Assembly (NCBI GenBank): GCA_964490105.1
Contig: CAZAZU010000001.1
Location: 580,174-644,173, forward strand
Length of the DNA: 64,000 bases
Origin: an uncultured Gammaproteobacteria bacterium
GTDB taxonomy: Bacteria > Patescibacteriota > Microgenomatia > Levybacterales > UBA12049
Direction: 5' to 3'
The position numbers and the translations under genes are program-made. This document shows, in pieces, positions 1-64,000 of this stretch. The notes under the pieces were generated by a model. The model searched no databases and was not told where the DNA came from. It worked only from the letters and a program-made list of their open reading frames with translations. How positions within the stretch are numbered: the first letter of the stretch is position 1; every line of letters begins with the position of its first letter.

Positions 1-658
1 CCTGAAAATCTATAATTGATAAAAGCTGAATAATATTTTTTTCATTAAATTTTTTAGTCGTAATATCACCGATTGTAATAATTTTAGTATCTTTATTCTT
101 TGGCACTTCAGATAATATCTTTCCTAACGGCTTATGCAGCGTTGATCTGAGATCTTCAGGTAAATATAGATCGCTATCTAGCCATTTTTTATTCACATAT
201 GGTCTCCCATCCCTATTGATCTCACCATTTCTTATACGCGTGCTTGATATAACTCCCCCATCTTCCGCAGAATCCATCTCTATGATCTCAATTGATAATT
301 TCGGTAATCCAAGCTCTAATCTTTTTTCGTTGATTCCAATCGCAGTTCTATTTGTCTGAGGCGTTACTGCAATCGCTCCAGCTTTAAAATTTTTACCAAG
401 AACTGGTCCATAAATATCATTTATTTCTACTATTTCAATTTTATTAGGAGCACTAAGTGTTTTTAGGTATTCGTAAACATTTCTTTCTCTTGTTTTAAAA
501 TCTTCATAGTTGTCGATTTTAAAATTTGAAACATACGTATCGCTCGTTACTCCTACGAGAACTCTATCAGCAAGTTTTACAACTTTGTCCAAAAAACTTT
601 TATGTCCTCTATGAAGAAGGTCAAATGTTCCACCGCTTGCAATCAGATCATATTTCAT
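1..658 (-). CDS. Cytidylyltransferase-fold nucleotidyltransferase, archaeal PPAT/RibL-like N-domain plus C-terminal extension; partial, 3' end cut by the window
   Basis: Reverse-strand ORF starting at ATG (complement of 656-658): MKYDLIASGGTFDLLHRGHKSF... carries the (H/T)xGH nucleotidyltransferase motif GGTFDLLHRGH and later ISSTRIR. It continues more than 219 aa to the window edge. It is absent from the ORF track because it is truncated. Confidence 0.5.
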   Translation of the reverse strand, partial: MKYDLIASGGTFDLLHRGHKSFLDKVVKLADRVLVGVTSDTYVSNFKIDNYEDFKTRERNVYEYLKTLSAPNKIEIVEINDIYGPVLGKNFKAGAIAVTPQTNRTAIGINEKRLELGLPKLSIEIIEMDSAEDGGVISSTRIRNGEINRDGRPYVNKKWLDSDLYLPEDLRSTLHKPLGKILSEVPKNKDTKIITIGDITTKKFNEKNIIQLLSIIDFQ

Positions 659-678
659 GAGGCAATTATAACAAAAGG

Positions 679-1623
679 CTATTTAGGAATTCCCAATTTA
701 ACTCGAAGATTTTTCATCATCTCAGAAGTCATTTCTGGTAACTTAAATTTAGGCTCCCAACCCCAATCTTCCTTAGCTTTCGAGTCATCGATCGAAGTAG
801 GCCAAGAGTCTGCAATTGCCTGCGTGTGATTTGGGACATAAGTAGCAGTGAATTCCGGCATTAATTTCTGAATTTCTGCAACCAACTCGTCTGGAGAAAA
901 TGAAATTCCTGCAAAGTTATAGCTCGTTCTAATTGTAATACTGGCTGGATCAGCCTCCATCAATTTGATTGTTCCTAAAATTGCATCGTCCATATACATC
1001 ATTGGAAGATATGTTCCTTCTTTTAAAGGACTGACATATTTTCCATCACGCAGAGCAGCATAAAAAATATGAATCGCGTATTCAGTTGTACCATCCCCTG
1101 GATCTGCTTTCCACCCGTTTATACCTGGGTAACGCAGGCTTCTGACATCAACTCCATATTTGTTGAAATAATATTGACACAAAAGTTCGCCAGATACTTT
1201 CGCAACACCATAGATAGTTGTTGGTTCCAAAACAGTATGCTGTGGTGTATTTTTCTTTGGAGTAGTTGGACCAAATGCAGCAATTGAACTTGGCCAAAAA
1301 ATCTTTAACTTTTCTTCGACTGCAACATCAAGAACATTTTTTAATCCATCTAGGTTCACTTCCCAAGCAAGTCCAGGATTTTTTTCACTTCCTACCGATA
1401 GAATTCCTGCAAGATGATAAACAGTTCCAATATCATGCTTTTTTACTATACCAACTAACTCGTCTTTTTTTGTAACGTCAGCTTTTTCTAATATACCATC
1501 AAAATTATCTGGAACTTTAGAGTGCGCTGCTGCGATGACATTTTCCTTACCATATTTTTCCTGCAATGCAACAACAAGCTCAGTCCCTATTAAACCGAAT
1601 GCGCCAGTAACTAATATTTTCAT
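679..1623 (-). CDS. tdh: L-threonine 3-dehydrogenase, NAD-dependent epimerase/dehydratase (extended SDR) type
   Basis: 314 aa. N-terminal Rossmann motif VTGAFGLIGTEL and catalytic YxxxK (YGVAKVSGE). Overall resembles UDP-galactose-4-epimerase-like TDHs. It overlaps kbl immediately upstream by 4 nt, the classic tdh-kbl pair. Confidence 0.65.
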   Translation of the reverse strand: MKILVTGAFGLIGTELVVALQEKYGKENVIAAAHSKVPDNFDGILEKADVTKKDELVGIVKKHDIGTVYHLAGILSVGSEKNPGLAWEVNLDGLKNVLDVAVEEKLKIFWPSSIAAFGPTTPKKNTPQHTVLEPTTIYGVAKVSGELLCQYYFNKYGVDVRSLRYPGINGWKADPGDGTTEYAIHIFYAALRDGKYVSPLKEGTYLPMMYMDDAILGTIKLMEADPASITIRTSYNFAGISFSPDELVAEIQKLMPEFTATYVPNHTQAIADSWPTSIDDSKAKEDWGWEPKFKLPEMTSEMMKNLRVKLGIPK

Positions 1624-2807
1624 AATCCTAATTGTTCTTTTGCTTTTTTAAATGCCTCTATTCCCTTATCCAAATCTTCTCGCGAATGCGCAGCAGACGG
1701 GATTACTCTAATTCTAGCAGTTCCAAGTGGCACCATTGGAAAAACGATAGGAGTTGCAAAAACATCTAACTCAAATAGTTTTGCTGAAAATTCTTTAGCA
1801 TTATCTTCATCACCTATCATCACAGGCGTAATAGGTGTCTCTGTTTTTCCAGTATCAAAACCTAGTTTTTTAAATTCCGCTCGCAGATAATTTACATTTT
1901 CCCAAAGTTTTTCAACCAATTCTCCTGACCCTTGTAGGATCTTTATTCCCTCAAGTGCTGCTGCGGTATCGGGAATTGAAAGAGCTATGGAAAAAAGTCT
2001 TTGACGTGCTTTTAATTTGTAAAAACCGATTAACGTATTACTTCCTGCAATAAAACCTCCAAGAGAAGAAAAAGCCTTAGAAAGACTTCCAACTTCTATA
2101 TCAATTTGCCCTACCAAACCAAAATGATCGACTACCCCTCGTCCACCTTTTCCCATAACTCCCTCTCCGTGTGCGTCGTCAACCATAGTTAGAGCCCCGT
2201 ATTCTTTTGCCAAACGAACAATCTCTGGAAGCGGCGCTAAATCTCCATCCATAGAAAAAACTCCGTCTGTAATAATTAAAATTAATGGAGGTTTTCCGTC
2301 ACTTCTTGGAGTTTTTCTAAGCATATCCGCTTCTTTAAGTTTTTCTTCCAAATCTTTTATGCCTGTATGCTTGTAAATAAATTTATTCTTTACTCCACTA
2401 AGGCGTACGGCATCAATAATCGAAGCGTGGTTCAATTCATCGGAAATCACGATATCTTCTTTTCCTATAATAGTTTGTACTGCAGCAGCATTTGCCAGAT
2501 ATGCGCTTGAAAAAGTTAAAGCGGCTTCTGTTCCCTTAAACCTGGCAATAGCGTCTTCTAGTTCTAGATGTAAAACGTGAGTACCAGCAAGCGTTCTATA
2601 TCCAGTGCCCACCCCATATTTTTTTACGGCTTCATTTACTGCTTCTTTTATCCTTGGGTTTTCGGCAAGACCTAAGTAGTGACTTGAGCAAAAATTTAAC
2701 TTCTTGACTCCGCCAATAGTTAAGTATGCACCTTGACCAGATTCAATTAATTTAGGTGTAGCTCCAGCTTTTACTACTTCTTCCAGTTCTTTATAAAAAA
2801 AATCCAT
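1620..2807 (-). CDS. kbl: 2-amino-3-ketobutyrate CoA ligase (glycine C-acetyltransferase), PLP-dependent AONS family
   Basis: 395 aa. AONS-family signature with PLP-lysine context (GSLSKAF) and DDAHG; adjacent to and translationally coupled with tdh. Confidence 0.75.
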   Translation of the reverse strand: MDFFYKELEEVVKAGATPKLIESGQGAYLTIGGVKKLNFCSSHYLGLAENPRIKEAVNEAVKKYGVGTGYRTLAGTHVLHLELEDAIARFKGTEAALTFSSAYLANAAAVQTIIGKEDIVISDELNHASIIDAVRLSGVKNKFIYKHTGIKDLEEKLKEADMLRKTPRSDGKPPLILIITDGVFSMDGDLAPLPEIVRLAKEYGALTMVDDAHGEGVMGKGGRGVVDHFGLVGQIDIEVGSLSKAFSSLGGFIAGSNTLIGFYKLKARQRLFSIALSIPDTAAALEGIKILQGSGELVEKLWENVNYLRAEFKKLGFDTGKTETPITPVMIGDEDNAKEFSAKLFELDVFATPIVFPMVPLGTARIRVIPSAAHSREDLDKGIEAFKKAKEQLGL

Positions 2808-2939
2808 AGTTAAAAAATAAAATTAATTTTTCTTAGAGTTGCTTGTTTTAGTTTAGAGGAAAAGGAGAATTGCTTTGGAGAAACAATTAATGCTTTTGTT
2901 TTTTTAAGAACTGCAAGCATCAGATCATTTGCCATAATT

Positions 2940-3401
2940 TTAATTTATTGCTTCTATAGTGTAAATTATTTTCCCAGCAGGAGCTTCTACCTCTACTTTT
3001 TCGCCCACTTTTTTACCTAACAAAGCTTTTCCAAGAGGTGATTCATGGGAAATCTTACTTTCCTTAGGATCTGCTTCCCATTCTCCAACGACAGTAAATG
3101 TTTCTTTACCTGAATTTGTATTAACTTTCACAGTTGAACCTAATTTTATCGTACTTGAGTGATTATTGCTAATAATAACAACTTGTTTCAAAAGTTCTTC
3201 CAACTCCTCAATTCTTCCATCTATAAAAGAAAGCTCTTCACGCGCTACAGTGTATTCAGCATTTTCTGATAGATCTCCCATATTTCTCGCCTGAGAAACC
3301 CTATTTAAAACTTCAGGTCTTTTAACCTTTGTAAGCTCTTCGTATTCTCTCTTAAGCTCTTCCAAGCCTTCTTTTGTTAGGTATATTTTTTTAGTATCCA
3401 T
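2940..3401 (-). CDS. greA: Transcription elongation factor GreA
   Basis: 153 aa. N-terminal coiled coil (LTKEGLEELKREYEEL...) and C-terminal FKBP-like domain typical of GreA. GGAGGG Shine-Dalgarno about 10 nt upstream. Confidence 0.85.
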   Translation of the reverse strand: MDTKKIYLTKEGLEELKREYEELTKVKRPEVLNRVSQARNMGDLSENAEYTVAREELSFIDGRIEELEELLKQVVIISNNHSSTIKLGSTVKVNTNSGKETFTVVGEWEADPKESKISHESPLGKALLGKKVGEKVEVEAPAGKIIYTIEAIN

Positions 3402-3506
3402 AATAAAAATCCCTCCAAAATGTCATTGGGGGAAATAAGTTCTGGAAGATGATAAATCAAATTAAAACCTTTGTCAATGTCCTAGAGTTCTGAAGGATAT
3501 AGGGAA

Positions 3507-4940
3507 TTATTTTTCAATAGTTGGTTTGGGACTAAAACCAGAAAGCACCTCAAGGTAACCTTCAATTAAATTATCAGATGATGAATCCGGATTTAAATTA
3601 TCCAAAATACTATTAATTAGATCTCTGAGTACTGCGTTTGAATTATCATTCAATCCGTTATCAAAAGTCCCATCTACAAACGGCGAAGAACCTGCTGTTA
3701 AAGACTGATCCGCAAAAACAAAGCTTTCAGTATTTTTAAGATCCGCCATAACCCCCTTATGCCCCGGGGGCTGACCTAGTCCTCTTTTCTTTAACTGCTC
3801 TTGATAAATCTTTCTCTGAGTATCCTCTTCTGCCAAAAACTGAATGAACCTAAGCGCTTCCTTCTGGTTTTTACTTTGCGCTGATACTCCGTCTGCCCAA
3901 TAACTTGCAATATTTTTTCTGCTGTCAGTTAAGAGCTGTGGAACTGGAAAAATTTTAAATTCTACATTTGGATTCTTTGCCTTAATTTCAAAATAGTCCC
4001 AATAGTACCCAAAATACATTGCTAGTTTGCCTTGAGTGAATGCGCTTAGAGATGGATCGAGTGTCGTATTCCATACTGCATTTTCAGTTAATGCAAATGT
4101 CGTATAAAATCTTAATGCATCAGAAATTTTTTCAGGAAAATCTGAGATATTTTCAAAATCTACTCCATTTTGAACAAAGAGAAGAGAAATTATGTCCGGA
4201 GCGTGATTCACATTATCATATGTTCCAATCGCCGCCCCACCCACCGCAATTCTTCCCGACTCATCCCTTTTCGTAAGTATTTCTGATGCATCGATGAATT
4301 CTTGCCATGTCGCTGGCGGAGTCGCAGTAGCTTCAGCGAACAATGAAGTATTAACATATAGAGCTAGGGTGTCAGTTTCCGCGGGAATTCCGTAAATCGC
4401 TCCGTTTTTTATAAGATCTTCTTGAGCCACATTATAAAAACTTTCATTAAATTTATTTCTATCAATCGTTTCTTTAGGCAGAGGAAGAAGATCGTTTCTT
4501 AACATAGGAAACCAAGTATTGTGATACTTAAAAACATCAGGACCATTACCGGTACTAATTCTAGTAGTAAGTTTCTCCCTATAATCTTTTGGGTCTTGCA
4601 TAGAATATTCAATATTTATATTTGGATTTTTACTTTCAAATTCTTTTATAACCGGTTCCAAAACCGACGCGTCCTCTTTAATTCCCCAATAGATTAGAGT
4701 TACATTTTTCTCTTTAGAATTTAATCTCGGTAATAACAAAGAAATAATGACAAATATTATTGTTAGTAGAACAAATAGAAATATACCAATTTTTATTAAT
4801 CTTTTTGGATGAAACCCAGAAGGCTTATCCTCGCTTTTTTCCTTACTTGGATTTGTATAGGAAACCTGTGGTTGCACTGCCGGCGGGGCGTTATTCTGGG
4901 TAGCAGGAATACCTTCCTGAAAAATCGTTCCTTCTGGCAT
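3507..4940 (-). CDS. Membrane-anchored extracellular solute-binding protein (ABC-type, family 1, sugar-like)
   Basis: 477 aa. N-terminal cytoplasmic tail plus one TM (IGIFLFVLLTIIFVIISLLL), then an SBP_bac_1-like domain (NVTLIYWGIKED...PDVFKYHNTWF). No permease or ATPase genes adjacent. Confidence 0.6.
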   Translation of the reverse strand: MPEGTIFQEGIPATQNNAPPAVQPQVSYTNPSKEKSEDKPSGFHPKRLIKIGIFLFVLLTIIFVIISLLLPRLNSKEKNVTLIYWGIKEDASVLEPVIKEFESKNPNINIEYSMQDPKDYREKLTTRISTGNGPDVFKYHNTWFPMLRNDLLPLPKETIDRNKFNESFYNVAQEDLIKNGAIYGIPAETDTLALYVNTSLFAEATATPPATWQEFIDASEILTKRDESGRIAVGGAAIGTYDNVNHAPDIISLLFVQNGVDFENISDFPEKISDALRFYTTFALTENAVWNTTLDPSLSAFTQGKLAMYFGYYWDYFEIKAKNPNVEFKIFPVPQLLTDSRKNIASYWADGVSAQSKNQKEALRFIQFLAEEDTQRKIYQEQLKKRGLGQPPGHKGVMADLKNTESFVFADQSLTAGSSPFVDGTFDNGLNDNSNAVLRDLINSILDNLNPDSSSDNLIEGYLEVLSGFSPKPTIEK

Positions 4941-4974
4941 ACATATATAGTATAATATCAGGACTCTTCACACA

Positions 4975-6408
4975 ATGAAATCTTCTTTAAATAAAATAAA
5001 AAAAATAGAAAAAAAACACATTAAAAAAGCTAGTAGAATAACTTTTTGGTTTTCTGCTGGTGCTATAATTGCTCTTTTTTTAATATCTAGCTTTTCATAT
5101 ATTGCATTCCAACAGTATTACAAAGATAAAATTTATCCAGGGGTAAAAATCGATGGCATTGATTTTAGTAATAAAAAAGAAACTGATGTAAATAATTATT
5201 TCCTTCAGAAAAATAATGAGGCTTCAGATGCAGCGTTCGTATTTAGTTATCAGGATAAATCCGCTACGGTATCCGCAAGAGAAATTGACTTTGGATACGA
5301 TGAAGATCTTTTAACCGCTCAGGCTCTTAGTATTGGGAGATCCAAAGATCCGATTACAAATTTAAGTCTGATTTTTCAGTCATACACAATGGGAATTAAC
5401 CTCTCCTCTTCATATAAATTTTCAGAAGATAAATTATATAAAAAATTAGATTCTCTTATTGAGGAAATAAATGAAAAACCGACAGAAGCTGTCTTTAATT
5501 TTGAAAACGGAAGAGTTACGGAATTTAAAGCATCAAGCGATGGGCAGGAGGTAAACAAAGAAGAATTAAACAAACAGATTATTTCAAAAGCTAAAATGAT
5601 TTCAAATTATTCCGCTCAAAAAATAGTAACAATTCCTATTCCCGTAAAAATATTAAAACCGAATCTTACTACGGATAAGGTTAACGAGATGGGAATCAAG
5701 GAACTTATCGGAACTGGAACTTCTACTTTTAAAGGATCTATCGAGAATAGAATCTATAATATAAATCTAGCAGCAACGCGTCTTAATGGAGTATTAATTC
5801 CACCTGGTGAGGTTTTTTCTTTCAATAACACCATAGGTGATGTTTCATCTCTAACAGGATATAAGCAGGCTTACGTTATTCAAAATGGTAGAACTGTCCT
5901 TGGTGACGGAGGAGGGGTCTGTCAGGTCTCGACAACATTCTTTAGAGCTTTATTAAATGCAGGTCTACCAATAACAGAAAGGAACCAACATGCATATAGA
6001 GTTAGCTACTATGAGCAGGATTCAGCTCCTGGGGTAGATGCTGCAATCTATACTCCAAATATTGATCTTAAGTTTAAGAACGATACAGGACACCATATTC
6101 TTGTTCAAACAGTAATTGATAATTCGGAGCAAAGATTAACGTTTATGCTTTACGGAACAAGCGACGGAAGAATTTCAGAAATAACAACACCCGTTATCCT
6201 ATCTCAAACTCCTGCCCCAGAACCAAAATATGAAGATGATCCAAATCTTCCAAAGGGAACAGTCAAGCAAGTTGATTTTGCTGCAGCTGGAGCGAAGACT
6301 ACATTTTCAAGAACTGTAACAAGAAATGGAAAAGTTATTTTAAGTGACACATTTAACTCTAACTACAGACCTTGGCAAGCAGTTTTCCTAAGAGGAACTA
6401 AAGAATAA
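4975..6408 (+). CDS. VanW-family protein, membrane-anchored
   Basis: 477 aa. N-terminal TM and a C-terminal VanW-like region (GGGVCQVSTTFFRALLNAGLPITERNQHAY). Confidence 0.7.
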   Translation: MKSSLNKIKKIEKKHIKKASRITFWFSAGAIIALFLISSFSYIAFQQYYKDKIYPGVKIDGIDFSNKKETDVNNYFLQKNNEASDAAFVFSYQDKSATVSAREIDFGYDEDLLTAQALSIGRSKDPITNLSLIFQSYTMGINLSSSYKFSEDKLYKKLDSLIEEINEKPTEAVFNFENGRVTEFKASSDGQEVNKEELNKQIISKAKMISNYSAQKIVTIPIPVKILKPNLTTDKVNEMGIKELIGTGTSTFKGSIENRIYNINLAATRLNGVLIPPGEVFSFNNTIGDVSSLTGYKQAYVIQNGRTVLGDGGGVCQVSTTFFRALLNAGLPITERNQHAYRVSYYEQDSAPGVDAAIYTPNIDLKFKNDTGHHILVQTVIDNSEQRLTFMLYGTSDGRISEITTPVILSQTPAPEPKYEDDPNLPKGTVKQVDFAAAGAKTTFSRTVTRNGKVILSDTFNSNYRPWQAVFLRGTKE

Positions 6409-6890
6409 TGGCAGGAAAAATTCTAGAAAATAATAAAATCTCCGAGACAATTCGCAAACTAAAAGATGAAAAAAAGAAAATAGTCCTAGTGGGAGGATGT
6501 TTTGATATTATTCACCCTGGACATATTTTATTTCTTGAAGCCGCAAAAAAAGAAGGAGATGTTCTTATTTTACTGCTAGAAAGCGACGAGAATATTAAAA
6601 AAAGAAAAGGCGAAGGACGTCCTATAAATTCAATAAAAAATAGACAGATAGTAGTTTCTTCAATTGGTGACGTTGACTATATAATTCCACTTGTAGGCGT
6701 GACAACAGATGAAGAATATGATAGAATAATGATTCAAATTAGGCCTGAAGTTATAGCTATAACAGAAGGCGATTCGCAAACTGAAAAAAGGAAAAAACAG
6801 TGCGAATCAATTGAAGCAGAGCTTAAGGTAGTTATTAAGAAAATTGATAATAAATCTACGACAGCACTGATAAATGAAATAAGAGGTTAA
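6408..6890 (+). CDS. Small cytidylyltransferase-family nucleotidyltransferase (RfaE domain II / TagD-like)
   Basis: 160 aa. VLVGGCFDIIHPGHILFL is the HxGH nucleotidyltransferase motif. ATG overlaps the vanW-like stop (TAATG). Confidence 0.55.
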   Translation: MAGKILENNKISETIRKLKDEKKKIVLVGGCFDIIHPGHILFLEAAKKEGDVLILLLESDENIKKRKGEGRPINSIKNRQIVVSSIGDVDYIIPLVGVTTDEEYDRIMIQIRPEVIAITEGDSQTEKRKKQCESIEAELKVVIKKIDNKSTTALINEIRG

Positions 6891-6896
6891 ATAATT

Positions 6897-7361
6897 ATGT
6901 TTGGAATTATTAAAGAAAATTTAAGACTTTTAGTAGGAGCCGCAGTTGTCCTTTTCATAGGACTTTTAATTATAACTTTTGTTATGAGTAAACAAGCTAC
7001 CCAAGTTACCATTAACAATAAAACTTTCAATGTAAAAATTGCAGACACCGAAAAAGAGAGACAAATTGGTCTCTCAAACACAGAAAAACTTTCAGAAAAC
7101 CAAGGAATGCTTTTTGTTTTTGATAAACCGGATTTTTATTCATTCTGGATGAAAAACATGGATTATCCAATTGATATTATTTATATAAGTGGAGATAAAG
7201 TTACAACTGTTATTGAAAATGCAAAACCTGGATCAAGCGAAGCAAATCTTGAAATATATCAGCCGGATTCCGCATCAGACAAAGTTCTTGAAGTGAACGC
7301 AGGCCTCGCAAAGAAATATAATATTAAAAAAGGCACAGTAGTTAAAACTGGCTCCCTCTAA
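6897..7361 (+). CDS. DUF192-family protein with N-terminal membrane anchor
   Basis: 154 aa. TM (LLVGAAVVLFIGLLIITFV), then MLFVFDKPDFYSFWMKNMDYPIDIIYI, typical of DUF192/COG1430. Confidence 0.5.
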   Translation: MFGIIKENLRLLVGAAVVLFIGLLIITFVMSKQATQVTINNKTFNVKIADTEKERQIGLSNTEKLSENQGMLFVFDKPDFYSFWMKNMDYPIDIIYISGDKVTTVIENAKPGSSEANLEIYQPDSASDKVLEVNAGLAKKYNIKKGTVVKTGSL

Positions 7362-7364
7362 AAT

Positions 7365-8450
7365 ATGCTCATTTTAGGCATCGAAACCAGCTGCGATGAA
7401 ACAAGTGCAGCAGTTATTAAAGCTACAAAAAATTCCAAAAAAGTAAATCTGCTGTCAAATGTTATCTCCTCTTCCCTTCCAATGCATTCAATGACAGGTG
7501 GCATAATTCCTGAAACAGCAGCAAGAGAACAAGTTAAATATATTATTCCAGTTATTAAAAAAGCGCTTAATGACGCGAATGCTGAAATAAAAGATATCGA
7601 TAAAATCGCAGTAACCTATGGACCAGGACTCATCGGATCACTTTTAATCGGAGTTGAAAGCGCAAAAACCATTTCCTATACAAATAACATTCCCTTAATC
7701 CCCACGAATCATTTGATTGGACATATTTACGCAAATTTTATTGACACTAATCAGGAAGATATAGAATTTCCCGCTCTTTCCTTAATTGTTTCTGGCGGAC
7801 ATACAGACCTAGTTCTAATTAAAAAACATGGAGATATAAAATGGCTTGGTGGAACCAGAGATGACGCTGCCGGAGAATGTTTTGATAAATGTGCGCGTCT
7901 TCTAGGATTTCCATATCCCGGGGGACCAAAAATAGCAGAACTTGCAAAAAAGGGTAACCCAAAAGCTTTTCCACTTCCAAGACCTATGATCGGAAGCAGT
8001 GATTTTGAATTTTCTTTTTCAGGACTTAAAGCAGCATTTTTAAGAGAAACCCAGCTGCATTTCCCTATTCTTAGAACAAGTAATAAGCAGATAAGCTGGG
8101 AACAAATAACTAAAGATAAAACATTTAGTAAATCTGACGAGCAAACTTTAAACGATTTATGTGCATCTCTCGAAGAAGCGATTATCTCAGTCTTAATAAG
8201 AAAGACTATGAAAGCTGCTAATAAATATAAAGCTAAATCAATTTTAGTCGGAGGCGGAGTTGCCGCCAATCAATTACTCCGAGAAAGGCTTGAGCTATCA
8301 ATAGCAAACACAAATTCCAGTGTTAAACTTTTTGTCCCCGAAAGAAATCTTTGCACAGATAACGGAGCTATGATAGCCTCAGCTGCTTTTTTTACTGGCA
8401 AAGAAATTTCATGGCAAAAAGTAAATGCAGACCCATCTCTTTACTTTTAG
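7365..8450 (+). CDS. tsaD: tRNA N6-adenosine threonylcarbamoyltransferase TsaD (Kae1/YgjD family)
   Basis: 361 aa. N-terminus MLILGIETSCDETSAAV and the metal-binding HxxGH context (IGHIYANF...SGGHT) typical of TsaD. Confidence 0.85.
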   Translation: MLILGIETSCDETSAAVIKATKNSKKVNLLSNVISSSLPMHSMTGGIIPETAAREQVKYIIPVIKKALNDANAEIKDIDKIAVTYGPGLIGSLLIGVESAKTISYTNNIPLIPTNHLIGHIYANFIDTNQEDIEFPALSLIVSGGHTDLVLIKKHGDIKWLGGTRDDAAGECFDKCARLLGFPYPGGPKIAELAKKGNPKAFPLPRPMIGSSDFEFSFSGLKAAFLRETQLHFPILRTSNKQISWEQITKDKTFSKSDEQTLNDLCASLEEAIISVLIRKTMKAANKYKAKSILVGGGVAANQLLRERLELSIANTNSSVKLFVPERNLCTDNGAMIASAAFFTGKEISWQKVNADPSLYF

Positions 8451-8466
8451 TGGTAAAATAGCATCT

Positions 8467-9486
8467 ATGTCTCTAGATCTGCTCATAATCTTAGTCTCTG
8501 TAATCTCAGGTTTTTTAATTCTTTATTTCCTCTTATCAAGAAAAAATCAAAACCCTGGAACAAATGATAAAGCTTTAGTCGAATGGCTTAAGAGCATGCA
8601 GACTTCGATCGATGAAACAAATAAAACCCTAAATCAATCTATGAGAAATTCTTCTCTTGAAATGACGAAGACTCTTGTGGAAAATAACAAGCAAATTAAT
8701 GATAGGTTAACAAAAGCAGCTGAAGTAATTAGAGATGTAAGTCGAGAAGTTGGGCAGATGTCAGAAATTGGAAGATCGATGCGGGAACTTCAGGATTTTT
8801 TAAAAAGCCCAAAACTCAGAGGAAACATAGGAGAAGAAGTTTTGAAAGATTTGATAGCCCAAACATTTCCCAAAAATAGTTTTAATCTTCAGTATCAATT
8901 CAGAAGCGGCGAAAAAGTAGATGCTGCCATAAAAACAGATGCTGGAATCTTACCAATTGATTCTAAATTCCCAATGGAAAATTTTCAAAAAATGAACAAA
9001 GCTGAAAATGTCACAGAAAAAGAATCCTACAAAAAAGAATTCGTTAGAGATGTTAAAAAACATACTGAAACTATTTCTAAAAAATATATTTTACCTGAAG
9101 AAGGAACAATGGACTTTTGCTTAATGTATATTCCCAGTGAACCTGTTTATTATGAAATCGCAAATGACGCAAGCCTTTTAGATTACGCCAGAAGAATGCG
9201 AGTATATGCAGTTTCCCCCACTACTCTTTATGCCCATCTTCAAGTAATTCTACTTTCATTTGAAGGTAAAAAAATTGAATCAAAAAGTAGGGAAGTTTTC
9301 GCAATGCTTAGAGCACTGAAAGTAGATTATGAAAAAGTTGACGAGAATTTGGGAATATTAGGACGTCACATTGGAAATTCATCTTCTCAATTTAATAATG
9401 TTATCTCTTCTTTTCAAAAAATTGGTAAAAAACTTGAAACCACTAGACAATTAGATTTTGAGGTTGAGAAAAAAATAACCGATTAA
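8467..9486 (+). CDS. rmuC: DNA recombination protein RmuC
   Basis: N-terminal TM, a long coiled coil and a C-terminal RmuC nuclease-like region (FCLMYIPSEPVYYEI). The track ORF starts at 8425 inside tsaD; the ATG at 8467 is the more plausible start. Confidence 0.7.
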   Translation: MSLDLLIILVSVISGFLILYFLLSRKNQNPGTNDKALVEWLKSMQTSIDETNKTLNQSMRNSSLEMTKTLVENNKQINDRLTKAAEVIRDVSREVGQMSEIGRSMRELQDFLKSPKLRGNIGEEVLKDLIAQTFPKNSFNLQYQFRSGEKVDAAIKTDAGILPIDSKFPMENFQKMNKAENVTEKESYKKEFVRDVKKHTETISKKYILPEEGTMDFCLMYIPSEPVYYEIANDASLLDYARRMRVYAVSPTTLYAHLQVILLSFEGKKIESKSREVFAMLRALKVDYEKVDENLGILGRHIGNSSSQFNNVISSFQKIGKKLETTRQLDFEVEKKITD

Positions 9487-10211
9487 TATCCAGGGAAATT
9501 TTCTTTAAAAATATTTTCCTCTTCGATTTTCATCTTTTTTAATAAATCAAACATTGAATATTCAAACAACTCAGATCCCACAATAAAATATTTTGCTTTT
9601 TTAAAATCTAAAGAATATTTTTTTATTAAGTTTTCACTAATATGTCCTTTTTCAAATCTATCATTTTTATTAGATTCCATCGTTAAAGTATAAATTATTT
9701 TTATATTTTTATTCCTTGATTCAATATCTTTTAAATCTTCATAAAAAATAATATCTGACTCTTTTTTAAATGAAACAATTAATAATATTTTTGATTTTTC
9801 TTTTTTGGAGTCAATAAATTTTATTATTGAATGTGCAGGAGTCATACCAATGCCCCCAGCTAGAAAAATCTGCTCTCTGGTATCCTTAATATCAAAATCG
9901 AAATATCCGATTGGCCCAAATGCTCTAATTTTTTCTCCAGGATTTAAATTATTTAATTTTAATTTAAAAGAACTTTTTACAATCCTAGTTGTAATAACTA
10001 TAAAATCTTTATCAGCAGCGCTGGATGAAATTGTAAAATATCTTGATGTTCCTCTATCATCAGTTTTTTCAATATCTAAAAATATCTTCAAATATTGTCC
10101 CGGCAAAAAATTAAATTTTATTTTTTTCCTATCAAAATAAAACGAGTATGCATCGCTAGATACTTTTTCTTTTTTGAGATATGTTAATTCAAATTTTTGC
10201 GCCTTATTCAT
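9483..10211 (-). CDS. FAD/NAD(P)-binding oxidoreductase (ferredoxin-NADP reductase-like)
   Basis: 242 aa. FAD-binding RxYS/T motif (RYFTISS) and NAD-binding GGIGMTP motif. Confidence 0.6.
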   Translation of the reverse strand: MNKAQKFELTYLKKEKVSSDAYSFYFDRKKIKFNFLPGQYLKIFLDIEKTDDRGTSRYFTISSSAADKDFIVITTRIVKSSFKLKLNNLNPGEKIRAFGPIGYFDFDIKDTREQIFLAGGIGMTPAHSIIKFIDSKKEKSKILLIVSFKKESDIIFYEDLKDIESRNKNIKIIYTLTMESNKNDRFEKGHISENLIKKYSLDFKKAKYFIVGSELFEYSMFDLLKKMKIEEENIFKENFPGY

Positions 10212-10272
10212 TCTAATTTACGTTGATTATAGCAGTAAGTTATGCTAGAGTTAATAACACTCCGAAGCTCAA

Positions 10273-13140
10273 ATGGCAGACAAAAAACTCAACAAAGAAC
10301 AAACGGAAGCAATAAAACATGGCAAAGGTCCGCTTCTGATAATTGCCGGAGCAGGTACCGGAAAAACTACAGTTGTGACAGAAAGAATTAAGCATCTAAT
10401 TACAGATGAAAAAATTCTGCCTTCCTCTATCCTTGCATTAACTTTTACAGAAAAAGCGGCTTTTGAAATGCAGGAAAGGGTCGACAGACTTCTTCCTTAC
10501 GGATATACAAATCTTTGGATAAATACTTTTCATTCTTTTTGCGATCGCATTCTTAGAGACGAGGCTCATCAAATAGGACTTGACCCTAGCTACAAATTAA
10601 TTTCAGAATCTGAAGCAATACTTCTCATGCAAAAAAATATCTTCAATCTAGGATTAGAATTATTTCGTCCTCTCGGAAATCCCACAAAATTTCTCGATGG
10701 ATTATTAAAGCATTTCTCCCGTCTTAAAGATGAAGATATAACGCCTGTTGATTATATTAAATGGGCAAAAGGAAATAAAAATGCTGATGAAAAAGCTCAA
10801 TACATAGAACTTGCAAGCGCATATAAAAACTATGAAGAACTAAAAGTAAAAAATTCTTATATGGATTTCTCAGATCTTATTTCAAATTCTCTTATTTTAT
10901 TTAGAACTAGAAAAAATGTTTTAAAAAGATATCAAGACCAATTTAAATTTATAATGGTTGATGAATTCCAGGATACTAATTATGCGCAAAATGAACTGGC
11001 AATTCTCTTAGCGGGAGATGACAAAAATATTACTGTGGTTGCAGATGATGATCAATCTATTTACAGATTTAGAGGAGCCGCTATTAGTAACGTTCTACAG
11101 TTTAAAAAAAGTTTTCCTGAAGCAGAAATAATAACTCTAATTAAAAATTATCGATCAACTCAAACGATACTTGATTCTAGTTATGGCCTTATTCAAAAAA
11201 ATAATCCAAACAGGCTAGAAATAGTTGAAAGTATAAATAAAAAATTAATATCCCAGTCTAGCGCAAAAGATCAAAAAATAGAGCTAATTTATGAGCAAAG
11301 ATCAGAAGACGAAGCAGATGAAATCGCAAAAAAAATTACAGAGCTTACTAAAAAATATGAGTATAAAGACATAGCAATTCTAGTTAGAGCAAATAATCAT
11401 GCGCAACTTATTACAGGAGCACTTGGAAGACATAAAATTCCTTATCAATTTTTAGGTCCTGGTTATTTATTTCAACAAGAAGAAATTAAAGATTTAATTG
11501 CTTATTTAATTTTTTTAACAAATCTTTCAGATTCAATTTCCCTTTTTAGAGTTTTATCGATGGATATTTTTCAAATTCCCTATGTAGAATTAAATTATCT
11601 ATTAAATTATGCAAAGAAAAAAAATCTTACACTTTTTGAAACTTTAGAAAATTTAGATCAAGGTTTTCTTAAAGATGAAACAAAGGAAAAATTAGCAAAC
11701 TTTAGAAAAATGACAATCGTACATCTGGAAAAAAGCAAAAAAGAACAGGCGGGTCAGATTCTTTATGACTTCTTAATTGATTCAGGACTATATAAAACTC
11801 TGAATGAAACCGACTCTGTAAAAGATGAAAGAAAAGTTCAAAACATTGCAAAATTTTTTGATAGAATTAAAAATTTTGAAACAGAAAGAACGGATGCAAA
11901 TATTTTTACGCTCACTGAATGGCTAAACCTCATGCTTCAAATCGGTGACAGTCCTACTGCTGCCGATGTAGACATAAGAGATAGAAATGCAGTAAATATT
12001 CTAACAGTTCATTCTTCTAAGGGATTAGAATTTGATGTAGTTTTCTTAGTTAATCTTGTATCAGATAGATTTCCCTCCCGCGAAAGATCTGAGAAAATTC
12101 CTCTTCCCCCTGAACTTATAAAAGAAAAATTGGTAGCTGAAACTGATTTTCATTTAGAAGAAGAGAGAAGGCTTTTTTATGTTGGAATGACAAGAGCCCG
12201 GGAAAGACTATTCTTTACAGCTGCAGATTTTTATGGAACCGGGAAAAGAGCTAAGAAAATTTCTCCTTTTATATTTGAGGCATTACCAGAACTTGAAAAA
12301 GACGGAGAAGCGAAAAAAAGTGTCAAGCAACTTTCATTAACTGAAGTTCTTTCTTCATATGAAAATAACGAAGAAATTGAAGAAACAAAACAAAACTTTA
12401 AAGTAAGCTATATTACATTTTCAAACCTTCAGATGTTTGATATTTGCCCGCTCCATTATAAAGCTAGAGTGATATTTAATATCCCAACTCCTGCTACATC
12501 AGCACAAAGCTTTGGAATAACAATTCATAAAACTCTTCAAAATTTTTATAAATTAGTGCAGGATACAAATAAATTTCCAAAAGAAGATGAACTTCAAAAA
12601 ATCCTTAAAGAAGAGTGGGATAGTGAGGGATATGTAAATAAAAAACATGAAGAGGAGAGATTTATACAGGCGAAAAAGAACTTAAGCGATTTTTATAATT
12701 CGGAAATAAAAGATTCAGTAATCCCATTAAGACTTGAATACCCTTTCAATTTTACTTTAAAAAATGGCGTGAAAGTATTTGGAAAAATTGACAGAATTGA
12801 TCCAAAGGGAAAAGGAATAGAAATAATTGATTATAAAACCGGCGGAGATAATCCAAAGGCAGATGTTGCGCATAAATTACAGCTGGCTATCTATGCTCTG
12901 GCTGCTAGCAGAATTAAAGATGACGTTCTAAATAAAAATGCTTTAGATATTACTCTTACGCTTCATTTTCTAGAAGGAAATACAAAAAAATCTATGAACT
13001 TTTCAAATGATGATCTTGAAAAGCTCGAGGATGATCTAATTCAAAAGATTTCAGAAATAGAAAGTAGCGATTTTAAGTGCTCAGGCTCAGTACTTTGTGT
13101 TAATTGTGAATACAAAATGCTTTGCAATACTATAAGCTGA
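10273..13140 (+). CDS. UvrD/PcrA-family SF1 helicase fused to a C-terminal PD-(D/E)xK (Cas4/AddB-like) Fe-S nuclease domain
   Basis: 955 aa. Walker A GAGTGKTT, motif II DEFQDTN, and a C-terminal ...IIDYKTGG... plus a four-Cys cluster (CPLHY...CSGSVLCVNCEYKMLC) typical of RecB/Cas4-like nuclease domains. Confidence 0.8.
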   Translation: MADKKLNKEQTEAIKHGKGPLLIIAGAGTGKTTVVTERIKHLITDEKILPSSILALTFTEKAAFEMQERVDRLLPYGYTNLWINTFHSFCDRILRDEAHQIGLDPSYKLISESEAILLMQKNIFNLGLELFRPLGNPTKFLDGLLKHFSRLKDEDITPVDYIKWAKGNKNADEKAQYIELASAYKNYEELKVKNSYMDFSDLISNSLILFRTRKNVLKRYQDQFKFIMVDEFQDTNYAQNELAILLAGDDKNITVVADDDQSIYRFRGAAISNVLQFKKSFPEAEIITLIKNYRSTQTILDSSYGLIQKNNPNRLEIVESINKKLISQSSAKDQKIELIYEQRSEDEADEIAKKITELTKKYEYKDIAILVRANNHAQLITGALGRHKIPYQFLGPGYLFQQEEIKDLIAYLIFLTNLSDSISLFRVLSMDIFQIPYVELNYLLNYAKKKNLTLFETLENLDQGFLKDETKEKLANFRKMTIVHLEKSKKEQAGQILYDFLIDSGLYKTLNETDSVKDERKVQNIAKFFDRIKNFETERTDANIFTLTEWLNLMLQIGDSPTAADVDIRDRNAVNILTVHSSKGLEFDVVFLVNLVSDRFPSRERSEKIPLPPELIKEKLVAETDFHLEEERRLFYVGMTRARERLFFTAADFYGTGKRAKKISPFIFEALPELEKDGEAKKSVKQLSLTEVLSSYENNEEIEETKQNFKVSYITFSNLQMFDICPLHYKARVIFNIPTPATSAQSFGITIHKTLQNFYKLVQDTNKFPKEDELQKILKEEWDSEGYVNKKHEEERFIQAKKNLSDFYNSEIKDSVIPLRLEYPFNFTLKNGVKVFGKIDRIDPKGKGIEIIDYKTGGDNPKADVAHKLQLAIYALAASRIKDDVLNKNALDITLTLHFLEGNTKKSMNFSNDDLEKLEDDLIQKISEIESSDFKCSGSVLCVNCEYKMLCNTIS

Positions 13141-13155
13141 TATGGTATAATTCAT

Positions 13156-13513
13156 GTGCCGGGAAGAAGATCTGCTACTACGTTCAGTTAAATGAACGTA
13201 GAGGAAAGTCCAGACAGATCTTAAAACGGGGATGGAGCATAAGCTCCGACTAGCAATAGCTGGTGATCAAATTCTTACCCTATTAAACGGAATTTGATAC
13301 AGGTTTTGAATTGACAAAACTTGAGAGCAACAGAGACGAATAGGGGTGAAACGGGCAATCCTACCTGCTGCAACCTATGACCGATGCGTTTGAGCTTTTT
13401 TAAGGCGAGCATCAAAAATAGGGCATCCTGATAATATCAGGGCAAGTGACTAAGCATCACATTGAGAAAGATTGCAGAATAAAACAGAATCTGGCTTACT
13501 ACCTTCCCGGCAA
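13156..13513 (+). ncRNA. rnpB: RNase P RNA, bacterial type A
   Basis: P4 strands: 5' GAGGAAAGTCCAGACAG and 3' ACAGAATCTGGCTTAC. AGGGGTGAAACGG motif. P1 formed by GCCGGGAAG...CTTCCCGGC. About 358 nt, GC-rich relative to the genome. Confidence 0.8.
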
Positions 13514-13515
13514 TT

Positions 13516-13788
13516 TTACTTCACTGCTTTTTTAAGAGTTTTTCCAGGAGTAAAACCAGGCGCACGACGAGCGGGTAGTGTAATTTTTTCTCCGGTTTTT
13601 GGATTTCTCCCAGGGCGCTCCGATCTGTTTCTTATGCTAAATGTTCCGAAGCCTGTGATTACCACTTTTTCACCTCTTTTTAAAGAATCTCTAATTCCAT
13701 TTAACATCGCAGTTACAGAATCACCTGCTGCTTTATTTGTTAAGTTTGCTTTTTTAGCAACTACAACTATTAAGTCTTTTTTTGTCAA
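13516..13788 (-). CDS. hup: DNA-binding protein HU
   Basis: 90 aa: MTKKDLI...GFGTFSIRNRSERPGRNPKTGEKI, the conserved HU/IHF arm. Confidence 0.85.
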   Translation of the reverse strand: MTKKDLIVVVAKKANLTNKAAGDSVTAMLNGIRDSLKRGEKVVITGFGTFSIRNRSERPGRNPKTGEKITLPARRAPGFTPGKTLKKAVK

Positions 13789-13893
13789 AGATAATCACCT
13801 CCCTTAGTAAATTCAAAATAAATTAATTTGAAGAATTGGCCGATTAGACTAACAATACAGGGCAAACGAATATGCTGTCAAGAGGGATGAAAT

Positions 13894-15150
13894 TTACTCA
13901 TTTCCGGAGACTGCACGAAACTCTCTAATTGCTGTTACTTTTACTTCTCCAGGGATTGCAAGAGACCTGCTTACCTCTTCTCTAATTTTATCTGCTATGA
14001 GTGTTGTTTCAGCGTCGCTGAGTTTTCCTGGATTTATTATTACTCGAAGTTCTCGTCCTGCTTCAAAAGCATACGCATCCTCAACTCCGTCATATTTTTT
14101 AGCAATATCTTCCATCTCTGTAAGCCTTACACCGTACTCCTCTACATCTTCATACCTCGCCCCAGGACGTGCACCTGAAATCTGATCAGCAACGTGTACT
14201 ATAACTGACTCGACTGAGGAAAAAGGTATATCTTCGTGATGCTGAGCAACACAGTCAATTATCGGCTGTGGAATATTATGCTTCTTTAAAAGATCTACAC
14301 CTAATTTTACGTGACTTCCTTCTCCAGGAACTACTTTTCCAATATCATGAAGCATACAAGCGATTCTAACAATATTTACATCTGCGCCCACTTCCTCAGC
14401 TATATGTGTTCCTATTTTTGCAGTTTCGAGTAAATGAAGTGTTAGATTTTGGCCATATGAAGTTCTGAATTTTGCCCTTCCTAAAATTCCAATTAAATCT
14501 GCTGGGAGATTAAATACTCCGACTTCGTGGGAAAGTTTTTCTCCCTCTTCAAACATTACTTTTTCAACTTCTTTTTTTGTTTCCTCAACTATTTCTTCAA
14601 TTCTAAAAGGTTGAACTCTGGTATCTTTTATAAGCTTCTCAAGCGAACGACGAGCAATCTCTCTTCGTACTTGATCAAAAGATGAAAGACGAATTACTCC
14701 TTCTTCATCTAGATCTACATCTACTCCAGTTGCCTGCTCAAAAGCTCTTATATTTCTTCCTTCTTTTCCAATAATTCTCCCCTTTATTTCCTCATCTGGA
14801 ATTCTAACGATACTTACTGTATATTCTGGAATGTAACTTACGGCTCCGTGACGCATAGATTCAACTACTATTTCTTGAGCTTTCTTGTCCGCAGTTCTTT
14901 TTGCTTCTCCTTCACGCTCTTTAATTATTTTTGCTAGAGTCTGAACTTCTCTTTCCTCAACTTGAGCAAGTAATTCTTTTCTTGCTTCCTCAGAGGTCAG
15001 ACTTGAAACTTTTTGGAGCTTATCAGTATATTCATCTTTCTTTTTTTGTAATTCTTTTTTTTCGCGCTCTAACTCCTCCCGATCATTTTCGAGCTTTTCC
15101 TGTCTTTCAATTAGCTTTTTTTCGAGCGCTATAAGGTCTTGATCTGCCAT
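13894..15150 (-). CDS. rny: Ribonuclease Y (KH + HD domains), apparently lacking the N-terminal TM
   Basis: 418 aa. Coiled coil, KH (IIGKEGRNIRAFEQATGVDVDLD) and HD domain (LHDIGK...HHEDIPFSSVES). Confidence 0.75.
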   Translation of the reverse strand: MADQDLIALEKKLIERQEKLENDREELEREKKELQKKKDEYTDKLQKVSSLTSEEARKELLAQVEEREVQTLAKIIKEREGEAKRTADKKAQEIVVESMRHGAVSYIPEYTVSIVRIPDEEIKGRIIGKEGRNIRAFEQATGVDVDLDEEGVIRLSSFDQVRREIARRSLEKLIKDTRVQPFRIEEIVEETKKEVEKVMFEEGEKLSHEVGVFNLPADLIGILGRAKFRTSYGQNLTLHLLETAKIGTHIAEEVGADVNIVRIACMLHDIGKVVPGEGSHVKLGVDLLKKHNIPQPIIDCVAQHHEDIPFSSVESVIVHVADQISGARPGARYEDVEEYGVRLTEMEDIAKKYDGVEDAYAFEAGRELRVIINPGKLSDAETTLIADKIREEVSRSLAIPGEVKVTAIREFRAVSGNE

Positions 15151-15289
15151 AGGTTTTAAACACGAAGAAATCCCGATTAGATCGGGGAGCTTATACTCTT
15201 ATCAATTGGAGGTTTAATTTAGAATTCATACCTTCACTGACAATTTCTTTGTCAAACGTATTATATAATATTCTTACCAAAAATCAAAA

Positions 15290-15760
15290 TTAATCAAAAA
15301 TCTTTTTAATTATTTCATAGTTAAATCCCCGTCTAATTAAAAATCCAGTAACTTTCTCGCGCCTCTTCTTAGGATCCAAATTTCTGTAAAAATCTAATTT
15401 CTTCGAAGCAAGGTTTTTTGCATTCTCTAAATCTAAATCCTTAACATCAAATTCAACTAAAATCTCCTCCACAATGTCTCTGCTAATTCCCTTCTGGCTT
15501 AATTCATATTCAATTACCCGAATCGGTTTTTTCTTAAATTTGGTTCTCTGCTCAATCCAAAACTTGGCAAACTCAGAATCATTAATAAATTTATATTCCT
15601 TAAGCTTTCCCATGATCTGACTAATAACGGCTTCACTTAAATTAGGGGCTTTTTCCTGCTTCTTTTTAAGATATTCCAAAACTTCTTTTTCGGATCTAGG
15701 TCGATACGAAAGATAGCGAAGGACTAAATTATAGTAGCGGGCAAATGTAGTATTATCCAT
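15290..15760 (-). CDS. recX: RecA regulator RecX
   Basis: 156 aa: [26 protein letters not shown], RecX-like repeats. Overlaps the recA 3' end by 8 nt. Confidence 0.7.
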
Positions 15761-16859
15761 TTAAAGATTCCTGAGCATCAGAATCTTTATCATCTTCAAC
15801 ACCAACTTCAACTAAAGTCCCGCCAGTTTTATTTTTCTTCATAATTTCCCCTGTTATTTTATTTGCAAGTGTTGAATTTTCTTTAAGATATTCTTTTGCA
15901 GCTTCCTTTCCCTGTCCTAACATTTCATCTCCATATCTATAAAATGCCCCTGACTTAGAAATAATTCCCAACTCAAGTCCAACGTCAATTAATGCGCCGG
16001 TCCTAGAAACCCCATCCTGCATCACATCATACTCTGCAATCCTAAATGGAGATGAAACCTTATTTTTTACAATCTTTACTCGGTGCCTAGATCCGATAAC
16101 TCTGTCTCCATCTTTTAAAGTCTCTATCTTTCGAGAATCAAGTCTTACGGAAGCATAAAACTTAAGCGCGAGTCCTCCAGTCGTAGTCTCAGGATTCCCA
16201 AACATCACACCAATTTTTTGTCTGAGCTGATTGGTAAATACCACAACTGTTTTTGATTTAGAAATTGCACCGGTTAATTTTCGAAGAGCCTGAGACATAA
16301 GGCGGGCATGAAGGCCCATCATTGAGTCTCCCATCTCTCCTTCTATCTCAGCGCGTGGCACTAGAGCCGCTACAGAATCAATTACGAGAACATCAATTCC
16401 GCCTGAACGGATAAGACTTTCTGCGATCTCGAGTGCCTGCTCTCCGGTGTCAGGCTGAGAGATTAATAATTCATCGAGCTTAACTCCAATAGTTTGCGCC
16501 CAAATCGGATCTAGTGCATGCTCCGCATCTACAAAAGCTGCAACTCCTCCTGCTTTTTGCGCTTCTGCGATAAGTGAGAGAGCGAGTGTAGTTTTTCCAG
16601 AGGCTTCTGGTCCATAAATTTCTATAATTCTGCCCCTAGGAAGTCCTCCAACTCCAAGAGCTATATCTACTGGAAGAATCCCCGTAGGAATGACCTGTAT
16701 ATCAAACTTTTGAGTACTCTCACCCATGCGCATGATAGAACCTCTACCATACTGCTTTTCAATTTGCTCCATTGCAAGACGCACAGCATCCAGCTTAGAA
16801 GATTGTTCTGACATTTGACCGTTATTAAGTGAAGTTTTAGGAGTCCTGCCCATCGTCAA
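15753..16859 (-). CDS. recA: Recombinase RecA
   Basis: 368 aa. Walker [13 protein letters not shown], plus ...[10 protein letters not shown] and [10 protein letters not shown]. Carries a roughly 25-aa N-terminal extension relative to typical RecA, so the true start may be internal. Confidence 0.95.
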
Positions 16860-16941
16860 TGATTGTAAAGTGAATTTCTAAAAAATACAAGAACCTTTTT
16901 TGATATTTTGTAGCTCAAACTATGCTAAAATTATGGGCACA

Positions 16942-17012
16942 CGGGGTATAGTTTAGTGGTAGAATGCGCGGCTGGGGGCCGTGTGGTTCAAGTTCGATTC
17001 TTGATACCCCGA
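16942..17012 (+). tRNA. tRNA-Pro, anticodon GGG
   Basis: Manual fold: acceptor CGGGGTA/TACCCCG with the C1:G72 pair characteristic of bacterial tRNA-Pro. T-arm TCAAG-TTCGATT-CTTGA. Anticodon loop CTGGGGG with U33. Discriminator A; no encoded CCA. Confidence 0.7.
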
Positions 17013-17031
17013 CATTTGGTATAGTATGCAT

Positions 17032-17787
17032 ATGAGTATAGATGAAATTTCAGAAGTTCCCGCACAAGATCAAGAATTAAAAACCACAAAGCCAGCTTCT
17101 CCATCAGCTCTAATCCCACTAATGGATGTTGGTTTTGCTAATGAAGAACCAATGGACCCCGTAGTCAAAAAAAGGATAGCAGATGTTACCCTAACTTTAC
17201 TTGCAAAAGGTGAAAACATAAACCCATTTATCATTAGGTATTTTGAGAACCCTAGACTATTTAATGCTCTCCCACCCGAATTAAGAGATAGTGATCAAGC
17301 ACTTGGTGAATACATAACAAATACAGGTAGATTTGATGACCTTATTCACAGGGAAAGACAAGCTAGATGGCAGGGAGATATTACAGGATTATTTGGAGAA
17401 GAAGTTCATGCGCCCGAAGTCCCACATGCTGATGGCAGAACTAGAAAATCTGAAAGCGGATATAAAATTAATATTGACGGATTATCAGCTAAGGGAGTTG
17501 ATCCAGCAAAAGTGCTCTTTTTTAGGCTTACACAACCAGCAGATGATTTACCTAAACCCGAGTATTATTGGACATCAGATTTTAGCGAAACTTCTCACGG
17601 ACTAAATATGGAGGTTTCTCCTGAAAAAAGATCTAAGGCTGTGATATTAGTAGACAGCCTGGATAATATAAATAAAAATGGAGGATTAATACAGGATATA
17701 AATGATGACAGAGGACTCGCGGTAAGACAAATAGGAACTGCACCCTATGATCAAGGCGGTGTTATTGCTAAAATACCAGCTGCATAA
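17032..17787 (+). CDS. Hypothetical protein, no recognisable domain; probable leaderless start
   Basis: ORF 17026..17787. An extended -10 (TGgTATAGT, 17017-17025) abuts the first ATG, so the ATG at 17032 (MSIDEISE...) is the likely leaderless start. Composition is richer in A, R, G and P than neighbouring genes. Confidence 0.4.
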   Translation: MSIDEISEVPAQDQELKTTKPASPSALIPLMDVGFANEEPMDPVVKKRIADVTLTLLAKGENINPFIIRYFENPRLFNALPPELRDSDQALGEYITNTGRFDDLIHRERQARWQGDITGLFGEEVHAPEVPHADGRTRKSESGYKINIDGLSAKGVDPAKVLFFRLTQPADDLPKPEYYWTSDFSETSHGLNMEVSPEKRSKAVILVDSLDNINKNGGLIQDINDDRGLAVRQIGTAPYDQGGVIAKIPAA

Positions 17788-17827
17788 ATTTGTTCTTTAG
17801 CCTCGTTTCCACTATAATTAACACCTA

Positions 17828-18574
17828 ATGAAAGATCTTTCTCAGAAAAAAGAAGAAGCTATAAAAAAATTCCCAGTACTCGGAAAAATCCCCGATGAAA
17901 ATTTCCCAGAACACATTTTTATAATTCCTGATGGAAATAGAAGGTTTGCTAAGAATAATAATAGGCCCTCGTTTTGGGGACATGAAAAAGGATTTAAAGT
18001 AGCCATTAATTTACTTAGATTTTTTAGACCATTCTCCATAAAAACAGTTACACTTTGGGGATTTTCATCAGATAACTGGAAAAGAGATGAGTCTGAAATT
18101 AATAATTTAATGCGAATTTTTGGATTTATAATTGATAATTATTTAGATGAAATTAAAGAATATAATTCAAGATTTGTTCACCTTGGACGTCGTGACAGAT
18201 TGCCAAAAAAATTACTTGAAAAAATAGAAAAAGCAGAAGAAGAAACTAAAAATAATACGGGCCAAATAGTTTGCCTTGCTCTAGATTTTGGCGGAGAAGA
18301 CTCAAATGTTAGGACTGCAAAAAAAGCGCGCGAAACAAGTATTGAAATTGACGAGGAGTCTATTTGGAAATTAAGAGATACCGAAGGCTTGATTAGATCT
18401 GCAGATTTAATTTTTAGAACATCAGAGAGAAGGACATCTGACATAGGCTTTCTGAACGGAAAACATTCAGTGTTATATTTTGCAGAAGAAAAATTATTCC
18501 CAGAGGTAACTGAGGAAGATTTAGTAAAAGCAATTAATTACTATTCCCAAACAAAAAGAAATGAAGGGAAATAA
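17828..18574 (+). CDS. uppS: Undecaprenyl diphosphate synthase (cis-isoprenyl transferase)
   Basis: 248 aa: IIPDGNRRFAKNN...GHEKGF...TLWGFSSDNWKR, the UppS signature. Confidence 0.85.
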   Translation: MKDLSQKKEEAIKKFPVLGKIPDENFPEHIFIIPDGNRRFAKNNNRPSFWGHEKGFKVAINLLRFFRPFSIKTVTLWGFSSDNWKRDESEINNLMRIFGFIIDNYLDEIKEYNSRFVHLGRRDRLPKKLLEKIEKAEEETKNNTGQIVCLALDFGGEDSNVRTAKKARETSIEIDEESIWKLRDTEGLIRSADLIFRTSERRTSDIGFLNGKHSVLYFAEEKLFPEVTEEDLVKAINYYSQTKRNEGK

Positions 18575-19114
18575 ATGCTAGATTATTACAAAGAAAAACA
18601 ATTCATAGCTAAAGTTAACGAAACTGGAGAAATAATTGGAGAAATTGAAAAATGGGAAGCACACAAAAAAGGAATTCTACATAAGGCCTTAACAGTCACA
18701 TTAATCTACAAAGGAAAATTTATAGTTCAACACAGAAAACACCCCGCATTCGATAGGGTCTATGATGTAACCTCTTCATCTCATCAGTTATTTAGTGAAG
18801 GTAAACTTCAAACAACTGAAGAAGCGACGCTAAAATGCTTGGAAAGAGAATGGAATTTAGACAAAAAATATTTAAGTAATTTAAAAAATCTGGGAGCAAT
18901 TTACTATAAAGCAAAAGACCAGAAAAGTGAATTTACAGAACATGAACTTTGTGATGTTGTAACCGTAGAAGTTCAAAGTAAACCAGAGCCTAATTTAGAT
19001 TTTTCGTATGACGCTTTATTAGTGAGTAGAGAGGAACTTATGGATAAAAAATCTAGAATATATAAAAACCTTGCTCCTTGGGTAAAAGTAATGATTGAGG
19101 AAAATAAAATCTAA
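18575..19114 (+). CDS. Nudix-fold protein resembling type-1 isopentenyl-diphosphate isomerase (IDI-like), degenerate catalytic motifs
   Basis: 179 aa. ILHKALTVTLIYKGKFIVQHR...DVTSSSHQ aligns with IDI LHRAFS...TNSxCxHP, but the catalytic Cys position is Ser and the Nudix box is degenerate. Start overlaps the uppS stop (TAAATG). Confidence 0.45.
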   Translation: MLDYYKEKQFIAKVNETGEIIGEIEKWEAHKKGILHKALTVTLIYKGKFIVQHRKHPAFDRVYDVTSSSHQLFSEGKLQTTEEATLKCLEREWNLDKKYLSNLKNLGAIYYKAKDQKSEFTEHELCDVVTVEVQSKPEPNLDFSYDALLVSREELMDKKSRIYKNLAPWVKVMIEENKI

Positions 19115-19584
19115 CGTTTTGGAGATTGCTTCGCTCTTCTTGCTTTTCCACCAGTACCCACTTTTCTTCGCTCCCTAACTCTTGGATCTCTTGTTAAGAG
19201 TCCTTTTTTTCTAAGTGTTGGTTTAACAGTTTCATCCATTGCAGCTAGCGCACGAGAAACTCCTAAAACAAATGCTCCTAATTGAGATGTTGTTCCCCCA
19301 CCTGCTACTTTTGCAGTTATTGCATATTTATTTAGCACGTCTGCTGTTTTTAGTGGTTCTTCGTATGTAGCTTTTGCAATAACTCCGCCAAAATATTCAG
19401 AAATCATTCTTCCGTTTACAACTAAGTCACCTTTTTTAACAGCAATTTCTTCAAACTTTAATGAGTCAGTTACCTTAGGATATACTCTAACTCGAGCCAC
19501 TGCTGCACGACGTCGTCCTACTGCAAACATAAAGTCTTTATATTTCTTTGTTCCTCCAACTGTTGTTTTTAATTCTTCTGCCAT
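19111..19584 (-). CDS. rpsI: 30S ribosomal protein uS9
   Basis: Conserved uS9 core (GRRRAAVARVRVYP ... RRAKQSPKR). Start taken at the internal ATG (MAEEL) to avoid a 29-nt overlap with rplM. Confidence 0.9.
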   Translation of the reverse strand: MAEELKTTVGGTKKYKDFMFAVGRRRAAVARVRVYPKVTDSLKFEEIAVKKGDLVVNGRMISEYFGGVIAKATYEEPLKTADVLNKYAITAKVAGGGTTSQLGAFVLGVSRALAAMDETVKPTLRKKGLLTRDPRVRERRKVGTGGKARRAKQSPKR

Positions 19585-19585
19585 A

Positions 19586-20005
19586 TTAAGCGTTAGCTCC
19601 TTTGAATTTTTCATTATACTCGTGTTCCGAAGTTTCGTAAACCTTTAATCTTCCAAGCATTTGATCTCTTAATCTATTCTGAGGAAGCATGCCCTTTACT
19701 GCATGAACAATAATATCCTGTGATTTTCTGTTTCTCAAATCTCCCAAAACTTCCTCCTTAAATCCTCCTGGATATCCTGAATGGCGTCTATATAATTTTT
19801 TACTTTCTTTATTTCCTGTAACTTTTACTTTTTTAGAATTTGTAACGACCACAAAATCTCCGCAATCTAAATTTCTAACAAAATATGATTTCCCTTTTCC
19901 CATAAGAAGACCTGCAATCTCTGTGGAAACTCTTCCGAGAGTTTTTCCGTCAACATCAATTAAGTGCCATTCTCTTTTAATTTCGTTCGCTTTTGTTGCT
20001 TTCAT
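19586..20005 (-). CDS. rplM: 50S ribosomal protein uL13
   Basis: 139 aa: REWHLIDVDGKTLGRVSTEIAGLLMGKGK... Confidence 0.9.
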   Translation of the reverse strand: MKATKANEIKREWHLIDVDGKTLGRVSTEIAGLLMGKGKSYFVRNLDCGDFVVVTNSKKVKVTGNKESKKLYRRHSGYPGGFKEEVLGDLRNRKSQDIIVHAVKGMLPQNRLRDQMLGRLKVYETSEHEYNEKFKGANA

Positions 20006-20478
20006 TATTTTTTCTCCTTCTTTACAGCCTTTTTAGGTGCTTTCTTGGCTGATGGTTTTTTTGCTTCTTTTTTTGGCGCTGCGATCTTCTTAGCTTCCTT
20101 CTTTGGAGCAATGACCACCTCTTCTCCCTCTACCCATTCCATTATAGCCATTGAAGCATTATCGTTAAATCTTCTTCCTGTTTTTATGATTCTTGTGTAT
20201 CCTCCAGCTCTATTTTTAAATCTAGGAGCTACTTCATTTATCATTTTATCTACCAATTCCTGTTCTTTAATTATTCCCTTGAGAAGTCTTCTTGCATTAG
20301 CTTCATCTTTCTTAGCTTTAGTAACAATTTTTTCTACATCAGCTTTAATTGCTTTTGCTTTTTCTTCTGTTGTGGTAATTTTTCCGTGTAAAATCATTGC
20401 AGAAATAAGACCATTAAATAAGGCCTTTCTTTCATTAATATCTCTCTTAAATTTTCGTCCAAAAACTTGTTTTCTCAT
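20005..20478 (-). CDS. rplQ: 50S ribosomal protein bL17 with Lys/Ala-rich C-terminal tail
   Basis: 157 aa: GRKFKRDINERKALFNGLISAMILHGKITTTEEKAK... followed by AAPKKEAKKPSAKKAPKKAVKKEKK. Confidence 0.9.
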   Translation of the reverse strand: MRKQVFGRKFKRDINERKALFNGLISAMILHGKITTTEEKAKAIKADVEKIVTKAKKDEANARRLLKGIIKEQELVDKMINEVAPRFKNRAGGYTRIIKTGRRFNDNASMAIMEWVEGEEVVIAPKKEAKKIAAPKKEAKKPSAKKAPKKAVKKEKK

Positions 20479-20564
20479 TTATATACAATAAATGCCTGCC
20501 CGCAATACCTCTGTGCATGCGTTGCAGGCGGGGCACAATAAACGCCCATCAAACTTTTATTAAA

Positions 20565-21488
20565 TTAGGCAGATAACTCTATTCCCTTTTCCCTTAATTT
20601 TTCTTCAATAATAGAAATTGATTTTCCTCCCATGTTTCGCATGGAGATGAGATCTTTTCTTGGTGCTTCAACTAATTGACCTATTGTTTCAATTCCACCA
20701 TTTCTTAATGAGTTATAAATTCTAGTTGGTAAATCTAATTCATCGATTGTAAGCTTAAGCGTAGTGTCTGGAATATCTGACCTTACAGAATCTGACTCTA
20801 CATGATCCTGTGCTTTTGGCTCATATACCTGATGGAAATATGAATTTAGAGTTCTTGCAGCTTGATCTAGAGCATCTTTCGGAGAAACTACTCCATTTGT
20901 CCAAATACTTAAACTTAACTTATCTAAGTTGGTTTGTCTTCCAACACGTGTTGCTGAAACTGTAAAGTTTACTCTTTTTACTGGTGAATAGATTGCATCT
21001 GTTGGAATTACTCCTAGAGCTGAGCTTCTTCTTTCTTCAGAAAGAGAATATCCGTATCCTCTCTCAACTGTCATTTCTAATTCTAGCTTTGCCTTTTTGT
21101 CAGCAAGCGTTCCTATATAATGGTCTGGGTTAGCAACTTCTACATCTTCGGAAACTTCAAAGTCCTTAGCTGTAATTTCTTTTGGTCCTTTTACAGATAG
21201 CCTAACTATACTTTGATCTTTTGAATTTAAGAGTTTGAAGTTTAATCCTTTAACATTTAGAAGAAGGTCAACAACATTTTCCTTAAGACCTGGAATTGTT
21301 GAGAATCTGTGCTTTGCGCCATTTATCTTTACTGATGTTACTGCAACTCCTGGAATAGATATTAAAAGAACACGTCTTAAAGCTGTTCCCAGTGTGTGGC
21401 CATAGCCCGGCTCCAAAGGTTCAATTACGAACTCTCCGTAGTCGTTTGTAAGCTTTTCCGCGGTAACTTTGAAATTAGGTTCTGTCAT
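20565..21488 (-). CDS. rpoA: DNA-directed RNA polymerase subunit alpha
   Basis: 307 aa. N-terminal domain (GYGHTLGTALRRVLLISIPG) and C-terminal alpha-CTD (LDLPTRIYNSLRNGGIETIGQL). Confidence 0.9.
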   Translation of the reverse strand: MTEPNFKVTAEKLTNDYGEFVIEPLEPGYGHTLGTALRRVLLISIPGVAVTSVKINGAKHRFSTIPGLKENVVDLLLNVKGLNFKLLNSKDQSIVRLSVKGPKEITAKDFEVSEDVEVANPDHYIGTLADKKAKLELEMTVERGYGYSLSEERRSSALGVIPTDAIYSPVKRVNFTVSATRVGRQTNLDKLSLSIWTNGVVSPKDALDQAARTLNSYFHQVYEPKAQDHVESDSVRSDIPDTTLKLTIDELDLPTRIYNSLRNGGIETIGQLVEAPRKDLISMRNMGGKSISIIEEKLREKGIELSA

Positions 21489-21505
21489 AAAGATTTATTC
21501 TACCA

Positions 21506-22108
21506 TTATCTGGAATAATATTCAATAATCAATTGGGTATTAAAAGGGACCTCTAGATCTTCTTTTTTTGGCATTCTTAAGAGCTTTCCCACGCTTCCTT
21601 TACGCTCAACATATGGAACAAAGTCTTTCTTTTCTTCCATAGCCTGTAATATTAAAGGATTTGTTTGTGATTTTGCGTTAATAGAAACTATATCATCTGC
21701 TTTAAGCTGGTATGACGGAATATTTATTTTTTTATCGTTTACTAATACATGTCCGTGAGAAACCAACTGTCTTGCTCCAGCCCTTGACTTTGAAAATCCT
21801 AATCTGTAAACCACGTTATCAAGTCTTGTCTCAAGAAGTGCTACTAAGAGCTCTCCTGTTTCGTCTTTTTGAGTTTCAGCATATTGGAAAAGCTTTTTGA
21901 ACTGTTTCTCTAATATTCCATATGCTACTTTCGCTTTTTGTTTCTCTCTAAGCTGAGCTCCGTATTCTGAAATTCTTTTCTTTCTTTTTCTAGCGTGCTG
22001 TCCAGGCGGAATATTAAGTCTTCTTGCTAGTGAATTAGATGTCTTATCTAATACATTTACTCCTTCTCGTCTTGCTAATTTATGTTTTGGTCCAGTATAT
22101 CTTGCCAT
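21506..22108 (-). CDS. rpsD: 30S ribosomal protein uS4
   Basis: 200 aa: MARYTGPKHKLARREG... and LDNVVYRLGFSKSRAGARQLVSHGHVLVN. Confidence 0.9.
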   Translation of the reverse strand: MARYTGPKHKLARREGVNVLDKTSNSLARRLNIPPGQHARKRKKRISEYGAQLREKQKAKVAYGILEKQFKKLFQYAETQKDETGELLVALLETRLDNVVYRLGFSKSRAGARQLVSHGHVLVNDKKINIPSYQLKADDIVSINAKSQTNPLILQAMEEKKDFVPYVERKGSVGKLLRMPKKEDLEVPFNTQLIIEYYSR

Positions 22109-22113
22109 AAAAA

Positions 22114-22512
22114 TTAAATCCTTCTTTTCTTACTTGCTCTTGGTCCATTGTGTGGAATCGGTGTGATATCTGCAATTTGAAGAATTGAAAGTCCTGCACT
22201 TTTAATAGCGCGCAAAGCTGAATCTCTTCCAGCCCCTGGTCCTTTTACATAAACTTCAACACTTTTCATTCCTCCAGCAATTGCTTTCCTAGCTACAGCT
22301 TCTACTGCAGTGGTTGCTGCGAATGGTGTAGATTTTCTTGTTCCCTTAAATCCTGAAGCTCCTGCTGAAGACCAACCTACAGTGTCACCTTTATTATTTG
22401 TAAATGTAACAAGCGTATTGTTAAAAGTTGCAGTAATATAAACTTTACCGTTTTCAGTAATTCTACTGACTTTTTTCTTTGTTACTGATTTTTTAACTTC
22501 TGTTTTTGCCAT
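22114..22512 (-). CDS. rpsK: 30S ribosomal protein uS11
   Basis: 132 aa: [23 protein letters not shown]...DITPIPHNG. Confidence 0.9.
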
Positions 22513-22514
22513 AG

Positions 22515-22925
22515 TTATTTAGTATCTAGTCCCATTTTTGTTGCTACTTCTTTCTTGATAGCTCCAATTGTGACTCTCTTTCCTCTCTTAGTTCTAGCAT
22601 TTGATCTTGTTCTTTGACCTCTTGCTGGTAAATTTCTAGCATGTCTCATTCCTCTGTAAGCACCAATATCTTTAAGTCTTCTGATGTTAGCATTTACTTC
22701 TGTTCTTAAGTCTCCTTCAATTTTATATCCTTCAAGAGCCTGCTGAATTCTCTTTTGCTCTTCTTCAGTTAAAGTATTTACTCTTTTTGCTCCATCTACC
22801 TTAGCTTTTTCAAGAATTTCAAAAACATTACTTCTTCCTACTCCATAAATATAGCCTAGCGCTATTTCTAATTTCTTTTCTTCTGGTATTGTTACTCCTG
22901 AAATTCTCATATTATTTTTTTTCAA
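22515..22925 (-). CDS. rpsM: 30S ribosomal protein uS13
   Basis: 136 aa: [25 protein letters not shown]...[16 protein letters not shown]. Confidence 0.9.
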
Positions 22926-22952
22926 ACCCTGAGCCTGCCGAACGGGTCATAA

Positions 22953-23066
22953 TTAACCTTGTCTTTGCTTATGTCTGGGATTATCACAAATAATCCTAAC
23001 GACTCCACGTCTTTTAATTACTTTACATTTTGTGCATCTTGGTCCGACACTTGCTTGTACTTTCAT
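22953..23066 (-). CDS. rpmJ: 50S ribosomal protein bL36
   Basis: Unlisted small ORF translated by hand: [37 protein letters not shown] (37 aa), a classic L36 with a Zn-ribbon. Confidence 0.85.
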
Positions 23067-23067
23067 G

Positions 23068-23286
23068 TTATTTTAACCTAAAGGTAATCCTTCCTTTTAA
23101 CTCATCATATGGTGTCATTTCTACTCTTACTCTATCTCCTGGCAAAATCTTAATAAAATGCATTCTCATTTTTCCTGAGAGATGGCAAATGATGATTCTA
23201 CCGTCCGGAAGCTCCACCCTAAACAATGTATTAGGCAGAGATTCCAAGACTTTTCCTTCTATTTCAAACGACCCCTGATGTGCCAT
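23068..23286 (-). CDS. infA: Translation initiation factor IF-1
   Basis: 72 aa: [51 protein letters not shown]. Confidence 0.9.
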
Positions 23287-23391
23287 AAAAAAAATTCAAA
23301 ACTAAACCTCATTTGAACCTGAGGTTACAATCTTGAGATTTTGTTTTGATATTATATCAAACAAGCCTATAAAGAGCAACCTGCAGCCTGC

Positions 23392-24150
23392 CTATTTAGT
23401 TAAAATTAATGGACCATCTTTAGTTATTGCAATAGTTCTCTCGAATAACCCAGAAAGTGATCCATCCGAGCTTGAAATTGTCCAATTATCGTCATTTAGG
23501 TATGACACTTCAAAGCTTCCCATGTTATAAATAACCTCAATTGCTATAGTCATTCCTTCTCTTAAAGCCGGGGTTTTTTCAATTTTTTTAATTAAATACC
23601 CTGGAACCTCAGGCTCTTCATGTAGCTCTCGGCCCACTCCATGACCAATTAGAGTTCTTACAACTCCATATCCGCCGTCTTTTTCTACAATATCTTGGAT
23701 AGTTTTGGAGATATGACCTATCCGATTTCCAATAACAGCCTGTTTTATAGCCTCATTCAGCGCTTTTTCACCAGTTGCCAGGAATTTAACGACTGATGGA
23801 TCTTTTTTCTTTCCAACTATGATTGAGTGCGACATATCTGTATTAAATCCTTTATAAAAAACCCCACAATCAATTCCAGCTATATCTCCATCTTTATACC
23901 TATAATCGCTAGGGATTCCGTGAACTACTACATTATTTGTAGAAATGCATGTCGCATGCTTGTATCCTTTTACTCTCTTAAACGCAGCTTCTCCACCCTT
24001 TTCAGTGATCAAACGGTCAGCTAGAGCCTCGACTTCATTCTCAGTAACCCCAGGCTTAACATTCTCTAGAACTTCCCACAACACATCAGAGAGAATTTTC
24101 CCTCCATGTTTCATAATCTCAATTTCTTCTGGTGTCTTTATATCAATCAT
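23392..24150 (-). CDS. map: Methionine aminopeptidase type I
   Basis: 252 aa: VTENEVEALADRLI..., the metal ligands DIAGIDCGV and HGIPSD, and GHGVGRELHEEP. Confidence 0.9.
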   Translation of the reverse strand: MIDIKTPEEIEIMKHGGKILSDVLWEVLENVKPGVTENEVEALADRLITEKGGEAAFKRVKGYKHATCISTNNVVVHGIPSDYRYKDGDIAGIDCGVFYKGFNTDMSHSIIVGKKKDPSVVKFLATGEKALNEAIKQAVIGNRIGHISKTIQDIVEKDGGYGVVRTLIGHGVGRELHEEPEVPGYLIKKIEKTPALREGMTIAIEVIYNMGSFEVSYLNDDNWTISSSDGSLSGLFERTIAITKDGPLILTK

Positions 24151-24694
24151 TTAATTCTTCTTTTAAAAACTCTTCGATTTTTCTATAAAATTCTTCCTTT
24201 GTTCCTTCATTTTTTATAAGATAGTCTGAGTAAGCAATTGGTCCACCTTTATTTAGCTTCTCAATTTCATCAGTATCTCTTTTCTCAGCTTCCTCCTCAG
24301 TAAAGGATCGTTCCTTTCTTTCCAATAATCTTTGATGACGAATGGTGGGTTTAGCATAAACTGCAAGTAAATATAGATTTGGAATTTCTTCTTTTAAAAA
24401 TGTGTACTCTTCCCAAGAATAAAGCCCATCCAGTATTGTTTTTTTATTATTTGAGATAGCCTGTTTTATTTTTGGAAGTAACTTAATCGCTACGGCATTC
24501 ATCCCAAGCTCGTTTCTTATCTTTTTTCTATAATAAGATTCGTTTTCGGCAGTTCTTTCTAATCCTTCTTCCGCAAGCCCGTCAATAATGACAGAACCAA
24601 AATAAACACGCTCAAAACCTTTGCTTATAAAGTAACTACTAGCCTCACTTTTCCCAGCTCCCGGCATCCCAACAATTGCAATTACTTTATTCAT
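24143..24694 (-). CDS. P-loop nucleoside/nucleotide kinase-like protein (dephospho-CoA-kinase / cytidylate-kinase-like), specificity unknown
   Basis: 183 aa. Walker A IVGMPGAGKSE. Sits in the position where many genomes carry a second kinase next to adk. Confidence 0.45.
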   Translation of the reverse strand: MNKVIAIVGMPGAGKSEASSYFISKGFERVYFGSVIIDGLAEEGLERTAENESYYRKKIRNELGMNAVAIKLLPKIKQAISNNKKTILDGLYSWEEYTFLKEEIPNLYLLAVYAKPTIRHQRLLERKERSFTEEEAEKRDTDEIEKLNKGGPIAYSDYLIKNEGTKEEFYRKIEEFLKEELND

Positions 24695-25233
24695 GAGGAC
24701 TTTCCAATATTCTTGAGAATTTCTTTAGAGATTTCTTCAACTGGCTGTTCCCCGTCGATTTCCACTAATTTTCCTTTTTCTTTGTAGTACTCAATTACTG
24801 GTTCTGTAAATTTATGGAAAAGATCGATCCTTTTTCTGATTGCGATTAATGTTTCATCTTCCCTTTCTGCTTCTCGTCCTGAGATTCTCCAAAGGGCCTC
24901 TTTGTCAGAAATTTTCAAATAAACTACTTTATCGATTCCATTCTTAAACTCCTTAGCTTGAACTAAGGTTCTGGGATAACCATCCATAATGTAACCTTTG
25001 TCATATTCAGGACGTGAAAGATATTCGCTAACAATTTTATTTGTCTTTTTATCTGAAATTAGAAGTCCAGCATTCATAACCAATTTTATTTGACGTCCTA
25101 AAGTAGTGTGCTCCTTAGCCAGATTTCTAAAAATGTGTCCCGTAGAAAGGTAGGGAATACCCAGCTTTTCAGAAAGAATATTTCCCTGTGTAGATTTTCC
25201 TGATCCTTGAATTCCAATTAAAATTAACTTCAT
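24691..25233 (-). CDS. adk: Adenylate kinase, short form without Zn lid
   Basis: ILIGIQGSGKSTQGNILSEKLGIPYLSTGHIFR. Start taken at ATG (MKLILIG) rather than the GTG at 25242. Confidence 0.85.
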   Translation of the reverse strand: MKLILIGIQGSGKSTQGNILSEKLGIPYLSTGHIFRNLAKEHTTLGRQIKLVMNAGLLISDKKTNKIVSEYLSRPEYDKGYIMDGYPRTLVQAKEFKNGIDKVVYLKISDKEALWRISGREAEREDETLIAIRKRIDLFHKFTEPVIEYYKEKGKLVEIDGEQPVEEISKEILKNIGKSS

Positions 25234-25257
25234 AAAAATCACCCCTTAGTGTATTAG

Positions 25258-26544
25258 TTACTTTTGGTAACCTTCATAGTTTTTCATGACCAATTGCGCT
25301 TCAATCGACTTAATAGTTTCTAAAACTACTGACACAACGATAAGTATTCCTGTTCCTCCAAGTAAAAGTGTCTGAACATTTGTTACGGATCTTCCTAGTA
25401 CCGGAAGAATTGCGACAAGTCCTAAGAATATGGCTCCGCCTGAAGTAATTCTAGATAAAACATATCCCAAATATTTCGCAGTTTCCGTTCCCGGTCTAAT
25501 TCCAGGAATAAATCCTCCCTGTTTTTGAATTTCTTCGGAAATCTTTTTTGGATTAAATACAACCGCTGTGTAGAAATAAGTAAATACAACAACTAAAACA
25601 AAGTATAAAACATTATAAATTCCCCCATCTGGATTAAACCAAATAGCTATATTTGTAGCAAAATTTCTTAAAGCAGGATTTGTAGAAGCAGTTAAATAAT
25701 TTGCAAAAAGACTTGGAAGAAGTACAAGTGATACCGCAAAAATAATCGGAATTACTCCAGCCTGATTCAACCTCAATGGAAGATGTGTTGATTGACCGCC
25801 ATACATCTTATTTCCCCTAACTCTTCTTGCGTAATTTATAGTTATTCTTCTTGTTGCTTCATTTACAACCACAATTAAAGAAATCACTACAAGCCCCATA
25901 ACTGCAAAACTTAGTACGCTAAAAAGATTTTGAGAAGAAGTAGTGGTAAGAGTTTGGCCAAGAATTACTGGAAGTCTTCCTACGATACCTGCAAAAATTA
26001 TAATTGAAATTCCATTTCCGACACCTTTTTCCGTAATAAGTTCTCCAAGCCAGACAAGAAGCATGGTTCCCGCAGTCATCGTTAAAATAAAAGATACGAT
26101 CTCAATAGGATTATTCATAGAGATTATTCCCTGACTTTTAAGAAGCGCAAACATTCCAACAGCTTGTACTGCAGCCAAAGGAACCGTTAAAAATCTAGTG
26201 TATTGATTTATTTTTTGTCGTCCTGCTTCGCCTTCTTTTTGAAGCGCCTCAAGCTTTGGGAAAACCAAAGCTCCCAGATTCATAATAATGGACGCATTAA
26301 TATATGGATTAAGTCCTAGCGCCATCACAGAAAAATTGGCTAAAGTTCCACCCGAAAAAATGTCTAATAAACCAAGAAGTTGGTTTTGAGCGAAAAGTGC
26401 CTTCAATTGAACGAGGTCTACGCCTGAAACGGGGATGTGTGCAAAAACGCGGAATACTATGAGAATAAATGCCGTAAAAAGTATCTTTCGTCGGACGTCT
26501 GGGGCCCTGAAACTGTTTTTAAATAATCTTAAAAGGTTCTCCAT
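25258..26544 (-). CDS. secY: Preprotein translocase subunit SecY
   Basis: 428 aa, 10 [29 protein letters not shown] is a SecY signature. Confidence 0.9.
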
Positions 26545-26557
26545 TTAAACTTCCGGG

Positions 26558-27010
26558 CTATTTTTTTTCGCTTACTTCGAGTTTTCCGCCTGCTTTTTCT
26601 ATTTTCTTAAGTGCACTTTTTGAGATAGCAACTTTTATAGTTAATGCTTCTTTAATTTCTCCGTCTCCTAATATCTTAACACCAAATTCTTTTGCGTCTT
26701 CAGCTTTAACTATTTTATTTTTTATAAGAGACTCTAAGTCAACAACCTGACCTTTTTTGTATCCCTCAAGATGTTTTAAATTAACAACTAATGGAACATT
26801 TCTAAAACTTTTATTTCTACCTTTTCCTCTTCTGAATGGAAGTCTTTTAATTAAAGGCAAAGCTCCTCCTTCAAAATATGTTGGAACTTTATTTCTTGCT
26901 TTTTGTCCTTTTGTTCCGCGACCCGAAGTTTTAACTTTTCCAGAACCGTGTCCTTGTCCAAGTCTTTTTTTAGTCGGATGTTTTATTTTTTGTAAACTAT
27001 GAAGTGCCAT
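26558..27010 (-). CDS. rplO: 50S ribosomal protein uL15
   Basis: 150 aa: KRLGQGHGSGKVKTSGRGTKGQKAR. Follows rpsE directly, with no L30 gene between. Confidence 0.9.
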   Translation of the reverse strand: MALHSLQKIKHPTKKRLGQGHGSGKVKTSGRGTKGQKARNKVPTYFEGGALPLIKRLPFRRGKGRNKSFRNVPLVVNLKHLEGYKKGQVVDLESLIKNKIVKAEDAKEFGVKILGDGEIKEALTIKVAISKSALKKIEKAGGKLEVSEKK

Positions 27011-27510
27011 TATTTAGATTTCCTTTCTTGTTCTCTTTTATATCTTATTGATAAAAGCCTTAGTGCTTCAACTGCTGCATAAACATTACTTGCCTGATTT
27101 TTTGTTCCAAGTACTTTTGAAGAAATGTTTTGAATTCCAGCTGCTGACACAACGCTTCTAACAGCTCCTCCAGCAATTACACCTGATCCAGGAGGCGCTG
27201 GCTTAAGAAGAACTTTTGCAGCTCCCAATTTTATATAAAATTCAAAAGGAATAGTTCCATTAATAATCGGTACTTCAACTAAATTTTTCTTTCCAGCGAG
27301 TACTCCTTTTTTAATTGCTGAAGAAACATCTGGAGCTTTTCCAAGTCCAACTCCAACTTTTCCTTTTCTATCTCCTACAACTGCGATTACTGAAAATCCA
27401 ATTTTGTTTCCACCTTTTGTTTTCTTAGACACACGACTTACCTGAACAATTTTTTCCTCAAACTCGTCTGATCGTCTATCTATTTGATTTGTAAAATTTG
27501 CATCAGCCAT
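27010..27510 (-). CDS. rpsE: 30S ribosomal protein uS5
   Basis: 166 aa: VSRVSKKTKGGNKIGFSVIAVVGDRKGKVGVGLGKA. Confidence 0.9.
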   Translation of the reverse strand: MADANFTNQIDRRSDEFEEKIVQVSRVSKKTKGGNKIGFSVIAVVGDRKGKVGVGLGKAPDVSSAIKKGVLAGKKNLVEVPIINGTIPFEFYIKLGAAKVLLKPAPPGSGVIAGGAVRSVVSAAGIQNISSKVLGTKNQASNVYAAVEALRLLSIRYKREQERKSK

Positions 27511-27512
27511 AT

Positions 27513-27848
27513 TTAGAACTGGATACCTCCCTCTCTTAGTCCTTCTGCGATACTCTTAACTCTACCATGATATCTATAGCTTCCTCTATCAAAAACTATT
27601 TTTGTAATTTTTTTTGCCTTTAATTTAGTTGCCATTTCAAGTCCTAGTGCTTTTGCACTCTCAACTTTTGTTCCTTTTGTTTTTAGATTTTTTTGACTCA
27701 TTCCAACTAACGTAACTCCCTTAACATCATCAATAAGTTGTGCTGAAACATATTTATTAGATCTAGAAACTGTTAATCTTGGCCTGTCAGCGCTAGATGT
27801 AATATTTTTTCTTGTCCTTAATTGTCGTCTTGTTTTAGTTGCGTTCAT
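27513..27848 (-). CDS. rplR: 50S ribosomal protein uL18
   Basis: 111 aa: RPRLTVSRSNKYVSAQLIDD...FDRGSYRYHGRVKSIAEGLREGG. Confidence 0.9.
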   Translation of the reverse strand: MNATKTRRQLRTRKNITSSADRPRLTVSRSNKYVSAQLIDDVKGVTLVGMSQKNLKTKGTKVESAKALGLEMATKLKAKKITKIVFDRGSYRYHGRVKSIAEGLREGGIQF

Positions 27849-27849
27849 A

Positions 27850-28407
27850 TTATTTTGCTCCTGCAGCTCCTACTGCTTTTGCTGCTTTTCCAACTTTTCT
27901 TCTAATTCTTTCTCCCTGATATTTAATTCCTTTTCCTTTGTATGGCTCAGGAGGACGCACAGCTCTAACTTCTGCTGCTACATTTCCTACAATTGCTTTA
28001 TCTACTCCACTTACAGTAACTACATTTTCCTCTACTGAAAATGTAATGGTAGGATCTGCCTTAATAATAACTGGATGAGAAAATCCTACTGCTAATGTTA
28101 AGGTATTTCCAGATGCTTGCGCTCTATATCCTACTCCAGTCATTTCAAGTTTTTTAGAAAATCCAACACTTACTCCTTTTACCATATTTGCTACATATGC
28201 TCTAACAAGTCCTGATAAAGCTCTAGATTTTTCAGTTTGATCAGTTGTTGTTACCAAAACATTTCCTTCTTCAATTTTTACAGCAACACCATTTGGAATT
28301 GAAAAAGAAAGATTTCCCTTAGATCCCGCAACTTTTACAACATTGTTTTCTAGAGTAATCTGTACTCCTTCTTTTACTTCGACTGGTATTTTAGCAATTT
28401 TTGACAT
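27850..28407 (-). CDS. rplF: 50S ribosomal protein uL6
   Basis: 185 aa: MSKIAKIPVEVKEGV...KGKGIKYQGE. Confidence 0.9.
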   Translation of the reverse strand: MSKIAKIPVEVKEGVQITLENNVVKVAGSKGNLSFSIPNGVAVKIEEGNVLVTTTDQTEKSRALSGLVRAYVANMVKGVSVGFSKKLEMTGVGYRAQASGNTLTLAVGFSHPVIIKADPTITFSVEENVVTVSGVDKAIVGNVAAEVRAVRPPEPYKGKGIKYQGERIRRKVGKAAKAVGAAGAK

Positions 28408-28446
28408 ATGAATATTTTATTTGTTCGTTATTTATAGTTTTTAAAA

Positions 28447-28839
28447 CTACCAAATTTCGAACAATATTTCCCCTCCTAATCCTTTCTTTTTAGCGTCATA
28501 TCCACTCATTACACCCTGACTCGTTGACAGGACCACCTTGTGTCTTCCTCTTCTTTCAATATCATTTATTTTCTTTGATGGCTTATAAACTCTTAATGAT
28601 GGTTTTGAAATAACAATTACATTTGATAAAACTGGTGTTCTTTTTTCATAAGAAATTACAGCATGTAATCCTCTCTTAGCTCCATCTTTAGTCTCTTTAA
28701 TTTCTGTTAAGAATCCTTCTTTTTGTAATACTTTTCCAATTTCTTTATTAATATTTGAATATGGAAGATCTACTTCACGTCTTCTTGCAAGTGAAGCATT
28801 TTTTATTCTAATTAAAAAGTCCGATACTGAATGATTCAT
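28447..28839 (-). CDS. rpsH: 30S ribosomal protein uS8
   Basis: 130 aa: SDFLIRIKNASLARRREVDLPYS...GGEILFEIW. Confidence 0.9.
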   Translation of the reverse strand: MNHSVSDFLIRIKNASLARRREVDLPYSNINKEIGKVLQKEGFLTEIKETKDGAKRGLHAVISYEKRTPVLSNVIVISKPSLRVYKPSKKINDIERRGRHKVVLSTSQGVMSGYDAKKKGLGGEILFEIW

Positions 28840-28855
28840 AATTTTATTTTAATAC

Positions 28856-29041
28856 TTACCAGCTTGCCTTTGTTACCCCTGGTAATTCTCCTTTCGACGC
28901 TAGTTCTCTAAAACAAATTCTACATATTCCAAATTTTCTCATAAATGATCTGTTTCTTCCGCAAATATTACAGACACTTTTAGAACGTGTACTATATTTT
29001 GGTTTTCTTCTAGCGCTAACTGTATTTGATGTTTTTGCCAT
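28856..29041 (-). CDS. rpsZ: 30S ribosomal protein uS14, zinc-binding type Z
   Basis: 61 aa with CxxC...CxxC (CNICGR...CRICFRE). Confidence 0.9.
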
Positions 29042-29044
29042 ATA

Positions 29045-29587
29045 TTATTTTTGAAAAGGCATTCCTAACGAACGCAGGAGAGCCATTCCTTCCTCATTTG
29101 TTTTTGCACTTGTAACAATTGTTATCTCAAGTCCCTGTTGTGCTTTATCTAATTTTGATGGATCGATTTCCGGAAAAACAATTGGCTCAGAAAAACCTAA
29201 TGAATAATTTCCGCGTCCATCAAAACTTTTTACACTTACTCCTCTAAAATCTCTTAAGCGAGGAAGAACGATACCAACTAATTTTTCATAAAAATCATAC
29301 ATTCTTTTTCCTCTTAGAGTTACCGCTGCTCCAATCTTATCTCCTTCTCTTAATTTAAAGGTAGCGATAGATTTTTTAGCAGCTGTAACTTTTGGTTTTT
29401 GCCCCGTAATCTGAGTTATGATATTTACAGCATTTTCTACATTTTTTTTATCAGCTAAAGCATCTTTAACTCCGATGTTAACTACTATTTTTTTAAGCTT
29501 TGGTGTTGCGAGAGAGTTCTTTATTTCAAGCTCTTTCTGCAAATCCAATGCTATTTTTGTATTAAATCTTGTCATTAAATTATCCAT
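29045..29587 (-). CDS. rplE: 50S ribosomal protein uL5
   Basis: 180 aa: RFNTKIALDLQKEL...GAAVTLRGKRMYDFYEKLV. Confidence 0.9.
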   Translation of the reverse strand: MDNLMTRFNTKIALDLQKELEIKNSLATPKLKKIVVNIGVKDALADKKNVENAVNIITQITGQKPKVTAAKKSIATFKLREGDKIGAAVTLRGKRMYDFYEKLVGIVLPRLRDFRGVSVKSFDGRGNYSLGFSEPIVFPEIDPSKLDKAQQGLEITIVTSAKTNEEGMALLRSLGMPFQK

Positions 29588-29589
29588 AG

Positions 29590-29895
29590 TTATATTTTTT
29601 TATTGCATTTTCTGCAAACTCTTACTTTCTCTTTATTTTCAATCTTATACCCAATTCTTGTTTCCTTATGACAGTTCGGGCAAACTAAAGCAACATTACT
29701 TACTTTAAAAGGTTTTGTAATTTCAATAATTTCTGATGGTTTATTTTGAACTCTTGATTTGTAATGTCTTTTGTAAAGATTCAAACCAGGAACCAAAACC
29801 ATATCAAGTTTTGAAAATACTTTTTCTACCTTACCTCTTTTTCCTTTATCTTTTCCTTTTACAACAATTATTTCGTCTTCTTTTTTAAGTTTCAT
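29590..29895 (-). CDS. rplX: 50S ribosomal protein uL24 with C-terminal Cys4 zinc-ribbon variant
   Basis: 101 aa. KOW motif (IIVVKGKDKGKRGKV) plus CPNCHKETRIGYKIENKEKVRVCRKCNKKI. Confidence 0.85.
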   Translation of the reverse strand: MKLKKEDEIIVVKGKDKGKRGKVEKVFSKLDMVLVPGLNLYKRHYKSRVQNKPSEIIEITKPFKVSNVALVCPNCHKETRIGYKIENKEKVRVCRKCNKKI

Positions 29896-29896
29896 A

Positions 29897-30271
29897 TTAT
29901 AACACCTCTACAGCCATACTAGAAATTTTCATAAATCCTTGGTCTCTAATTTCGCGAGCCACTGGTCCAAAAATACGAGTTCCAACTGGATTCTTATCTT
30001 TTCTATTATCAATAATTACAGCTGCATTATCAGAAAATCTTATATAAGATCCGTCCGGTCTTTTAAATTCTTTTCTGCTTCTAACAAGCACTGCTTCTAC
30101 CATTTCACTCTCCTTAACAGTTCCTGTTGGACTTGCTTCTTTAACAACGCATTTTACAACGTCACCAATAAAACCGAACTTTCTCTTAGAACCATTTCTG
30201 GCCTGAATCACTAGTAATATTTTTGCGCCGCTATTGTCTGCGACCTTTAACATTGTTCTATGCTGTACCAT
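29897..30271 (-). CDS. rplN: 50S ribosomal protein uL14
   Basis: 124 aa: [17 protein letters not shown]...[27 protein letters not shown]. Confidence 0.9.
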
Positions 30272-30627
30272 TATTTAAACTCCTTTTTTACTGTTTTTGT
30301 TTTTCTTGCTGAAACTTTTACAGGTGCTTTCTTAACTTCTGCTTTTACTTCCTCTTTTGGTTCTTCAACTTTCCTTACAGTTTTTTTAACATGTTTTTCA
30401 GGAACAATCTCTAAAATCTTAAAATATTTTCCTTTAGACATTGGTCTTGTTTCTCCGATTTTTACTTTATTTCCAATCATAACTTCAAAATCCCCAGTAT
30501 CTGCTTTAAGCTTTTTACTAAGTCTCATAAGTTTTCTATAAAGAGGATGAGGGGTACGTCTACTTACCTCAACCACTACAGTTTTATTTTTTCCTCCGCT
30601 TACAACTATCCCTTCAAATATTTTCAT
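30271..30627 (-). CDS. rpsQ: 30S ribosomal protein uS17 with Lys-rich C-terminal extension
   Basis: 118 aa: [21 protein letters not shown], plus a tail [35 protein letters not shown]. Confidence 0.9.
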
Positions 30628-30628
30628 A

Positions 30629-30859
30629 TTACTTACTTACCTCCACAACTTTTGCTTGCTCTGCTGTCAGCTGTCTTTCTTTAATTAACGTCAGAACTCT
30701 TGCTATTTCTTTTCTAGTATTAAAAATTATTCTTGTATTTTTCAACTTATTCTGTTTGTTATCTAAATTTAATTTAAACAAATCTTCTCTTTTAGATTTC
30801 AATAGATCTTTTAAATCTTTTTCTGTTTTACTGCTTATGTCTTTTATATCTTTTTTCAT
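30629..30859 (-). CDS. rpmC: 50S ribosomal protein uL29
   Basis: 76 aa coiled coil (DLKDLLKSKREDLFKLNL), positioned between rplP and rpsQ. Confidence 0.85.
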   Translation of the reverse strand: MKKDIKDISSKTEKDLKDLLKSKREDLFKLNLDNKQNKLKNTRIIFNTRKEIARVLTLIKERQLTAEQAKVVEVSK

Positions 30860-30861
30860 AA

Positions 30862-31269
30862 TTATTCCTTATCAATTATTCTAGTTTTTAGTCCTATTTT
30901 GTGAGACGCAAGTCTTAATGCAGCGTGAGCTATTTCACTATTTACTCCTGCCATTTCAAATAAGACTCTCCCTGATTTTACTGGCGCTACGAATTCTGCG
31001 ATATCTCCTTTTCCTCCACCCATTCTAACCTCAGGCGGTTTCTTACTAATTGGCTTATCTGGGAATATCCTTATCCAAACACGTCCTCCGCGCTGTGTGT
31101 AATGAGTAATAGCACGTCTTGCTGCCTCAATTTGGCGAGCTGAAATCCAACCAGTTTGCTCAACTATTAATCCATAATCCCCAAAAGAGATTTTTGTTCC
31201 AGCGTGTGCATAACCGCTTAAATTTCCTCTAAATTGTTTTCTAAATTTTGCTCTTCTTGGTGTTAACAT
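30862..31269 (-). CDS. rplP: 50S ribosomal protein uL16
   Basis: 135 aa: MLTPRRAKFRKQFRG...RMGGGKGDIAEFVAPVKSGRVLFE. Confidence 0.9.
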   Translation of the reverse strand: MLTPRRAKFRKQFRGNLSGYAHAGTKISFGDYGLIVEQTGWISARQIEAARRAITHYTQRGGRVWIRIFPDKPISKKPPEVRMGGGKGDIAEFVAPVKSGRVLFEMAGVNSEIAHAALRLASHKIGLKTRIIDKE

Positions 31270-31913
31270 TAGTCTTCCTTTCTATTTATCCAAACTTTTA
31301 CTCCGATATATCCTTTTTTTGTAAGTGATGGGACACTCGCGAAATGAACGTGCTCTCTAATTGTTGATAAAGGAACTGTTCCCTGCTGAAGCTTTTCTCG
31401 TCTTCCAATTTCAGCTCCATTAATTCTTCCGGATAAAATTACTCTAACTCCAAGTGCGCCCGACGCCATCGCACGATCCACTGCTTGACCCATAACTCTT
31501 TTGTGCGGCATTCTTCTTGCCAATTGATCTGAAATATTTCTTGCAACTAAATAAGCATCAAGATTTGGTTCTTTTACTGGCTCAATTCTTATATCCATTT
31601 TTGGCAAATTTTTCTTTGATTTATTCTTAGAAAGAATTTCTACTAAAAATTTCTTAAGCTCTTCTAGTCCAGCTCCACCCCTACCAATAACCATTCCGGG
31701 CTTTGAAACATATGCTGTAATCTTAATACTATTTATGCTTCTTTCAATTTCAACAGTTGATACTCCAGCACCTTTTAATCTATCTGTTATAGATTTTCTT
31801 AAATTGTAATCCTCTAAAAGAGTAGCAGCATAATTCCTATCATCAAACCATCTACTATCCCAGTTATAAAGCGGACCTAATCTAAACAATTTTGGATTTA
31901 CTTTATGACCCAT
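31269..31913 (-). CDS. rpsC: 30S ribosomal protein uS3
   Basis: 214 aa: MGHKVNPKLFRLG... with a KH domain. Confidence 0.9.
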   Translation of the reverse strand: MGHKVNPKLFRLGPLYNWDSRWFDDRNYAATLLEDYNLRKSITDRLKGAGVSTVEIERSINSIKITAYVSKPGMVIGRGGAGLEELKKFLVEILSKNKSKKNLPKMDIRIEPVKEPNLDAYLVARNISDQLARRMPHKRVMGQAVDRAMASGALGVRVILSGRINGAEIGRREKLQQGTVPLSTIREHVHFASVPSLTKKGYIGVKVWINRKED

Positions 31914-32252
31914 TTACTTTTGTACCTCCTCTAATGTAATTCTAATGTTTGTACTTCTCTTCTTGTATCTATGGATTCTACCTCTCGTAGAGGGTCTAAA
32001 TCTTTTTAAAGAAGCACCTTCACCGATGTCGATACTTTTTATTTTCAAATTATTTTTTTCCATTTTTGAATTATTAACTGCATTTGCCACAGCTGATCTA
32101 AGAGCTTTTTCTAAATCATAAGCTCCTCTTTTTTCAATAACAGTTAGCGCATCTAATGCCTCAGGAACACTTAAATCTCTGATGGCATCAGCTACTAATC
32201 TTACTTTTCTCGTACTTGTTCTAATTTCTTTTAATCTTGCTACTTGCTGCAT
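31914..32252 (-). CDS. rplV: 50S ribosomal protein uL22
   Basis: 112 aa: TRKVRLVADAIRDLSVPEALDAL...GRIHRYKKRSTNIRITL. Confidence 0.9.
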   Translation of the reverse strand: MQQVARLKEIRTSTRKVRLVADAIRDLSVPEALDALTVIEKRGAYDLEKALRSAVANAVNNSKMEKNNLKIKSIDIGEGASLKRFRPSTRGRIHRYKKRSTNIRITLEEVQK

Positions 32253-32266
32253 ATTATTTTTCTTTC

Positions 32267-32551
32267 TTATGTCTTAGAAATTTCTCTAGCTACTATTCTT
32301 CCGTGTGATCTAAATGTTCTAGTTGGCGCAAATTCTCCTAATCTATGACCCACCATTCCCTCAACTACATATACATTAATAAAATTTCTCCCGTTATGTA
32401 CTGAAAAATTATGTCCTATAAATTCTGGCGGAATCTGACATGCTCTTGCCCATGTTTTTATTGCAGTTTTATCTCCTGTCTGCTTTTGCATATTAACTTT
32501 TTTTACTAATTTTGGATCCACGAATGGACCTTTTTTACTTGATCTTGACAT
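32267..32551 (-). CDS. rpsS: 30S ribosomal protein uS19
   Basis: 94 aa: [14 protein letters not shown]...[35 protein letters not shown]. Confidence 0.9.
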
Positions 32552-32552
32552 A

Positions 32553-33296
32553 TTATTTCTTTCCCTTTCCTCTTCCTTTTAGAATAGAAGAGTTTGAATA
32601 TTTCTTCGGATTTCTTGTTTTTCCGACTGCTTTTCTTCCTGCATATGTTTTTGGACTCTTAAGTCCGATTCCAGATCTTCCTTCTCCTCCTCCATGAGGA
32701 TGTGATCTAGGATTCATCGCAATTCCTCTTACGGTTGGTCTTATTCCCATGTGTCTTTTTCTACCAGCTTTTCCAAAAACTTCATTTTTCCATTCAAGAT
32801 TAGAAATTACTCCAACTGTCGCCATGCACTCACCTCTGACCCTTCTAACTTCACCTGAAGGAAGTTTTAAATGAACAAACTGACCTTCTCTTGCTTGAAT
32901 AATTGCACCTGTTCCTGCGCCTCTTGCAATCTGTCCGCCTTTCCCTGGAGTAAGCTCTACATTGTGAACTACTGTTCCAACTGGAAGATTTTTAAGAGGA
33001 AGGCTATTTCCTACTTTTACATCTACGTTGTCTCCAGATTTAATCTTTGCGTTAACTTTTAAATCGTTGGGCGCAATTATATATCTTTTTTCTCCATCTG
33101 CATAGTGAACAAGTGCAACGTCAGCGGTTCTATTTGGATCATATTCGATTGAAACCACACGACCTACTACTAAATTCTTATCTCTCTTGAAGTCAATTTT
33201 TCTAAGAAATCTCTTATGTTCGCCACCCTGATGCCTTACTACTACTTTTCCGCGACTTCTGCCTGAATGTTTTTTTCTTATTGTTTTTAATTTCAT
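32553..33296 (-). CDS. rplB: 50S ribosomal protein uL2, N-terminally short form
   Basis: 247 aa: [30 protein letters not shown]...[18 protein letters not shown]. Confidence 0.9.
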
Positions 33297-33595
33297 TTCT
33301 TATCTTCTCCTCCGCCTAGTTCAAATAATCCGATTTTCTGTCCTTTTTTAACAGTTACGATTGCTTTTTTATAATCAGAAACTTTTACTTCGGCTCTCCT
33401 TGCTCCAACTCTTTGCTTTTTACCCTTTAATATATTTGTCGAGATGTGAGTAACATTTACCGAAAAATTCTTCTCGATAACATTTTTAATTTCAGTTTTA
33501 TTTGCTCCCTTAAATACTTTAAAAGTAAATTTTCCCTGTCCTGCATCTAGCATAGATTTCTCAGTAATTAATGGTGAAATAATAATATTATTCAT
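33293..33595 (-). CDS. rplW: 50S ribosomal protein uL23
   Basis: 100 aa: [23 protein letters not shown]. Confidence 0.9.
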
Positions 33596-34386
33596 TACTT
33601 AACACTCCTCTTTACACCGTTTGACGGTGCTAATACTTCTACAGATTCTTTCATAAATAATAAATTTTTATGTTTTAAAACTTCATAAGTATTTAAAAGC
33701 TTTGCATTTATAATCTCCACATTTTTAATATTTCGACTAGCATTATAAACATTTGGAAGTTCTTTTGGAGCACCGGAAATAACTAACAAAACTCTTCCCT
33801 TTCCTTTTTTATCTTCTGTAACTTTCGAAATTAATTGATACATATTTTTTGTTTTTGCTTCAATCTTATTAACTCCAGAAAGCACTTTTATGTCTCCGTC
33901 CGCTGCTCTTTGTGATAATGCTGAAAGAAGTGCAGCTTTTTTCATTTTTTGTGGCATAGCCAACGAATAATCCCTAAGCTTTGGTCCATGAGCTACTCCT
34001 CCTTTAACAAAAATTGGAGCTCTCTTTCCTCCGTGTCTAGCTCCACCTGTTCCTTTTTGTCTATAAATCTTTTTAGTTGATCCTGTGACTTCTCCTCTTG
34101 TCTGAGTTACTGCAGTTCCAAGTCTTTGATTTGCGAGATAAACTCTAACAGCTTGTGCCATAAGAACATTGTTAACTTTCACACCAAACACATCTTTTGG
34201 AAGAGAGAAAGTTCCAGCTTTTGCGCCTTTTACATCAAACATAGGAGCATTCAAGCCTGATACTTTTACAGTCTTTACTGCTGATTCTACTTTTTCTGTT
34301 TTTGCCGCTTTTTCAGCTGCCACTTTTTTTACTACTGCTTTTTTAGGAGCTGCTTTTGTTGTTTTTGAAACTTTACTTGTTGCCAT
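33595..34386 (-). CDS. rplD: 50S ribosomal protein uL4 with Lys/Ala-rich N-terminal extension
   Basis: 263 aa. The uL4 core (KKIYRQKGTGGARHGGKRAPIFVKGGVAHGPK) follows a roughly 40-aa low-complexity N-terminus. Confidence 0.9.
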   Translation of the reverse strand: MATSKVSKTTKAAPKKAVVKKVAAEKAAKTEKVESAVKTVKVSGLNAPMFDVKGAKAGTFSLPKDVFGVKVNNVLMAQAVRVYLANQRLGTAVTQTRGEVTGSTKKIYRQKGTGGARHGGKRAPIFVKGGVAHGPKLRDYSLAMPQKMKKAALLSALSQRAADGDIKVLSGVNKIEAKTKNMYQLISKVTEDKKGKGRVLLVISGAPKELPNVYNASRNIKNVEIINAKLLNTYEVLKHKNLLFMKESVEVLAPSNGVKRSVK

Positions 34387-35263
34387 CTTCTTCTCCTTCT
34401 TTTACTTCTCCTGCTGGTGTCTCCGAAACCTCTTCTTTTACCTCTTCAACCTGAGTATCTTCTGTTTTAGCTTCTTCTGTATTTTCTGAAGCCTCAACTT
34501 TTTCTTCCTCTTTTGGCTCTTCAACTACTTCTTCTGCTTTTTCCTCAACTGGAGCCTCAGCTTTTTGTGCTTCTGCTAATGATGCTTCTTCAGCTGCAAC
34601 TATTTCTGGATCCTTAAAAAGAGGAACGAATTTTTTGTCTTCCCCCGTTTTTTCAATCTTAATTAATGCATTTATTACTCCCGGAACTAATCCTTTAATT
34701 ACTAAAACTCCGTCATTTGTTACATCAACTACTTTTAGCCCCCTAACTGTTACCGTGTCATTTCCCATGTTTCCAGCCATTCTTTTTCCTTTATAAACTC
34801 TTCCTGGAGTTGTACCCTGTCCGATAGAACCTGGAGCTCTATGTCTATCAGATTGTCCGTGAGTTTTAGGACCTCCGCGGAAACCATATCTCTTTACTCC
34901 TCCTTGAAATCCCTTACCCTTTGATGTTCCAGTAACGTCAACTATATCTCCTGGCTGAAATACTTCTTGGGGATTTAATGCGATTCCAACTTCTGGAAGA
35001 GAGGAGTCATCCTTAATTCTGACCTCTTTTAAAAATTTAGGGGCTTGTTCTCTTTTAGCCCCTTTTGCGTGACCCAATAATGCTTTGTTTGCGTTTTTCT
35101 TAATCCCATATCCAAGTTGCACAGCTTGGTAGTGATCGCGTTCGTTAGTCTTTACTGACATGACCCAGTTATCTTTAACATCAATAAGAGTAACCGGAAT
35201 TCTCATTCCGTTTTCTAAAAATCTTTGACTCTGTACTTTTTTTATACCTATTAGAGACTGCAT
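34373..35263 (-). CDS. rplC: 50S ribosomal protein uL3 with acidic Glu/Lys-rich C-terminal extension
   Basis: 296 aa: MQSLIGIKKVQSQRF... the uL3 core, then about 70 aa of EEKAEEVVEEPKEEEKVE... tail. Confidence 0.9.
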   Translation of the reverse strand: MQSLIGIKKVQSQRFLENGMRIPVTLIDVKDNWVMSVKTNERDHYQAVQLGYGIKKNANKALLGHAKGAKREQAPKFLKEVRIKDDSSLPEVGIALNPQEVFQPGDIVDVTGTSKGKGFQGGVKRYGFRGGPKTHGQSDRHRAPGSIGQGTTPGRVYKGKRMAGNMGNDTVTVRGLKVVDVTNDGVLVIKGLVPGVINALIKIEKTGEDKKFVPLFKDPEIVAAEEASLAEAQKAEAPVEEKAEEVVEEPKEEEKVEASENTEEAKTEDTQVEEVKEEVSETPAGEVKEGEEDGNK

Positions 35264-35288
35264 ATATATTCAAAGGTTTTTTACAAAC

Positions 35289-35312
35289 AAAAAAGCGACC
35301 ACATAGTGTCGC
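35289..35312 (-). terminator. Intrinsic-terminator-like hairpin plus U6 inside the rplC leader; candidate attenuator
   Basis: Minus strand: GCGACactatgtgGTCGC followed by TTTTTT, 25 nt upstream of the rplC ATG and downstream of the predicted promoter. Confidence 0.45.
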
Positions 35313-35394
35313 TCTATTCAGGTAAGAATAAAAACTCAAACAGTAACTATGTAGCTATCACCTCCTGTGTTTGTAAAGCCATTTTGTACCTGTA

Positions 35395-35423
35395 ATTATA
35401 TCTAAGCTCGTGCGTAAATGCAA
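35395..35423 (-). promoter_or_regulatory. Sigma70-like promoter for the rplC-led r-protein operon: TTGCAT-17 nt-TATAAT
   Basis: On the minus strand: ttgcat ttacgcacgagcttaga tataat, with an exact 17-nt spacer. It lies about 130 nt upstream of the rplC ATG. Confidence 0.5.
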
Positions 35424-35480
35424 TAGGAAATGGGGAAGGACGATATGCTTATGAATTGATTTACCAATCAACACTATAGG

Positions 35481-35509
35481 TTGACTATTTTTATAAAAAT
35501 CTGTATAAT
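35481..35509 (+). promoter_or_regulatory. Consensus sigma70-like promoter TTGACT-17 nt-TATAAT driving the 35519 gene as a leaderless mRNA
   Basis: ttgact atttttataaaaatctg tataat. The ATG at 35519 begins 9 nt after the -10, so there is no SD and an essentially leaderless transcript. Confidence 0.55.
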
Positions 35510-35518
35510 TCGCGGATC

Positions 35519-35818
35519 ATGTCGGACATTCCATCAAGAAGAGTTACCTTAACTACAGAAGAAGCAAGAGAAGCTACCTCATTACTGCGCGCTGCAGGAT
35601 TAGGTGGGGAACTTGCTAAGCTATCAGGCAAACTTCCAATCGTAAGAACTCAAATTCTACATAGGGCGGCAGCCGGATTATCGCAAACCCATACATTTGA
35701 CGGAACTCCAAGTGGATTCAGAGCTCTAATCGGGGCGCCAATTCAAGATGCTGATTTAGGATCTTGGAGACAGACTATCATAGAACAGACTCGAAGACCT
35801 GGAAAAGAATCATTTTAA
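35519..35818 (+). CDS. Hypothetical small protein of atypical (Ala/Gly/Arg-rich) composition; no recognisable domain
   Basis: 99-aa ORF with a canonical ATG and a strong upstream promoter. Its codon and amino-acid composition differ from the Lys/Ile/Asn-rich host proteome. Confidence 0.4.
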   Translation: MSDIPSRRVTLTTEEAREATSLLRAAGLGGELAKLSGKLPIVRTQILHRAAAGLSQTHTFDGTPSGFRALIGAPIQDADLGSWRQTIIEQTRRPGKESF

Positions 35819-35828
35819 GCCTCTTATT

Positions 35829-37433
35829 TTAATATCCTCCCTGCTCAAATCTAGCTTTTAATTCCGGTCTAAAACCAAATTCCTCGTTTATTGCATTTCT
35901 GTATACCTTTAAAACAGGCAACTTCTCACCTTCACATTTCTTTAAAGTATATATTCCAGTATAGTAAGTGTCTGAGGCGGGAAAAGTTATTTCCTGTTTA
36001 AAAAATCTTTCCATTCCCAATAATTCATTTGATCTAGTCACAAAATATGCCGGAAATTCTGATGACATACAATCAAATTTTTCAAGTCCATTAAAAAGCT
36101 TAGAATCAATCCTTAAGGTTAATAAATTATCTGTTTTAAGTGAATAAACATTAATTGCGTCTTCAGGATTTCCCGCATTTAATCCAAAAAATATAAAGGC
36201 TGGTTTTCCATTTGCATCTTTTTCAATAAAATTCATTGCATCATTTATTCCAACCCCTGAAGTTTGTCCCTGTAAATATTCTGCCTCAGAAAATCTAGTG
36301 AATTTTGATAGATTCGTTAGATACGACATAGGACTAAAAATTAGAAATGATGAAGCGACAAAAGGAATTGAGATCGACAAAATTACAATTATTTTTTTAT
36401 ATAATTTTCCTCTCCATAAGCTTCCCAAAAAGTAAGATGAAGAAATAATTATAAAGACTAGAAAAGGAACAATATATCTAGTGCTTTGTGACTTGGTCAG
36501 TAATATTTCAAGAATTAATATCGAAAGAAAGAAAGCAATAAATATTTTAAAATTCTTTATTTTACTCTTTATCATTAAAAAAATTCCCAAAAAACCTGTT
36601 ACAAAAATGAAAGGAGTTAAAAGAAAAAATCCTATTTCAAAAAAACCAAGGAAATTATTTATCCATGCGCTAACAGGAAAACTTAATAATTCCGAAAACG
36701 TAAAAGAATATCTACTATTTGAGGCTAAAGTATTCCAAAAAACCGGATTAATTAAAATTAAAAAATCCACAGAAATTAAAGAAGCTAAAGAAATTAAAGA
36801 AGGCTTCAATAAATCATTTTTCCTTTTCCAATATATGTAAAAAGAAATTATAATTCCAGAAATTAAAATAAATAAAAAAGAATTAGATTTTATAAATACT
36901 CCAAGACCTAAAATAATTCCTAGAATCGCTCCGTTCTTGTTTGTTGGCTTTTCAATTAAATTTAAAAGCGAATAGAACACCCAAATCCCAATACAGATAA
37001 TTCCGCTTTCAAGAAGAGCTTGTCTATTATAAAAAACAAAAATTGGGGAAATTGAAAAAATAATTGAGGCTAAGTAAGCCGAATTTTTATTAAAAATTTT
37101 CTTTGTAACTAAATATATTCCAATAAGTGAAATTCCTCCGGCAATTACCGACACAAGTCTTCCAGCAAAAAGCGGATCAAAAAAATTACTGAAAATTCCA
37201 AAAAACCAAAGCATTAACGGCTGTTTGCCATCAAACATCGAATCGTATTCGTGTCCTGCCCAATGAGTCTGAATCCATCCCCAACTAAGATAAATTGATT
37301 CGTCGTTAAAAATTGGCAAGCGTGTAAGATTTATGAGATTGAAGACAAAGTAGAAAACGAGGATTAGAAGAATAAACTTGTTAATTAATATCCACTTTTT
37401 AAGCCGATTATATAATTTAAAGCCTTGAGGCAT
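35829..37433 (-). CDS. GT-C fold glycosyltransferase (PMT/ArnT-like, GT39/GT83 type) integral membrane protein
   Basis: 534 aa with at least 11 TM. First-loop DE motif (LPIFNDESIYLSWGW) as in dolichyl-phosphate-mannose protein mannosyltransferases/ArnT. Large C-terminal extracytoplasmic domain. Confidence 0.6.
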   Translation of the reverse strand: MPQGFKLYNRLKKWILINKFILLILVFYFVFNLINLTRLPIFNDESIYLSWGWIQTHWAGHEYDSMFDGKQPLMLWFFGIFSNFFDPLFAGRLVSVIAGGISLIGIYLVTKKIFNKNSAYLASIIFSISPIFVFYNRQALLESGIICIGIWVFYSLLNLIEKPTNKNGAILGIILGLGVFIKSNSFLFILISGIIISFYIYWKRKNDLLKPSLISLASLISVDFLILINPVFWNTLASNSRYSFTFSELLSFPVSAWINNFLGFFEIGFFLLTPFIFVTGFLGIFLMIKSKIKNFKIFIAFFLSILILEILLTKSQSTRYIVPFLVFIIISSSYFLGSLWRGKLYKKIIVILSISIPFVASSFLIFSPMSYLTNLSKFTRFSEAEYLQGQTSGVGINDAMNFIEKDANGKPAFIFFGLNAGNPEDAINVYSLKTDNLLTLRIDSKLFNGLEKFDCMSSEFPAYFVTRSNELLGMERFFKQEITFPASDTYYTGIYTLKKCEGEKLPVLKVYRNAINEEFGFRPELKARFEQGGY

Positions 37434-37535
37434 AAATTAATGCTAACATCCTGTTTTTTAATTAGCAATAAAATAAATGCATGATATATCAATATATGAA
37501 CAATTTTTGCGTCAAGAAAGTGAGCTTTTTTGGTG

Positions 37536-37871
37536 TTAAAAAATAAATAAGGAAGGGAGGAAGACAGCTGCGAAAATAACAATTAAAACTATGACTACTA
37601 CCAGATACATTCTCCTTGTTCTCTTAGTAAGACTTTGCATCACTACCGCATCCTGAGCATACTGAAAAATTCTATTACATTTCATGCAGCGGTAAGCGAC
37701 AACTCTTCTTAAATCCTCAAAATTTGATTCTGTTACTGCTAATTTAAAATTCCGTGAGTCATCCGGAATATTGTTACTCTTGGCATAACGCTGGATAATA
37801 ACAGCTCCATATGTTGTATCAAGCATAACTCCATTCTCAAAATCTCCACCGCAATCGGGACAATTCTTCAT
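37536..37871 (-). CDS. Zinc-ribbon protein (CxxC...CxxC) with C-terminal TM anchor; hypothetical
   Basis: 111 aa: MKNCPDCGG...YRCMKCNRIF, then a TM (YLVVVIVLIVIFAAVFLPSLFIF). Confidence 0.45.
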   Translation of the reverse strand: MKNCPDCGGDFENGVMLDTTYGAVIIQRYAKSNNIPDDSRNFKLAVTESNFEDLRRVVAYRCMKCNRIFQYAQDAVVMQSLTKRTRRMYLVVVIVLIVIFAAVFLPSLFIF

Positions 37872-37957
37872 AGCTAAATTATTTCAAGGGGGAATAATAA
37901 AGTCAATGGGTGCACCAAATCAAACAATTATGGAATTAAAACAAAATAAATTGTAGT

Positions 37958-38485
37958 TTATGCGGAGGCTGCTGCTCTTCGCGGGAATTTAGACAAAATC
38001 GGTGAGTTTGTGTGCCTAACCATATATTCATAAAAATCAGTTCCTCGTGTGGGAATATAATTTGGTCCAGGCACAAATTCAACTTCAATACCTCTTCTTC
38101 TATTCAATTGACCTGGATTAAATAATGAAGCTAGAAATCCTATCATTTGTTCAGGTGTTTGTGCGCTGAATCTCCAACTATCTCCCTCTGGAGTAAATCC
38201 GCGAAATGTATATTTTCGTTCTTGAATACGATCAAATGAGAGTAGGGGTTCATGATGTAAATGACCACCGCGAACTACATGAACGGCACTTAACTCATTT
38301 TCATCCCCAAATTCATGACCCGAATAATGCTTAACCGTTAAATGCGCCTTACTATCTGGAATTTTTATTACAGCTGATTTCCTTCCATAGCCTTCATAAC
38401 TTCTTATCGATCTATCTGGAGAAATATTCACTAATTTACCAAGACCTAGGGAAAAATTTCTTAAAGTTCTATATTCTGCACTCAT
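37958..38485 (-). CDS. Hypothetical protein, moderately GC-enriched; His-rich motif GGHLHHEP
   Basis: 175-aa ORF with no confidently recognisable domain. Confidence 0.4.
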   Translation of the reverse strand: MSAEYRTLRNFSLGLGKLVNISPDRSIRSYEGYGRKSAVIKIPDSKAHLTVKHYSGHEFGDENELSAVHVVRGGHLHHEPLLSFDRIQERKYTFRGFTPEGDSWRFSAQTPEQMIGFLASLFNPGQLNRRRGIEVEFVPGPNYIPTRGTDFYEYMVRHTNSPILSKFPRRAAASA

Positions 38486-38517
38486 AGTGATGTTTTGAAA
38501 GAGGAAAGCTAATAAGC

Positions 38518-38826
38518 CTACATTCTAATTTCTATATTTACTCCCGCTGGAAGTTCGAGGTGACCCAGAGAATCCATAGTTTTTTCTGTAGGGCTGACAA
38601 TATCTATTAATCTTTTATGAACTTTAATTTCGAAATGATCTCTGGCGTCTTTATCGATGAAAGGGGATTTGTTTACAGCGTAAACTGATCTTTTAGTAGG
38701 TAAGGGAATTGGGCCCACAACTTTAGCACCGGTCCTGATGGCCGTATCTAAAATTTGCTGACAACTAGCGTCGATGACTCTAGCGTCGTAGCTCTTTAAG
38801 CGAACTCGAATTCTACCTTTTGGCAT
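38518..38826 (-). CDS. rpsJ: 30S ribosomal protein uS10
   Basis: 102 aa: RIRVRLKSYDARVIDASCQQILDTA...IKVHKRLIDI. Separated from rplC by about 3.2 kb of inserted genes. Confidence 0.9.
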   Translation of the reverse strand: MPKGRIRVRLKSYDARVIDASCQQILDTAIRTGAKVVGPIPLPTKRSVYAVNKSPFIDKDARDHFEIKVHKRLIDIVSPTEKTMDSLGHLELPAGVNIEIRM

Positions 38827-38853
38827 ATACTAAAAAATCAAAGGGCGAAGCTA

Positions 38854-40035
38854 TTATTTAATAACTTTTGTAACTACTCCTGCTCCAACTGTTTTTCCAC
38901 CTTCTCGGACTGCGAACCTAACTCCTTCTTCAAGAGCTACTGGAGCGATAAGTTTTACTGTCATTTTTGTTGAGTCTCCAGGCATAACCATTTCTACCCC
39001 TGATGGAAGAGTAGCTTCTCCTGTTACGTCTGTTGTTCTGATATAAAATTGTGGTCTGTATCCTGTGAAGAAAGGTGTGTGACGTCCTCCCTCTTCTTTT
39101 GTAAGAATATAGATTTCAGCTTCAAATTCTGTGTGCGGAGTAATAGATCCTGGCTTTGCAAGAACCTGTCCTCTTTCAACATCGTCTTTTTCAATTCCTC
39201 GAATTAATACTCCTACATTATCTCCTGCTTGACCTTCATCTAGCATCTTATGGAACATTTCTACTCCGGTTACAACTGTATTTGCTGTAGCTTTAATTCC
39301 AACGATTTCTACTGCTTCGTTTACTTTAACTACTCCTCTTTCAATTCTTCCAGTTACAACTGTTCCGCGTCCTTTAATTGAGAAAACGTCTTCAACAGGC
39401 ATAAGGAATGGCTTAGCTGTATCTCTAACTGGAGTTGGAATATCTTTATCTACTGCTTCCATTAAAGCTAATATTTGCTTTTCTGCTTCTGCGTCTCCTT
39501 CAAGAGCTTTAAGAGCTGATCCTCTTACGATTGTAACTGTGTCTCCAGGATATTCATATTTAGTAAGTAATTCTCTTACTTCCATTTCAACTAAATCTAG
39601 GAGTTCTGCGTCTTGAACCATATCTACTTTATTAAGCCATACCACAATTGAAGGTACTCCAACCTGGCGTGCTAATAGAATGTGTTCTCGTGTTTGAGGC
39701 ATAGGACCGTCTGGAGCTGAAACTACTAAGATAGCTCCGTCCATTTGTGCTGCTCCTGTAATCATGTTCTTGATGTAATCTGCGTGTCCTGGAGCGTCGA
39801 TGTGAGCATAGTGTCTGTTAGCTGTTTCGTATTCTACGTGAGTAATATTAATCGTGACTCCGCGTGCTTTTTCTTCTGGAGCATTATCAATATCCTCATA
39901 CTTCATAGCTTTTGCTCCGCCAGTCTTAGAAAGAACTGTAGCAATAGCTGCAGTAGTAGTAGTCTTACCATGGTCAACGTGACCAATAGTTCCTATGTTT
40001 ACGTGTGGTTTTGATCTGTCAAATTTATCTGCCAT
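38854..40035 (-). CDS. tuf: Elongation factor Tu
   Basis: [26 protein letters not shown]... The track ORF begins 5 codons earlier (MVFLIM); the conserved N-terminus indicates a start at 40035. Confidence 0.95.
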
Positions 40036-40039
40036 AATT

Positions 40040-40064
40040 AAAAAAACCATCAGCCATTTGATGG
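40040..40064 (-). terminator. 5'-terminal stem-loop plus U7 tract in the tuf leader (terminator-like; possible attenuator or 5' stabiliser)
   Basis: Minus strand: CCATCAaatggcTGATGG then TTTTTTT, 4 nt before the tuf ATG. No SD. Confidence 0.45.
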
Positions 40065-40071
40065 TAAAAAG

Positions 40072-40100
40072 AATATACTACACTTTTCAGAAATCGTCAA
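40072..40100 (-). promoter_or_regulatory. Sigma70-like promoter for tuf: TTGACG-17 nt-TATATT
   Basis: Minus strand: ttgacg atttctgaaaagtgtag tatatt. The predicted TSS falls at the base of the hairpin immediately upstream of tuf. Confidence 0.5.
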
Positions 40101-40117
40101 GAGGGATTTTACCAGTT

Positions 40118-40489
40118 TCAGTTCGCTGAGCCTTCGGCGATTTCATCTGACACCTGATCCCTTACTGGTCTATCCTGAGGTGTCCCTTTTGACATCACTT
40201 CATTTCTAAGTCTGAATCTCACGAAACTTAAAAGCACTAAATCAGTTCCCATGACTACGCCTCTGTTAATAATTTCATGGCCCTTACTCAAGCTATTAAT
40301 ATGATGTCTATGGCTTGCAATAGAGCTTGGATCTAGGGGATCTATGATAGGACTTTCGTGGAAAAATTGAGACGCTTCTTCATATCTCGCTCTTGCTGCT
40401 GAAAATTCTACAATACCTTGTCTTGGGGTTTGTTTTTCAATTCTTATCAAACTTCTTACTGCTAATCTTGCAGTCTCTAATCTTCCCAT
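40118..40489 (-). CDS. Hypothetical protein (Arg/Ser-rich), translationally coupled to the upstream MazG-like gene
   Basis: 123-aa ORF whose start overlaps the stop of the MazG-like gene by 1 nt. Confidence 0.4.
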   Translation of the reverse strand: MGRLETARLAVRSLIRIEKQTPRQGIVEFSAARARYEEASQFFHESPIIDPLDPSSIASHRHHINSLSKGHEIINRGVVMGTDLVLLSFVRFRLRNEVMSKGTPQDRPVRDQVSDEIAEGSAN

Positions 40490-40818
40490 TAACGTTTGGG
40501 TTCAGCCTTTCTTTTTTCTATTTTTTTAAGCGAATACATGATCGCATCATTTAAATTTATCTTTTTAATGCGAGCTAATCTGAGGATTGAAACTAAAATG
40601 TCGCCTAATTCCTGTCTATAGGTCTCATCCTCCTGAGCTGATAAATTAGTCGCTTTTCTTCCATGCTTCGCAAGATATGCTCGCGACATCTCTCCAACCT
40701 CTTCAACTATTTGGAGTATCAAAATTGAACCAAACTCTTTAGAATCTCTTACTCCCTTATCGATTCCATCTAAATATTTTATGTAGTAGCCAAACGGACT
40801 TGGCTTTCTTTTACTCAT
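40489..40818 (-). CDS. MazG-like nucleotide pyrophosphohydrolase domain protein
   Basis: 109 aa. EExGE-type motif (QIVEEVGEMSRAY) and ELGDILVSILRLA, typical of the small MazG/all-alpha NTP-PPase family. Confidence 0.55.
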   Translation of the reverse strand: MSKRKPSPFGYYIKYLDGIDKGVRDSKEFGSILILQIVEEVGEMSRAYLAKHGRKATNLSAQEDETYRQELGDILVSILRLARIKKINLNDAIMYSLKKIEKRKAEPKR

Positions 40819-40851
40819 GAGGCTATTATAACATTATGGAAGGTTAGAATT

Positions 40852-41484
40852 TTAATTGATTTCTTTGATACCGAACTCTACTTGATTATAGTAAAAACCC
40901 CATCCGTCTCCGCCTTCAGACATGGGGAATCCGCAGATCTCTTTAGTTTTTATACCCTTAAAAGCTTTTCCTCTTCTGTTGTTCCCATCAGTTACATACA
41001 TACCTGTATAGGCAAACTTATTAGACGTATTCGTTCTAACAAATGCAATCGTATTGCAATTTTTTGTAATCTTTAGATATCGGGCAGGATAATTACAGTC
41101 ATCTTGCGTAGCGGTTTTTTCTCTCCCGTTTTTCTTAACCGTAAAAGACTTTTTCGCACAATCTTCTGACCCGTCTTGATCTGCATTTTTATTTACATCT
41201 CTAAAGAGCTTTATTGCAATATATTTGTCAACAGTTACCCCTGCTGCTACCTGTTTTTTGACATTAGAAATCGCCTCATCTCTTGTGTATGAAACATCCT
41301 CATCAACTGTGGTGACACCTTTTACTTGATTGGACGAAAGTGTAACTTGATATATGGTTAACGTAGAAAGAACTATAACTCCAAAAACGACTAGTTTTGG
41401 GAAAGTGAATAGTTTTTCTAAAAAGGATTTCTTAGCAGCTCGTCGTGCCGGCCTTTTTCGGGATTTGGACAGTTTTTTTGGCAT
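40852..41484 (-). CDS. Secreted/membrane-anchored Cys-containing protein, paralog A
   Basis: 210 aa. Basic N-terminus plus TM anchor; extracytoplasmic domain with 4 Cys. Shares SEDC..AFV..TG.Y.TD..FGIKE blocks with the next gene. Confidence 0.45.
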   Translation of the reverse strand: MPKKLSKSRKRPARRAAKKSFLEKLFTFPKLVVFGVIVLSTLTIYQVTLSSNQVKGVTTVDEDVSYTRDEAISNVKKQVAAGVTVDKYIAIKLFRDVNKNADQDGSEDCAKKSFTVKKNGREKTATQDDCNYPARYLKITKNCNTIAFVRTNTSNKFAYTGMYVTDGNNRRGKAFKGIKTKEICGFPMSEGGDGWGFYYNQVEFGIKEIN

Positions 41485-41539
41485 CTATTCCAGTGAACAC
41501 TATAAACGTATGTTTTGTCAATTAGTTTTTTAGAGGTAT

Positions 41540-42043
41540 TTACTGTTTTTTAACTCCGAAGTCGATTACTGTGTAGTATGAGTCAACTGAAAATTTTCCT
41601 GTTACTTCCTGTGAATGTCTTCCGTTAAGTCTTACTTCTCCTTCATGAGTCTTATCAGTAAAATTATATCCTGTAAAAATAAAGCCGTCCACCTTTTTTA
41701 ATTTTATTGTTACAGTTCTTGCTTTTGTGACAAATGCAACGTCTTCTGTGCAACCCCAAATACTTCTTTCAAATTTAGTACCGTTTGGTCTTGTAAACTC
41801 ATAAGTAACATTTCTATTTAAACAATCCTCAGCACTGCCTCGTCTGCCATTCATGTTTGGATCTTTAAAGACTGAAAGTAAATGATATGTTGGCGGAGTA
41901 TCACCGCTAATTCTAGTTATATTTGAAATTTCTGACCTCTGAACAAAAGACTCATCCACATATTGAGCCGAAGCATTTTGAGGAGCTACAACTACAAAAG
42001 CTAACAACATTCCAACCAATAAAGCCCTTAATTTTAATTTCAT
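41540..42043 (-). CDS. Secreted Cys-containing protein, paralog B
   Basis: Signal peptide MKLKLRALLVGMLLAFVVVAPQNASA (start chosen at this Met). Blocks AEDC..VAFV..FTGYNFTD..DFGVKK match paralog A. Confidence 0.45.
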   Translation of the reverse strand: MKLKLRALLVGMLLAFVVVAPQNASAQYVDESFVQRSEISNITRISGDTPPTYHLLSVFKDPNMNGRRGSAEDCLNRNVTYEFTRPNGTKFERSIWGCTEDVAFVTKARTVTIKLKKVDGFIFTGYNFTDKTHEGEVRLNGRHSQEVTGKFSVDSYYTVIDFGVKKQ

Positions 42044-42131
42044 GCTTGCAAGATACCAATAATGCTTCAATTTGTCAAATATTAAGCACATTTTGATTGA
42101 CTTTTAAGTCACCTATTGTTACGATACTTCA

Positions 42132-42674
42132 GTGAATCAAGCACGAATTTTAATAGTTGAGGACGAAGAATACTTAAGGGAACTTTATCAGGAAGTTCTT
42201 TCTGATCAAGGATATTTTGTAGATACTGCAGAAAACGGAAATGAAGGGCTTGCAAAAATTCAGCAAGGCGGATGGGATCTTGTAATGCTAGATATCATAC
42301 TTCCTGGAATTGATGGAATCTCAATAATGAGACAGATAAAAGCTTCCCCGGCAAAACTTCCAAATAAAAAAATAATATTTTTAACTAATTTAGATAAAGA
42401 TAAAGAAATGCAGGAAGGGCTCTCTTTGGGAGATGGATATTTTATTAAAAGCCAAATTACCCCTGGTAATCTAGTGGATCAAATAAAAGCTTACATAAAT
42501 ATTGAACAGACTCCAAATCATAATGCCCCTCAGGTTCAGCAAAATCAAACTCCACCTGCAAGTCCACCCACTCAAGCTGCACCTATTCAATCAGCTCCAC
42601 CTCAGCAAACACCTAGTCAACCAATAGCTCAAACACCTGCGCCTGCAAACCCTAGCCAAACCAAGCCTCAGTGA
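42132..42674 (+). CDS. Single-domain response regulator (CheY-like receiver) with Pro/Gln-rich C-terminal tail
   Basis: 180 aa, GTG start. Receiver motifs ILIVEDEE...DLVMLDIILPGIDG...; about 55-aa PQ-rich low-complexity tail; no DNA-binding domain. Confidence 0.7.
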   Translation: MNQARILIVEDEEYLRELYQEVLSDQGYFVDTAENGNEGLAKIQQGGWDLVMLDIILPGIDGISIMRQIKASPAKLPNKKIIFLTNLDKDKEMQEGLSLGDGYFIKSQITPGNLVDQIKAYINIEQTPNHNAPQVQQNQTPPASPPTQAAPIQSAPPQQTPSQPIAQTPAPANPSQTKPQ

Positions 42675-44071
42675 GTTAAAAATGGAATTGTAAAATTGAA
42701 TGTGGCTCCTTTTCCTTCACCTAATGATTCAGCCCACATCTTCCCTCCGTGCATTTCTACGAGAAGTTTTGAAAGATAAAGTCCAAGTCCTGTACCCTGT
42801 GCTTCTTGTTTGTGTAGATAACTTTCTCCCATAGTCCCGAACTTTCTGAAAAGCTTTTCCATATCTTCCTTATTCATTCCTCGCCCAGTGTCAACTACAG
42901 TAACAAGTAAATTCTTATCTTCAGGCTTTATCGATACATTAATAGAGCCTCCAGACGGAGTAAATTTAAGTGAATTCCCCACAAGATTAATGATAACTTG
43001 CTCAATTCTTTCATGATCAGCATTTACCAAAGGCACTGGGTAATTGGGCTTTGCAAATGCGAGCTTCAAGCCAAGCTGCTGTGCTCGAGGGATTAACTCT
43101 TCGACCTGTTTTTCTAAAATATCAACAATTTGAACTGGTTTTAACTCAAGCGATAGTCTTCCGGACTCAATTCTAGAGACATTTAACATATCATTTACAA
43201 GATTTATCAGTCTTTCAGTTGACGAATAAGCACGTGTTAAATAACTCATTTCTTTTTCGGTGAGCTGCCCTTTTTTCTTATCCATAAATAGCCACAAATA
43301 AGATTTAATAATGGTCATTGGGGTTCGGAGTTCATGAGAAGCCAGAGAAACGAATTCGTCTTTTAACTTGTCAAGTTGCTTCAATCTTTCATTAGCTTCC
43401 TGAATCGATCGGTAAAGAAGTGAGTTATCAAGAGCAATTCCTACAACTCCTGCCATTCGATCAATTAAAGCTTTTTTCTCTAGTGTTATTGCAGATTCTT
43501 CTTCTGTGATTCCAATAACCAACGTCCCAATCACATCAAGCCTAACTATAAGCGGATAAACAATTATAGATTTTACTTCCATTTCCTCTTGCGCTTCTTT
43601 AGATTCTTCATCTGAAATGTTTGAACCAAATATATCCTGAAGACTTTTTACAATCTGAACTTTCTTTGTCAGTAAAGTTTTTACTAGAACATTATCTTTT
43701 TCAGATAAAGCAATTGAAAGTTTTAAAAATTTATTTTTCCCGATATCGTTTATTGCTTCACTTTTTGCAAACGATGAAATGGCGATTGGAATTATTAATT
43801 TTTCTTCCTGCTTAACAATACAGATACTTACAAATCTAAATTCTTCCTCAACTAAAAGATCAGACACCTGCTGTGCGATTTGATTTGGGTCTGTAACCGT
43901 TGAGAGAACTACCTCATCTATATGCCTAAGAAGAGCAAGGGTCTTATTTCTGTCATTTAAATCCTGATTCTTCTTGTACATCTCCTGCATGATGTGCTCT
44001 ATGCCAGTTACGGCAGATACTGCTACAGGGTCTGTCACAGAATTTATCGGATCTTTTTGGGGCAGGTCCAT
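42668..44071 (-). CDS. Soluble sensor histidine kinase (GAF-like sensor + HisKA + HATPase_c), no TM segments
   Basis: 467 aa. H-box SHELRTPMT, N-box LVGNSLKFT, G-boxes DTGRGM and GTGLGLYLSK. Convergent with the RR gene and overlapping it by 7 nt. Confidence 0.8.
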   Translation of the reverse strand: MDLPQKDPINSVTDPVAVSAVTGIEHIMQEMYKKNQDLNDRNKTLALLRHIDEVVLSTVTDPNQIAQQVSDLLVEEEFRFVSICIVKQEEKLIIPIAISSFAKSEAINDIGKNKFLKLSIALSEKDNVLVKTLLTKKVQIVKSLQDIFGSNISDEESKEAQEEMEVKSIIVYPLIVRLDVIGTLVIGITEEESAITLEKKALIDRMAGVVGIALDNSLLYRSIQEANERLKQLDKLKDEFVSLASHELRTPMTIIKSYLWLFMDKKKGQLTEKEMSYLTRAYSSTERLINLVNDMLNVSRIESGRLSLELKPVQIVDILEKQVEELIPRAQQLGLKLAFAKPNYPVPLVNADHERIEQVIINLVGNSLKFTPSGGSINVSIKPEDKNLLVTVVDTGRGMNKEDMEKLFRKFGTMGESYLHKQEAQGTGLGLYLSKLLVEMHGGKMWAESLGEGKGATFNFTIPFLTH

Positions 44072-44093
44072 TTGTTAATTATAAGTTGAATGC

Positions 44094-44366
44094 TTATTTG
44101 AGTAAAGCGGGGAGACTGTCTGCAGGAACAGAAAGACCTTTTATAGCATCTTTACAGACTTCTACAGACGTTTGGCCAAATAAATTCTGATATTGCTTCA
44201 CCAGATTATCGATAATTGCCTTTTCGTCCCCTCCTAAAGCCACTTCATGATTTTGCCAATCTATTTTAAGGCCTGGCACTTTTTTTGCTTGTTCCAATGC
44301 CACTGGTCCAATAATAGACTCTTGCTCTTTTATTATCCTTTGAGCCATCTGAGCAAAAATATCCAT
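44094..44366 (-). CDS. Hypothetical small protein co-operonic with the histidine kinase
   Basis: 90-aa ORF sitting 22 nt upstream of the HK start. Confidence 0.4.
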   Translation of the reverse strand: MDIFAQMAQRIIKEQESIIGPVALEQAKKVPGLKIDWQNHEVALGGDEKAIIDNLVKQYQNLFGQTSVEVCKDAIKGLSVPADSLPALLK

Positions 44367-44375
44367 AAGCTTAAA

Positions 44376-45191
44376 CTATGTCCTAAGTTTTTTTAAAACG
44401 TCTCCTAACTGAAGGAGTCCCAATGTCATCAGTGAATATGAAGCGAGATACAAGTAATCATTTAATCCGCCAGCATACCAAGTTTCCCTACTTGCTTGAA
44501 ATAAAAACGTATAATCAGCTAAGAACTGAACCATTAGAGCGATCACTATAAAAAATATTTTACTTCTCATAACTCCTCCTAGTAAATTTCTAGAAAGAAA
44601 GTAAGTTAAAAGAGCAAATGATATATAAATCGCTTGACCAAGCGGATAACCAAAATCTAATAGTGTTCTTAGGGGTGCCGACATATCTATCTTATGACCT
44701 TGAACGAATAAAAAGTATCCTGCGAGAACCATTCCTAAAGGTATTAAAACCGCGGCTATTTTATTTTCAAATCCTTTGAGTCCGATTTTCAAACCCGAAG
44801 CTTTTCCAAGCAAATACGCGCCGTAAATATAAAGCGGAATACTTCCAAAGTAACCTAAATCCCCTAATGAAGGGTATGGAACTTCGATCTTGAGAAAATA
44901 AATATAGAAAGAATACATTAGCTGACCAAATTCTTGCGCTAGAAGTCCTAGTGAAAACATAAGAATTGAACGGCCAAAAAGGCTTTTGAAAAATCCCCAT
45001 TTTCTTGAAATTAAAATTCCCCACACTCCTCCCCATATAGCCATTAATCCATATGAAGCTGCGAATATTTGATGCTGGAGAGTATCAGTTGTTGTACTTG
45101 AGGACTGAATATATATCCACCAAAGAGTGAAGAAAACAAATATGGCAATCGCTATTTTATTTTGCCATTGATTACTATTAGCTTCTGGCAT
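44376..45191 (-). CDS. Polytopic membrane protein (about 7-8 TM), hypothetical; upstream of the small-protein/HK genes
   Basis: 271 aa, hydrophobic throughout; possible membrane input partner of the soluble HK. Confidence 0.45.
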   Translation of the reverse strand: MPEANSNQWQNKIAIAIFVFFTLWWIYIQSSSTTTDTLQHQIFAASYGLMAIWGGVWGILISRKWGFFKSLFGRSILMFSLGLLAQEFGQLMYSFYIYFLKIEVPYPSLGDLGYFGSIPLYIYGAYLLGKASGLKIGLKGFENKIAAVLIPLGMVLAGYFLFVQGHKIDMSAPLRTLLDFGYPLGQAIYISFALLTYFLSRNLLGGVMRSKIFFIVIALMVQFLADYTFLFQASRETWYAGGLNDYLYLASYSLMTLGLLQLGDVLKKLRT

Positions 45192-45252
45192 ATAATCAGC
45201 TTAAACCTAAAGATAAATAAATGTCAACTTATCTAACTTCCGCTACTTAACG

Positions 45253-46164
45253 ATGATACCCATATTTCCCTCATCGAAAAAGCTAGAGCTAACCGACAGA
45301 GAAGAAATAGAAAATTTCACAAAAAGTTTCGCCCCATATTCTGACTATAATTTTGTAAGCTTGTATTCCTATAACACTCAAAACTTAACTGAATTATCAT
45401 ACCTAAATAATAATCTCGTAATTTTATTCGAGGATTATATTACCGAAGAACCGGTTTACTCATTTATAGGTATAAATAATTTAGAAGACACTGCAAGAAA
45501 ACTTTTAGATAGAGCTCACGAATTAAATATACTTGATCAATTAAAATTAATTCCTGAAGGAAATTTTGGCGAGCACATTCATGGAATTCCAGGATTTGAC
45601 GCTATAGAAGATCCCGATAATTTTGATTACATTTTATCAGTTGATAAATTAAGTAAGCTCGAAGGAGGGGAGTTCCAAGACAAAAGAAATTTATATAATA
45701 GATTTGGTATTGAAAATCCTGATGCAGAGATAAAAAAATTAGATCTAACTAATAGTCAAACTAAAGATGAGATTTTAAATCTTTTTGATACTTGGGTAGA
45801 ACGAAAAGGAAAATCAATCGAAGAAACAGAACATGAAAAAACTGCAATAAAAAGACTCCTAAAAGCTTCTAACTTTTTTAATCTAATTTCAATTGGAATT
45901 TTTAAAAATAACAGACTAATAAGTTTCGCTATTTCTGAAATTGTAAATAATAACTTCTCAGTATTTCACTTTGTTAAAGCAGACATTGAATTTAAAGGTA
46001 ATTTTGAAACCACATATAAAACATTAGCAAGTGAATTAAAAAAAAGTGGAGTTTTATTTATTAATTACGAACAACATTTAGGAATTGAGAATTTGAAAAA
46101 ATCTAAAGAACTATGGAGGCCTGTGGGATTTTTAAAAAAATATACAATTTCAAAAATTGATTAA
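45253..46164 (+). CDS. Hypothetical protein; a weak guess is a DUF2156/FemAB-like acyltransferase fold
   Basis: 303 aa, host-like composition, no motif I can state with confidence. Confidence 0.35.
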   Translation: MIPIFPSSKKLELTDREEIENFTKSFAPYSDYNFVSLYSYNTQNLTELSYLNNNLVILFEDYITEEPVYSFIGINNLEDTARKLLDRAHELNILDQLKLIPEGNFGEHIHGIPGFDAIEDPDNFDYILSVDKLSKLEGGEFQDKRNLYNRFGIENPDAEIKKLDLTNSQTKDEILNLFDTWVERKGKSIEETEHEKTAIKRLLKASNFFNLISIGIFKNNRLISFAISEIVNNNFSVFHFVKADIEFKGNFETTYKTLASELKKSGVLFINYEQHLGIENLKKSKELWRPVGFLKKYTISKID

Positions 46165-47072
46165 CTTTTGTAGATCAGAAAGAGGCCGGCGATCATTAAA
46201 AGCATCAAGATTCCATTTCGCAGTTTATTTTCCCCTGCTGCATCCCTAAGATATTTTGGGAAAAATGGAAAAAATAAAACCGCAAATAAAAGTACATAAA
46301 TCGGCTGAATTCCTTCAATAACTTTTACAATTGACACTGGTCCCTTACTTATTGCTAAGTTACCAACAAATTCTGCAGAAATTCCCAATAGCTCAACAAA
46401 TGAAAAAACCAATATCCATTTTTTAAAAGTTTTCTTGAATTCTTTTCCGAATTCTCTTCCTTTTTTTGTAGATAATACTAAAAATAATGCTCCCAGTCCC
46501 ATTCCCATTGAAAAAAGCATATATCCTGTCCAAAAATCTACTTCTGTATAAACATATTTTCCTATCACAGAGATCACTGCGAAAATAAAGGCACCAATTC
46601 CGACCAGTATAAATGCCGGGGAGAATTTAAATTTCTTAATATCTGTCACAGAAATGGCAAGAGAGGAAAAAAGAATAATTCCAAAACCTAAATACTGATT
46701 TAGAGTTAAAACCTCTTTCAGGAAAAAATACGCTAAGAATGGAATTAGAGCTGGAGCAAGACTAAATAATGAAATAACTACTGAAGGTTTTTCTACCTCA
46801 AGTCCTCTGAAGTAGAAGTAATAATACATAACCGTAAGAAATCCTGCTAATAATCCTAATCCTGCGACTAAAGGAGAGGGGACTGAAATATCTACAAAAA
46901 ATAAAGCGGTAAGAGGAAGCAATCCAAAAATTCCAGAAATTATTGCTCCAAAATGTGCGGAGCGATAAACATTTCTAAGTAAATTATCATCAATAATATT
47001 TATTAAAGCAAAAAGGGCAGGAGTAAGAAGAGCTAGTAAAAACCATTGCTCCGTAATCATAATTAGGTCCAA
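46161..47072 (-). CDS. EamA-like (DMT superfamily) transporter
   Basis: 303 aa, about 10 TM, with the two-repeat architecture of EamA. Overlaps the pdaD start. Confidence 0.6.
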   Translation of the reverse strand: MDLIMITEQWFLLALLTPALFALINIIDDNLLRNVYRSAHFGAIISGIFGLLPLTALFFVDISVPSPLVAGLGLLAGFLTVMYYYFYFRGLEVEKPSVVISLFSLAPALIPFLAYFFLKEVLTLNQYLGFGIILFSSLAISVTDIKKFKFSPAFILVGIGAFIFAVISVIGKYVYTEVDFWTGYMLFSMGMGLGALFLVLSTKKGREFGKEFKKTFKKWILVFSFVELLGISAEFVGNLAISKGPVSIVKVIEGIQPIYVLLFAVLFFPFFPKYLRDAAGENKLRNGILMLLMIAGLFLIYKS

Positions 47073-47554
47073 TCTTCGGACTTATATGCAGCAATTACTA
47101 CAACTGACGCCGGTAAATCCTTGACCTGAGCTGTTTTAATTTTAATTCCTAATTTATCTTCATCAAATTCCAAATCTCTATTTTTACATAAATCCATTAT
47201 GGATCTTTTTACTTCTTCTCGTAAATCTGCCTCTACCGAACTTTCAACCTCTCCTGTTTCTTCATGCTCTACGAAAACTCCCCGTCCATCTTCTAACTGA
47301 TACCAACCAAGTGCTGCCCCAATAAATCTCCCTGAATCTCTACTTCTCATTTCGGCTTTTACACAATAAAGCTTATTCCCCCATTCATTATCATTTACGG
47401 GCATTTTCTCATGAATAACTGTCGTCATTGGAGGAATAACAGATGAAAGAGTAATAAGATTAAAATTCATTACTCCTGCATCCATAAGTGCACCATCAAA
47501 TGCAGATAAAGGTGTTTTCCCGAAGCCTACGCCAGTTGTAATATAAATTTTCAT
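47063..47554 (-). CDS. pdaD: Pyruvoyl-dependent arginine decarboxylase (archaeal PdaD type)
   Basis: 163 aa: GVGFGKTPLSAFDGALMDAGVMNFNLITLSSVIPP matches PdaD NAFDxALLxAGIGNVNLIxxSSIxPP, with the Ser-Ser self-cleavage site. Confidence 0.7.
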   Translation of the reverse strand: MKIYITTGVGFGKTPLSAFDGALMDAGVMNFNLITLSSVIPPMTTVIHEKMPVNDNEWGNKLYCVKAEMRSRDSGRFIGAALGWYQLEDGRGVFVEHEETGEVESSVEADLREEVKRSIMDLCKNRDLEFDEDKLGIKIKTAQVKDLPASVVVIAAYKSEDWT

Positions 47555-47638
47555 AACCTAATCAGTATATAAGGAAATATTAAAAAAATTCAAGCCTCAT
47601 AGTTTCCTATAGGGGTTAATTGATTCAATCTAGGGTAA

Positions 47639-49774
47639 TTATTCAACTCTTCCCGTGAAGGTGGAGGCGGCTTTCATTTGAGCCTGAATGTTTTGTGGAA
47701 CTTCATCATAGTGCGAAGGCTCCATGTAATACGAAGCTCTTCCCTGAGTCATAGACCTTAAGATCGTAGCGTATCCTGATAATTCTGAGAGAGGAACCAT
47801 AGCGTTAATGATTGTCGCTTTTCCTCGATCTTCACTTCCGGAAATCTGTGCTCTTTTACTAGACAAATCTCCAATTACATCTCCTAAAAATTCTGATGGA
47901 GTTGTAACTTCTACCTTCATAATAGGCTCTAAAAGTGTAAGTTTTGCATTTTGAGCTGCTATTTGAAGGGCTTTTGAAGCTGCAATTTTGAATGCGATTT
48001 CTGAAGAGTCCACGTCATGGAAAGATCCATCATAAACTTCTACACTCATATCTACCACAGGGTATCCTAAGTAAATTCCGTTTTCCTCAGACTCGATTAC
48101 TCCTTTTTGAATAGCTTTTATAAACTCTGCAGGAATTGCTCCTCCCTTAATACTATCTATAAATTCATTTCCCTCTCCTCTTGGTTTTGGCTTGATTCTT
48201 AAGAAACAGTGTCCGTACTGTCCGCGTCCTCCAGACTGACGAATATATTTTCCTTCTCCTGTTGCTTCTTCTTTAATTGTTTCTTTATAAGCTACCTGAG
48301 GAGCTCCTACATTAGCTTCAACTCCAAAGTCTGATTTCATAGTATTAACTTTAACCTCAAGCTGAAGCTCTCCAACCCCTGAGATAATAGTCTGATTTGT
48401 TTCATGATTTGTTTTAACCTGGAAAGTTGGATCTTCGTCCATAAGGCGCTTTAATGCTATGCCGAGCTTCTCCTGATCTGATTTAGTCTTTGGTTCAATT
48501 GCTAAAGAAATAACAGGTTCTGGGAAAGTAATTTTTTCTAAAACTATTGGATTTGCTTCATCACAAAGTGTATCTCCTGTGATGGTTTCTTTAAGTCCTA
48601 CAATTGCGACGATTTCTCCTGCATACGCCTCGTCAATTTCTTCTCTTTGATTTGAATGCATAAGAAGAAGACGGCCAACGCGCTCTGTATTATCTTTTGT
48701 AGAGTTATAAATATAACTTCCAGATTTAATTTTTCCAGAATAAACTCTATAAAAAGTTAATTTTCCAACGTGAGGATCATTTTGAATTTTAAAAGCAAGC
48801 CCTGCAAGAGGAGCATCTGCTACTAGCTGGCGGGTTTCTTCTGCATCAGTTTTAGGATTTATTCCTTTTACTTCTTTAAGATCTACTGGGGATGGCAGAT
48901 ATTCAACAACAGCGTCAAGAAGTGGCTGTACTCCTTTGTTTCGAAGAGAAGTACCTGCATAAATTGGAACTAATTTATATGCGATAACTGCGCGTCTCAA
49001 TGCCGCTCTTAGTTCTTCAACACTTGGCTCTGTTCCATTTAAGTATTTATCTAGTAATGCGTCATCTGTTTCTGAAATTTTTTCAATAAGTTTATGTCTA
49101 TACTCATCAACTGCCACTTTCATTTCCTCTGGAATATCATCATTTACTTCGTATTTTGCTCCTAATTCATCTCCGCCCCATCTGATTGCTTTGCGGGTTA
49201 AAAGGTCAACGTTTCCTACATAAGTTTGCTCACTTCCAATTGGAAGAACCATGATTGCGGTATTTGCTCCAAGCCTGTCTTCAATAGATTTAACAGTAGC
49301 TAAAAAATCCGCTCCTAGTTTATCCATTTTGTTGATGAAACAAATTCTAGGAACCTTATATTTATCAGCTTGTCTCCAAACTGTTTCTGACTGGGATTGA
49401 ACTCCCTCTTCTGCGTCAAGAACTGTAATTCCTCCGTCCAAAACTCTTAGAGAGCGCTCTACTTCAGCTGTAAAGTCTACGTGACCTGGAGTATCAATAA
49501 TGTTAAATCTGTGCTCTATGCCCTTTTGTGAGCCTTCAGTTGGGGTCCAGAATGCAGTAGTAGCAGCACTTACAATGGTAATTCCGCGCTCTCTTTCTTC
49601 CTTCATCCAGTCCATGACTGTATTTCCCTCATCGATATCTCCGATTTTGTGAGTTTTTCCAGTGTAGTAAAGAATGCGCTCTGTAGTGGTCGTTTTTCCC
49701 GCATCAATATGCGCGATAATTCCGATGTTTCGGATCTTTTCTAAATCAAAATGTCTATTAGATGAATCAGCCAT
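47639..49774 (-). CDS. fusA: Elongation factor G
   Basis: 711 aa: NIGIIAHIDAGKTTTTERIL... with the full EF-G domain set. Confidence 0.95.
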   Translation of the reverse strand: MADSSNRHFDLEKIRNIGIIAHIDAGKTTTTERILYYTGKTHKIGDIDEGNTVMDWMKEERERGITIVSAATTAFWTPTEGSQKGIEHRFNIIDTPGHVDFTAEVERSLRVLDGGITVLDAEEGVQSQSETVWRQADKYKVPRICFINKMDKLGADFLATVKSIEDRLGANTAIMVLPIGSEQTYVGNVDLLTRKAIRWGGDELGAKYEVNDDIPEEMKVAVDEYRHKLIEKISETDDALLDKYLNGTEPSVEELRAALRRAVIAYKLVPIYAGTSLRNKGVQPLLDAVVEYLPSPVDLKEVKGINPKTDAEETRQLVADAPLAGLAFKIQNDPHVGKLTFYRVYSGKIKSGSYIYNSTKDNTERVGRLLLMHSNQREEIDEAYAGEIVAIVGLKETITGDTLCDEANPIVLEKITFPEPVISLAIEPKTKSDQEKLGIALKRLMDEDPTFQVKTNHETNQTIISGVGELQLEVKVNTMKSDFGVEANVGAPQVAYKETIKEEATGEGKYIRQSGGRGQYGHCFLRIKPKPRGEGNEFIDSIKGGAIPAEFIKAIQKGVIESEENGIYLGYPVVDMSVEVYDGSFHDVDSSEIAFKIAASKALQIAAQNAKLTLLEPIMKVEVTTPSEFLGDVIGDLSSKRAQISGSEDRGKATIINAMVPLSELSGYATILRSMTQGRASYYMEPSHYDEVPQNIQAQMKAASTFTGRVE

Positions 49775-49791
49775 AAATTAAATAAAACTTT

Positions 49792-49830
49792 AAAAAAGCT
49801 CCCACAAATGGAAGCTAAATGAGTATACCA
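49792..49830 (-). promoter_or_regulatory. Extended -10 promoter (TGgTATACT) plus 5'-terminal stem-loop and U6 leader for fusA
   Basis: Minus strand: tgtggTATACTcatttaGCTTCCAtttgTGGGAGC TTTTTT aaagttttatttaat ATG. The hairpin has one mismatch. No SD. Confidence 0.45.
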
Positions 49831-49847
49831 CAAAATCTTTTTAGAAT

Positions 49848-50399
49848 CTATAGAATTGTTCCGAATTTTTTGTTTTTCTTTGTATTCTTTATAAATGAAT
49901 TTAAGCGTCTTTCGTAATCTTCCATTCTTTTTTGCTTTTTAGCATCCTCTATGTAATAAATCCTAAGTCTTTTATAGAGATCGTCAAAGGCTTGATAGTT
50001 CTTCCAGACTTCCGGATCTGTCTTTAATGCTTTTTCTGTTTCAGGAGACAATATGACTGGTTTTTCAGAAAGATCCACTCCTACTAGTGCCTCTATTCCA
50101 TATGGAGTCATAAGCTTTGATTTAATCAAACGTCTTGCTCGTTCTTTATTTAGCTCTGACCAATTTGACTTAGCTCTTCTTGGTGTAAATCGCTGAATAG
50201 TTGAATCCTGATCCCGTTTTTTAACCACCCCGTCTATCCATCCAAAACACAACGCTTCTTCAACTGCCTCATTATAAGGAAGTGAAAGCTTTCCTGATGC
50301 CTTTTTATAGAAGACAAACCATACTTCTTTTTCCTTATTGTGGTTTTTCTCAAGCCACTCTCGCCACTCTTTTCTATCCTTTGCATAAAAACTATTCAT
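49848..50399 (-). CDS. YdeI/OmpD-associated (OmdA) family protein
   Basis: 183 aa: EAVEEALCFGWIDGVVKKRD, a family signature. Confidence 0.55.
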   Translation of the reverse strand: MNSFYAKDRKEWREWLEKNHNKEKEVWFVFYKKASGKLSLPYNEAVEEALCFGWIDGVVKKRDQDSTIQRFTPRRAKSNWSELNKERARRLIKSKLMTPYGIEALVGVDLSEKPVILSPETEKALKTDPEVWKNYQAFDDLYKRLRIYYIEDAKKQKRMEDYERRLNSFIKNTKKNKKFGTIL

Positions 50400-50467
50400 A
50401 AACTAATTATATTACTTTTCCTGGAATCAAAACTGCACGATACATCGATATATCGATATATGATGCA

Positions 50468-51379
50468 TTAAGAGGGTTTTTCTGAAGTTTTCGGCCCATC
50501 TACAAATATCATGTCTACGAAATTATCAACTAACCCTCTTACCAGTTCTCCCCAAAGCTCTAATCTAATTCTCCAAAGCTCTTTTCCTCCATCCAAAAGT
50601 CTTGCAGGTATATGCTCACCCACCAAATCCTTGGGCGATCTTGATGCTACTGAAGAATACACACCTTTTTCTATAATCGCATCTATTCCCTTAGTCATTG
50701 CTAAATCTACGCTTGTTTCAGCGATACCCAAAACTTTTCCTCTTACATCAAGAAGCTTTGCCAAATGCGCATCAACTTTTCCTCTATACTCTCCTTTTCC
50801 CTGGACGCTAGATAGTTGAATCGGAAGCTTCTTTTCCCTGCGGCTATAAGGAGGAATTCCAGATCTTCCTGGATGAACCCTTGTAGTTATACCAACCAAA
50901 GTAGTTTTATTTTTAGGATAACCTTTATACTTTCTCCACCAATCTTTCCCCTCAACTCCATCAATGTGAATATCTCTAGATGAGATTAAATCACCAAGTC
51001 TTTCACCTTTTATTTGCTGTCCTGGTATATAAAGCCTACCAAGCTCAATTCCTGCGTCTATTTGTATCGGCCTAGGTGCATAATTTCTAACTGGCGCTTG
51101 AACCTCAAATCCATAGTTTAATTCCCCCTCTGCGATCCCTTGAGCATCTACCTGCTCTCCTATTTTTAATGCAGCACCTTCTTGAAAAGCAAAATGCATT
51201 TGAGCATTTCTACTTCTAGCAGACTCTTCTACTCCTGCAAAATCTACTTTTCTAGTACCGGGAACATTACCCGATGAAATTAGAACTTTTGCATATCCAT
51301 ACTCAAAAGCAGGAATCTCGACTCCTTTCACAACTATTAAACCTGCTCCTCGCCAAGCTTGCATTTCTACCTCTGCCAT
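50468..51379 (-). CDS. Hypothetical protein, GC-enriched and of atypical composition
   Basis: 303-aa ORF, rich in G, V, A and R, with no recognisable motif. Confidence 0.4.
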   Translation of the reverse strand: MAEVEMQAWRGAGLIVVKGVEIPAFEYGYAKVLISSGNVPGTRKVDFAGVEESARSRNAQMHFAFQEGAALKIGEQVDAQGIAEGELNYGFEVQAPVRNYAPRPIQIDAGIELGRLYIPGQQIKGERLGDLISSRDIHIDGVEGKDWWRKYKGYPKNKTTLVGITTRVHPGRSGIPPYSRREKKLPIQLSSVQGKGEYRGKVDAHLAKLLDVRGKVLGIAETSVDLAMTKGIDAIIEKGVYSSVASRSPKDLVGEHIPARLLDGGKELWRIRLELWGELVRGLVDNFVDMIFVDGPKTSEKPS

Positions 51380-51417
51380 AGATGGGGAATTATATTCTAA
51401 AGGGGATTAAACTTCAA

Positions 51418-51846
51418 CTATAGGTTATGTTGTAGGTCGTTTTTTTGGGGTAGAGAAGTTACAGTAACCTTTAAGCCGGGTTTTTCTCCTTCTACTGCCT
51501 GTTGAGTTAGCGCAAACCCTTCCCTAGCAACAATTGCTAAATGTGCTGATTCCACTCCAGTTCTTAGTTCTGATTCTTGTCCAGTTAAAGATACACGGGG
51601 TGATACGCGGATAAATCTACCTAATTCTGTTCCAGATAGAATTTGGGCTATTGGTCCTAAATGAGAATCGACAGCATCTGATAATAGATGTGAATATAAC
51701 TCTGTTCTATGGCCAATTCCCTCTTTTATTCTTTGCTCTATTAAAGACAAAGCCATTAGCTCTCTTTCGATTAATTCAACATTATCAATTGGAAGATTAA
51801 CTTCTACAACAGGTCTGCCTGGTTTTGGCTCAACATCTCTAGTCAT
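51418..51846 (-). CDS. Hypothetical protein, GC-enriched; immediately upstream of the 303-aa gene
   Basis: 142-aa ORF. Its stop lies 5 nt from the rpsG stop side. Confidence 0.35.
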   Translation of the reverse strand: MTRDVEPKPGRPVVEVNLPIDNVELIERELMALSLIEQRIKEGIGHRTELYSHLLSDAVDSHLGPIAQILSGTELGRFIRVSPRVSLTGQESELRTGVESAHLAIVAREGFALTQQAVEGEKPGLKVTVTSLPQKNDLQHNL

Positions 51847-51851
51847 GGAAG

Positions 51852-52325
51852 TTAAATGCGGAAGTGGGAGAAAGCTTTGTTTGCGTCAGCCATTCTATGA
51901 ACATTATCTCTTTTCTTGATTGCCTCTCCTTGATTTGCTGCTGCGTCCATTATTTCTGCTGCTAATTTTTCTGCAAATGAATGATAATCTTTATTTGATT
52001 TAGAACGAGCTGCATCCACTATCCATCGAAGTGCTAGTGCTGTTCTTCTATCTCCTCTAACTTCGATCGGGATTTGATAACTTGCTCCTCCAACGCGTCT
52101 AGCTTTAATTTCTGTTTTTGGACCGATATTTTGTACTGCTTTTTCAAATAATGAAAGTGCGTCTTCTTTTTTTGCAAGAATTTCCATCATGTCATAAACA
52201 ATTCCTTGTGCAATTGATTTCTTGCCGTCTTTCATTATGTAATTAGCAAGTTTTGCTACCAAAAGATTGTTGTAAACTGCATCTCCCTCAATATGTCTTT
52301 TTTTACTTGCGTGTGCGTGTCTCAT
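51852..52325 (-). CDS. rpsG: 30S ribosomal protein uS7
   Basis: 157 aa: NNLLVAKLANYIMKDGKKSIAQGIVYD. Confidence 0.9.
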   Translation of the reverse strand: MRHAHASKKRHIEGDAVYNNLLVAKLANYIMKDGKKSIAQGIVYDMMEILAKKEDALSLFEKAVQNIGPKTEIKARRVGGASYQIPIEVRGDRRTALALRWIVDAARSKSNKDYHSFAEKLAAEIMDAAANQGEAIKKRDNVHRMADANKAFSHFRI

Positions 52326-52332
52326 AATTTAA

Positions 52333-52797
52333 TTAAGCTGCTGGAGCTTCAGCTGCCGGTGCTGCTGCTTTTGGCGCAGGTGCACCTTTTGATCCTCTCT
52401 TTGCTCCATATTTACTTCTTGAACTTTGCCTACCTACTACTCCAGCTAAATCTAATTTTCCTCGAACGATGTGATATTTTACTCCAGCTAAATCTTTTAC
52501 ACGTCCGCCTCTGACTAAAACAATTCCGTGTTCAGCTAAAGAATGACCTTCTCCCATGATATAAGCTGTAACTTCAGTTCTATTTGATAATTTTACTCTA
52601 GCTACTTTTCGAAGAGCCGAATTAGGTTTTCTAGGAGTCATAGTTTTAACTAAAGTTACAACTCCTCTTTTTTGAGGTGAATTAACTTCAGTGTAAACTC
52701 TGTCCTTAGCATTATAAAGTTTTCTAAGTCCAGTAACCCTGACCTTTTTCATTCTTCTTTGTCTACCGTGCTTTGTAAGTTGTGATAGTGTTGGCAT
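52333..52797 (-). CDS. rpsL: 30S ribosomal protein uS12 with Ala/Pro-rich C-terminal extension
   Basis: 154 aa: [12 protein letters not shown]...[16 protein letters not shown], plus a tail [18 protein letters not shown]. Confidence 0.9.
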
Positions 52798-52811
52798 ATT
52801 TTGGTTTTTAA

Positions 52812-55800
52812 TTATACAGCATCAGCGGCAGGAGCTTCAACTGTAGGTGCAGTTTCTGTTGGGGCAACAACTTCTGTAACTTCCTCTGCGTCTTCATCAA
52901 CTGTAATTCCGTCAACTGGGATTAAGCGTCCGATAATAACGTTCTCTTTAAGTCCGATTAATTTATCCTCTGCACCCTCAAGGGACGCTTCAGTTAACAC
53001 TTTTGTTGTTTCCTGGAATGATGCAGCTGAAAGCCATGAATCTGAGAATAATGATGACTTTGTAACTCCAAGAATAGTCTGTCTTGCTGTTGCTGGTTCT
53101 CCACCCTGAGTTAAGATTTCCGCATTAATTTCTTCAAATCTTGTTCTTGTTATAAAGTCTCCAGGAATTAAAGATGAATCTCCAACTGTTTCAATTACAA
53201 CTTTATCAGACATTTTTCTAAGAATTACTTCAAAATGCTTATCGTTAATTGCGATTCCCTGCGATTCATAAACTTTTTGAGCTTCAGTTATTACATATCT
53301 TTGTGCGTCAATTAGCCCTGTAATCTTGAGAACCTCTTTAGGATCCAGATAACCTTGTGCAAATTGAGTTCCAACACTTACTTCTTGTCCATCTTTTACA
53401 GTTAGATTTGAAGCTAACGGGATGAAATATTCTCTTTCTTCAACTGGCTTTCTGTGTGAAGCAACCTTAAGAAGATATCCATCATCGCTTGTTTCAATTG
53501 TAAGTTTTCCAGATGTTTCAGAAATAGGAGATAACGCTTTTGGAGTTCTCATTTCAAAAAGTTCTTCAACTCTAGGCAAACCATGGGTAACGTCCTGCAT
53601 AACAGCTCCAGCAACATATCTGGTTCTCATAGTAAGCTGTGTTCCAGGCTCTCCGATAGATTGAGCTGCTACTACTCCGACAGGCACTCCAAGTGCTACT
53701 TTTCTTCTTACTGAATAATCCCATCCATAACAGTTAGAACACATTCCGTATTTAAGCTCACATGTTATTGCTGATCTTACAATTGCTTCTTGAATATCTT
53801 CTGTAGCAATCTCAGCAACCTTGTCTTCTGTAATTTCCTGACCAGCTTTTACGATTGGCTTCTTAGTCTTTGGAGAAATTATATTTTCAGCTGCAATTCT
53901 TCCAAGAATTCTGTCATGGAAAGTAGCAGTTCTATCTGGATCCAAAGCCGAAATCTTAATACCATTCTTAGTTCCGCAATCTTCAGTTTTAATGATCATG
54001 TCATGAGACACATCAACTAATCTTCTTGTTAGGTATCCAGCGTTTGCAGTCTTAAGAGCTGAGTCGGTTAATCCTTTTCTAGATCCGCGAGCTGAAGCTA
54101 CGTATTCAAAAATTGAAAGTCCTTCTCTAAAATTAGACTTAATAGGAAGCTCAATAATCTTTCCAAGCGGATCCATGATAAGTCCTCTCATCGCAGAAAG
54201 CTGTTTTAGCTGTTCTTTTCCAGCTCTAGCTCCTTCAGAATCGATAATTGTTCTAATAACATTTCCAGTTGTTAACAAGTCCCAAGTCATGTCAGCGATT
54301 CTCTCTGTTGTTGAAAGCCAAACGTTATTTGAAAGTCTTTTTCTTTCATCGTTTGTAATAAGTCCTTTTTGATATTCGAGGTCTATTTCTGCGATTTTTT
54401 CTTCGGCTTCGTCAATAATCTTGTCTTTTCCTTGAACTAGTGCGGTATCAAAAACAGATACTGAAATTCCAGAAACTGTTGAACCATAGAATCCGAGTGT
54501 TTTAATGTTATCGATTAATTCCTCAACCTCAAGTGAATTTGAAACTTTCATAGCTCTGGTAATTAATTTTTTAATACCGCTTGCTTTTACTGGCTCGTTC
54601 ATAAATCCAAGAGACTCTGGTAAATGTTCGTTAAACATAAGACGTCCGATAGATGTTTCTATGATTTCACCGTTTACTCTAACCTTAATTGGCTGTCTTA
54701 GCTTTAATCTTCCGTATGTATGAGCAAGTAATGCGTCATTTATGTCAGAAAATATCTCTTCATCTTCTGGTTTAACTTCGGTTCTCAAACTTTCATCAAT
54801 TGAAGTTAGATAGAAAACTCCAACAGCCATTTCTTTATTTGGAAGCGTAATAGGAGCTCCATCAGCTGGCTTTAAGAGATTTTCTCTAGGCATCATAAGC
54901 TCAATTGCTTCTTTTTGTGCGTTTTCACTTAAAGGAATGTGAACAGCCATCTGGTCTCCGTCAAAATCAGCATTAAATCCGCTACAAACACAAGGGTGTA
55001 ATTGAATCGCAGCTCCCTCGATAAGAACTGGATAGAAAGCCTGAATACCTAATTTATGTAGTGTTGGAGCACGATTAAGTAAAACTGGATGATTCTTTGT
55101 AATTTCTTCTAAGATATCAAAAACCTCAGGCGGTCTTTTCTCGATAAATCTCTTTGCTGATTTAATATTTGGCGCAAAACCTCTGACAATTACTTCGCGA
55201 AGTACGAATGGCTTAAACATTTCAAGCGCCATTTCTTTTGGAATTCCGCACTCAGATAGCTTCAAATTAGGTCCGACAACGATAACTGATCGACCTGAAT
55301 AATCTACTCTTTTTCCAAGTAAATTCTGTCTAAACCTTCCCTGTTTTCCTCTTAACATGTCGGAAAGAGATCTTAACGGTGATTGAACTACTTGAGTTCC
55401 GCGCTGGGAAGCATCAATTAATGAGTCTACTGATTCCTGAAGCATTCTTTTTTCATTTCTTAAAATAATTTCAGGTGCTCCAAGTGAAATAAGATGCTTC
55501 AAGCGATTATTTCTGTTAATTACTCTTCTATATAAATCGTTTAGATCACTAGTCGCAAATCTTCCGCCTGATAACTGAACCATAGGCCTAAGATCTGGTG
55601 GAATAACAGGAAGAACAGTGTAGACCATGTCTTTTGGAGAAACTCCAGCTTTTCTAATGACTTCAAGAAGTCTCAAACGCTTAACGAGTTTTAGATATTT
55701 TTGTCCTTTTGCTTTTTCTACTTCTTTTCTAAGTTCAATTATTAAATTATCGATATTTAGCTTCTCGATTAGTTCCAAAAGTCCTTCTGCTCCTGTTTTA

Positions 55801-56603
55801 AAGGTAAAGAAGATTGGAATATCATATTCCAAAACCTTAAAGTATTCGTCCTCTGAAAGAACTGATCCAGGCTTAAGACTTTTCACTAAAGCTGTTAATG
55901 CATCTGCGATTTCATCAATTTTCTTAGATTCCGCTGAAACCCTTTCATTAATTCTAAGAATTCTCTGTTTCTTTGAGAGTTCAATTTCCTGCTCCATTAA
56001 TTCTTTTTGAGTAGTATTAGATTTTCCAGCTGACTTTAATTTTTCCTTAACCTCTTCTTCAATTGCTTTTTCCTCGACTTCTGCATCTTTTTTAAGATTT
56101 GCTTTTCGGTCTTCTATTACTTTTGCAAAACCCTCTAGAGCTTTTTTCTTCTTGTCATCCTCAATGGATGTAACTAAATATGAAGCATAATAAATGACTG
56201 ATTCTAAGTCTTTTTGAGACATGTCCAGAATCAGACTTAAAGGTGAGCTTGATCCTTTAAAGTACCAAACGTGAGCAACAGGGGAAGCAAGTCCGATGTG
56301 ACCCATTCTTTCGCGCCTAACGCGTGACAATGTAACTTCAACTCCGCATTTATCACAGATTATTCCTCTATATCTAATTCTCTTGTATTTTCCGCAATAA
56401 CATTCCCAGTCTTTCGTAGGCCCGAATATTCTTTCATCAAATAATCCATCTTTTTCAGGTCTAAGCGTTCTGTAATTGATAGTTTCAGGCTTTGTTACTT
56501 CTCCATAACTCCAGCCCATAACATCTTCTTTTCCGGCTACTAAAACCTTTAAGGATTGGAAATCCAAAATACTAATGTCTTTCATTTTTTTATTCTTATC
56601 CAT
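52812..56603 (-). CDS. rpoC: DNA-directed RNA polymerase subunit beta'
   Basis: 1263 aa. Zn-finger [23 protein letters not shown] and the catalytic [12 protein letters not shown]. Confidence 0.95.
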
Positions 56604-59600
56604 TTATTTCTCCTTCTGTAACTCCTTCTAAATCAGCTGCGCTAGGTTCAACTTCTCCTGATGCTGTTGCTTCATCTACTCCTGCTTCTTCTGTTACTAC
56701 GTCTTCTCCGCCTAACTCTTTTTCCATTTCCTTAGCTTCTTCTTCAATCTTTTCGTCTGCTTTTGCTTCTTTCATAGGCTCCACCATAGTTGGCTCAGCT
56801 ACAATTTGTGCTCCCATTGGAACCACATTTAGTCCTAGTGCTTGAAGCTCTTTAATAAGAACTTTAAATGATTCTGGAACCTTAGGTGTTGGAATTGCAG
56901 TTCCCTTTACGATTGCCTCAAATGCTTTTGCACGTCCGACCACGTCATCAGACTTGATCGTTAACATTTCCTGTAGTGTATAACGTGCGCGATGAGATTC
57001 CAATGCCCAAACTTCCATCTCTCCAAGTCTTTGACCTCCCATTTGTGCCTTTCCTCCAAGAGGTTGCTGTGTAACAAGTGAGTATGGTCCTGTACTTCTT
57101 GCATGAGTCTTGTCCTCAACCATGTGGATAAGCTTCATAATGTATGAGACTCCCACAACTACTGCTCCATCATAAGCTTCTCCGGTTCTAGAGTCATATA
57201 ATTTAGCTTTTCCATTTTCTGGGAGCCCTGAAGCCTTAAGCTCAGCGATAATATTATTTTCGTCTACTTTTTCAAAAACAGGAAGTCCGACTTTCTTTCC
57301 CTGTACTAATGCTGCCCAACCAAGATGAGCTTCAAGAAGCTGTCCCAAGTTCATACGAGCAAGTACTGAAACCGGAGAAATAATAATGTCGACCGGTGTT
57401 CCGTCTTCGAGATATGGCATATCTACTACAGGAACGATTTTAGAAATAACTCCTTTATTTCCGTGGCGTCCTGCCAATTTATCTCCAACTACAACGTGTC
57501 TGAATTGAGCAACCTCAACTATAATCTTTCTAAGACATCCAGGCTCTAGTTCATCTCCCTTTTTGCGATCTAAAACTTGAATAGAAATAACTGTTCCTCT
57601 TTCACCGTTTGGCATTCTTAAAGATGTATCTCTAACTTCTCTTGCTTGTTCTCCGAAAATAGCGCGTAATAATCTTTCCTCTGCTGTTAATTCTGTTTCA
57701 CCTTTTGGCGCAATTTTTCCAACAAGAATGTCTCCAGGTCCTACTTCTGAAGATAAAACTACAACTCCATCTTCGTCCAAATTAGCTAAATCTTCTTCTG
57801 ATACATTTGGAATATCTCTAGTTGTTTCTTCAGGACCTAATTTGGTCTCAACTACTGCAGCTTCATATTTTTCGATGTGAATTGAAGAAAGAACGTCTTC
57901 TTTTACTAATCTATCTGAAATAACAATAGCGTCTTCATATCCAAGTCCGTCATATGAAGCATATGCGATAAGAAGATTCTGTCCAAGAGCTAATTCTCCA
58001 CCCTGTGAAGATGGTCCATCAACTAAAAGATCTCCTTTTTTAACTTTTTGACCAGTCGTTACCATTGCTCTTTGAGTATAAGCTGTAGCCTGTGAGGTTC
58101 TTTGGAATGATTCGATTTTATAAGTTATTTCTTCTTTGCCTTTTCCCTTGAATACAACTTTGTCTCCGTCAGCATAAACTATTTCTCCATCTTCTGGAGC
58201 TCTAGCAACACGTCCCATAACTTGGGATACCATTTTTTCCATTCCAGTTCCAACAATTGGACTCTGAGGAATAACAAGCGGTACTGCTTGAGACTGCATG
58301 TGGGTTCCCATAAGCGCTCTGTTAGCTTCATCATGAGAAACAAAAGGAATAAGGGATGCTGCTGTTCCTACAACTTGACGTGGAACTACATCGATATATT
58401 CAATTTTTTCTTTCTCTACTTCAATAAATTCTCCCTTATATCTAACAGGAACTCTTTCATTTGTAATTGTCTGGTCCTCATTTAATACGTCTGAGTGAGT
58501 AATATATTTTTCTCTCTCGTCATCTGCTGCCATATAAACGATTTCATTCGTTGCAGTACTTACTGTTTTATTTCCTTTTTTAGTATGAGTTACTTTTCTA
58601 TATGGGGTTTCTAAGAAACCATATTGGTTTACTCTTGAATATAAAGCCAAGTATGTTACGAGTCCGATGTTCGGACCTTCAGGACTACGAATCGGACAAA
58701 TTCTTCCATACTGTGAAGAATTAATATCACGAATTGAGAAAGCAGCTCTTTCTCTAGAGATTCCACCGGTTCCCATAACTGTTAAACGGTTAAGGTTATC
58801 GATTTCTGAAAGTGGATTTGTCTGGTCTAGGATTGTTGAAAGCTGAGAGGTTCTGAAGAATTCGTTTATTGAGGCCATAATCGGTCTAGCATTAATAAGT
58901 CCAGCAATTGTAACTGGGACTTCTGGAGTAATAAGTGACATTCTTTCTTTAATACTTCTTTCAAGTCTTAAAACTCCAACTCTAAATGCTGTTGAAGCTA
59001 CTAATTCTCCAACTCTTCTTACACGTCTATTTGCGAGTGAATCGATATCGTCAACTCCATCCTGTCCTTTTGAAAGAGCGATTAAAAATGAGATTGTTGC
59101 GATAATGTCATCAATTGTAAGAATTTTTTCCTCTGTTGGATTAAATCCTGGTACGTTTTTAAGTTTTTTATTCATCTTATAACGTCCGACGTCTCCAAGA
59201 TCATATCTTCTGTTATTGAAAAACATTCCAAAGAAGTTTTCTTTAACTTTGTCCAAAACTACTGGTTCTCCTGGATGCATTTTCTTAAAAATTTCGATAA
59301 GAGCTGCGTTTTGTGAATCAGTTTCATCTTTTGTAAGAGTGTTATTTATGAAATTTGTTTTTCCATCGGCTTCTGCATCTTTGAATTTAGATCTAATTAA
59401 ATCGTTATCTGATACTCCAATCGCTCTAAGGAAAGTTGAGGCCAAAAACTTTCTTCTTCTGTCAATTTTTACTGTAATTGTTTCGTAACGGGTAGTTGTA
59501 AATTCAAGCCATGATCCATGAACTGGTCTAATTTCTGCAGTGTAAAGAGTTTGTCCTGTTACTACATCTTGAGTTGAAGTAAAGAAAACTCCAGGGGATC

Positions 59601-60027
59601 TAACAAGCTGATTTACGATTGCGCGTTCAATTCCATTGATAATAAATGTTCCGCGTTCTGTCATTCTTGGGATATCTCCTAGGAAAACTTCTTGATCGAT
59701 TTCTGCTTCTGTTTTTTTGTTAGTGAGGGTTGCTTTTACATAAAGAGGTGCGTCGTAGGTGAGTCCTTTAATGAGACAAAGAGTAGGCTCATTAGTTGGC
59801 TTTCCAATTCTATAATCCTTAAGGGTAAGAGTCCAGTTTTTTCCTGTGAAATCATCAATAGGAGATATCTCCTGTAAAACTTCTCCTATTCCAACTTCTT
59901 CAAACCATTTGTATGATTCGTGTTGAACTGTGAGAAGATCTAGCTCAGGGAGAACTGGAAAATTCTTTCCCCAGTCTTCACGAAGCTTAAAATTTGTCTT
60001 ATTGTCTTTAGAATCGGATTTAGGCAT
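56596..60027 (-). CDS. rpoB: DNA-directed RNA polymerase subunit beta
   Basis: 1143 aa, conserved beta-subunit blocks throughout. Overlaps the rpoC start by 8 nt. Acidic C-terminal tail. Confidence 0.95.
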   Translation of the reverse strand: MPKSDSKDNKTNFKLREDWGKNFPVLPELDLLTVQHESYKWFEEVGIGEVLQEISPIDDFTGKNWTLTLKDYRIGKPTNEPTLCLIKGLTYDAPLYVKATLTNKKTEAEIDQEVFLGDIPRMTERGTFIINGIERAIVNQLVRSPGVFFTSTQDVVTGQTLYTAEIRPVHGSWLEFTTTRYETITVKIDRRRKFLASTFLRAIGVSDNDLIRSKFKDAEADGKTNFINNTLTKDETDSQNAALIEIFKKMHPGEPVVLDKVKENFFGMFFNNRRYDLGDVGRYKMNKKLKNVPGFNPTEEKILTIDDIIATISFLIALSKGQDGVDDIDSLANRRVRRVGELVASTAFRVGVLRLERSIKERMSLITPEVPVTIAGLINARPIMASINEFFRTSQLSTILDQTNPLSEIDNLNRLTVMGTGGISRERAAFSIRDINSSQYGRICPIRSPEGPNIGLVTYLALYSRVNQYGFLETPYRKVTHTKKGNKTVSTATNEIVYMAADDEREKYITHSDVLNEDQTITNERVPVRYKGEFIEVEKEKIEYIDVVPRQVVGTAASLIPFVSHDEANRALMGTHMQSQAVPLVIPQSPIVGTGMEKMVSQVMGRVARAPEDGEIVYADGDKVVFKGKGKEEITYKIESFQRTSQATAYTQRAMVTTGQKVKKGDLLVDGPSSQGGELALGQNLLIAYASYDGLGYEDAIVISDRLVKEDVLSSIHIEKYEAAVVETKLGPEETTRDIPNVSEEDLANLDEDGVVVLSSEVGPGDILVGKIAPKGETELTAEERLLRAIFGEQAREVRDTSLRMPNGERGTVISIQVLDRKKGDELEPGCLRKIIVEVAQFRHVVVGDKLAGRHGNKGVISKIVPVVDMPYLEDGTPVDIIISPVSVLARMNLGQLLEAHLGWAALVQGKKVGLPVFEKVDENNIIAELKASGLPENGKAKLYDSRTGEAYDGAVVVGVSYIMKLIHMVEDKTHARSTGPYSLVTQQPLGGKAQMGGQRLGEMEVWALESHRARYTLQEMLTIKSDDVVGRAKAFEAIVKGTAIPTPKVPESFKVLIKELQALGLNVVPMGAQIVAEPTMVEPMKEAKADEKIEEEAKEMEKELGGEDVVTEEAGVDEATASGEVEPSAADLEGVTEGEING

Positions 60028-60064
60028 TCAAAAAATATATAAGCGGGCAGCTCCTTAAATCGAC

Positions 60065-60149
60065 AAAAAATGCACACAGGTGCATGAACCTTTCCGGCTT
60101 TTCGTCTTAAAGTAATCTACTTATATCATACGATCCAAGCGTGTGTCAA
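60065..60149 (-). promoter_or_regulatory. rpoB promoter (TTGACA-18 nt-TATAAG) with a leader hairpin plus U6 (attenuator-like) and an AAGGAG SD-like element
   Basis: Minus strand: ttgaca...tataag at 60120-60149; hairpin TGCACCtgtGTGCA then TTTTTT at 60065-60084; then ...ttaaggagctgcccgcttatatattttttgATG. Confidence 0.45.
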
Positions 60150-60177
60150 CAATCAAATTAGAGACCTATATTACTTT

Positions 60178-60528
60178 TTATCTGAGTTCTTTATCACTTA
60201 AACCGAAATGGTGGCCTATTTCGTGAATCACAGTTCTTCTGACGCGGGCTCGTACTTCATCTGGAGTGCGTGAAACCATAAGTATCGGATATTTAAAGAT
60301 GGTAATCTTATCTGGCAGTACGCCTGTGTAATTTCTTCTTTGCGTAAGAGGAATTCCTTCATAAAGACCAAAGAGTAAACTTCGCCTGTTCAATCTAAGT
60401 TTTGCAGCCTGCATAGGACTTGGCCAGTTTTCAAAAGTAACACCTACATTTTCAAGTCTTTTGGCAAATTCAGGAGGCAAACTATCAAGCGCTTCTCCGA
60501 TCAACTTTTCAAACTCCGCATCATCCAT
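60178..60528 (-). CDS. Zincin-like metallopeptidase-fold protein (DUF1025/Zincin_1)
   Basis: 116 aa with the C-terminal HEIGHHFGLSD (HExxH) motif. Confidence 0.55.
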   Translation of the reverse strand: MDDAEFEKLIGEALDSLPPEFAKRLENVGVTFENWPSPMQAAKLRLNRRSLLFGLYEGIPLTQRRNYTGVLPDKITIFKYPILMVSRTPDEVRARVRRTVIHEIGHHFGLSDKELR

Positions 60529-60638
60529 CCCGTTAGAAGCAGATCGCGATCATCTGCTTATCCTTTCAACTATTTCAAATCCTTAAAAGCGATCGCGGCT
60601 TCTAACGGGATCCATGGACTTAGGATTATACATGAGAA

Positions 60639-60666
60639 TTGACAAATTTTTTTAATCTGATATTCT
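60639..60666 (+). promoter_or_regulatory. Candidate metK promoter TTGACA-16 nt-TATTCT
   Basis: ttgaca aatttttttaatctga tattct. The predicted TSS falls at the start of the riboswitch-like leader. Confidence 0.35.
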
Positions 60667-60673
60667 TTAATCT

Positions 60674-60762
60674 GCATTAAGAGAGTCCGATCAATATCGG
60701 ACCGGCAACCGAGCCCTTCGACCAGCTCAGGGACGCGGTGCCATTCCAAAAAGGAAATGCGG
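60674..60762 (+). promoter_or_regulatory. SAM-riboswitch-like leader (SAM-I core features, apparently P4-less SAM-I/IV-type) upstream of metK
   Basis: GCATT...AATGC (P1). AAGAGAG. Hairpin TCCGATcaatATCGGA (P2). GGCAACC. A GC-rich P3. GGTGCCATTCC. Then TTCC-AAAAA-GGAA, which could sequester the AAGGA SD of the metK ATG at 60766. Confidence 0.5.
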
Positions 60763-60765
60763 CTT

Positions 60766-61863
60766 ATGAGCAAAAATATTTTTACTTCTGAATCTGTTAG
60801 CAATGGCCACCCGGATAAAATCTGTGATTCTATTTCTGACTCCATTTTAGATGCTGTTCTTGCAAAAGATAAATTTGGAAAAGTCGCAGTTGAATGTCTC
60901 GCAGCAAACAACAAACTTATTATAGCTGGCGAAGTGACAACTAATGCCAAAATAGACTTTGAAAAAATCGCTAGAAAAAGAATAAAAGATTTAGGCTATA
61001 CAAATCCTGATTTTAATTTCTCAGACAAATCAGATATCGAAGTTTACGTTCATGAACAGTCTCCCGAAATAGCCCGTGGAGTCAAGAAAAAAGGAGCAGG
61101 AGATCAGGGAATGATGTTTGGATATGCGTGTAGGGAAACCAAAACTCTAATGCCTTTACCTATTTCTATGGCTCACAGACTCGCTGAAGAACTGGACAAA
61201 AGTAAACAAAAACTCAAATATTTAAAACCTGACGGAAAAACTCAAGTAACCATAGAATACAAGAATGGTGTTCCTTACGAAGTCAAACAAGTTGTTATAG
61301 CAGTTCCTCATGATGAAAAAATAAAACTTGAACAAGTAAGAGAGGATGTTTTCAAATACATAGTCAAACCAGTTTTAGACGGTTTTGGGTTTAAATTTTC
61401 AATAAAAGATTTGATTCTAAACGGCACAGGAGTTTGGCATATGCCTGGACCCTCTTCAGATGCCGGACTCACAGGACGAAAAATAATAGTTGATACCTAT
61501 GGAGGATACGCGAGAGTTGGTGGAGGAGCTTTTTCTGGAAAAGATCCCACAAAAGTAGATAGATCCGGCGCATATGCCGCTAGATTTTTAGCAAAAAATA
61601 TTGTGGCTGCAAAACTCGCAGACAGAGCGGAAGTCAGACTTGCCTATTTTATTGGAGCTAAAAAACCTGTTATGCAGGAAGTGGAAACATTCGGGACTGA
61701 GAAAACATCGGATAAAGTCATTAAAGATTTTATGAGAAAAATTCTTAATACATCAGTCGAGGGAATTATTGATGGCTTGGATCTTAGACAACCAATTTAT
61801 TTAAAAACATCTTCTTACGGTCACTTCGGCCGCCCGGAATTTCCTTGGGAAAGGCTAGTCTAA
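60766..61863 (+). CDS. metK: S-adenosylmethionine synthetase
   Basis: MSKNIFTSESVSNGHPDKICDSISD...GAGDQGMMFGYA...GGGAFSGKDPTKVDRS. Start taken at the second ATG, which has AAGGA about 11 nt upstream; the track ORF starts at 60757. Confidence 0.9.
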   Translation: MSKNIFTSESVSNGHPDKICDSISDSILDAVLAKDKFGKVAVECLAANNKLIIAGEVTTNAKIDFEKIARKRIKDLGYTNPDFNFSDKSDIEVYVHEQSPEIARGVKKKGAGDQGMMFGYACRETKTLMPLPISMAHRLAEELDKSKQKLKYLKPDGKTQVTIEYKNGVPYEVKQVVIAVPHDEKIKLEQVREDVFKYIVKPVLDGFGFKFSIKDLILNGTGVWHMPGPSSDAGLTGRKIIVDTYGGYARVGGGAFSGKDPTKVDRSGAYAARFLAKNIVAAKLADRAEVRLAYFIGAKKPVMQEVETFGTEKTSDKVIKDFMRKILNTSVEGIIDGLDLRQPIYLKTSSYGHFGRPEFPWERLV

Positions 61864-61864
61864 A

Positions 61865-62281
61865 TTATTTTCTTGGGGTTATATCTAATTTTTGATGAAC
61901 CTCATGCCCATCTGAATCAACACTCGTTAAGCTTGCTGTAATTCTTTCTCCTTTTACTTGATCAGGAACGCCAAGTAACCTTGCTCCCTCTTGAAATTCT
62001 TCTAGAAGTCTTGTGGCGGAAGCAACTGTAAGCGTTGCGCTAAGATCTATCCTTACCTGCCCAGGCCTCAACGGATCTGGTGTTTCAAAAACTAATCCAC
62101 CTCTGTCTAACTCATCTCCGCCCACACCTGATTCGAACATGGCTACTCTAATCATATCCTTAGCACGTCCAATTTGATCGGGATGCACCTTTGCTTTTGC
62201 GACCAAATCTACTCGTCTTCCTGCATCAGCTTCATGTGCATCTCCCTGAGATTCTCTTTCGCGTCCAAACATACGTGGCAT
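61865..62281 (-). CDS. Hypothetical protein, GC-enriched with atypical composition
   Basis: 138-aa ORF rich in G, R, D and A; no recognisable motif. Confidence 0.35.
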   Translation of the reverse strand: MPRMFGRERESQGDAHEADAGRRVDLVAKAKVHPDQIGRAKDMIRVAMFESGVGGDELDRGGLVFETPDPLRPGQVRIDLSATLTVASATRLLEEFQEGARLLGVPDQVKGERITASLTSVDSDGHEVHQKLDITPRK

Positions 62282-62315
62282 TATACACTCGAAGTCTTAA
62301 TTGTCAAATTACTAT

Positions 62316-62819
62316 TTAAATTTTCCTTGAGTCATATGCCCAGTGGAGAATTGCCTGGCGCTGGCGAGGGCGACAATTTAATTCCCCTTTTGCGCAATTC
62401 TTTTTTACTTGAGAAATATGACGCTTAATAGCTTTCCACCTCTTAATCTGCCTATCATCATCAACAGAACGTCTCCCTATATAATACCGGCAGTACCACT
62501 GAAACCATCCTCTCGGATCTTGAGGTCTTATCCAGCCTTTCTTAATCCAAATTTTTAGCGGCTGAGACGCATTTACCTTAAAAAAATTCAGATTTTTATC
62601 CGGTCCATTTGGATCTAATTTAGCACCTTCAAACCAGTCTTTAGGAAATTCCGGAGTACAATCAGTCATATACCTTCCGCCAAAAACTCCAAGCTTTAGC
62701 ATTTCCTTGGGTGTTAATTCCGGCCGGAACTCAGGATCAAAATTCTTTCCCATGGGTTCGGTCAATAAATAAGAATAATCAGTTTGCATTTTGTCATTAA
62801 CAACTACACGCTTATTCAT
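62316..62819 (-). CDS. Hypothetical protein (Trp/Arg-rich; motif GWFQWYCRYYIGRR)
   Basis: 167-aa ORF with host-like codon usage; family not recognised. Confidence 0.4.
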   Translation of the reverse strand: MNKRVVVNDKMQTDYSYLLTEPMGKNFDPEFRPELTPKEMLKLGVFGGRYMTDCTPEFPKDWFEGAKLDPNGPDKNLNFFKVNASQPLKIWIKKGWIRPQDPRGWFQWYCRYYIGRRSVDDDRQIKRWKAIKRHISQVKKNCAKGELNCRPRQRQAILHWAYDSRKI

Positions 62820-63296
62820 AAAAAAATTATATCAACAAAATAAGTTCTAAAATTTAAGCAAAGTGCCTATTGATTTAGAAAGTTACTAGGAGAATAATAT
62901 GCTAAGTGCCTCACCCAGCAGAAACCATCGCATCTAATCCTGCTCCCGAGTCGCGACCCAAACAGCGGCCTACTGTTAGAACTGTCGAAACATTGCTCTA
63001 CGAAGGAAGAACTCCATTTCTAATGAGAAGCCAAATCACCCTATCGCTATATGATGAAGGAAGTCATGACGCGAAGACTAATGATAGCGGCTTACCGGAA
63101 GACTCAGCGCCAATGGAAAGAGTGTCATTAAACCCCCGCAGGGCAGTTGTCTGCTCTTTCCCTTCAATAGACGGAAACCCGGAGAGAAGATTTAGGTTAA
63201 GCCTTGAAGAAGCTGCGCACATTTCTTCTATCCAGCGCGAGCTTACAAGCTTAAAACAATCATAACCACTTGCTGCATAATGTATAATATATGCCT

Positions 63297-64000
63297 ATGA
63301 AATACACAGTTTTGCTTTTCTATAAATACGTTAATATAAAAGATCCCCAGGCGCTAATGATCCAGCATCGCGCATATTGCGAGGCTTTGGATCTAAAAGG
63401 TCGCATAATTATTGCCGAGGAAGGAATTAATGGGACACTAGAGGGAACCACAGAAAATACTGAAAAATACATAACGCTTACTGAAAACGACAGAAGACTC
63501 AAAGAAATAAACTGGAAAAAAAGCGAAGGAACTGGAAAGTCTTTTAATAAACTGTCAGTTAAAGTCAGGCCTGAAATTGTAACGACTGGAATTCCAAACA
63601 AAGATTTTGGTCCTCTTAAAAAAGTGACAGGCAAACGCTTAACAGCTGACAAACTTAAAGAGTGGTACGAAGAAGGACGTGAATTTTATGTTGTGGATAT
63701 GCGAAATGACTACGAATTCGAAGTGGGTCGTTTTAAAAACTCTATCTGGCCAGAAGGACTCGGACATTTTAGAGATGTGCCGCGTGCAATCAAATCAATA
63801 GAAAAGCTAAAAGACAAGACTGTAGTAACGGTCTGCACTGGCGGAGTCAGATGCGAAACAGCTTCAGGACTTCTCATTAAATATGGATTTAAAGAAGTTT
63901 ATCAATTGGAAAATGGAATTGTAACTTTCATGGAAAAATATCCAAATACATATTTTGAGGGAAAACTTTTAGTCTTCGATCAGCGCGAAATGATAGGCTT
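63297..64000 (+). CDS. trhO: Rhodanese-domain tRNA uridine(34) hydroxylase TrhO/YceA (UPF0176) family; partial, runs off the window end
   Basis: MKYTVLLFYKYVNIKDPQALM...GRIIIAEEGINGTLEGT...KLSVKVRPEIV...VCTGGVRCE. Extended -10 TGTATAAT at 63281-63288, 8 nt before the ATG, suggests a leaderless transcript. Confidence 0.7.
   Translation, partial: MKYTVLLFYKYVNIKDPQALMIQHRAYCEALDLKGRIIIAEEGINGTLEGTTENTEKYITLTENDRRLKEINWKKSEGTGKSFNKLSVKVRPEIVTTGIPNKDFGPLKKVTGKRLTADKLKEWYEEGREFYVVDMRNDYEFEVGRFKNSIWPEGLGHFRDVPRAIKSIEKLKDKTVVTVCTGGVRCETASGLLIKYGFKEVYQLENGIVTFMEKYPNTYFEGKLLVFDQREMIG

Follow-up and report, generated by a model that had tools for sequence, protein, structure and literature searches.

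A conserved leader RNA upstream of rplC in Dojkabacteria-related loci, a putative transcription attenuator with a start-less Shine–Dalgarno-like sequence

Introduction

What controls the rplC operon when rpsJ does not head it? The question is raised by a 64-kb stretch of DNA (hereafter the window, 64 000 nucleotides, 35% G+C), in which an initial annotation had described, 5′ of rplC, two near-perfect divergent promoters, a mini-uORF that contains a perfect Shine–Dalgarno (SD)-like box, and a hairpin followed by six U residues. Reading of the sequence confirmed every one of the listed elements in the position it had been given. The arrangement had been taken for an attenuator reminiscent of the L4-controlled S10 leader. 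We ask here whether these elements form an attenuator, what would trigger it and how it relates to known leaders.

Results

Gene organization and promoters

The uL3 proteins closest to that of the window are labelled Candidatus Dojkabacteria (WS6) by their sources (GW2011_GWA2_37_6 is a WS6 genome), which makes the organism a member of the candidate phyla radiation. In the window, rplC is followed by rplD, rplW and rplB, by rpsS, rplV and rpsC, and then by more co-directional ORFs; inspection of the sequence upstream of its start revealed no SD of its own. That rpsJ does not head the operon holds true: rpsJ (38518–38826) lies 3.25 kb upstream of rplC, after tuf, and the island between the rpsJ side and rplC encodes a 175-residue protein, a DUF6487 protein, a PMT_2 glycosyltransferase and, on the + strand, a 99-residue protein (35519–35818) without a Pfam match. 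The features of the locus, some of them predicted, are as follows.

35481–35509, + strand: divergent promoter TTGACT-17-TATAAT (TTGACT 35481–35486, TATAAT 35504–35509), 11 of 12 matches to the consensus
35418–35423, − strand: −35 hexamer of the leader promoter, TTGCAT, read in the sequence and conserved in relatives
35395–35400, − strand: −10 hexamer of the leader promoter, TATAAT, invariant in 17 of 17 loci
35285–35388, − strand: conserved leader RNA, from the predicted transcription start near 35388 to just beyond the U-run
35347–35382, − strand: mini-ORF of 11 codons plus UAG (ATG 35382, TAG 35347), encoding MALQTQEVIAT
35357–35366, − strand: orphan SD-like box AGGAGGTGAT (RNA AGGAGGUGAU), whose first 8 nt are the predicted antiterminator strand AT2
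35346–35355, − strand: predicted antiterminator strand AT1, GCUACAUAGU, comprising the last codons and stop codon of the mini-ORF plus one nucleotide
35312–35333, − strand: predicted P2 hairpin, lying between the antiterminator strands
35289–35315, − strand: putative intrinsic-terminator hairpin plus U6, core GCGAC, loop ACUAUGUG, GUCGC; the top terminator-like match
35271–35288, − strand: post-terminator segment (distal helix), predicted to pair, once read-through has occurred, with the 5′ part of the mini-ORF
34373–35263, − strand: rplC (uL3, 296 residues; Pfam Ribosomal_L3), first gene of the controlled operon

The + strand promoter would drive the gene for the 99-residue protein, whose ATG at 35519 is only 9 nt past the −10 hexamer and which therefore shows a leaderless-type arrangement; both this promoter and its gene are also conserved in locus L094. 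The description of the two promoters as near-perfect suits the + strand promoter and the −10 hexamer of the − strand promoter. It does not suit the − strand −35 hexamer: TTGCAT agrees with TTGACA at just three of six positions, the consensus being that of E. coli. The − strand leader promoter was left unlisted by the promoter scanner. Promoter-like matches in the AT-rich region numbered 47, against 35.4 ± 5.3 in shuffled sequences, and terminator-like matches 8, against 6.8 ± 2.7; neither kind was judged commoner than in the shuffles, and such motifs alone are therefore not evidence. Conservation across relatives is evidence that the promoter, mini-ORF, SD-like box and hairpin are real.

Conservation of the leader in related loci

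Sixteen related Dojkabacteria/WS6 loci were fetched via uL3 homologues, giving 17 loci with the window; their uL3 proteins are about 58–95% identical to that of the window in BLAST alignments, or 70–95% over the first 210 residues. A block of ~135 nt, running from the promoter to the U-run, lies directly 5′ of rplC and on the same strand in all 16 of them. The leader RNA is 78–100% identical to that of the window in the 15 relatives compared, as against 73–88% for the first 630 nt of rplC and ~60%, i.e. background, for the 100 nt upstream of the leader promoter. The flanks on both sides of the block are unrelated between loci, and the upstream genes vary from locus to locus. As judged from these alignments, the leader is more conserved than rplC itself, and selection acts on the RNA.

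The leader promoter follows the pattern TTGC(A/G)(T/A/C)-N17-TATAAT, with TTGCA in 16 of the 17 loci and TTGCGC in L103, and its spacer is constantly 17 nt long and variable in sequence. The six nucleotides after the −10 hexamer are variable; the conserved RNA begins right afterwards, at UACAA, and ends in the U-run. If transcription starts near 35388, the leader extends over ~125 nt to the rplC ATG, the conserved RNA itself accounting for ~100 nt. Comparison with relatives, which the initial annotation had proposed as a check on the hairpin, bore it out: of the 16 related loci, 15 share with the window the very same 18-nt terminator core, loop ACUAUGUG included, and the last one (L106) carries two changes.

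In L104, the island is absent and rpsJ lies 236 nt upstream of rplC, with the promoter and leader intact between the two genes. The island of the window is therefore not the cause of the distance between rpsJ and rplC; it was just inserted upstream of the leader promoter. These comparisons support the view that the rplC operon has its own autonomous promoter and a structured leader throughout the clade.

The conserved unit might also be an independent gene, namely a ~100-nt small RNA and/or an 11-residue micropeptide lying beside an rplC that is transcribed otherwise. It is indeed a complete promoter-to-terminator unit with an extremely conserved leader and a conserved ORF frame, and in L006, L007 and L095 a palindromic repeat of ~60–150 nt, inserted between the U-run and rplC, separates it from this gene. 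Yet in 17 of 17 loci the unit directly precedes rplC and shares its strand, though the upstream genes differ, and the 25-nt gap between the U-run and the rplC ATG of the window is too small for a further promoter, none of which fits there. Moreover, positions 2–6 of the peptide are unconserved and the default fold is predicted to be antiterminated (see below). We therefore hold an independent gene to be highly unlikely.

When the window was scanned with all curated families of Rfam release 15, only tRNA and the SAM-I/IV riboswitch were recovered at gathering thresholds; a permissive scan (E ≤ 10) of 35150–35650 returned just two unrelated families, both eukaryotic (a snoRNA and a lncRNA region), with scores far under the gathering ones. 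A covariance model built from the leaders (R1) scores the window leader at 115.6 bits and finds no second significant copy in the 64 kb, the three other matches being at chance level (≤17 bits, E 0.14–1). Likewise, neither R1 nor an exact search with AGGAGGTGAT revealed copies of the leader before other operons of the window. A scan of viral contigs for the conserved leader core gave no match, and a metagenome scan with the uL3 alignment, whose patterns were overly generic, returned only relatives of ≤55% identity, none with the leader. No report of ribosomal-protein leaders in Patescibacteria or candidate phyla was found in literature searches. On these comparisons, the leader represents a new RNA family, whose general kind, the ribosomal-operon leader attenuator, is known. 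T-box, riboswitch, 6S RNA, SRP RNA, tmRNA and an alternative genetic code were dropped as candidates, being without supporting feature or match.

Two mutually exclusive folds

The putative terminator hairpin (35315–35292) reads AGAGCGAC-ACTATGTG-GTCGCTTT and its T-run ends at 35289, so that the hairpin and U6 do end 25 nt ahead of the rplC ATG at 35263, as first annotated. With five G-C-rich pairs, three A-U or G.U pairs and an 8-nt loop, it is a weak terminator, with an energy of about −10 to −12 kcal/mol. Two predicted folds of the leader compete for it. In the OFF fold, the short hairpin GCGAC-ACUAUGUG-GUCGC-U6 forms. In the ON fold, AT2 (AGGAGGUG, nt 23–30) pairs with CGCUUUUU, i.e. the terminal part of the 3′ arm of the terminator followed by the U-tract, while AT1 (nt 34–43) pairs with ACUAUGUGGU (35298–35307), i.e. 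the terminator loop and the first two nucleotides of the 3′ arm. The SD-like box is consequently paired, not exposed, in the read-through fold. That the SD-like box and the uORF end serve as an antiterminator strand, with the loop and 3′ arm of the terminator and the U-tract as partners, goes beyond what had been annotated.

The minimum free energy (MFE) fold of the 125-nt window leader is the long-range antiterminator, at −33.8 kcal/mol, compared to −21.0 ± 3.4 kcal/mol for shuffled sequences (z = −3.75). The same holds for all 12 distinct variants, the 11 others having z values of −1.6 to −5.2, and the RNAalifold consensus is also the antiterminator, its elements being one internal hairpin (P2), the terminator and the long-range antiterminator. 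For nt 1–100, the antiterminator combined with P2 amounts to −19.5 kcal/mol (MFE −21.3 kcal/mol), versus about −12 kcal/mol when the terminator is formed. The MFE fold includes AT1 already at transcript lengths of 89 and 92 nt, when the 3′ arm of the terminator is still incomplete, and the terminator forms if pairing of nt 1–52 is forbidden in silico. Since the ON fold is the stabler one and its partner strand is transcribed first, the naked RNA is predicted to read through; termination would therefore require that nt 23–43 be occupied.

In the alignment of the 12 distinct sequences, 98% of the cells are paired, versus 44–63% in register-slid controls. AT1 shows one compensatory change, from U-A to G-C, and one change from A-U to G.U, both in L106; the remaining AT1 and AT2 positions are invariant, which speaks neither for nor against pairing. 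P2 has two pairs with double (compensatory) changes, and the P2 sequences of L102 and L106, which differ, still fold as a hairpin. The distal helix belongs to the MFE fold of the window and the 11 other variants and shows apparent compensation in L097 and L101 (CAAAUAC::GUAUUUG), in L100 (CUAACA::UGUUAG) and in L104; a test of cognate versus non-cognate duplexes was not significant (p about 0.095), and we regard this helix as suggestive only. The covariation among related genomes that the initial annotation had proposed to look for is thus found in part, in AT1 and P2, and falls short of significance in the distal helix. For the antiterminator helices, covariation support is thin, with one double change within the clade. 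A local P1 hairpin of the window leader (CAAACA/UGUUUG) was rejected, being lost in L099, L100 and L103.

The locus hence displays what is expected of an attenuator in general: an intrinsic terminator between the promoter and the first gene, kept in the 17 loci, and a mutually exclusive pairing that consumes the terminator loop, 3′ arm and U-tract. With a conserved promoter and leader, a conditional terminator and two exclusive predicted folds, the attenuator reading put forward at the outset is supported. Note that the transcription start, termination at the hairpin and read-through are all predictions.

A hairpin plus U-run is also found just 5′ of the SD-less tuf and fusA starts in the window; such elements might therefore be common to 5′ UTRs here without acting as regulated terminators.

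The SD-like box and the mini-ORF

The SD-like box had been described as perfect, as lying inside the mini-ORF and as having no start codon at SD distance, and each point was verified: AGGAGGTGAT is the sole exact copy in the 64 kb, and no ATG, GTG or TTG is present within 16 nt downstream of it. Over its 10 nt, the box is exactly complementary to the 16S rRNA 3′ end (the canonical sequence, not the organism's own). Its duplex with the canonical anti-SD, at −17.6 kcal/mol, equals that of the strongest gene SD among 74 ORFs, for which the median is −3.9 kcal/mol. The box is unchanged in the 17 loci save L095, in which a 33-nt insertion inside it leaves GAGAGGUGAU, with AGGUGAU intact. In the 12 distinct sequences, the three G.U pairs that GGAGG forms with the U-tract are never turned into A-U pairs; GGAGG itself, and not the pairing alone, therefore seems to be under selection.

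An SD-like sequence that does not initiate translation is known from the cry3A mRNA: its STAB-SD, near the 5′ end, is fully complementary to the 16S 3′ end, with which it pairs, presumably binds 30S subunits and acts as a block to RNase J1 (PMC4113751). The box resembles it in being 5′-proximal, complementary to the canonical 16S 3′ end and devoid of a start codon at SD distance. It could hence be a 5′ stabilizer of this type, on which a 30S subunit would park and block 5′-to-3′ decay, the hairpin and U-run being a structural or translation-initiation element. The location of the box 23 nt from the predicted 5′ end, the absence of a start codon after it, the cry3A precedent and the similar hairpin and U-run that precede the SD-less tuf and fusA starts are all in keeping with this possibility, which nevertheless leaves unexplained why the box and ORF end match the loop and 3′ arm of the terminator and the U-tract so precisely, and why this complementarity is conserved and shows one compensatory change. 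Besides, the box is paired in the read-through fold. Unlike the STAB-SD, which is a stabilizer against RNase J1 and involves no switch, the box would serve here as an antiterminator strand. A mere stabilizer thus appears unlikely to us.

The mini-uORF annotated at 35347–35382 is indeed present, and its AUG, frame and UAG are kept in 17 of 17 loci. The encoded peptides are MALQTQEVIAT, MAKQTQEVIAT, MALQIQEVIAT, MALLTQEVIAT, MAEQIQEVIAT and MASQTQEVIAT, together with MVRQAQEVIVAT, MPSKAMEVIVAT and MASQTQAAGPRGPLARGEVIVAT. Indels within the mini-ORF measure 3 nt and 33 nt, and those elsewhere in the leader 1–2 nt, the evidence for the frame thus consisting of just two indel events. Residues 2–6 are variable (A/V/P, L/K/E/S/R, Q/L/K, T/I/A and Q/M, respectively); in L102, codons 2–6 are changed at most positions, with the AUG and the ORF length retained. 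The conserved C-terminus, EVI(V)AT, coincides with the RNA-constrained bases, so that conservation of these residues could simply reflect constraint at the RNA level. Neither regulatory codons nor a conserved arrest peptide were recognized in the mini-ORFs of the 17 loci.

The AUG of the mini-ORF is located 12 nt after the TATAAT hexamer and 5–6 nt from the predicted transcription start, and is not preceded by an SD; the mini-ORF is nearly, though not strictly, leaderless. Nine genes of the window have an exact TATAAT 6–14 nt before their ATG (seven at 6–9 nt and two at 13–14 nt), so that translation starts on very short 5′ UTRs are nothing unusual here.

As in leader-peptide attenuation, a short candidate ORF overlaps the antiterminator, here AT2 and AT1. 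The likeness to the trp leader is that a short 5′ ORF overlaps an antiterminator strand and that a ribosome at the stop codon would cover this strand, which results in the terminator. Unlike the trp leader, the present one lacks both regulatory codons and a 'region 1' that would force termination in the absence of translation, and the predicted signal is the presence of the ribosome. Literature searches yielded no precedent for leader-peptide attenuation of a ribosomal-protein operon.

A candidate trigger: the ribosome or a ribosomal protein

The segment whose occupation would bring about termination, nt 23–43, consists of the SD-like box and of the last five sense codons and stop codon (plus one nucleotide) of the mini-ORF. 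Because a perfect start-less SD and the end of a conserved mini-ORF coincide there, we propose the ribosome as the occupant. The naked leader would take the ON fold, and the rplC operon would be read through. A ribosome could occupy nt 23–43 either as a 30S subunit docked on the SD-like box or as a 70S ribosome translating the mini-ORF up to the UAG; in both cases, the parked 30S or the 70S that has reached the UAG would mask the two strands of the antiterminator and let the terminator form. Plentiful free ribosomes would then lead to termination and scarce ribosomes to read-through, i.e. to a negative feedback on ribosomal-protein synthesis. Overall, we tentatively consider the leader to be a transcription attenuator of the rplC operon that is most likely triggered by the ribosome, a reading to which we give a serious chance short of an even one; ribosome binding by the mini-ORF or SD-like box and the direction of the regulation are inferred.

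The same switch might respond instead to an operon-encoded ribosomal protein (uL4, uL3 or another primary rRNA binder) which, when in excess over rRNA, would bind the hairpin or the 5′ strand and thereby favor the terminator. There are precedents for this: in E. coli, L4 together with NusA-dependent pausing brings about termination in the S10 leader, without an antiterminator (PMC3616713), and in B. subtilis, L20 flips the antiterminator of the infC leader to the terminator (PMC1865079). The leader lies directly before rplC-rplD. All but one of the 16 other loci have the same terminator loop ACUAUGUG as the window, and the 5′ strand is invariant, a constraint typical of a protein site, and the leader occurs as a single significant copy in the 64-kb window despite several other translation operons, which fits an operon-specific regulator. 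On the other hand, the leader resembles neither the E. coli L4 leader nor any of the ribosomal leaders in Rfam. A ribosomal-protein effector also leaves unexplained both the exact 10-nt SD complement with its retained G.U pairs and the preservation of the AUG-to-UAG frame over the 3-nt and 33-nt insertions. Mimicry of rRNA was looked for by comparing the leader with E. coli genomes in blastn, and no match was obtained. In our judgement, a ribosomal protein is less likely than the ribosome as the effector, yet a serious contender.

With the infC-rpmI-rplT leader of B. subtilis, the rplC leader shares the setting in a translation operon, the antiterminator/terminator switch and an effector that would act toward termination. 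Unlike the rplC leader, that of infC is ~200 nt long, binds L20 through mimicry of 23S rRNA and has neither a mini-ORF nor an SD-like box; the two belong to different operons and different phyla, and are unrelated in sequence.

Distant candidate-phyla loci

In distant relatives, whose uL3 proteins are ~47–56% identical, the rpsJ-rplC spacer measures 125–180 nt and several loci have a terminator just before rplC. Four of them (L008, L009, L022 and L027) carry GGAGGU(G/A) or UGAGGU(G/A) 68–95 nt upstream of rplC, a motif that complements the 3′ arm of the terminator together with the U-tract; L027, for example, combines GGAGGUG::CACCUUU with GCCGG::CCGGC. The motif is found within a short ORF encoding MPKSRIIKYEVNKA in L008, MLELMITARNLDKEAMEVKTT in L009 and MEVILAGK in L027, each closed by a stop codon; around the motif of L022, a short ORF was not found. 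With default filters, R1 gave no match on the 86 distant loci. With filters off, it gave weak matches at the expected place in L008, L009 and L027 (E = 2.5–5.5) and did not pick L022. These four loci look like looser versions of the same design, and we refer to them as analogues, their homology being uncertain.

Discussion

The resemblance to the L4-controlled S10 leader that had been noted initially does not extend to homology. The E. coli L4 leader precedes rpsJ, comprises five hairpins, with HD and the terminator hairpin HE being indispensable, and occurs in Gammaproteobacteria only (PMC3616713). The two leaders are alike in being the 5′ leader of an S10-type ribosomal-protein cluster, in having a terminator hairpin and U-run some tens of nucleotides before the first cistron, and in their expected purpose, ribosomal-protein feedback. 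Unlike its E. coli counterpart, the leader described here precedes rplC; besides a terminator and its long-range antiterminator, it has a single internal hairpin, a mini-ORF and an orphan SD. It does not lie upstream of rpsJ at the head of an S10 operon, either in the window or in L104, and its predicted and consensus structures do not display a five-hairpin architecture with HD and HE. Given the lack of an Rfam match and the different position and architecture, homology of the two leaders is excluded as far as these comparisons go.

In most ribosomal-protein leaders, the effector is a ribosomal protein, not the ribosome. The leader of the rplC operon may depart from this rule and act, through its start-less SD, as a direct sensor of free ribosomes, the feedback signal then being the assembled ribosome and not a single free ribosomal protein. 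We put this specific proposal forward as a possibility only, with more doubt than attaches to ribosome-triggered attenuation as such. The design would be an unusual one, with an antiterminator strand that is a perfect start-less SD within a conserved mini-ORF. As E. coli 30S subunits have the same anti-SD, the ribosome hypothesis is testable in vitro or in a heterologous host, despite the uncultured nature of the organisms concerned.

That the rplC operon has its own promoter and leader also explains why, in this clade, diverse cargo genes can be inserted at the rpsJ-rplC junction. The control of ribosome balance in Patescibacteria is seemingly undescribed, as judged from literature searches. 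If the proposed mechanism is true, the leader would be a clade-wide cis-acting regulator of the largest ribosomal-protein operon in these candidate-phyla bacteria.

An insertion hotspot between rpsJ and rplC

In this clade, the junction between rpsJ, which encodes uS10, and rplC is an insertion hotspot (positions 35829-38485 of the window; upstream of the leader promoter in L003-L007 and L094-L106, loci fetched from related genomes). The uS10 protein is 96-100% identical among the relatives. Its gene lies as close as 236 nt upstream of rplC in L104 and as far away as about 3.8 kb in L003 and L006, and the cargo consists of different genes in each relative, including those for a PMT_2 glycosyltransferase, a Zeta-toxin/AAA protein, NUDIX and PIN_3 proteins, a peptide deformylase and an Asp/Glu racemase. 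Without exception, the cargo sits upstream of the leader promoter.

L094 is the closest relative that shares the island of the window. It is also the only one, of the loci examined upstream of the leader, in which the following gene and its promoter were seen:

35519-35818, + strand: divergently transcribed gene for a 99-aa protein, with a TTGACT-17-TATAAT promoter

Pfam gives no match to this protein, even at E = 1.

Insertions within the leader

In L006, L007 and L095, the segment from the U-run of the leader terminator to the rplC ATG has taken up palindromic, MITE-like repeats, and a remnant is found in L105:

L006, ~3920-3990: MITE-like palindromic repeat
L007, ~3875-3990: MITE-like palindromic repeat
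L095, ~2370-2490: MITE-like palindromic repeat
L105, ~2470-2495: MITE-like repeat remnant

Those of L007 and L095 are homologous to each other. The repeats bring the leader to about 185-275 nt and leave the conserved core unaffected. L095 also harbors a 33-nt G+C-rich hairpin (~2250-2285) that splits the SD-like box behind its initial AGG; the mini-ORF keeps its frame across this insertion, its product becoming MASQTQAAGPRGPLARGEVIVAT*, and both AGGUGAU and the antiterminator pairing are preserved.

Start sites and 5' regions elsewhere in the window

At least seven genes (e.g. 17828, 35519, 40818, 44071, 50399, 51379 and 62819) have an exact TATAAT which, because it stands only 6-9 nt before the ATG, implies that their predicted mRNAs are leaderless. 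Operon-internal genes have GGAG or GAGG as SD; rplC lacks an SD in the window and has AGGAG or GAGG 8-11 nt upstream in some relatives.

Two further regions contain the following:

60669-60787, + strand: SAM-I/IV riboswitch (48.7 bits) in front of metK (60757-61863)
13516-13788, - strand: TTG-initiated 90-aa ORF, with a strong GGGAGGTGAT SD 5 nt upstream

About 30 nt at the beginning of the mechanically called metK ORF are also part of the aptamer, so that translation probably begins at a later codon. The 90-aa ORF lies within 13141-13893, a stretch of about 750 nt with neither a long ORF nor an Rfam hit.

The tuf start in the ORF list (40050, - strand) is five codons too early, the EF-Tu N-terminus beginning at 40035. 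A short way upstream (40035-40100, - strand), directly after a promoter-like TTGACG-17-TATATT, are the hairpin ACCAUCAAAUGGCUGAUGGU and a U7 run, 4 nt from the SD-less AUG. Two other genes are preceded by terminator-like hairpins:

49792-49816, - strand: hairpin and U5 run, ~18 nt upstream of the fusA start (49774), which lacks an SD
60065-60085, - strand: hairpin and U5 run, ~40 nt before rpoB (60027)

Downstream of the hairpin at rpoB there is a TATATT, 6 nt from the ATG. The fusA and rpoB hairpins may be inter-cistronic attenuators, like that of E. coli rplL-rpoB, or may reflect a general 5'-UTR design of this genome.

Follow-up and report, generated by a model that had tools for sequence, protein, structure and literature searches.

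The rpsJ-rplC spacer of Levybacteria as a probable cargo-bearing operon boundary with a candidate attenuator before rplC

The rpsJ gene of Levybacteria, and of some related Microgenomates at least, appears to form a transcription unit with tuf, and the large ribosomal-protein operon would have a promoter of its own and begin at rplC. The stretch separating the two units would then mark an operon boundary where insertions are tolerated, and throughout the lineage it would serve as a slot for variable cargo. The four genes between rpsJ and rplC in the window (the whole 64,000-nucleotide stretch analysed, from contig CAZAZU010000001.1) are likely best explained by this slot, a vertically inherited accessory cluster that occupies it and a putative attenuator in the rplC leader. 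On this reading the island fills a slot for variable cargo, at an operon boundary that has been relocated.

The layout was read from the list of open reading frames and from Pfam and NCBIfam scans, and is summarized in Table 1. The rpsJ-rplC spacer covers 35264-38517 (3,254 bp) and holds four ORFs. The first-pass annotation had reported that rpsJ and rplC are separated by four non-ribosomal genes; the ORF list and the scans confirm this, the rough identities given to the four genes are correct, and the interruption is indeed unusual relative to most bacteria. rpsJ lies 27 nt downstream of tuf. The tuf gene of the window is 77-97% identical to tuf of all 80 relatives, and its second ATG, at 40035, is the probable true start. 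rplC is the first gene of the large ribosomal-protein operon (rplC-rplD-rplW-rplB...). A hairpin with a T-run like that upstream of tuf can also be read from the sequence upstream of fusA.

Table 1. Features of the tuf-rplC region in the window (promoters, uORF and hairpins are predictions from sequence)
Feature	Position	Strand	Remarks
Promoter-like site upstream of tuf	40100-40072		predicted from sequence
Hairpin and T-run just upstream of tuf	40065-40046		predicted from sequence
tuf (EF-Tu)	38854-40050	-	ORF list; first gene of the tuf-rpsJ unit
rpsJ (uS10)	38518-38826	-	PF00338; NF001861, 143 bits
p175, 175-aa ORF	37958-38485	-	no family
p111 promoter-like site	37878-37906	-	TTGACT-17-AATAAT with TG extension
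p111, 111-aa ORF	37536-37871	-	two CxxC pairs and one C-terminal TM helix
GT534, 534-aa GT-C protein	35829-37433	-	Pfam PMT_2
p99, 99-aa ORF	35519-35818	+	no family
p99 promoter	35481-35509	+	TTGACT-17-TATAAT
rplC-operon promoter	35395-35423	-	-35 TTGCAT 35423-35418, 17-nt spacer, -10 TATAAT 35400-35395
uORF, 11 codons	35347-35382	-	MALQTQEVIAT then stop; upstream of rplC
Intrinsic terminator/attenuator hairpin	35292-35315	-	AGAGCGAC-ACTATGTG-GTCGCTTT, then T-run; predicted
rplC (uL3)	34373-35263	-	TIGR03625, 215 bits

The junction was presented earlier as near-universal and split by an island. This does not describe the lineage well. Across 76 Levybacteria/Microgenomates relatives the rpsJ-rplC gap is never shorter than 98 bp (median 240 bp); 25 of them have a gap of more than 600 bp with unrelated cargo, and in 14 it is longer than 1 kb. 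Cargo differs from genome to genome and includes glyoxalase, CAP, racemase, GH26+CBM96, deformylase, DUF5680, NUDIX, His-phosphatase, Fic, FtsJ, AAA_14, EamA and orphan genes. The tuf-rpsJ gap is 110 nt or less in 64 of 75 relatives and longer than 300 nt in nine. Two further junctions are split in the window, rpsG|fusA by three genes and fusA|tuf by 11 genes, which makes three split junctions in the str/S10 region of this window alone. Since rplC has a conserved promoter and leader of its own, as predicted from sequence, the island genes would lie between transcription units and not within one, and a boundary of this kind would tolerate insertions. Gene insertions known at junctions of the translation super-cluster are similar: there too a few unrelated genes are inserted together, passed down vertically within a clade and in some cases lost later. 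In those cases, however, the boundary is tuf|rpsJ, while in Levybacteria it is rpsJ|rplC, and roughly one in three related genomes uses the slot, each for cargo of its own. In archaea and in cyanobacteria and plastids, the S10 gene follows the EF-1alpha/tuf gene in a str-type unit. The Levybacteria arrangement resembles these in that rpsJ appears transcriptionally tied to tuf and not to rplC, but rplC is still nearby on the same strand, beyond a spacer or cargo slot and a dedicated leader.

The protein p175 is the constant member of the island. Its start lies 32 nt past the rpsJ stop, no promoter or terminator is predicted between the two genes, and p175 is probably co-transcribed with tuf-rpsJ as the tail of that transcript. 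Eight homologues are 59-100% identical and one is about 30% identical, and all nine homologues with context examined sit directly after rpsJ; the family is common to the island variants L082-85, L086, L094, L095, L096 and L091. No family was matched in Pfam, NCBIfam, PADLOC or PHROGs, and the predicted model is of low confidence (pLDDT 54) with no credible fold match. The description of p175 as His-rich was overstated, as it has eight His in 175 residues; six of these are invariant in the family, including H75, H77 and H78 of an HLHH cluster. Hydropathy shows no TM helix, so the protein is expected to be soluble. A soluble p175 is no obvious fit as partner of an outward-facing GT-C enzyme.

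GT534 is the one enzyme of the island that can be assigned. Its earlier PMT/ArnT-like GT-C assignment is correct: PMT_2 (PF13231) is matched at residues 72-222 with 63.9 bits (cut-off 26.1, E = 2.7e-17) and PMT (PF02366) with 31.0 bits (cut-off 22.7). Like other enzymes of this group it is polytopic, with at least nine TM helices by hydropathy peaks and a C-terminal soluble domain of ~168 aa, and it carries an acidic FNDES motif (LPIFNDESIY) in the first extracytoplasmic loop, right after TM1. The motif is conserved in L082, L086 and L095 and may be catalytic. GT534 reaches no curated NCBIfam subfamily cut-off; it stays below those of the mannosyltransferases Agl23 (36.2 vs 126.25), LA_3751 (21.2 vs 200) and MT1671 (19.7 vs 900), matches no solved structure by sequence, and is paired with an orphan soluble protein. 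Orthologues in L082-L086 and L095 are 57-76% identical. Judging from family membership, GT534 most likely takes its sugar from a polyprenyl-phosphate donor and attaches it to a protein or lipid at the outward-facing side of the membrane. On this reading the island probably functions in envelope glycosylation and has no role in the ribosome.

The remaining two genes are less constant. The p111 protein has an N-terminal Zn-ribbon (CPDC at residues 4-7, CMKC at 62-65) and a C-terminal TM anchor, and scores 23.4 bits against DUF6487 (PF20097), just under the gathering cut-off of 24. Its ATG comes 6 nt after the promoter-like site, so that its transcript would be leaderless. It is absent from L082-L086, L094 and L096; in L087 and L088, p111 homologues are followed by other small genes with no GT visible, on contigs too short to exclude one beyond. 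p111 is variable cargo and not conserved with the GT. The glycosyltransferase and the Zn-ribbon protein had been proposed to form a glycosylation module, but L082-L086 keep the GT without the Zn-ribbon gene, and the recurrent partner of the GT-C gene is the p175 family instead. In L091, whose rpsJ is 93% identical, the ~30%-identical p175 homologue is paired with a different GT-C family, GT87. The p99 gene is convergent with GT534 and divergent from rplC. The view that it is leaderless is supported by the best sigma-70 match in the region (11/12), which ends 9 nt before the ATG and is conserved in L082 and L094. It is also GC-rich as described (GC 0.443 vs a gene mean of 0.358), owing to codon positions 1 and 2 only. 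Homologues at the same position and orientation are 81-87% identical, and 34% in L094. The AF2 model is all-helical with low confidence (pLDDT 51), suggesting a small soluble helical protein, and gave no credible fold match.

Within the genus-level clade that contains the window (tuf 97-98% identical), the flanks are 97-100% identical in amino acid sequence and the leader 92-97% in nucleotides. The island genes are 34-86% identical (p175 59-86%, GT 57-76%, p99 34-81%), and gene content of the island differs in every genome. The dN/dS values are 0.21 for p175, 0.13 for GT534 and 0.08 for p99, in a comparison where dS is near saturation. The clade's slot would hold a vertically inherited, fast-evolving accessory cluster: p175 comes right after rpsJ, then a variable middle (p111 here; in other genomes different small proteins, membrane-bound or soluble, or none), with a PMT_2-type GT-C glycosyltransferase usually present and p99 often divergent from rplC. 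The first-pass annotation had looked to related genomes for a conserved arrangement with annotated functions as evidence against its reading; the relatives do share the island in a conserved arrangement, but not annotated functions.

Three other accounts of the island were weighed. A chimeric contig that wrongly joins rpsJ and rplC through unrelated sequence can be dismissed with near certainty. No point in its support was found; the order rpsJ-175-111-GT-99 is reproduced in the Logan assembly of SRR8863434 (possibly the same reads as the window), and homologous islands are present in the NCBI MAGs GCA_018061075, GCA_020047435 and GCA_964565795, as well as in Logan contigs of additional sequencing runs. 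An arrangement of this kind in another assembly and in five relatives from other samples makes such a join unlikely, and the islands from independent samples refute it. Recent horizontal acquisition, in which a foreign GT and Zn-ribbon module was inserted into an otherwise intact S10 operon, was suggested earlier from the mixed composition of the genes, and is very improbable. Overall GC of the four genes does vary widely, from 0.29 to 0.44, and the closest relative (L002/L096) has no GT, p111 or p99. Against this, GC3 of all four genes is in the host range (z = -0.5 to +1.5). The island is also found in the more distant clade members L082, L086, L094 and L095, so that a loss is the simplest account of why L002 lacks it. 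Moreover, p111 does not co-occur with the GT elsewhere, and no operon would be interrupted, as rplC has its own predicted promoter and leader. No mobile-element features were seen at the island: the Pfam and NCBIfam scans found no integrase or transposase domains, the sole tRNA of the window is at 16942, the flanking-repeat search gave only short AT-rich chance repeats, and codon composition is not deviant. PADLOC gave 0 matches to anti-phage defence for all four proteins, and PHROGs a single weak match only (E = 0.008). Native GC3, the clade-wide island, the absence of mobile signatures and the rplC promoter together largely refute acquisition; rather than arriving recently, the island has been inherited and evolves fast.

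The island could also be a strain-variable surface-glycan cassette, like O-antigen or capsule loci, in which the conserved flanks (tuf-rpsJ at one end, rplC with its leader at the other) anchor allele-swapping homologous recombination among related Levybacteria. The near-identical flanks around diverging genes, the gene content that differs per genome and the GT87 in place of PMT_2 in one relative agree with this. However, weaker constraint can explain the higher divergence as well (dN/dS 0.08-0.21, dS near saturation), and the cargo of other Levybacteria is mostly unrelated to glycans. We consider the cassette rather unlikely; it is compatible with the reading of an inherited cluster in a cargo slot and does not exclude it.

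The leader of rplC is conserved beyond the island. Its promoter is retained in five island-clade loci whether p99 is present or not, and TATAAT is invariant in the 22 leaders of alignment A3. The uORF of the window starts 12 nt after the -10 box and contains conserved GGAGGTGAT and GCTACATAG boxes; across leaders, the -10 box is 8-19 nt ahead of the uORF ATG. A uORF of 8-13 codons ending 18-38 nt before the hairpin is found in 48 of 67 non-redundant leaders (5.8 +/- 2.4 in shuffles) and one of exactly 11 codons in 22 of the 67 (1.0 in shuffles), but these statistics overstate significance because the leader loci are related sequences. The peptide is weakly conserved (x-E-V-x-x-A/T-T), the boxes being conserved at the nucleotide level, and the uORF has no regulatory codon run or arrest motif. 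The predicted terminator ends 27 nt before the rplC ATG. A terminator-like hairpin with a T-run is found upstream of rplC in 77 of 77 sequences, at 6-46 nt from the ATG in 69, and is kept across clades while stem sequences differ. A covariance model of the leader matches in 35 sources, a single time at each locus and in every case ahead of rplC; elsewhere in the 1.46 Mb it has no match. Rfam has no family above gathering score in the window except tRNA and SAM-I/IV, and in 35200-38600 nothing relevant appears even at E values as high as 10.

Pairing between the end of the uORF (35355-35346) and the loop and 3' arm of the terminator (35307-35298) is possible and could act as an antiterminator. 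In the class of leaders containing the window, this pairing is 86.6% paired, compared with 20-71% when slid, and shows nine double-change cells versus 0 in 500 shuffles. In 32 of 71 leaders the terminator 3' half finds its best partner at the end of the uORF. The MFE structure of the window leader switches as predicted under an imposed ribosome footprint; in equilibrium ensemble models of 64 leaders, only 15 switch, and in 41 the terminator forms whether or not the ribosome mask is applied. A second class, with GGTAGCC-type stems, has a uORF of only 2-9 codons, and its alternative pairing is weak or possibly of opposite logic. RNAalifold returns the terminator only. We infer that the rplC leader works as a ribosome-mediated attenuator composed of a promoter, a nearly leaderless 11-codon uORF, a ~30-nt spacer and an intrinsic terminator. 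A ribosome at the uORF stop would cover the antiterminator strand and let the terminator form; with the ribosome absent or stalled early, the uORF end would pair with the terminator loop and 3' arm, allowing read-through into rplC.

Leader-peptide attenuators have a short uORF past the promoter and an intrinsic terminator before the first gene, and both are found at rplC as sequence candidates. As in trpL/hisL leaders, and in the whiB7, erm/cat and ABC-F leaders that respond to translation stress, the uORF would be followed by alternative hairpins, a putative antiterminator and the terminator, and its end overlaps the candidate antiterminator strand. The rplC leader differs in that it has no regulatory codon run, its uORF is nearly leaderless, it would control ribosomal-protein genes, and translation to the stop codon would switch the operon off. 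The E. coli S10 leader, which is uL4-mediated and NusA-dependent, also is promoter-proximal, ~130-170 nt long, with an intrinsic terminator ~30 nt before the first cistron. However, the Levybacteria element does not lie upstream of rpsJ, which follows tuf; its first cistron is rplC, it has a conserved short uORF, and it belongs to no Rfam family. Fu et al. (2013, PMC3616713) describe E. coli-type ribosomal-protein leaders as mostly confined to Gammaproteobacteria.

The leader may instead not sense translation at all, a less probable but serious reading with three forms. Like the E. coli S10 leader, which has its terminator at a similar distance from the first cistron, it could respond to a ribosomal protein, uL4 or another, that promotes termination. 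The hairpin could be a leaky inter-operon terminator and 5' stabilising element that sets the tuf:ribosomal-protein ratio; similar elements precede tuf and fusA, so the rplC hairpin could be a general partial terminator or 5' stabiliser. Finally, the promoter, 11-codon ORF and terminator could form a stand-alone micropeptide gene. The 41 of 64 leaders that form the terminator regardless of the mask, and the RNAalifold result, are also in line with a leader that does not sense translation. On the other hand, the uORF is conserved in length, position and frame to a degree far above chance expectation, and its stop lies within the segment that pairs best with the terminator 3' half, a pairing that covaries. 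The upstream -10 box argues against a pure inter-operon terminator, and conserved nucleotide boxes with a poorly conserved peptide argue against a micropeptide gene. Returning to the attenuator, a bolder reading, less likely than not, is that it represents a new class of ribosomal-protein regulator that gauges translational capacity across Levybacteria/Microgenomates, and that the autonomy of rplC freed the spacer as a cargo slot. With ribosomes available, the uORF would be read to its stop, the antiterminator masked and transcription terminated; with ribosomes scarce or inhibited, read-through would reach the roughly 30-gene ribosomal-protein operon. As an autonomous operon start, rplC would leave the rpsJ|rplC spacer free as a hypervariable slot for envelope-modifying genes.

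The island alone is of modest interest: it is an accessory cluster specific to its clade, has a single enzyme that can be assigned and bears little on ribosomes. The explanation for its placement outweighs it in importance: a whole CPR lineage appears to have shifted its operon boundary to rpsJ|rplC, away from tuf|rpsJ. For annotators of Microgenomates, this makes conserved ribosomal gene order unsafe as an anchor for synteny or quality. The more interesting result is the rplC leader, and the attenuator idea is testable by simple reporter constructs even though the organisms are uncultured. A literature search found no described precedent for translation-sensing feedback on ribosome synthesis through such a leader. 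If the leader does sense translation, ribosome synthesis in these bacteria would be fed back by ribosome availability and not by free ribosomal protein.

The minus strand of the window carries the ribosomal super-cluster of Candidatus Levybacteria (Microgenomates, CPR), and rpsJ finds its best matches in Levybacteria MAGs. Among the nearest relatives, many (loci L002, L007, L015 and others) bear the record title 'uncultured Gammaproteobacteria bacterium', which looks wrong, since rpsJ, tuf and synteny in these MAGs resemble those of Levybacteria. The rpsJ–rplC spacer is 3,254 bp and holds four ORFs, p175, p111, GT534 and p99. This four-gene interruption, reported in the first-pass annotation, is confirmed by ORF listing, HMM scans and the Logan assembly of SRR8863434, which reproduces the order rpsJ-p175-p111-GT-p99.

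Coordinates of the features discussed (window positions)
Feature	Position	Strand	Remarks
tuf	38854-40050	-	ORF listing and HMM scans
rpsJ	38518-38826	-	ORF listing and HMM scans
p175	37958-38485	-	no family match
p111	37536-37871	-	two CxxC pairs and one C-terminal TM helix; slightly under DUF6487 cut-off
GT534	35829-37433	-	PMT_2, 63.9 bits (cut-off 26.1)
p99	35519-35818	+	no family match
rplC	34373-35263	-	ORF listing and HMM scans
Whole rplC leader	35264-35430	-	promoter, near-leaderless uORF, small hairpin, intrinsic terminator (predicted)
rplC promoter, TTGCAT-17-TATAAT	35423-35395	-	predicted; in block homologous to L002
11-codon uORF, MALQTQEVIAT	35382-35347	-	ATG 12 nt after -10 box
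uORF-to-terminator spacer	31 nt	-	between uORF and hairpin
Terminator-like hairpin and T-run	35315-35292	-	ends 27 nt before rplC ATG
Gene starts with TATAAT-like box 6-9 nt upstream (examples)	40818, 44071, 50399, 51379, 62819, 35519, 37871		
fusA–tuf insertion	40118-47554		eleven genes
rpsG–fusA insertion	49848-51846		three genes
tuf upstream region	40035-40100	-	promoter-like TTGACG-17-TATATT, then hairpin and T-run at 40065-40046
fusA hairpin and T-run	roughly 49775-49815		by eye, about 22 nt upstream of fusA
19-nt direct repeat	35486-35504, 38023-38041		imperfect, 84% identical, AT-rich
SAM-I/IV riboswitch	60669-60787	+	48.7 bits, upstream of metK
metK	60757-61863		called ORF

Because the 32-nt rpsJ–p175 spacer has no predicted promoter or terminator, we infer that p175 is co-transcribed with tuf–rpsJ. 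The p111 and p99 transcripts would be leaderless, each from its own predicted promoter. Of the sigma-70 matches in the region the best is TTGACT-17-TATAAT, whose end lies 9 nt upstream of the p99 ATG; this gives a basis to the earlier description of p99 as leaderless. In about 10 of the 75 listed window genes a -10-like (TATAAT-like) box stands 6–9 nt ahead of the ATG and a Shine-Dalgarno is lacking; leaderless mRNAs seem common and ordinary for this genome. Operon-internal genes have a Shine-Dalgarno instead, mostly of the GGAGG type in ribosomal-protein operons. GT534, judged by its PMT_2 match, is the only island gene with an assignable function, that of a GT-C enzyme. It has at least nine predicted TM helices; an FNDES motif follows TM1, and about 168 aa at the C-terminal end form a soluble domain. 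A phmmer search with it against PDB sequences gave no match. It may glycosylate a protein or lipid of the envelope, with a polyprenyl-phosphate sugar as donor.

Spacers were measured in 80 relatives fetched via rpsJ. Both rpsJ and rplC are present in 76 loci, and the gap between them is at least 98 bp in all of these (median 240 bp), exceeding 600 bp in 25 and 1 kb in 14. The tuf–rpsJ gap is longer than 300 nt in just 9 of 75. The idea of a near-universal junction split in this genome is thus not supported for this lineage. Long gaps hold ORFs that are mutually unrelated; those scanned against Pfam carry glyoxalase, CAP-domain, Asp/Glu racemase, GH26+CBM96 hydrolase, peptide deformylase, DUF5680, NUDIX, histidine phosphatase, Fic, FtsJ methyltransferase, AAA_14/DUF4143 ATPase and EamA transporter families, and several are orphans. 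In the window, rpsG and fusA are also separated, by an OmdA-domain protein and two orphans. The genes between fusA and tuf include a two-component system (HisKA kinase, response regulator), MazG, pyruvoyl arginine decarboxylase, EamA and an LPG-synthase-like protein (LPG_synthase_C), and this set is partly common to the relatives L082, L086 and L096. Taken together, the gap statistics, the unrelated cargo and these two further splits show the rpsJ–rplC interruption to be one instance of a habit seen across the lineage. In Gammaproteobacteria and Bacilli, insertion of genes at super-cluster junctions is already known, but at tuf|rpsJ (PMC8046335). A 'ATGCCCAAA' box, which would read M-P-K as the rpsJ start does, is found in compact-gap relatives (L012, L015, L018, L026, L027, L030, L033, L041, L042, L044, L047 and L048) about 95–110 nt before the rplC hairpin; in some loci it seemingly lies inside the promoter spacer rather than being translated.

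Gene content of the island in the window and in relatives
Locus	Genes
Window	p175 - p111 - GT - p99 (opposite strand)
L082-85	p174 - GT - p102 (opposite strand)
L086	p177 - p145 - p183 - GT
L095	p175 - 196 aa - 184 aa - GT, then contig end
L094	p174 - split p183 - 218 aa - NUDIX - p101 (opposite strand, 34% identical to p99)
L096/L002 (closest relative)	p175 alone
L091 (more distant, rpsJ 93% identical)	p167 - GT87-family GT-C - membrane protein, then contig end

Across these loci p175 is the constant member of the island and a GT-C gene its frequent partner. Eight close homologues of p175 are 59–100% identical, and its profile finds one true distant relative, P0018, among 1.84 billion representatives (30% identity, hhalign probability 97.7). 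The other three non-self matches are multi-stretch matches to repeat or low-complexity proteins and were discounted. All nine p175 homologues with genomic context examined lie directly after rpsJ, and a metagenome scan with the profile returned two loci only, both of lineages already found. In L091 (956-2737) the gene after the 30%-identical p175 homologue encodes a GT-C of the GT87 family in place of PMT_2, so two GT-C families fill the partner role and the pairing persists. In L081 (7035-8498), a more distant relative, a 29%-identical homologue of GT534 sits immediately before tuf, so GT-C genes turn up repeatedly near the translation cluster, at differing junctions. The p99 gene recurs beside the rplC promoter. 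The p111 gene is sporadic: its sole other homologues are in two short contigs, followed by p183-type genes, with no GT gene visible in contigs too short to exclude one further along. The proposal that the GT and the Zn-ribbon protein form a glycosylation module is discarded on co-occurrence grounds, as p111 is absent from the islands of GT-bearing relatives. AlphaFold2 models of p175 (8-sequence alignment, pLDDT 53.8) and p99 (4 sequences, pLDDT 51.3) are of low confidence, and fold searches with them were uninformative.

In the tight clade, tuf is 97–98%, rpsJ 99–100% and the leader 92–97% (nt) identical, and the island genes are 34–86% identical. Despite this divergence the island genes are under purifying selection, with dN/dS relative to the island-bearing relative L082 of 0.08 for p99, 0.13 for GT and 0.21 for p175. 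Acquisition had been suggested from the compositional mix. The GC extremes are real (0.443 in p99, 0.292 in GT534) and arise at codon positions 1 and 2, reflecting amino-acid composition; GC3 is native in all four genes (z-scores -0.5 to +1.5), and a search for an integrase, tRNA or repeats at the island found none. The composition thus gives no support to acquisition, and a mobile-element reading is rejected on the tRNA and repeat searches. Defence-island and prophage readings are rejected too: for the island proteins PADLOC gave no matches and PHROGs no more than one weak match (E = 0.008). Most parsimoniously, the island was already present in the clade's common ancestor and then underwent continual turnover, with deletion in L002. 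An indel separates the window from L002; the second copy of the 19-nt direct repeat (38023-38041) adjoins its upstream edge (~38022), and the first copy lies ~57 nt inside the other edge. The repeat is probably due to chance.

Homology to L002 resumes at about position 35429, about 166 nt upstream of rplC. That rplC has its own promoter and a terminator-containing leader is well supported by sequence conservation, and the junction would thereby tolerate cargo. A comparable hairpin and T-run precedes rplC in 77/77 sequences, 6–46 nt from the start codon in 69 of them. The hairpin is kept though its stems differ by clade (GCGAC/GTCGC, GGTAGCC/GGCTATC, GCCCCG/CGGGGC and GTGGCC/GGCCAC). In most leaders a TATAAT-like box lies 8–19 nt before the uORF ATG. 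An ATG uORF of 8–13 codons ending 18–38 nt before the hairpin is present in 48 of 67 non-redundant leaders (shuffle expectation 5.8 ± 2.4, maximum 14 in 1,000), and one of exactly 11 codons in 22 of 67 (1.0 expected); the leaders are phylogenetically related, so these controls are generous. Leaders of a second stem class have very short uORFs and ambiguous alternative pairings. A covariance model from A3, a 22-sequence alignment of rplC leaders, matches each of 35 sources (Levybacteria loci, island-bearing relatives included) exactly once, in every case before rplC, and has no match elsewhere in 1.46 Mb. The leader matches no Rfam family. The literature searches brought up no account of a ribosomal-protein leader in CPR or Levybacteria, or of an S10/rplC operon under leader-peptide control. 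Elsewhere in the window, the SAM-I/IV riboswitch overlaps the called metK start, so the real start is probably further downstream.

It is a plausible inference from these elements that the rplC leader is a translation-sensing attenuator. In the window leader, GCTACATAG and CTATGTGG are the proposed pairing partners, and their pairing would favour read-through; translation of the uORF would set the degree of attenuation of rplC transcription. The minimum free energy structure of this leader is the antiterminator without a ribosome or with one early in the uORF, and the terminator with a footprint imposed at the uORF stop codon. The best partner of the terminator loop and 3' arm lies 20–34 nt before the hairpin, at the uORF end, in 32 of 71 leaders, and the pairing covaries by eye (GGCTGCATAA with TGTGCAGTC, ACTACATAG with CTATGTAGT). 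On A3 the terminator is 98.3% paired and the antiterminator 86.6%, compared with 20–71% when the partner is slid; nine double-change cells support the antiterminator against 0/500 shuffles, a generous control for related sequences. RNAalifold yields the terminator alone. In ensemble calculations on 64 leaders, the terminator forms in both states in 41, and only 15 change from disfavouring to favouring it. Hairpin and T-run elements also precede tuf and, by eye, fusA. The one at tuf stops about 10 nt short of the probable true start, the ATG at 40035 (listed ORF start 40050). Such elements may be a general feature of translation genes in this genome, as leaky terminators, attenuators or 5' stabilisers.

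That p99 binds DNA and regulates the divergent rplC promoter is unsupported speculation: the inter-promoter segment is variable and no covarying operator is evident. The inserted genes noted in the first-pass annotation are real, and the reading given there is correct only in part; they are not a foreign module splitting an operon, but clade-specific, fast-evolving cargo at a relocated operon boundary. Insertion of this type is already a known kind; what sets this case apart is the relocated boundary together with the putative uORF–terminator leader of rplC, of which the literature searched gives no description.

Follow-up and report, generated by a model that had tools for sequence, protein, structure and literature searches.

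The question raised by this locus is how a conserved cluster of transcription and translation genes came to be split at three places, and whether its pieces are expressed on their own. In the window, the 64,000-nucleotide stretch of DNA analysed here, ORF calls and Pfam searches give the minus-strand order rpoB-rpoC-rpsL-rpsG, three genes, fusA, eleven genes, tuf-rpsJ, four genes, and then rplC through rplQ. The first module is opened by rpoB (56596-60027, 1143 aa), whose end is overlapped by rpoC (52812-56603, 1263 aa); their orthologs in the relative L083 carry RNA_pol_Rpb2 and RNA_pol_Rpb1 domains, respectively, and rpoB orthologs in relatives are 52-78% identical by tblastn. rpsL (S12, 52333-52797; Pfam Ribosom_S12_S23, E=3e-31) lies 14 bp downstream of rpoC and is followed by the rpsG ORF (S7, 51852-52325), whose ortholog in L083 and L085 is PF00177 Ribosomal_S7. 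The second module is fusA (EF-G, 47639-49774, 711 aa), with orthologs of 63-96% identity in 80 genomes and its nearest loci in Levybacteria MAGs; the window is accordingly assigned to a Levybacteria genome (Microgenomates, Patescibacteria/CPR). The third consists of tuf (38854-40037) and rpsJ (38518-38826), whose orthologs carry GTP_EFTU and Ribosomal_S10; since EF-Tu of the relatives is 393-394 aa long, the true start of tuf is probably the ATG at 40035. The fourth module begins with rplC (34373-35263, Pfam Ribosomal_L3, an L3 with an acidic C-terminal extension) and appears uninterrupted, with tightly packed ORFs, down to rplQ at 20005; L5, SecY, IF-1, RpoA and L17 were confirmed downstream of rplC. 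A previous sequence-only reading had counted three, thirteen and four genes in the gaps. The first and last counts are borne out, and the fusA-tuf gap also exists, but it holds eleven genes and its intergenic space leaves no room for more. The range considered then (38518-52797) stops at rpsJ and therefore omits the third interruption, which ends at 34373.

The first interruption (49848-51846, minus strand) contains a 142-aa orphan (51418-51846) only 5 bp after rpsG, a 303-aa orphan with a DCD/dUTPase fold (50468-51379) and an OmdA/YdeI-like gene (49848-50399). The second (40118-47554, mixed strands) comprises PvlArgDC (47063-47554), EamA (46161-47072), LPG_synthase_C (45253-46164, plus strand), a 271-aa membrane protein (44376-45191), a 90-aa ORF (44094-44366), a histidine kinase (42668-44071) and response regulator (42132-42674, plus strand), ORFs of 183 aa (41540-42091) and 210 aa (40852-41484), MazG (40489-40818) and a 123-aa ORF (40118-40489). 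The third (35519-38485, mixed strands) holds a 175-aa orphan (37958-38485) that starts 32 nt after rpsJ, a 111-aa DUF6487-like gene (37536-37871), a PMT_2 glycosyltransferase (35829-37433) and a 99-aa ORF on the plus strand (35519-35818).

The source is a metagenome-assembled contig of 785 kb, and misjoins are possible in MAGs, in which case the real genome would be contiguous and the breaks chimeric. However, each of the six junctions is found again in independent MAGs and in assemblies from other samples and projects (L001/L087, L083, L085, L088, L089, L090 and L081). The order rpsG-orphan-OmdA-fusA is found in L001, L083 and L085, and fusA...MazG-tuf in L001/L087, L088, L089 and L090. The series rpsJ-175-111-PMT-99, with identical proteins, is present in Logan SRR8863434 and ENA ERZ27284375 (L081, L082), and the block on the rpsJ side runs continuously through to rplC in L087, L088 and L089. 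Composition is likewise uniform over the junctions. This recurrence effectively refutes an assembly or binning artefact, the misassembly entertained earlier, to which we assign next to no probability.

The three blocks might then be integrative or transposable elements that target the str/S10 cluster and carry horizontally acquired cargo. The two-component system, MazG, the glycosyltransferase and the orphans are of an accessory type, and at the same anchor genes other Levybacteria carry a wholly different cargo from that of the window clade. Between the window and L001 the genes flanking the 303-aa gene are 94-96% identical but the 303-aa gene itself only 32%, which suggests its replacement by a distant homolog. 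However, a domain search of the inserted ORFs returned no integrase, transposase or recombinase, the region and the junctions lack tRNA genes, and no significant direct or inverted repeats bracket any of the three blocks. All the inserted ORFs look native, with GC and GC3 (0.19-0.32) like those of the core genes. The blocks are inherited vertically within the clade with small stepwise changes, and an older cargo (GH18, PIG-L, cyclophilin) is kept in many species. Mobile islands are in our judgement improbable, and the proposed hotspot for island insertion finds no support in the mobile-element sense.

The age of the breaks can be read from the relatives, for which we compiled a gap table of 80 species, one genome each, covering up to 10 kb on either side of fusA; loci with a fusA at least 72% identical made up the Levybacteria set. 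rpsG and fusA lie between 571 bp and >10 kb apart in 25 of 25 informative Levybacteria loci, with the qualification that in at least 15 species rpsG is >10 kb from fusA and the sequence after it thus falls outside the view. The distance from fusA to tuf is 1.4 to >10 kb in all 22 informative loci. tuf and rpsJ are adjacent, with a gap of 24-107 bp, in 18 of the 19 Levybacteria loci where both were found, and rpsJ and rplC (119-289 bp) in 13 of 14. The whole cluster is contiguous in the outgroup L043 and largely contiguous in the outgroup L038; fusA and tuf are still adjacent in Gottesman-like loci, as are rpsG and fusA in Roizmanbacteria. Because they are split in all sampled informative Levybacteria and contiguous in some other Microgenomates, the rpsG|fusA and fusA|tuf breaks are old; gene order indicates that they predate the diversification of Levybacteria and that their gene content has since turned over. 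The earlier suggestion that a conserved cluster was rearranged in one particular lineage is thereby supported, but the arrangement is not 'highly unusual': within Levybacteria the split state is the rule.

In most Levybacteria species PIG-L, PEMT and GH18 genes precede tuf (GH18 immediately upstream of it in 17 loci, PIG-L in 10 and an opposite-strand PEMT-like gene in 8), and in several species an opposite-strand cyclophilin precedes fusA (six rpsG|fusA gaps). The window clade differs, its cargo being common only to L001 and the clade around it. The block of the second interruption is also present in L001/L087, L083, L088, L089 and L090, and more distant Levybacteria showed no counterparts of its genes in their gaps. 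The slot between rpsJ and rplC holds one gene in L090/L091, three in L088/L089 and four in the window and L087, the 175-aa gene being the constant first gene in all eight clade members. As judged from this series, the rpsJ|rplC break is recent, confined to the genus-level clade of the window, and has grown stepwise.

Promoter-like sites followed by a stem-loop and a U-tract had been noted upstream of fusA, tuf, rplC and rpoB, and both elements are present at all four genes, again on the minus strand. The fusA leader (49775-49830) has an extended -10 TGgTATACT (49830-49822), a hairpin (49816-49797) and a U-rich tail before the ATG at 49774, and that of tuf (40038-40100) has TTGACG (40100-40095), a spacing of 17, TATATT (40077-40072), a hairpin (40065-40046) and U7 before the ATG at 40035; both lack a Shine-Dalgarno sequence. 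At rplC (35264-35423), TTGCAT (35423-35418) and TATAAT (35400-35395) are spaced by 17 and followed by a hairpin (35315-35292) with a U-tract, the ATG being at 35263. The site before rpoB (60070-60149) combines TTGACA (60149-60144), a spacing of 18 and TGaTATAAG (60128-60120) with a hairpin (60085-60070) and U-tract. Hairpin energies are -9.8, -7.8, -9.9 and -5.6 kcal/mol for fusA, tuf, rplC and rpoB, with single-sequence folding z-scores of -2.4, -3.06, -1.8 and +0.5, so that the rpoB hairpin on its own is indistinguishable from chance; a hairpin with T7-8 also occurs upstream of rpoB in L002, L006, L020 and L022.

Single-sequence promoter matches carry no weight, since the 71 promoter-like sites of the region do not exceed what shuffles yield (58 +/- 10). 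Conservation is a different matter. TGnTATACT is found upstream of fusA in 21 of 28 Levybacteria loci, against ~0.005 expected per 138-nt window of sequence, and TTGAC[GC]-N16-18-TAWNWT upstream of tuf in 18 of 20, against ~0.004. The fusA hairpin usually begins 5-9 nt past the -10 box in the loci scored, and the tuf hairpin 6 nt past it in the window and 4-9 nt in nearly all loci. Strong intergenic hairpins with a T-tract occur in the 64 kb only before rpoB, fusA, tuf, rplC and infA, apart from two weaker cases. We take this as good indirect evidence that fusA, tuf-rpsJ and rplC are independent transcription units, whose start sites and boundaries we infer from these elements.

This much of the earlier proposal, that the fragments became units of their own, holds; the order of events it implied for rplC, displacement first and a promoter afterwards, does not. 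The rplC promoter and leader are nearly identical (~100%) in L087, L088 and L090 up to a point just before the -35 box, where similarity breaks down, and a homologous promoter and terminal hairpin are found in Levybacteria in which rpsJ and rplC are still adjacent. Because of the latter, promoter and leader are, on this comparison, older than the insertion.

The hairpins and U-tracts have the canonical form of terminators, and they could simply terminate the inserted genes upstream, with fusA, tuf and rplC served mainly by read-through or by chance promoters nearby. At fusA, tuf, rpoB and infA the hairpin does lie downstream of a co-directional gene, and loci with adjacent rpsG and fusA (e.g. 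L043) have no hairpin upstream of fusA, so that the hairpin tracks the upstream foreign genes. A plain terminator would, however, be expected upstream of the promoter, whereas the order is consistently promoter, hairpin, ATG, with the hairpin 4-9 nt past a highly conserved -10 box. The gene before the rplC hairpin of the window is divergently oriented, which leaves this hairpin without a co-directional gene to terminate; it also remained with rplC when insertions parted rpsJ from rplC, and its stem sequence is conserved between species. Terminator-like hairpins are nearly absent from the other gene 3' ends of the window. Plain terminators are a possibility to be kept in mind, though a doubtful one.

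We prefer to see the hairpin as a 5'-terminal stabilizer and the U-tract as an SD-independent ribosome-loading site, so that a core module would begin with a promoter, a hairpin at about +1, a U-rich tract and an ATG without Shine-Dalgarno sequence. Together, hairpin and U-tract would also block read-through from inserted genes upstream. Since they should terminate their own transcripts when placed after the promoter, this stabilizer-insulator reading needs termination to be leaky or conditional. Stem-loops at the 5' terminus are known to stabilize mRNAs, as in the ompA type of E. coli, and decay in Firmicutes depends on RNase J/Y; an RNase Y is encoded in the genome studied here. As with ompA-type stabilizers, the hairpins are predicted to start at +1 to +3 of the transcripts of highly expressed genes; unlike these, and at start sites that are here predictions only, they run directly into a U-tract, as canonical terminators do, and an ATG without Shine-Dalgarno sequence comes next.

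The rplC leader, ~130 nt long and ending in its hairpin and U-tract, can in addition adopt an alternative long-range fold (z=-3.25) that is predicted to compete with the terminator hairpin, and it looks like a regulated attenuator. Terminator-type hairpins in 5' leaders of ribosomal protein and RNA polymerase operons are also found in the E. coli S10 leader, with its L4-mediated attenuation, and in the rplL-rpoB attenuator. Unlike the S10 leader, the element here precedes rplC and not rpsJ, and binding of L4 or L3 is only hypothetical. The leader elements have no Rfam match; the ribosomal protein leaders of E. coli have a narrow distribution (Fu et al. 2013, PMC3616713).

The 3' ends of the modules seem to lack clean insulation. 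No strong terminator-like element follows rpsG or rpsJ, the hairpin at the rpsJ stop having only 5 bp and -3.1 kcal/mol, and given the close spacing the 142-aa and 175-aa ORFs are therefore probably co-transcribed with the ribosomal genes. This tight placement, the constant first position of the 175-aa gene and the location of 303-aa homologs after rpsG in the contexts examined would also suit selected co-expression, in which these three ORFs were recruited as factors of translation or nucleotide metabolism. However, both families are narrow-clade or fast-evolving (59-89% and 32-70% identity), L001 and L083 lack the 142-aa gene, and the 303-aa gene has a strong promoter of its own and a fold that points to a dCTP-deaminase/dUTPase-like enzyme and not to a ribosome factor. 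We find such recruitment unlikely, if somewhat less so than mobile islands. Many of the inserted genes seem to have come with promoters of their own. In 15 of 76 genes, seven of them inserted, the -10 box stands 6-9 nt from the ATG, a leaderless-type spacing that suggests leaderless mRNAs.

We propose that the rpoBC-str-S10 supercluster would work as a set of four modules, [rpoB-rpoC-rpsL-rpsG], [fusA], [tuf-rpsJ] and [rplC...rplQ]. Since each begins with its own promoter, the DNA between modules would lie outside any transcription unit, so that unrelated genes could be gained, exchanged or lost there while the essential genes remained coupled. The rpsJ|rplC slot may have begun with the single 175-aa gene added to rpsJ and grown by additions directly upstream of the existing rplC promoter.

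In several phyla tuf adjoins secE-nusG, and cyanobacteria and plastids have rps12-rps7-fus-tufA-rps10, where S10 no longer joins the rplC cluster. As in such lineages with unlinked tuf or rpsJ, fusA|tuf and rpsJ|rplC can be broken and tuf-rpsJ can travel together; unlike there, fusA stands apart from both neighbours, the gaps hold variable cargo and the modules of the window clade stay co-oriented within ~26 kb. The break-up is nevertheless an ordinary process at unusual positions. In the invasion-separation model of operon-cluster break-up most separation events trace to gene insertions and long-distance horizontal transfer is unneeded (Brandis 2021, PMC8046335). Concatenated transcription units are first invaded by a few unrelated genes, and related genomes then have them fully separated (>10 kb); the loci compared here include examples of either stage. 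The sites invaded in Gammaproteobacteria and Bacilli are boundaries of the classical operons (rpoBC|str, str|S10), whereas in Levybacteria, a CPR lineage, they are rpsG|fusA, fusA|tuf and rpsJ|rplC, all intra-operonic in E. coli. The Levybacteria split is, unlike that of Gammaproteobacteria and Bacilli, fixed across a class- or phylum-level group. Of the by-products of this analysis the conserved leader modules are the most interesting; the split itself is probably a lineage-wide, inherited condition of a cluster run as separately promoted modules.

ORF calling combined with Pfam and NCBIfam scans bore out the gene order of the sequence-only reading, with the genes of interest on the minus strand. 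rpoB (56596-60027) and rpoC (52812-56603) are followed by rpsL (52333-52797), which starts 14 bp past rpoC, and by rpsG (51852-52325). Three genes spanning 2.0 kb, encoding two orphans (142 and 303 aa) and an OmdA/YdeI-like protein, then separate rpsG from fusA (47639-49774). Between fusA and tuf we count 11 genes (7.6 kb), and not 13 as first thought, 2 of the 11 being on the opposite strand: a pyruvoyl arginine decarboxylase, an EamA transporter, an LPG_synthase_C-domain protein (plus strand), a 271-aa membrane protein, a 90-aa ORF, a GAF-histidine kinase, a response regulator (plus strand), secreted-looking proteins of 183 and 210 aa, MazG and a 123-aa orphan. rpsJ (38518-38826) lies 27 bp past tuf (38854-40037, the long ORF of which begins 5 codons too early) and is parted from rplC (34373-35263) by four genes (3.25 kb) for a 175-aa orphan, a 111-aa zinc-ribbon/DUF6487-like protein, a PMT_2 glycosyltransferase and a 99-aa ORF on the plus strand. 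All three proposed interruptions are present, the third one beyond the segment in which they had been placed. rplC heads a tightly packed S10-spc-alpha cluster that runs to rplQ and in which L5, SecY, IF-1, RpoA and L17 were confirmed. The window thus departs from the canonical str operon, neither rpsG/fusA nor fusA/tuf being neighbours, and from the canonical S10 operon, rpsJ and rplC lying apart with a promoter and leader ahead of rplC. rpsL, rpsG, fusA and tuf retain the minus strand and their canonical relative order.

Several of the ribosomal proteins carry low-complexity extensions: L3 (rplC, 34373-35263; 296 aa) has an acidic Glu/Lys-rich C-terminal tail of ~90 aa, L4 (rplD, 33595-34386; 263 aa) a Lys/Ala-rich N-terminal extension and S12 (rpsL, 52333-52797) an Ala/Pro-rich C-terminal tail. 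rplJ-rplL are absent ahead of rpoB (60178-61863), so that the rplKAJL|rpoBC link also appears broken. Their place is taken by a small Zincin_1-like gene (60178-60528) and a divergent metK (60757-61863, plus strand) with a SAM-I/IV riboswitch (60669-60787), an arrangement also present in the independent assembly L083.

The EF-G of the window has its nearest relatives in Levybacteria MAGs, and each junction was found again in independent assemblies. The rpsG-(orphan)-OmdA-fusA junctions recur in the fusA-bearing loci L001, L083 and L085, and the entire block from fusA through MazG to tuf in L001/L087, L088, L089 and L090. The order rpsJ-175-111-PMT-99 was found with identical proteins in the Logan assembly of SRR8863434 and in ENA ERZ27284375, and the rpsJ|rplC block extends through to rplC in L087, L088 and L089. 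Base composition is uniform, with no step in the GC profile. We therefore reject an assembly artefact, one of the options that had been left standing; as a practical warning, misassembly should not be concluded from broken str/S10 synteny in Microgenomates.

Core-gene spacing was measured in 80 species-representative genomes, Levybacteria being defined by an EF-G identity of at least 72%. The rpsG-fusA distance ranged from 571 bp to >10 kb in 25/25 informative Levybacteria loci, and the fusA-tuf distance from 1.4 to >10 kb in 22/22. The split state, earlier called highly unusual, is accordingly the norm in this lineage, and the proposal of a lineage-specific rearrangement is supported across the 80 genomes. 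In at least 15 Levybacteria species rpsG lies >10 kb from fusA. Adjacency was observed for tuf-rpsJ in 18 of the 19 Levybacteria loci with both genes found, and for rpsJ-rplC in 13 of 14. tuf is >10 kb from fusA in L026, L028 and the Roizmanbacteria, which keep rpsG-fusA together; Gottesman-like genomes keep fusA-tuf together, with rpsG-fusA 2-9 kb apart. The full contiguous ancestral order is found in one Gottesmanbacteria genome (L043), and the outgroup L038 is largely contiguous. We also observed that the fusA match spans 2.5-3.1 kb, not 2.1 kb, in Gottesman-like and some other Microgenomates (L029, L032, L034, L037-L039, L042, L043, L045, L046, L063, L069, L072, L078 and L079). The main tblastn segment stops early in these loci, a pattern that suggests an insertion close to the 3′ part of the gene, possibly an additional domain or an intein.

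The rpsG|fusA and fusA|tuf breaks are old, a view supported by their gap content. A GH18 gene immediately ahead of tuf is common to 17 species, a PIG-L deacetylase to 10 and an opposite-strand PEMT-like methyltransferase to 8, and an opposite-strand cyclophilin occupies the rpsG|fusA gap in six. In most Levybacteria, at least 15 species (L003, L008, L009, L011-L019, L021, L023 and L024) fusA adjoins a conserved divergent block upstream, consisting of a PilO-like gene, a second gene of ~200 aa with no Pfam match, a small gene of 100-120 aa, a Big_13/purple-acid-phosphatase-N surface protein, a flavin amine oxidase and PMT_2-type glycosyltransferases; this implies that fusA was relocated as a single-gene module. 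Across the genomes compared the gaps hold 1-12 genes. The window's cargo is shared only with L001 and its relatives, and the window's clade has replaced all of the older cargo (GH18, PIG-L, PEMT-like and cyclophilin).

Promoter matches had been offered as a sign that the displaced genes form independent transcription units. A consensus scan returned 71 sites versus 58 ± 10 in shuffled sequence, so that such matches are uninformative alone, and we turned to conservation statistics instead. Although the matches by themselves are not evidence, the fusA and tuf promoters proved to be conserved: an extended -10 TGnTATACT occurs upstream of fusA in 21/28 Levybacteria loci (background ~0.005 per equivalent window) and TTGAC[GC]-N16-18-TAWNWT upstream of tuf in 18/20 (background ~0.004). 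fusA, tuf and rplC each have a conserved promoter on their 5′ side, and together with the leaders these promoters support the notion of independent units. In 19 of the 21 scored tuf leaders, that of the window included, a predicted hairpin starts 4-9 nt past the -10 hexamer. Nearly all promoter-bearing fusA and tuf loci have a hairpin at this distance of 4-9 nt, then 5-8 consecutive T and, 3-30 nt on, an ATG lacking a Shine-Dalgarno sequence. The sequence of the hairpin varies between species while its position is fixed; Gottesman-like genomes with adjacent fusA-tuf have AGGAGG and no hairpin. Judged from single sequences, hairpin stability reaches modest significance for tuf (z=-3.1) and for fusA (z=-2.4), and no significance for rpoB. 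The infA leader (23287-23356, minus strand) has the same layout as those of fusA and tuf, with an extended -10 TGaTATAAT, a hairpin AACCTCA...TGAGGTT, a U-rich tract and an ATG without Shine-Dalgarno sequence.

The history of the rpsJ|rplC break can be followed through the 175-aa orphan (37958-38485, minus strand), which lies 32 nt past rpsJ and is always the first gene after it. Its homologs are confined to close relatives, in eight protein clusters. They have invariant His/Asp/Glu positions (H75, H77, H78, D102 and others), and the AF2 model (pLDDT 53.8) was too poor for fold search or classification. The contexts are rpsJ-175-rplC in L090/L091, rpsJ-174-PMT_2-102(-)-rplC in L088/L089, rpsJ-175-111-PMT_2-99(-)-rplC in the window and rpsJ-177-145-183-PMT_2-rplC in L087; they form a series in which a young break grows by 1, 3, then 4 genes. 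In a DNA alignment with L087 (11333-11510), L088 (12545-12757) and L090 (9490-9706), the rplC promoter and its ~130-nt leader (35423-35264, minus strand) are almost 100% identical, with neighbouring proteins only 67-82% identical in the same genomes. Similarity falls away directly upstream of the rplC -35, which places the entry of new genes exactly at the upstream edge of the existing promoter. A homologous promoter (TTGAAT/TTGCAT...ATGCCCAAA...TATAAT) and terminal hairpin (GGTAGCC-N4-GGCTATC, then T8) also occur in Levybacteria with rpsJ-rplC still adjacent; the rplC transcription unit is thus older than the insertion.

The rplC leader is more elaborate than the others. In a predicted competing fold (z=-3.25), the terminator hairpin has its loop and 3′ arm paired with a segment further upstream, which is the layout of an attenuator. 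The leader further contains a perfect Shine-Dalgarno-like AGGAGGTGAT with no start codon behind it, and what may be a mini-ORF of 11 codons. Rfam holds no family that fits the leaders, and no ribosomal protein leader was hit even at E<=5; unlike the E. coli-type S10 (L4) leader, that of rplC matches no curated covariance model. It is a candidate for a new ribosomal protein leader or attenuator. The stem of its terminal hairpin is conserved in sequence with one compensatory pair only, so that covariation neither supports nor refutes the structure.

The elements ahead of fusA, tuf, rplC, rpoB and infA all have the intrinsic-terminator-like form of a stem-loop directly followed by a U-tract, and could on that ground simply terminate transcription of the upstream gene. 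We consider this, the main alternative reading, rather unlikely, because in tuf and fusA the hairpin is separated from the preceding stop codon by a conserved promoter, the gene upstream of the rplC hairpin is divergent, and strong intergenic hairpin+T elements, rare in the 64-kb window, sit ahead of these five genes and are not generic 3′-end terminators. Instead we infer, with about an even chance of being right, that the hairpin would serve as a 5′-terminal stabiliser of the mRNA, and the U-rich region as a site of Shine-Dalgarno-independent ribosome loading that would also halt read-through from upstream cargo. Of relevance to the idea of a 5′ stabiliser, an RNase Y homolog with RNase_Y_N, KH and HD domains is encoded at 13894-15150 (minus strand) and indicates mRNA decay machinery of the Firmicute type. 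More speculatively, the module may be an undescribed, lineage-wide device of Levybacteria and related Microgenomates, combining a promoter-proximal attenuator with translation initiation and coordinating genes of the translation apparatus after the loss of operon linkage and Shine-Dalgarno coupling. It has a simple form ahead of fusA, tuf, infA and rpoB and an elaborated one, with the antiterminator-like alternative fold, ahead of rplC. We think such a device quite improbable; if real, it would have made the fragmentation of str/S10 tolerable.

Across the window, a TATAAT-like -10 hexamer lies 6-9 nt ahead of the ATG in 15/76 genes, versus ~0-1 per other offset. These genes, with the stretch upstream of the ATG in parentheses, include MazG (40819-40830), the histidine kinase (44072-44083), OmdA (50400-50411), the 303-aa ORF (51380-51394), the 99-aa ORF (35501-35518, plus strand), PvlArgDC and the 111-aa ORF. 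The sharp positional peak suggests leaderless transcripts, which may be common in this organism, and the inserted genes among them look autonomous. A Shine-Dalgarno-like core precedes the start in only 23/76 genes, mostly operon-internal. The first genes past rpsG (5 bp) and past rpsJ (32 nt) have neither a promoter nor a strong terminator in front, and for this reason are probably co-transcribed with the ribosomal genes.

The inserted content varies at the same anchors, differing between clades and changing stepwise within a clade, as might be expected of a genomic island or insertion hotspot, the other option of the sequence-only reading. The hallmarks of mobility were not found in the window. 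No integrase, recombinase or transposase domain was detected by Pfam in all 18 inserted ORFs or by NCBIfam and PADLOC in the 10 without a confident Pfam assignment. Searches for flanking direct (att) or terminal inverted repeats gave just short, chance-level repeats, none bracketing a block. No tRNA or tmRNA lies at the junctions, the sole tRNA of the window being at 16942-17013, and composition is not atypical (GC3 0.19-0.32 in the inserted ORFs versus 0.15-0.34 in core genes). A mobile element or genomic island is therefore rejected, as is a defence island, PADLOC giving 0 matches for the 10 unassigned ORFs. Nor are the orphans structured RNAs posing as ORFs: Rfam returned just the tRNA and the SAM-I/IV riboswitch elsewhere, and all orphans have coding-type GC1>GC2>GC3 and protein homologs, which marks them as real genes.

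The 303-aa orphan is a member of an uncharacterised family, comprising 7 clusters in a word-indexed search and 228 clusters at 50% identity in a profile search of 1.8 billion representatives. Pfam matched 0/43 of its members, and the family profile weakly matches dUTPase motif III (E=0.05). Its homologs lie directly past rpsG in the three contexts examined (L001, L083 and L085). The protein of the window is 32% identical to that of L001 amid flanking genes at 94-96%, a pattern suggesting that the gene was exchanged for a distant homolog while its position stayed fixed. We also noted a 34-nt near-perfect palindrome, TGCACGATACATCGATATATCGATATATGATGCA (50434-50467), in the 68 bp that part the 303-aa ORF from the OmdA-like gene; it may act as an operator or form a bidirectional structure.

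The best-supported explanation of these data is that the str/S10 region of Levybacteria would be a string of separately promoted modules, the DNA between them tolerating the gain, loss and replacement of genes. In the invasion-separation process, a small invasion is followed by relaxed linkage and then by full separation (Brandis 2021, PMC8046335). Like the cases described there, the present one has few unrelated genes between once-adjacent units, with contiguous outgroups, and the same pair fully disconnected (>10 kb) in relatives, and the 80 genomes between them show every stage. We see in it a further case of an evolutionary process already known, set in a poorly studied phylum and at unusual positions, and it extends the picture past Proteobacteria and Firmicutes. 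Of the earlier proposals, the lineage-specific rearrangement with independent transcription units is the one that has held. In the literature, as far as coverage went, we came across no account of these leaders, or of a fragmented str/S10 cluster, in CPR, a weak sign of novelty.

Few prokaryotic gene arrangements are as conserved as the rpoBC-str-S10-spc-alpha cluster, which serves as a syntenic marker block in MAG phylogenomics and quality control. Here its 5′ half is seen to be stably taken apart throughout an entire CPR lineage, at sites that are intra-operonic in model bacteria, and the comparison yields a time series, with cargo turnover at the old breaks and stepwise growth of the young one. 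The conserved leader modules and the apparently leaderless genes provide concrete, testable hypotheses on transcription and translation signals in organisms that, to our knowledge, have next to no experimental record, and are the part of this work that deserves experimental follow-up.
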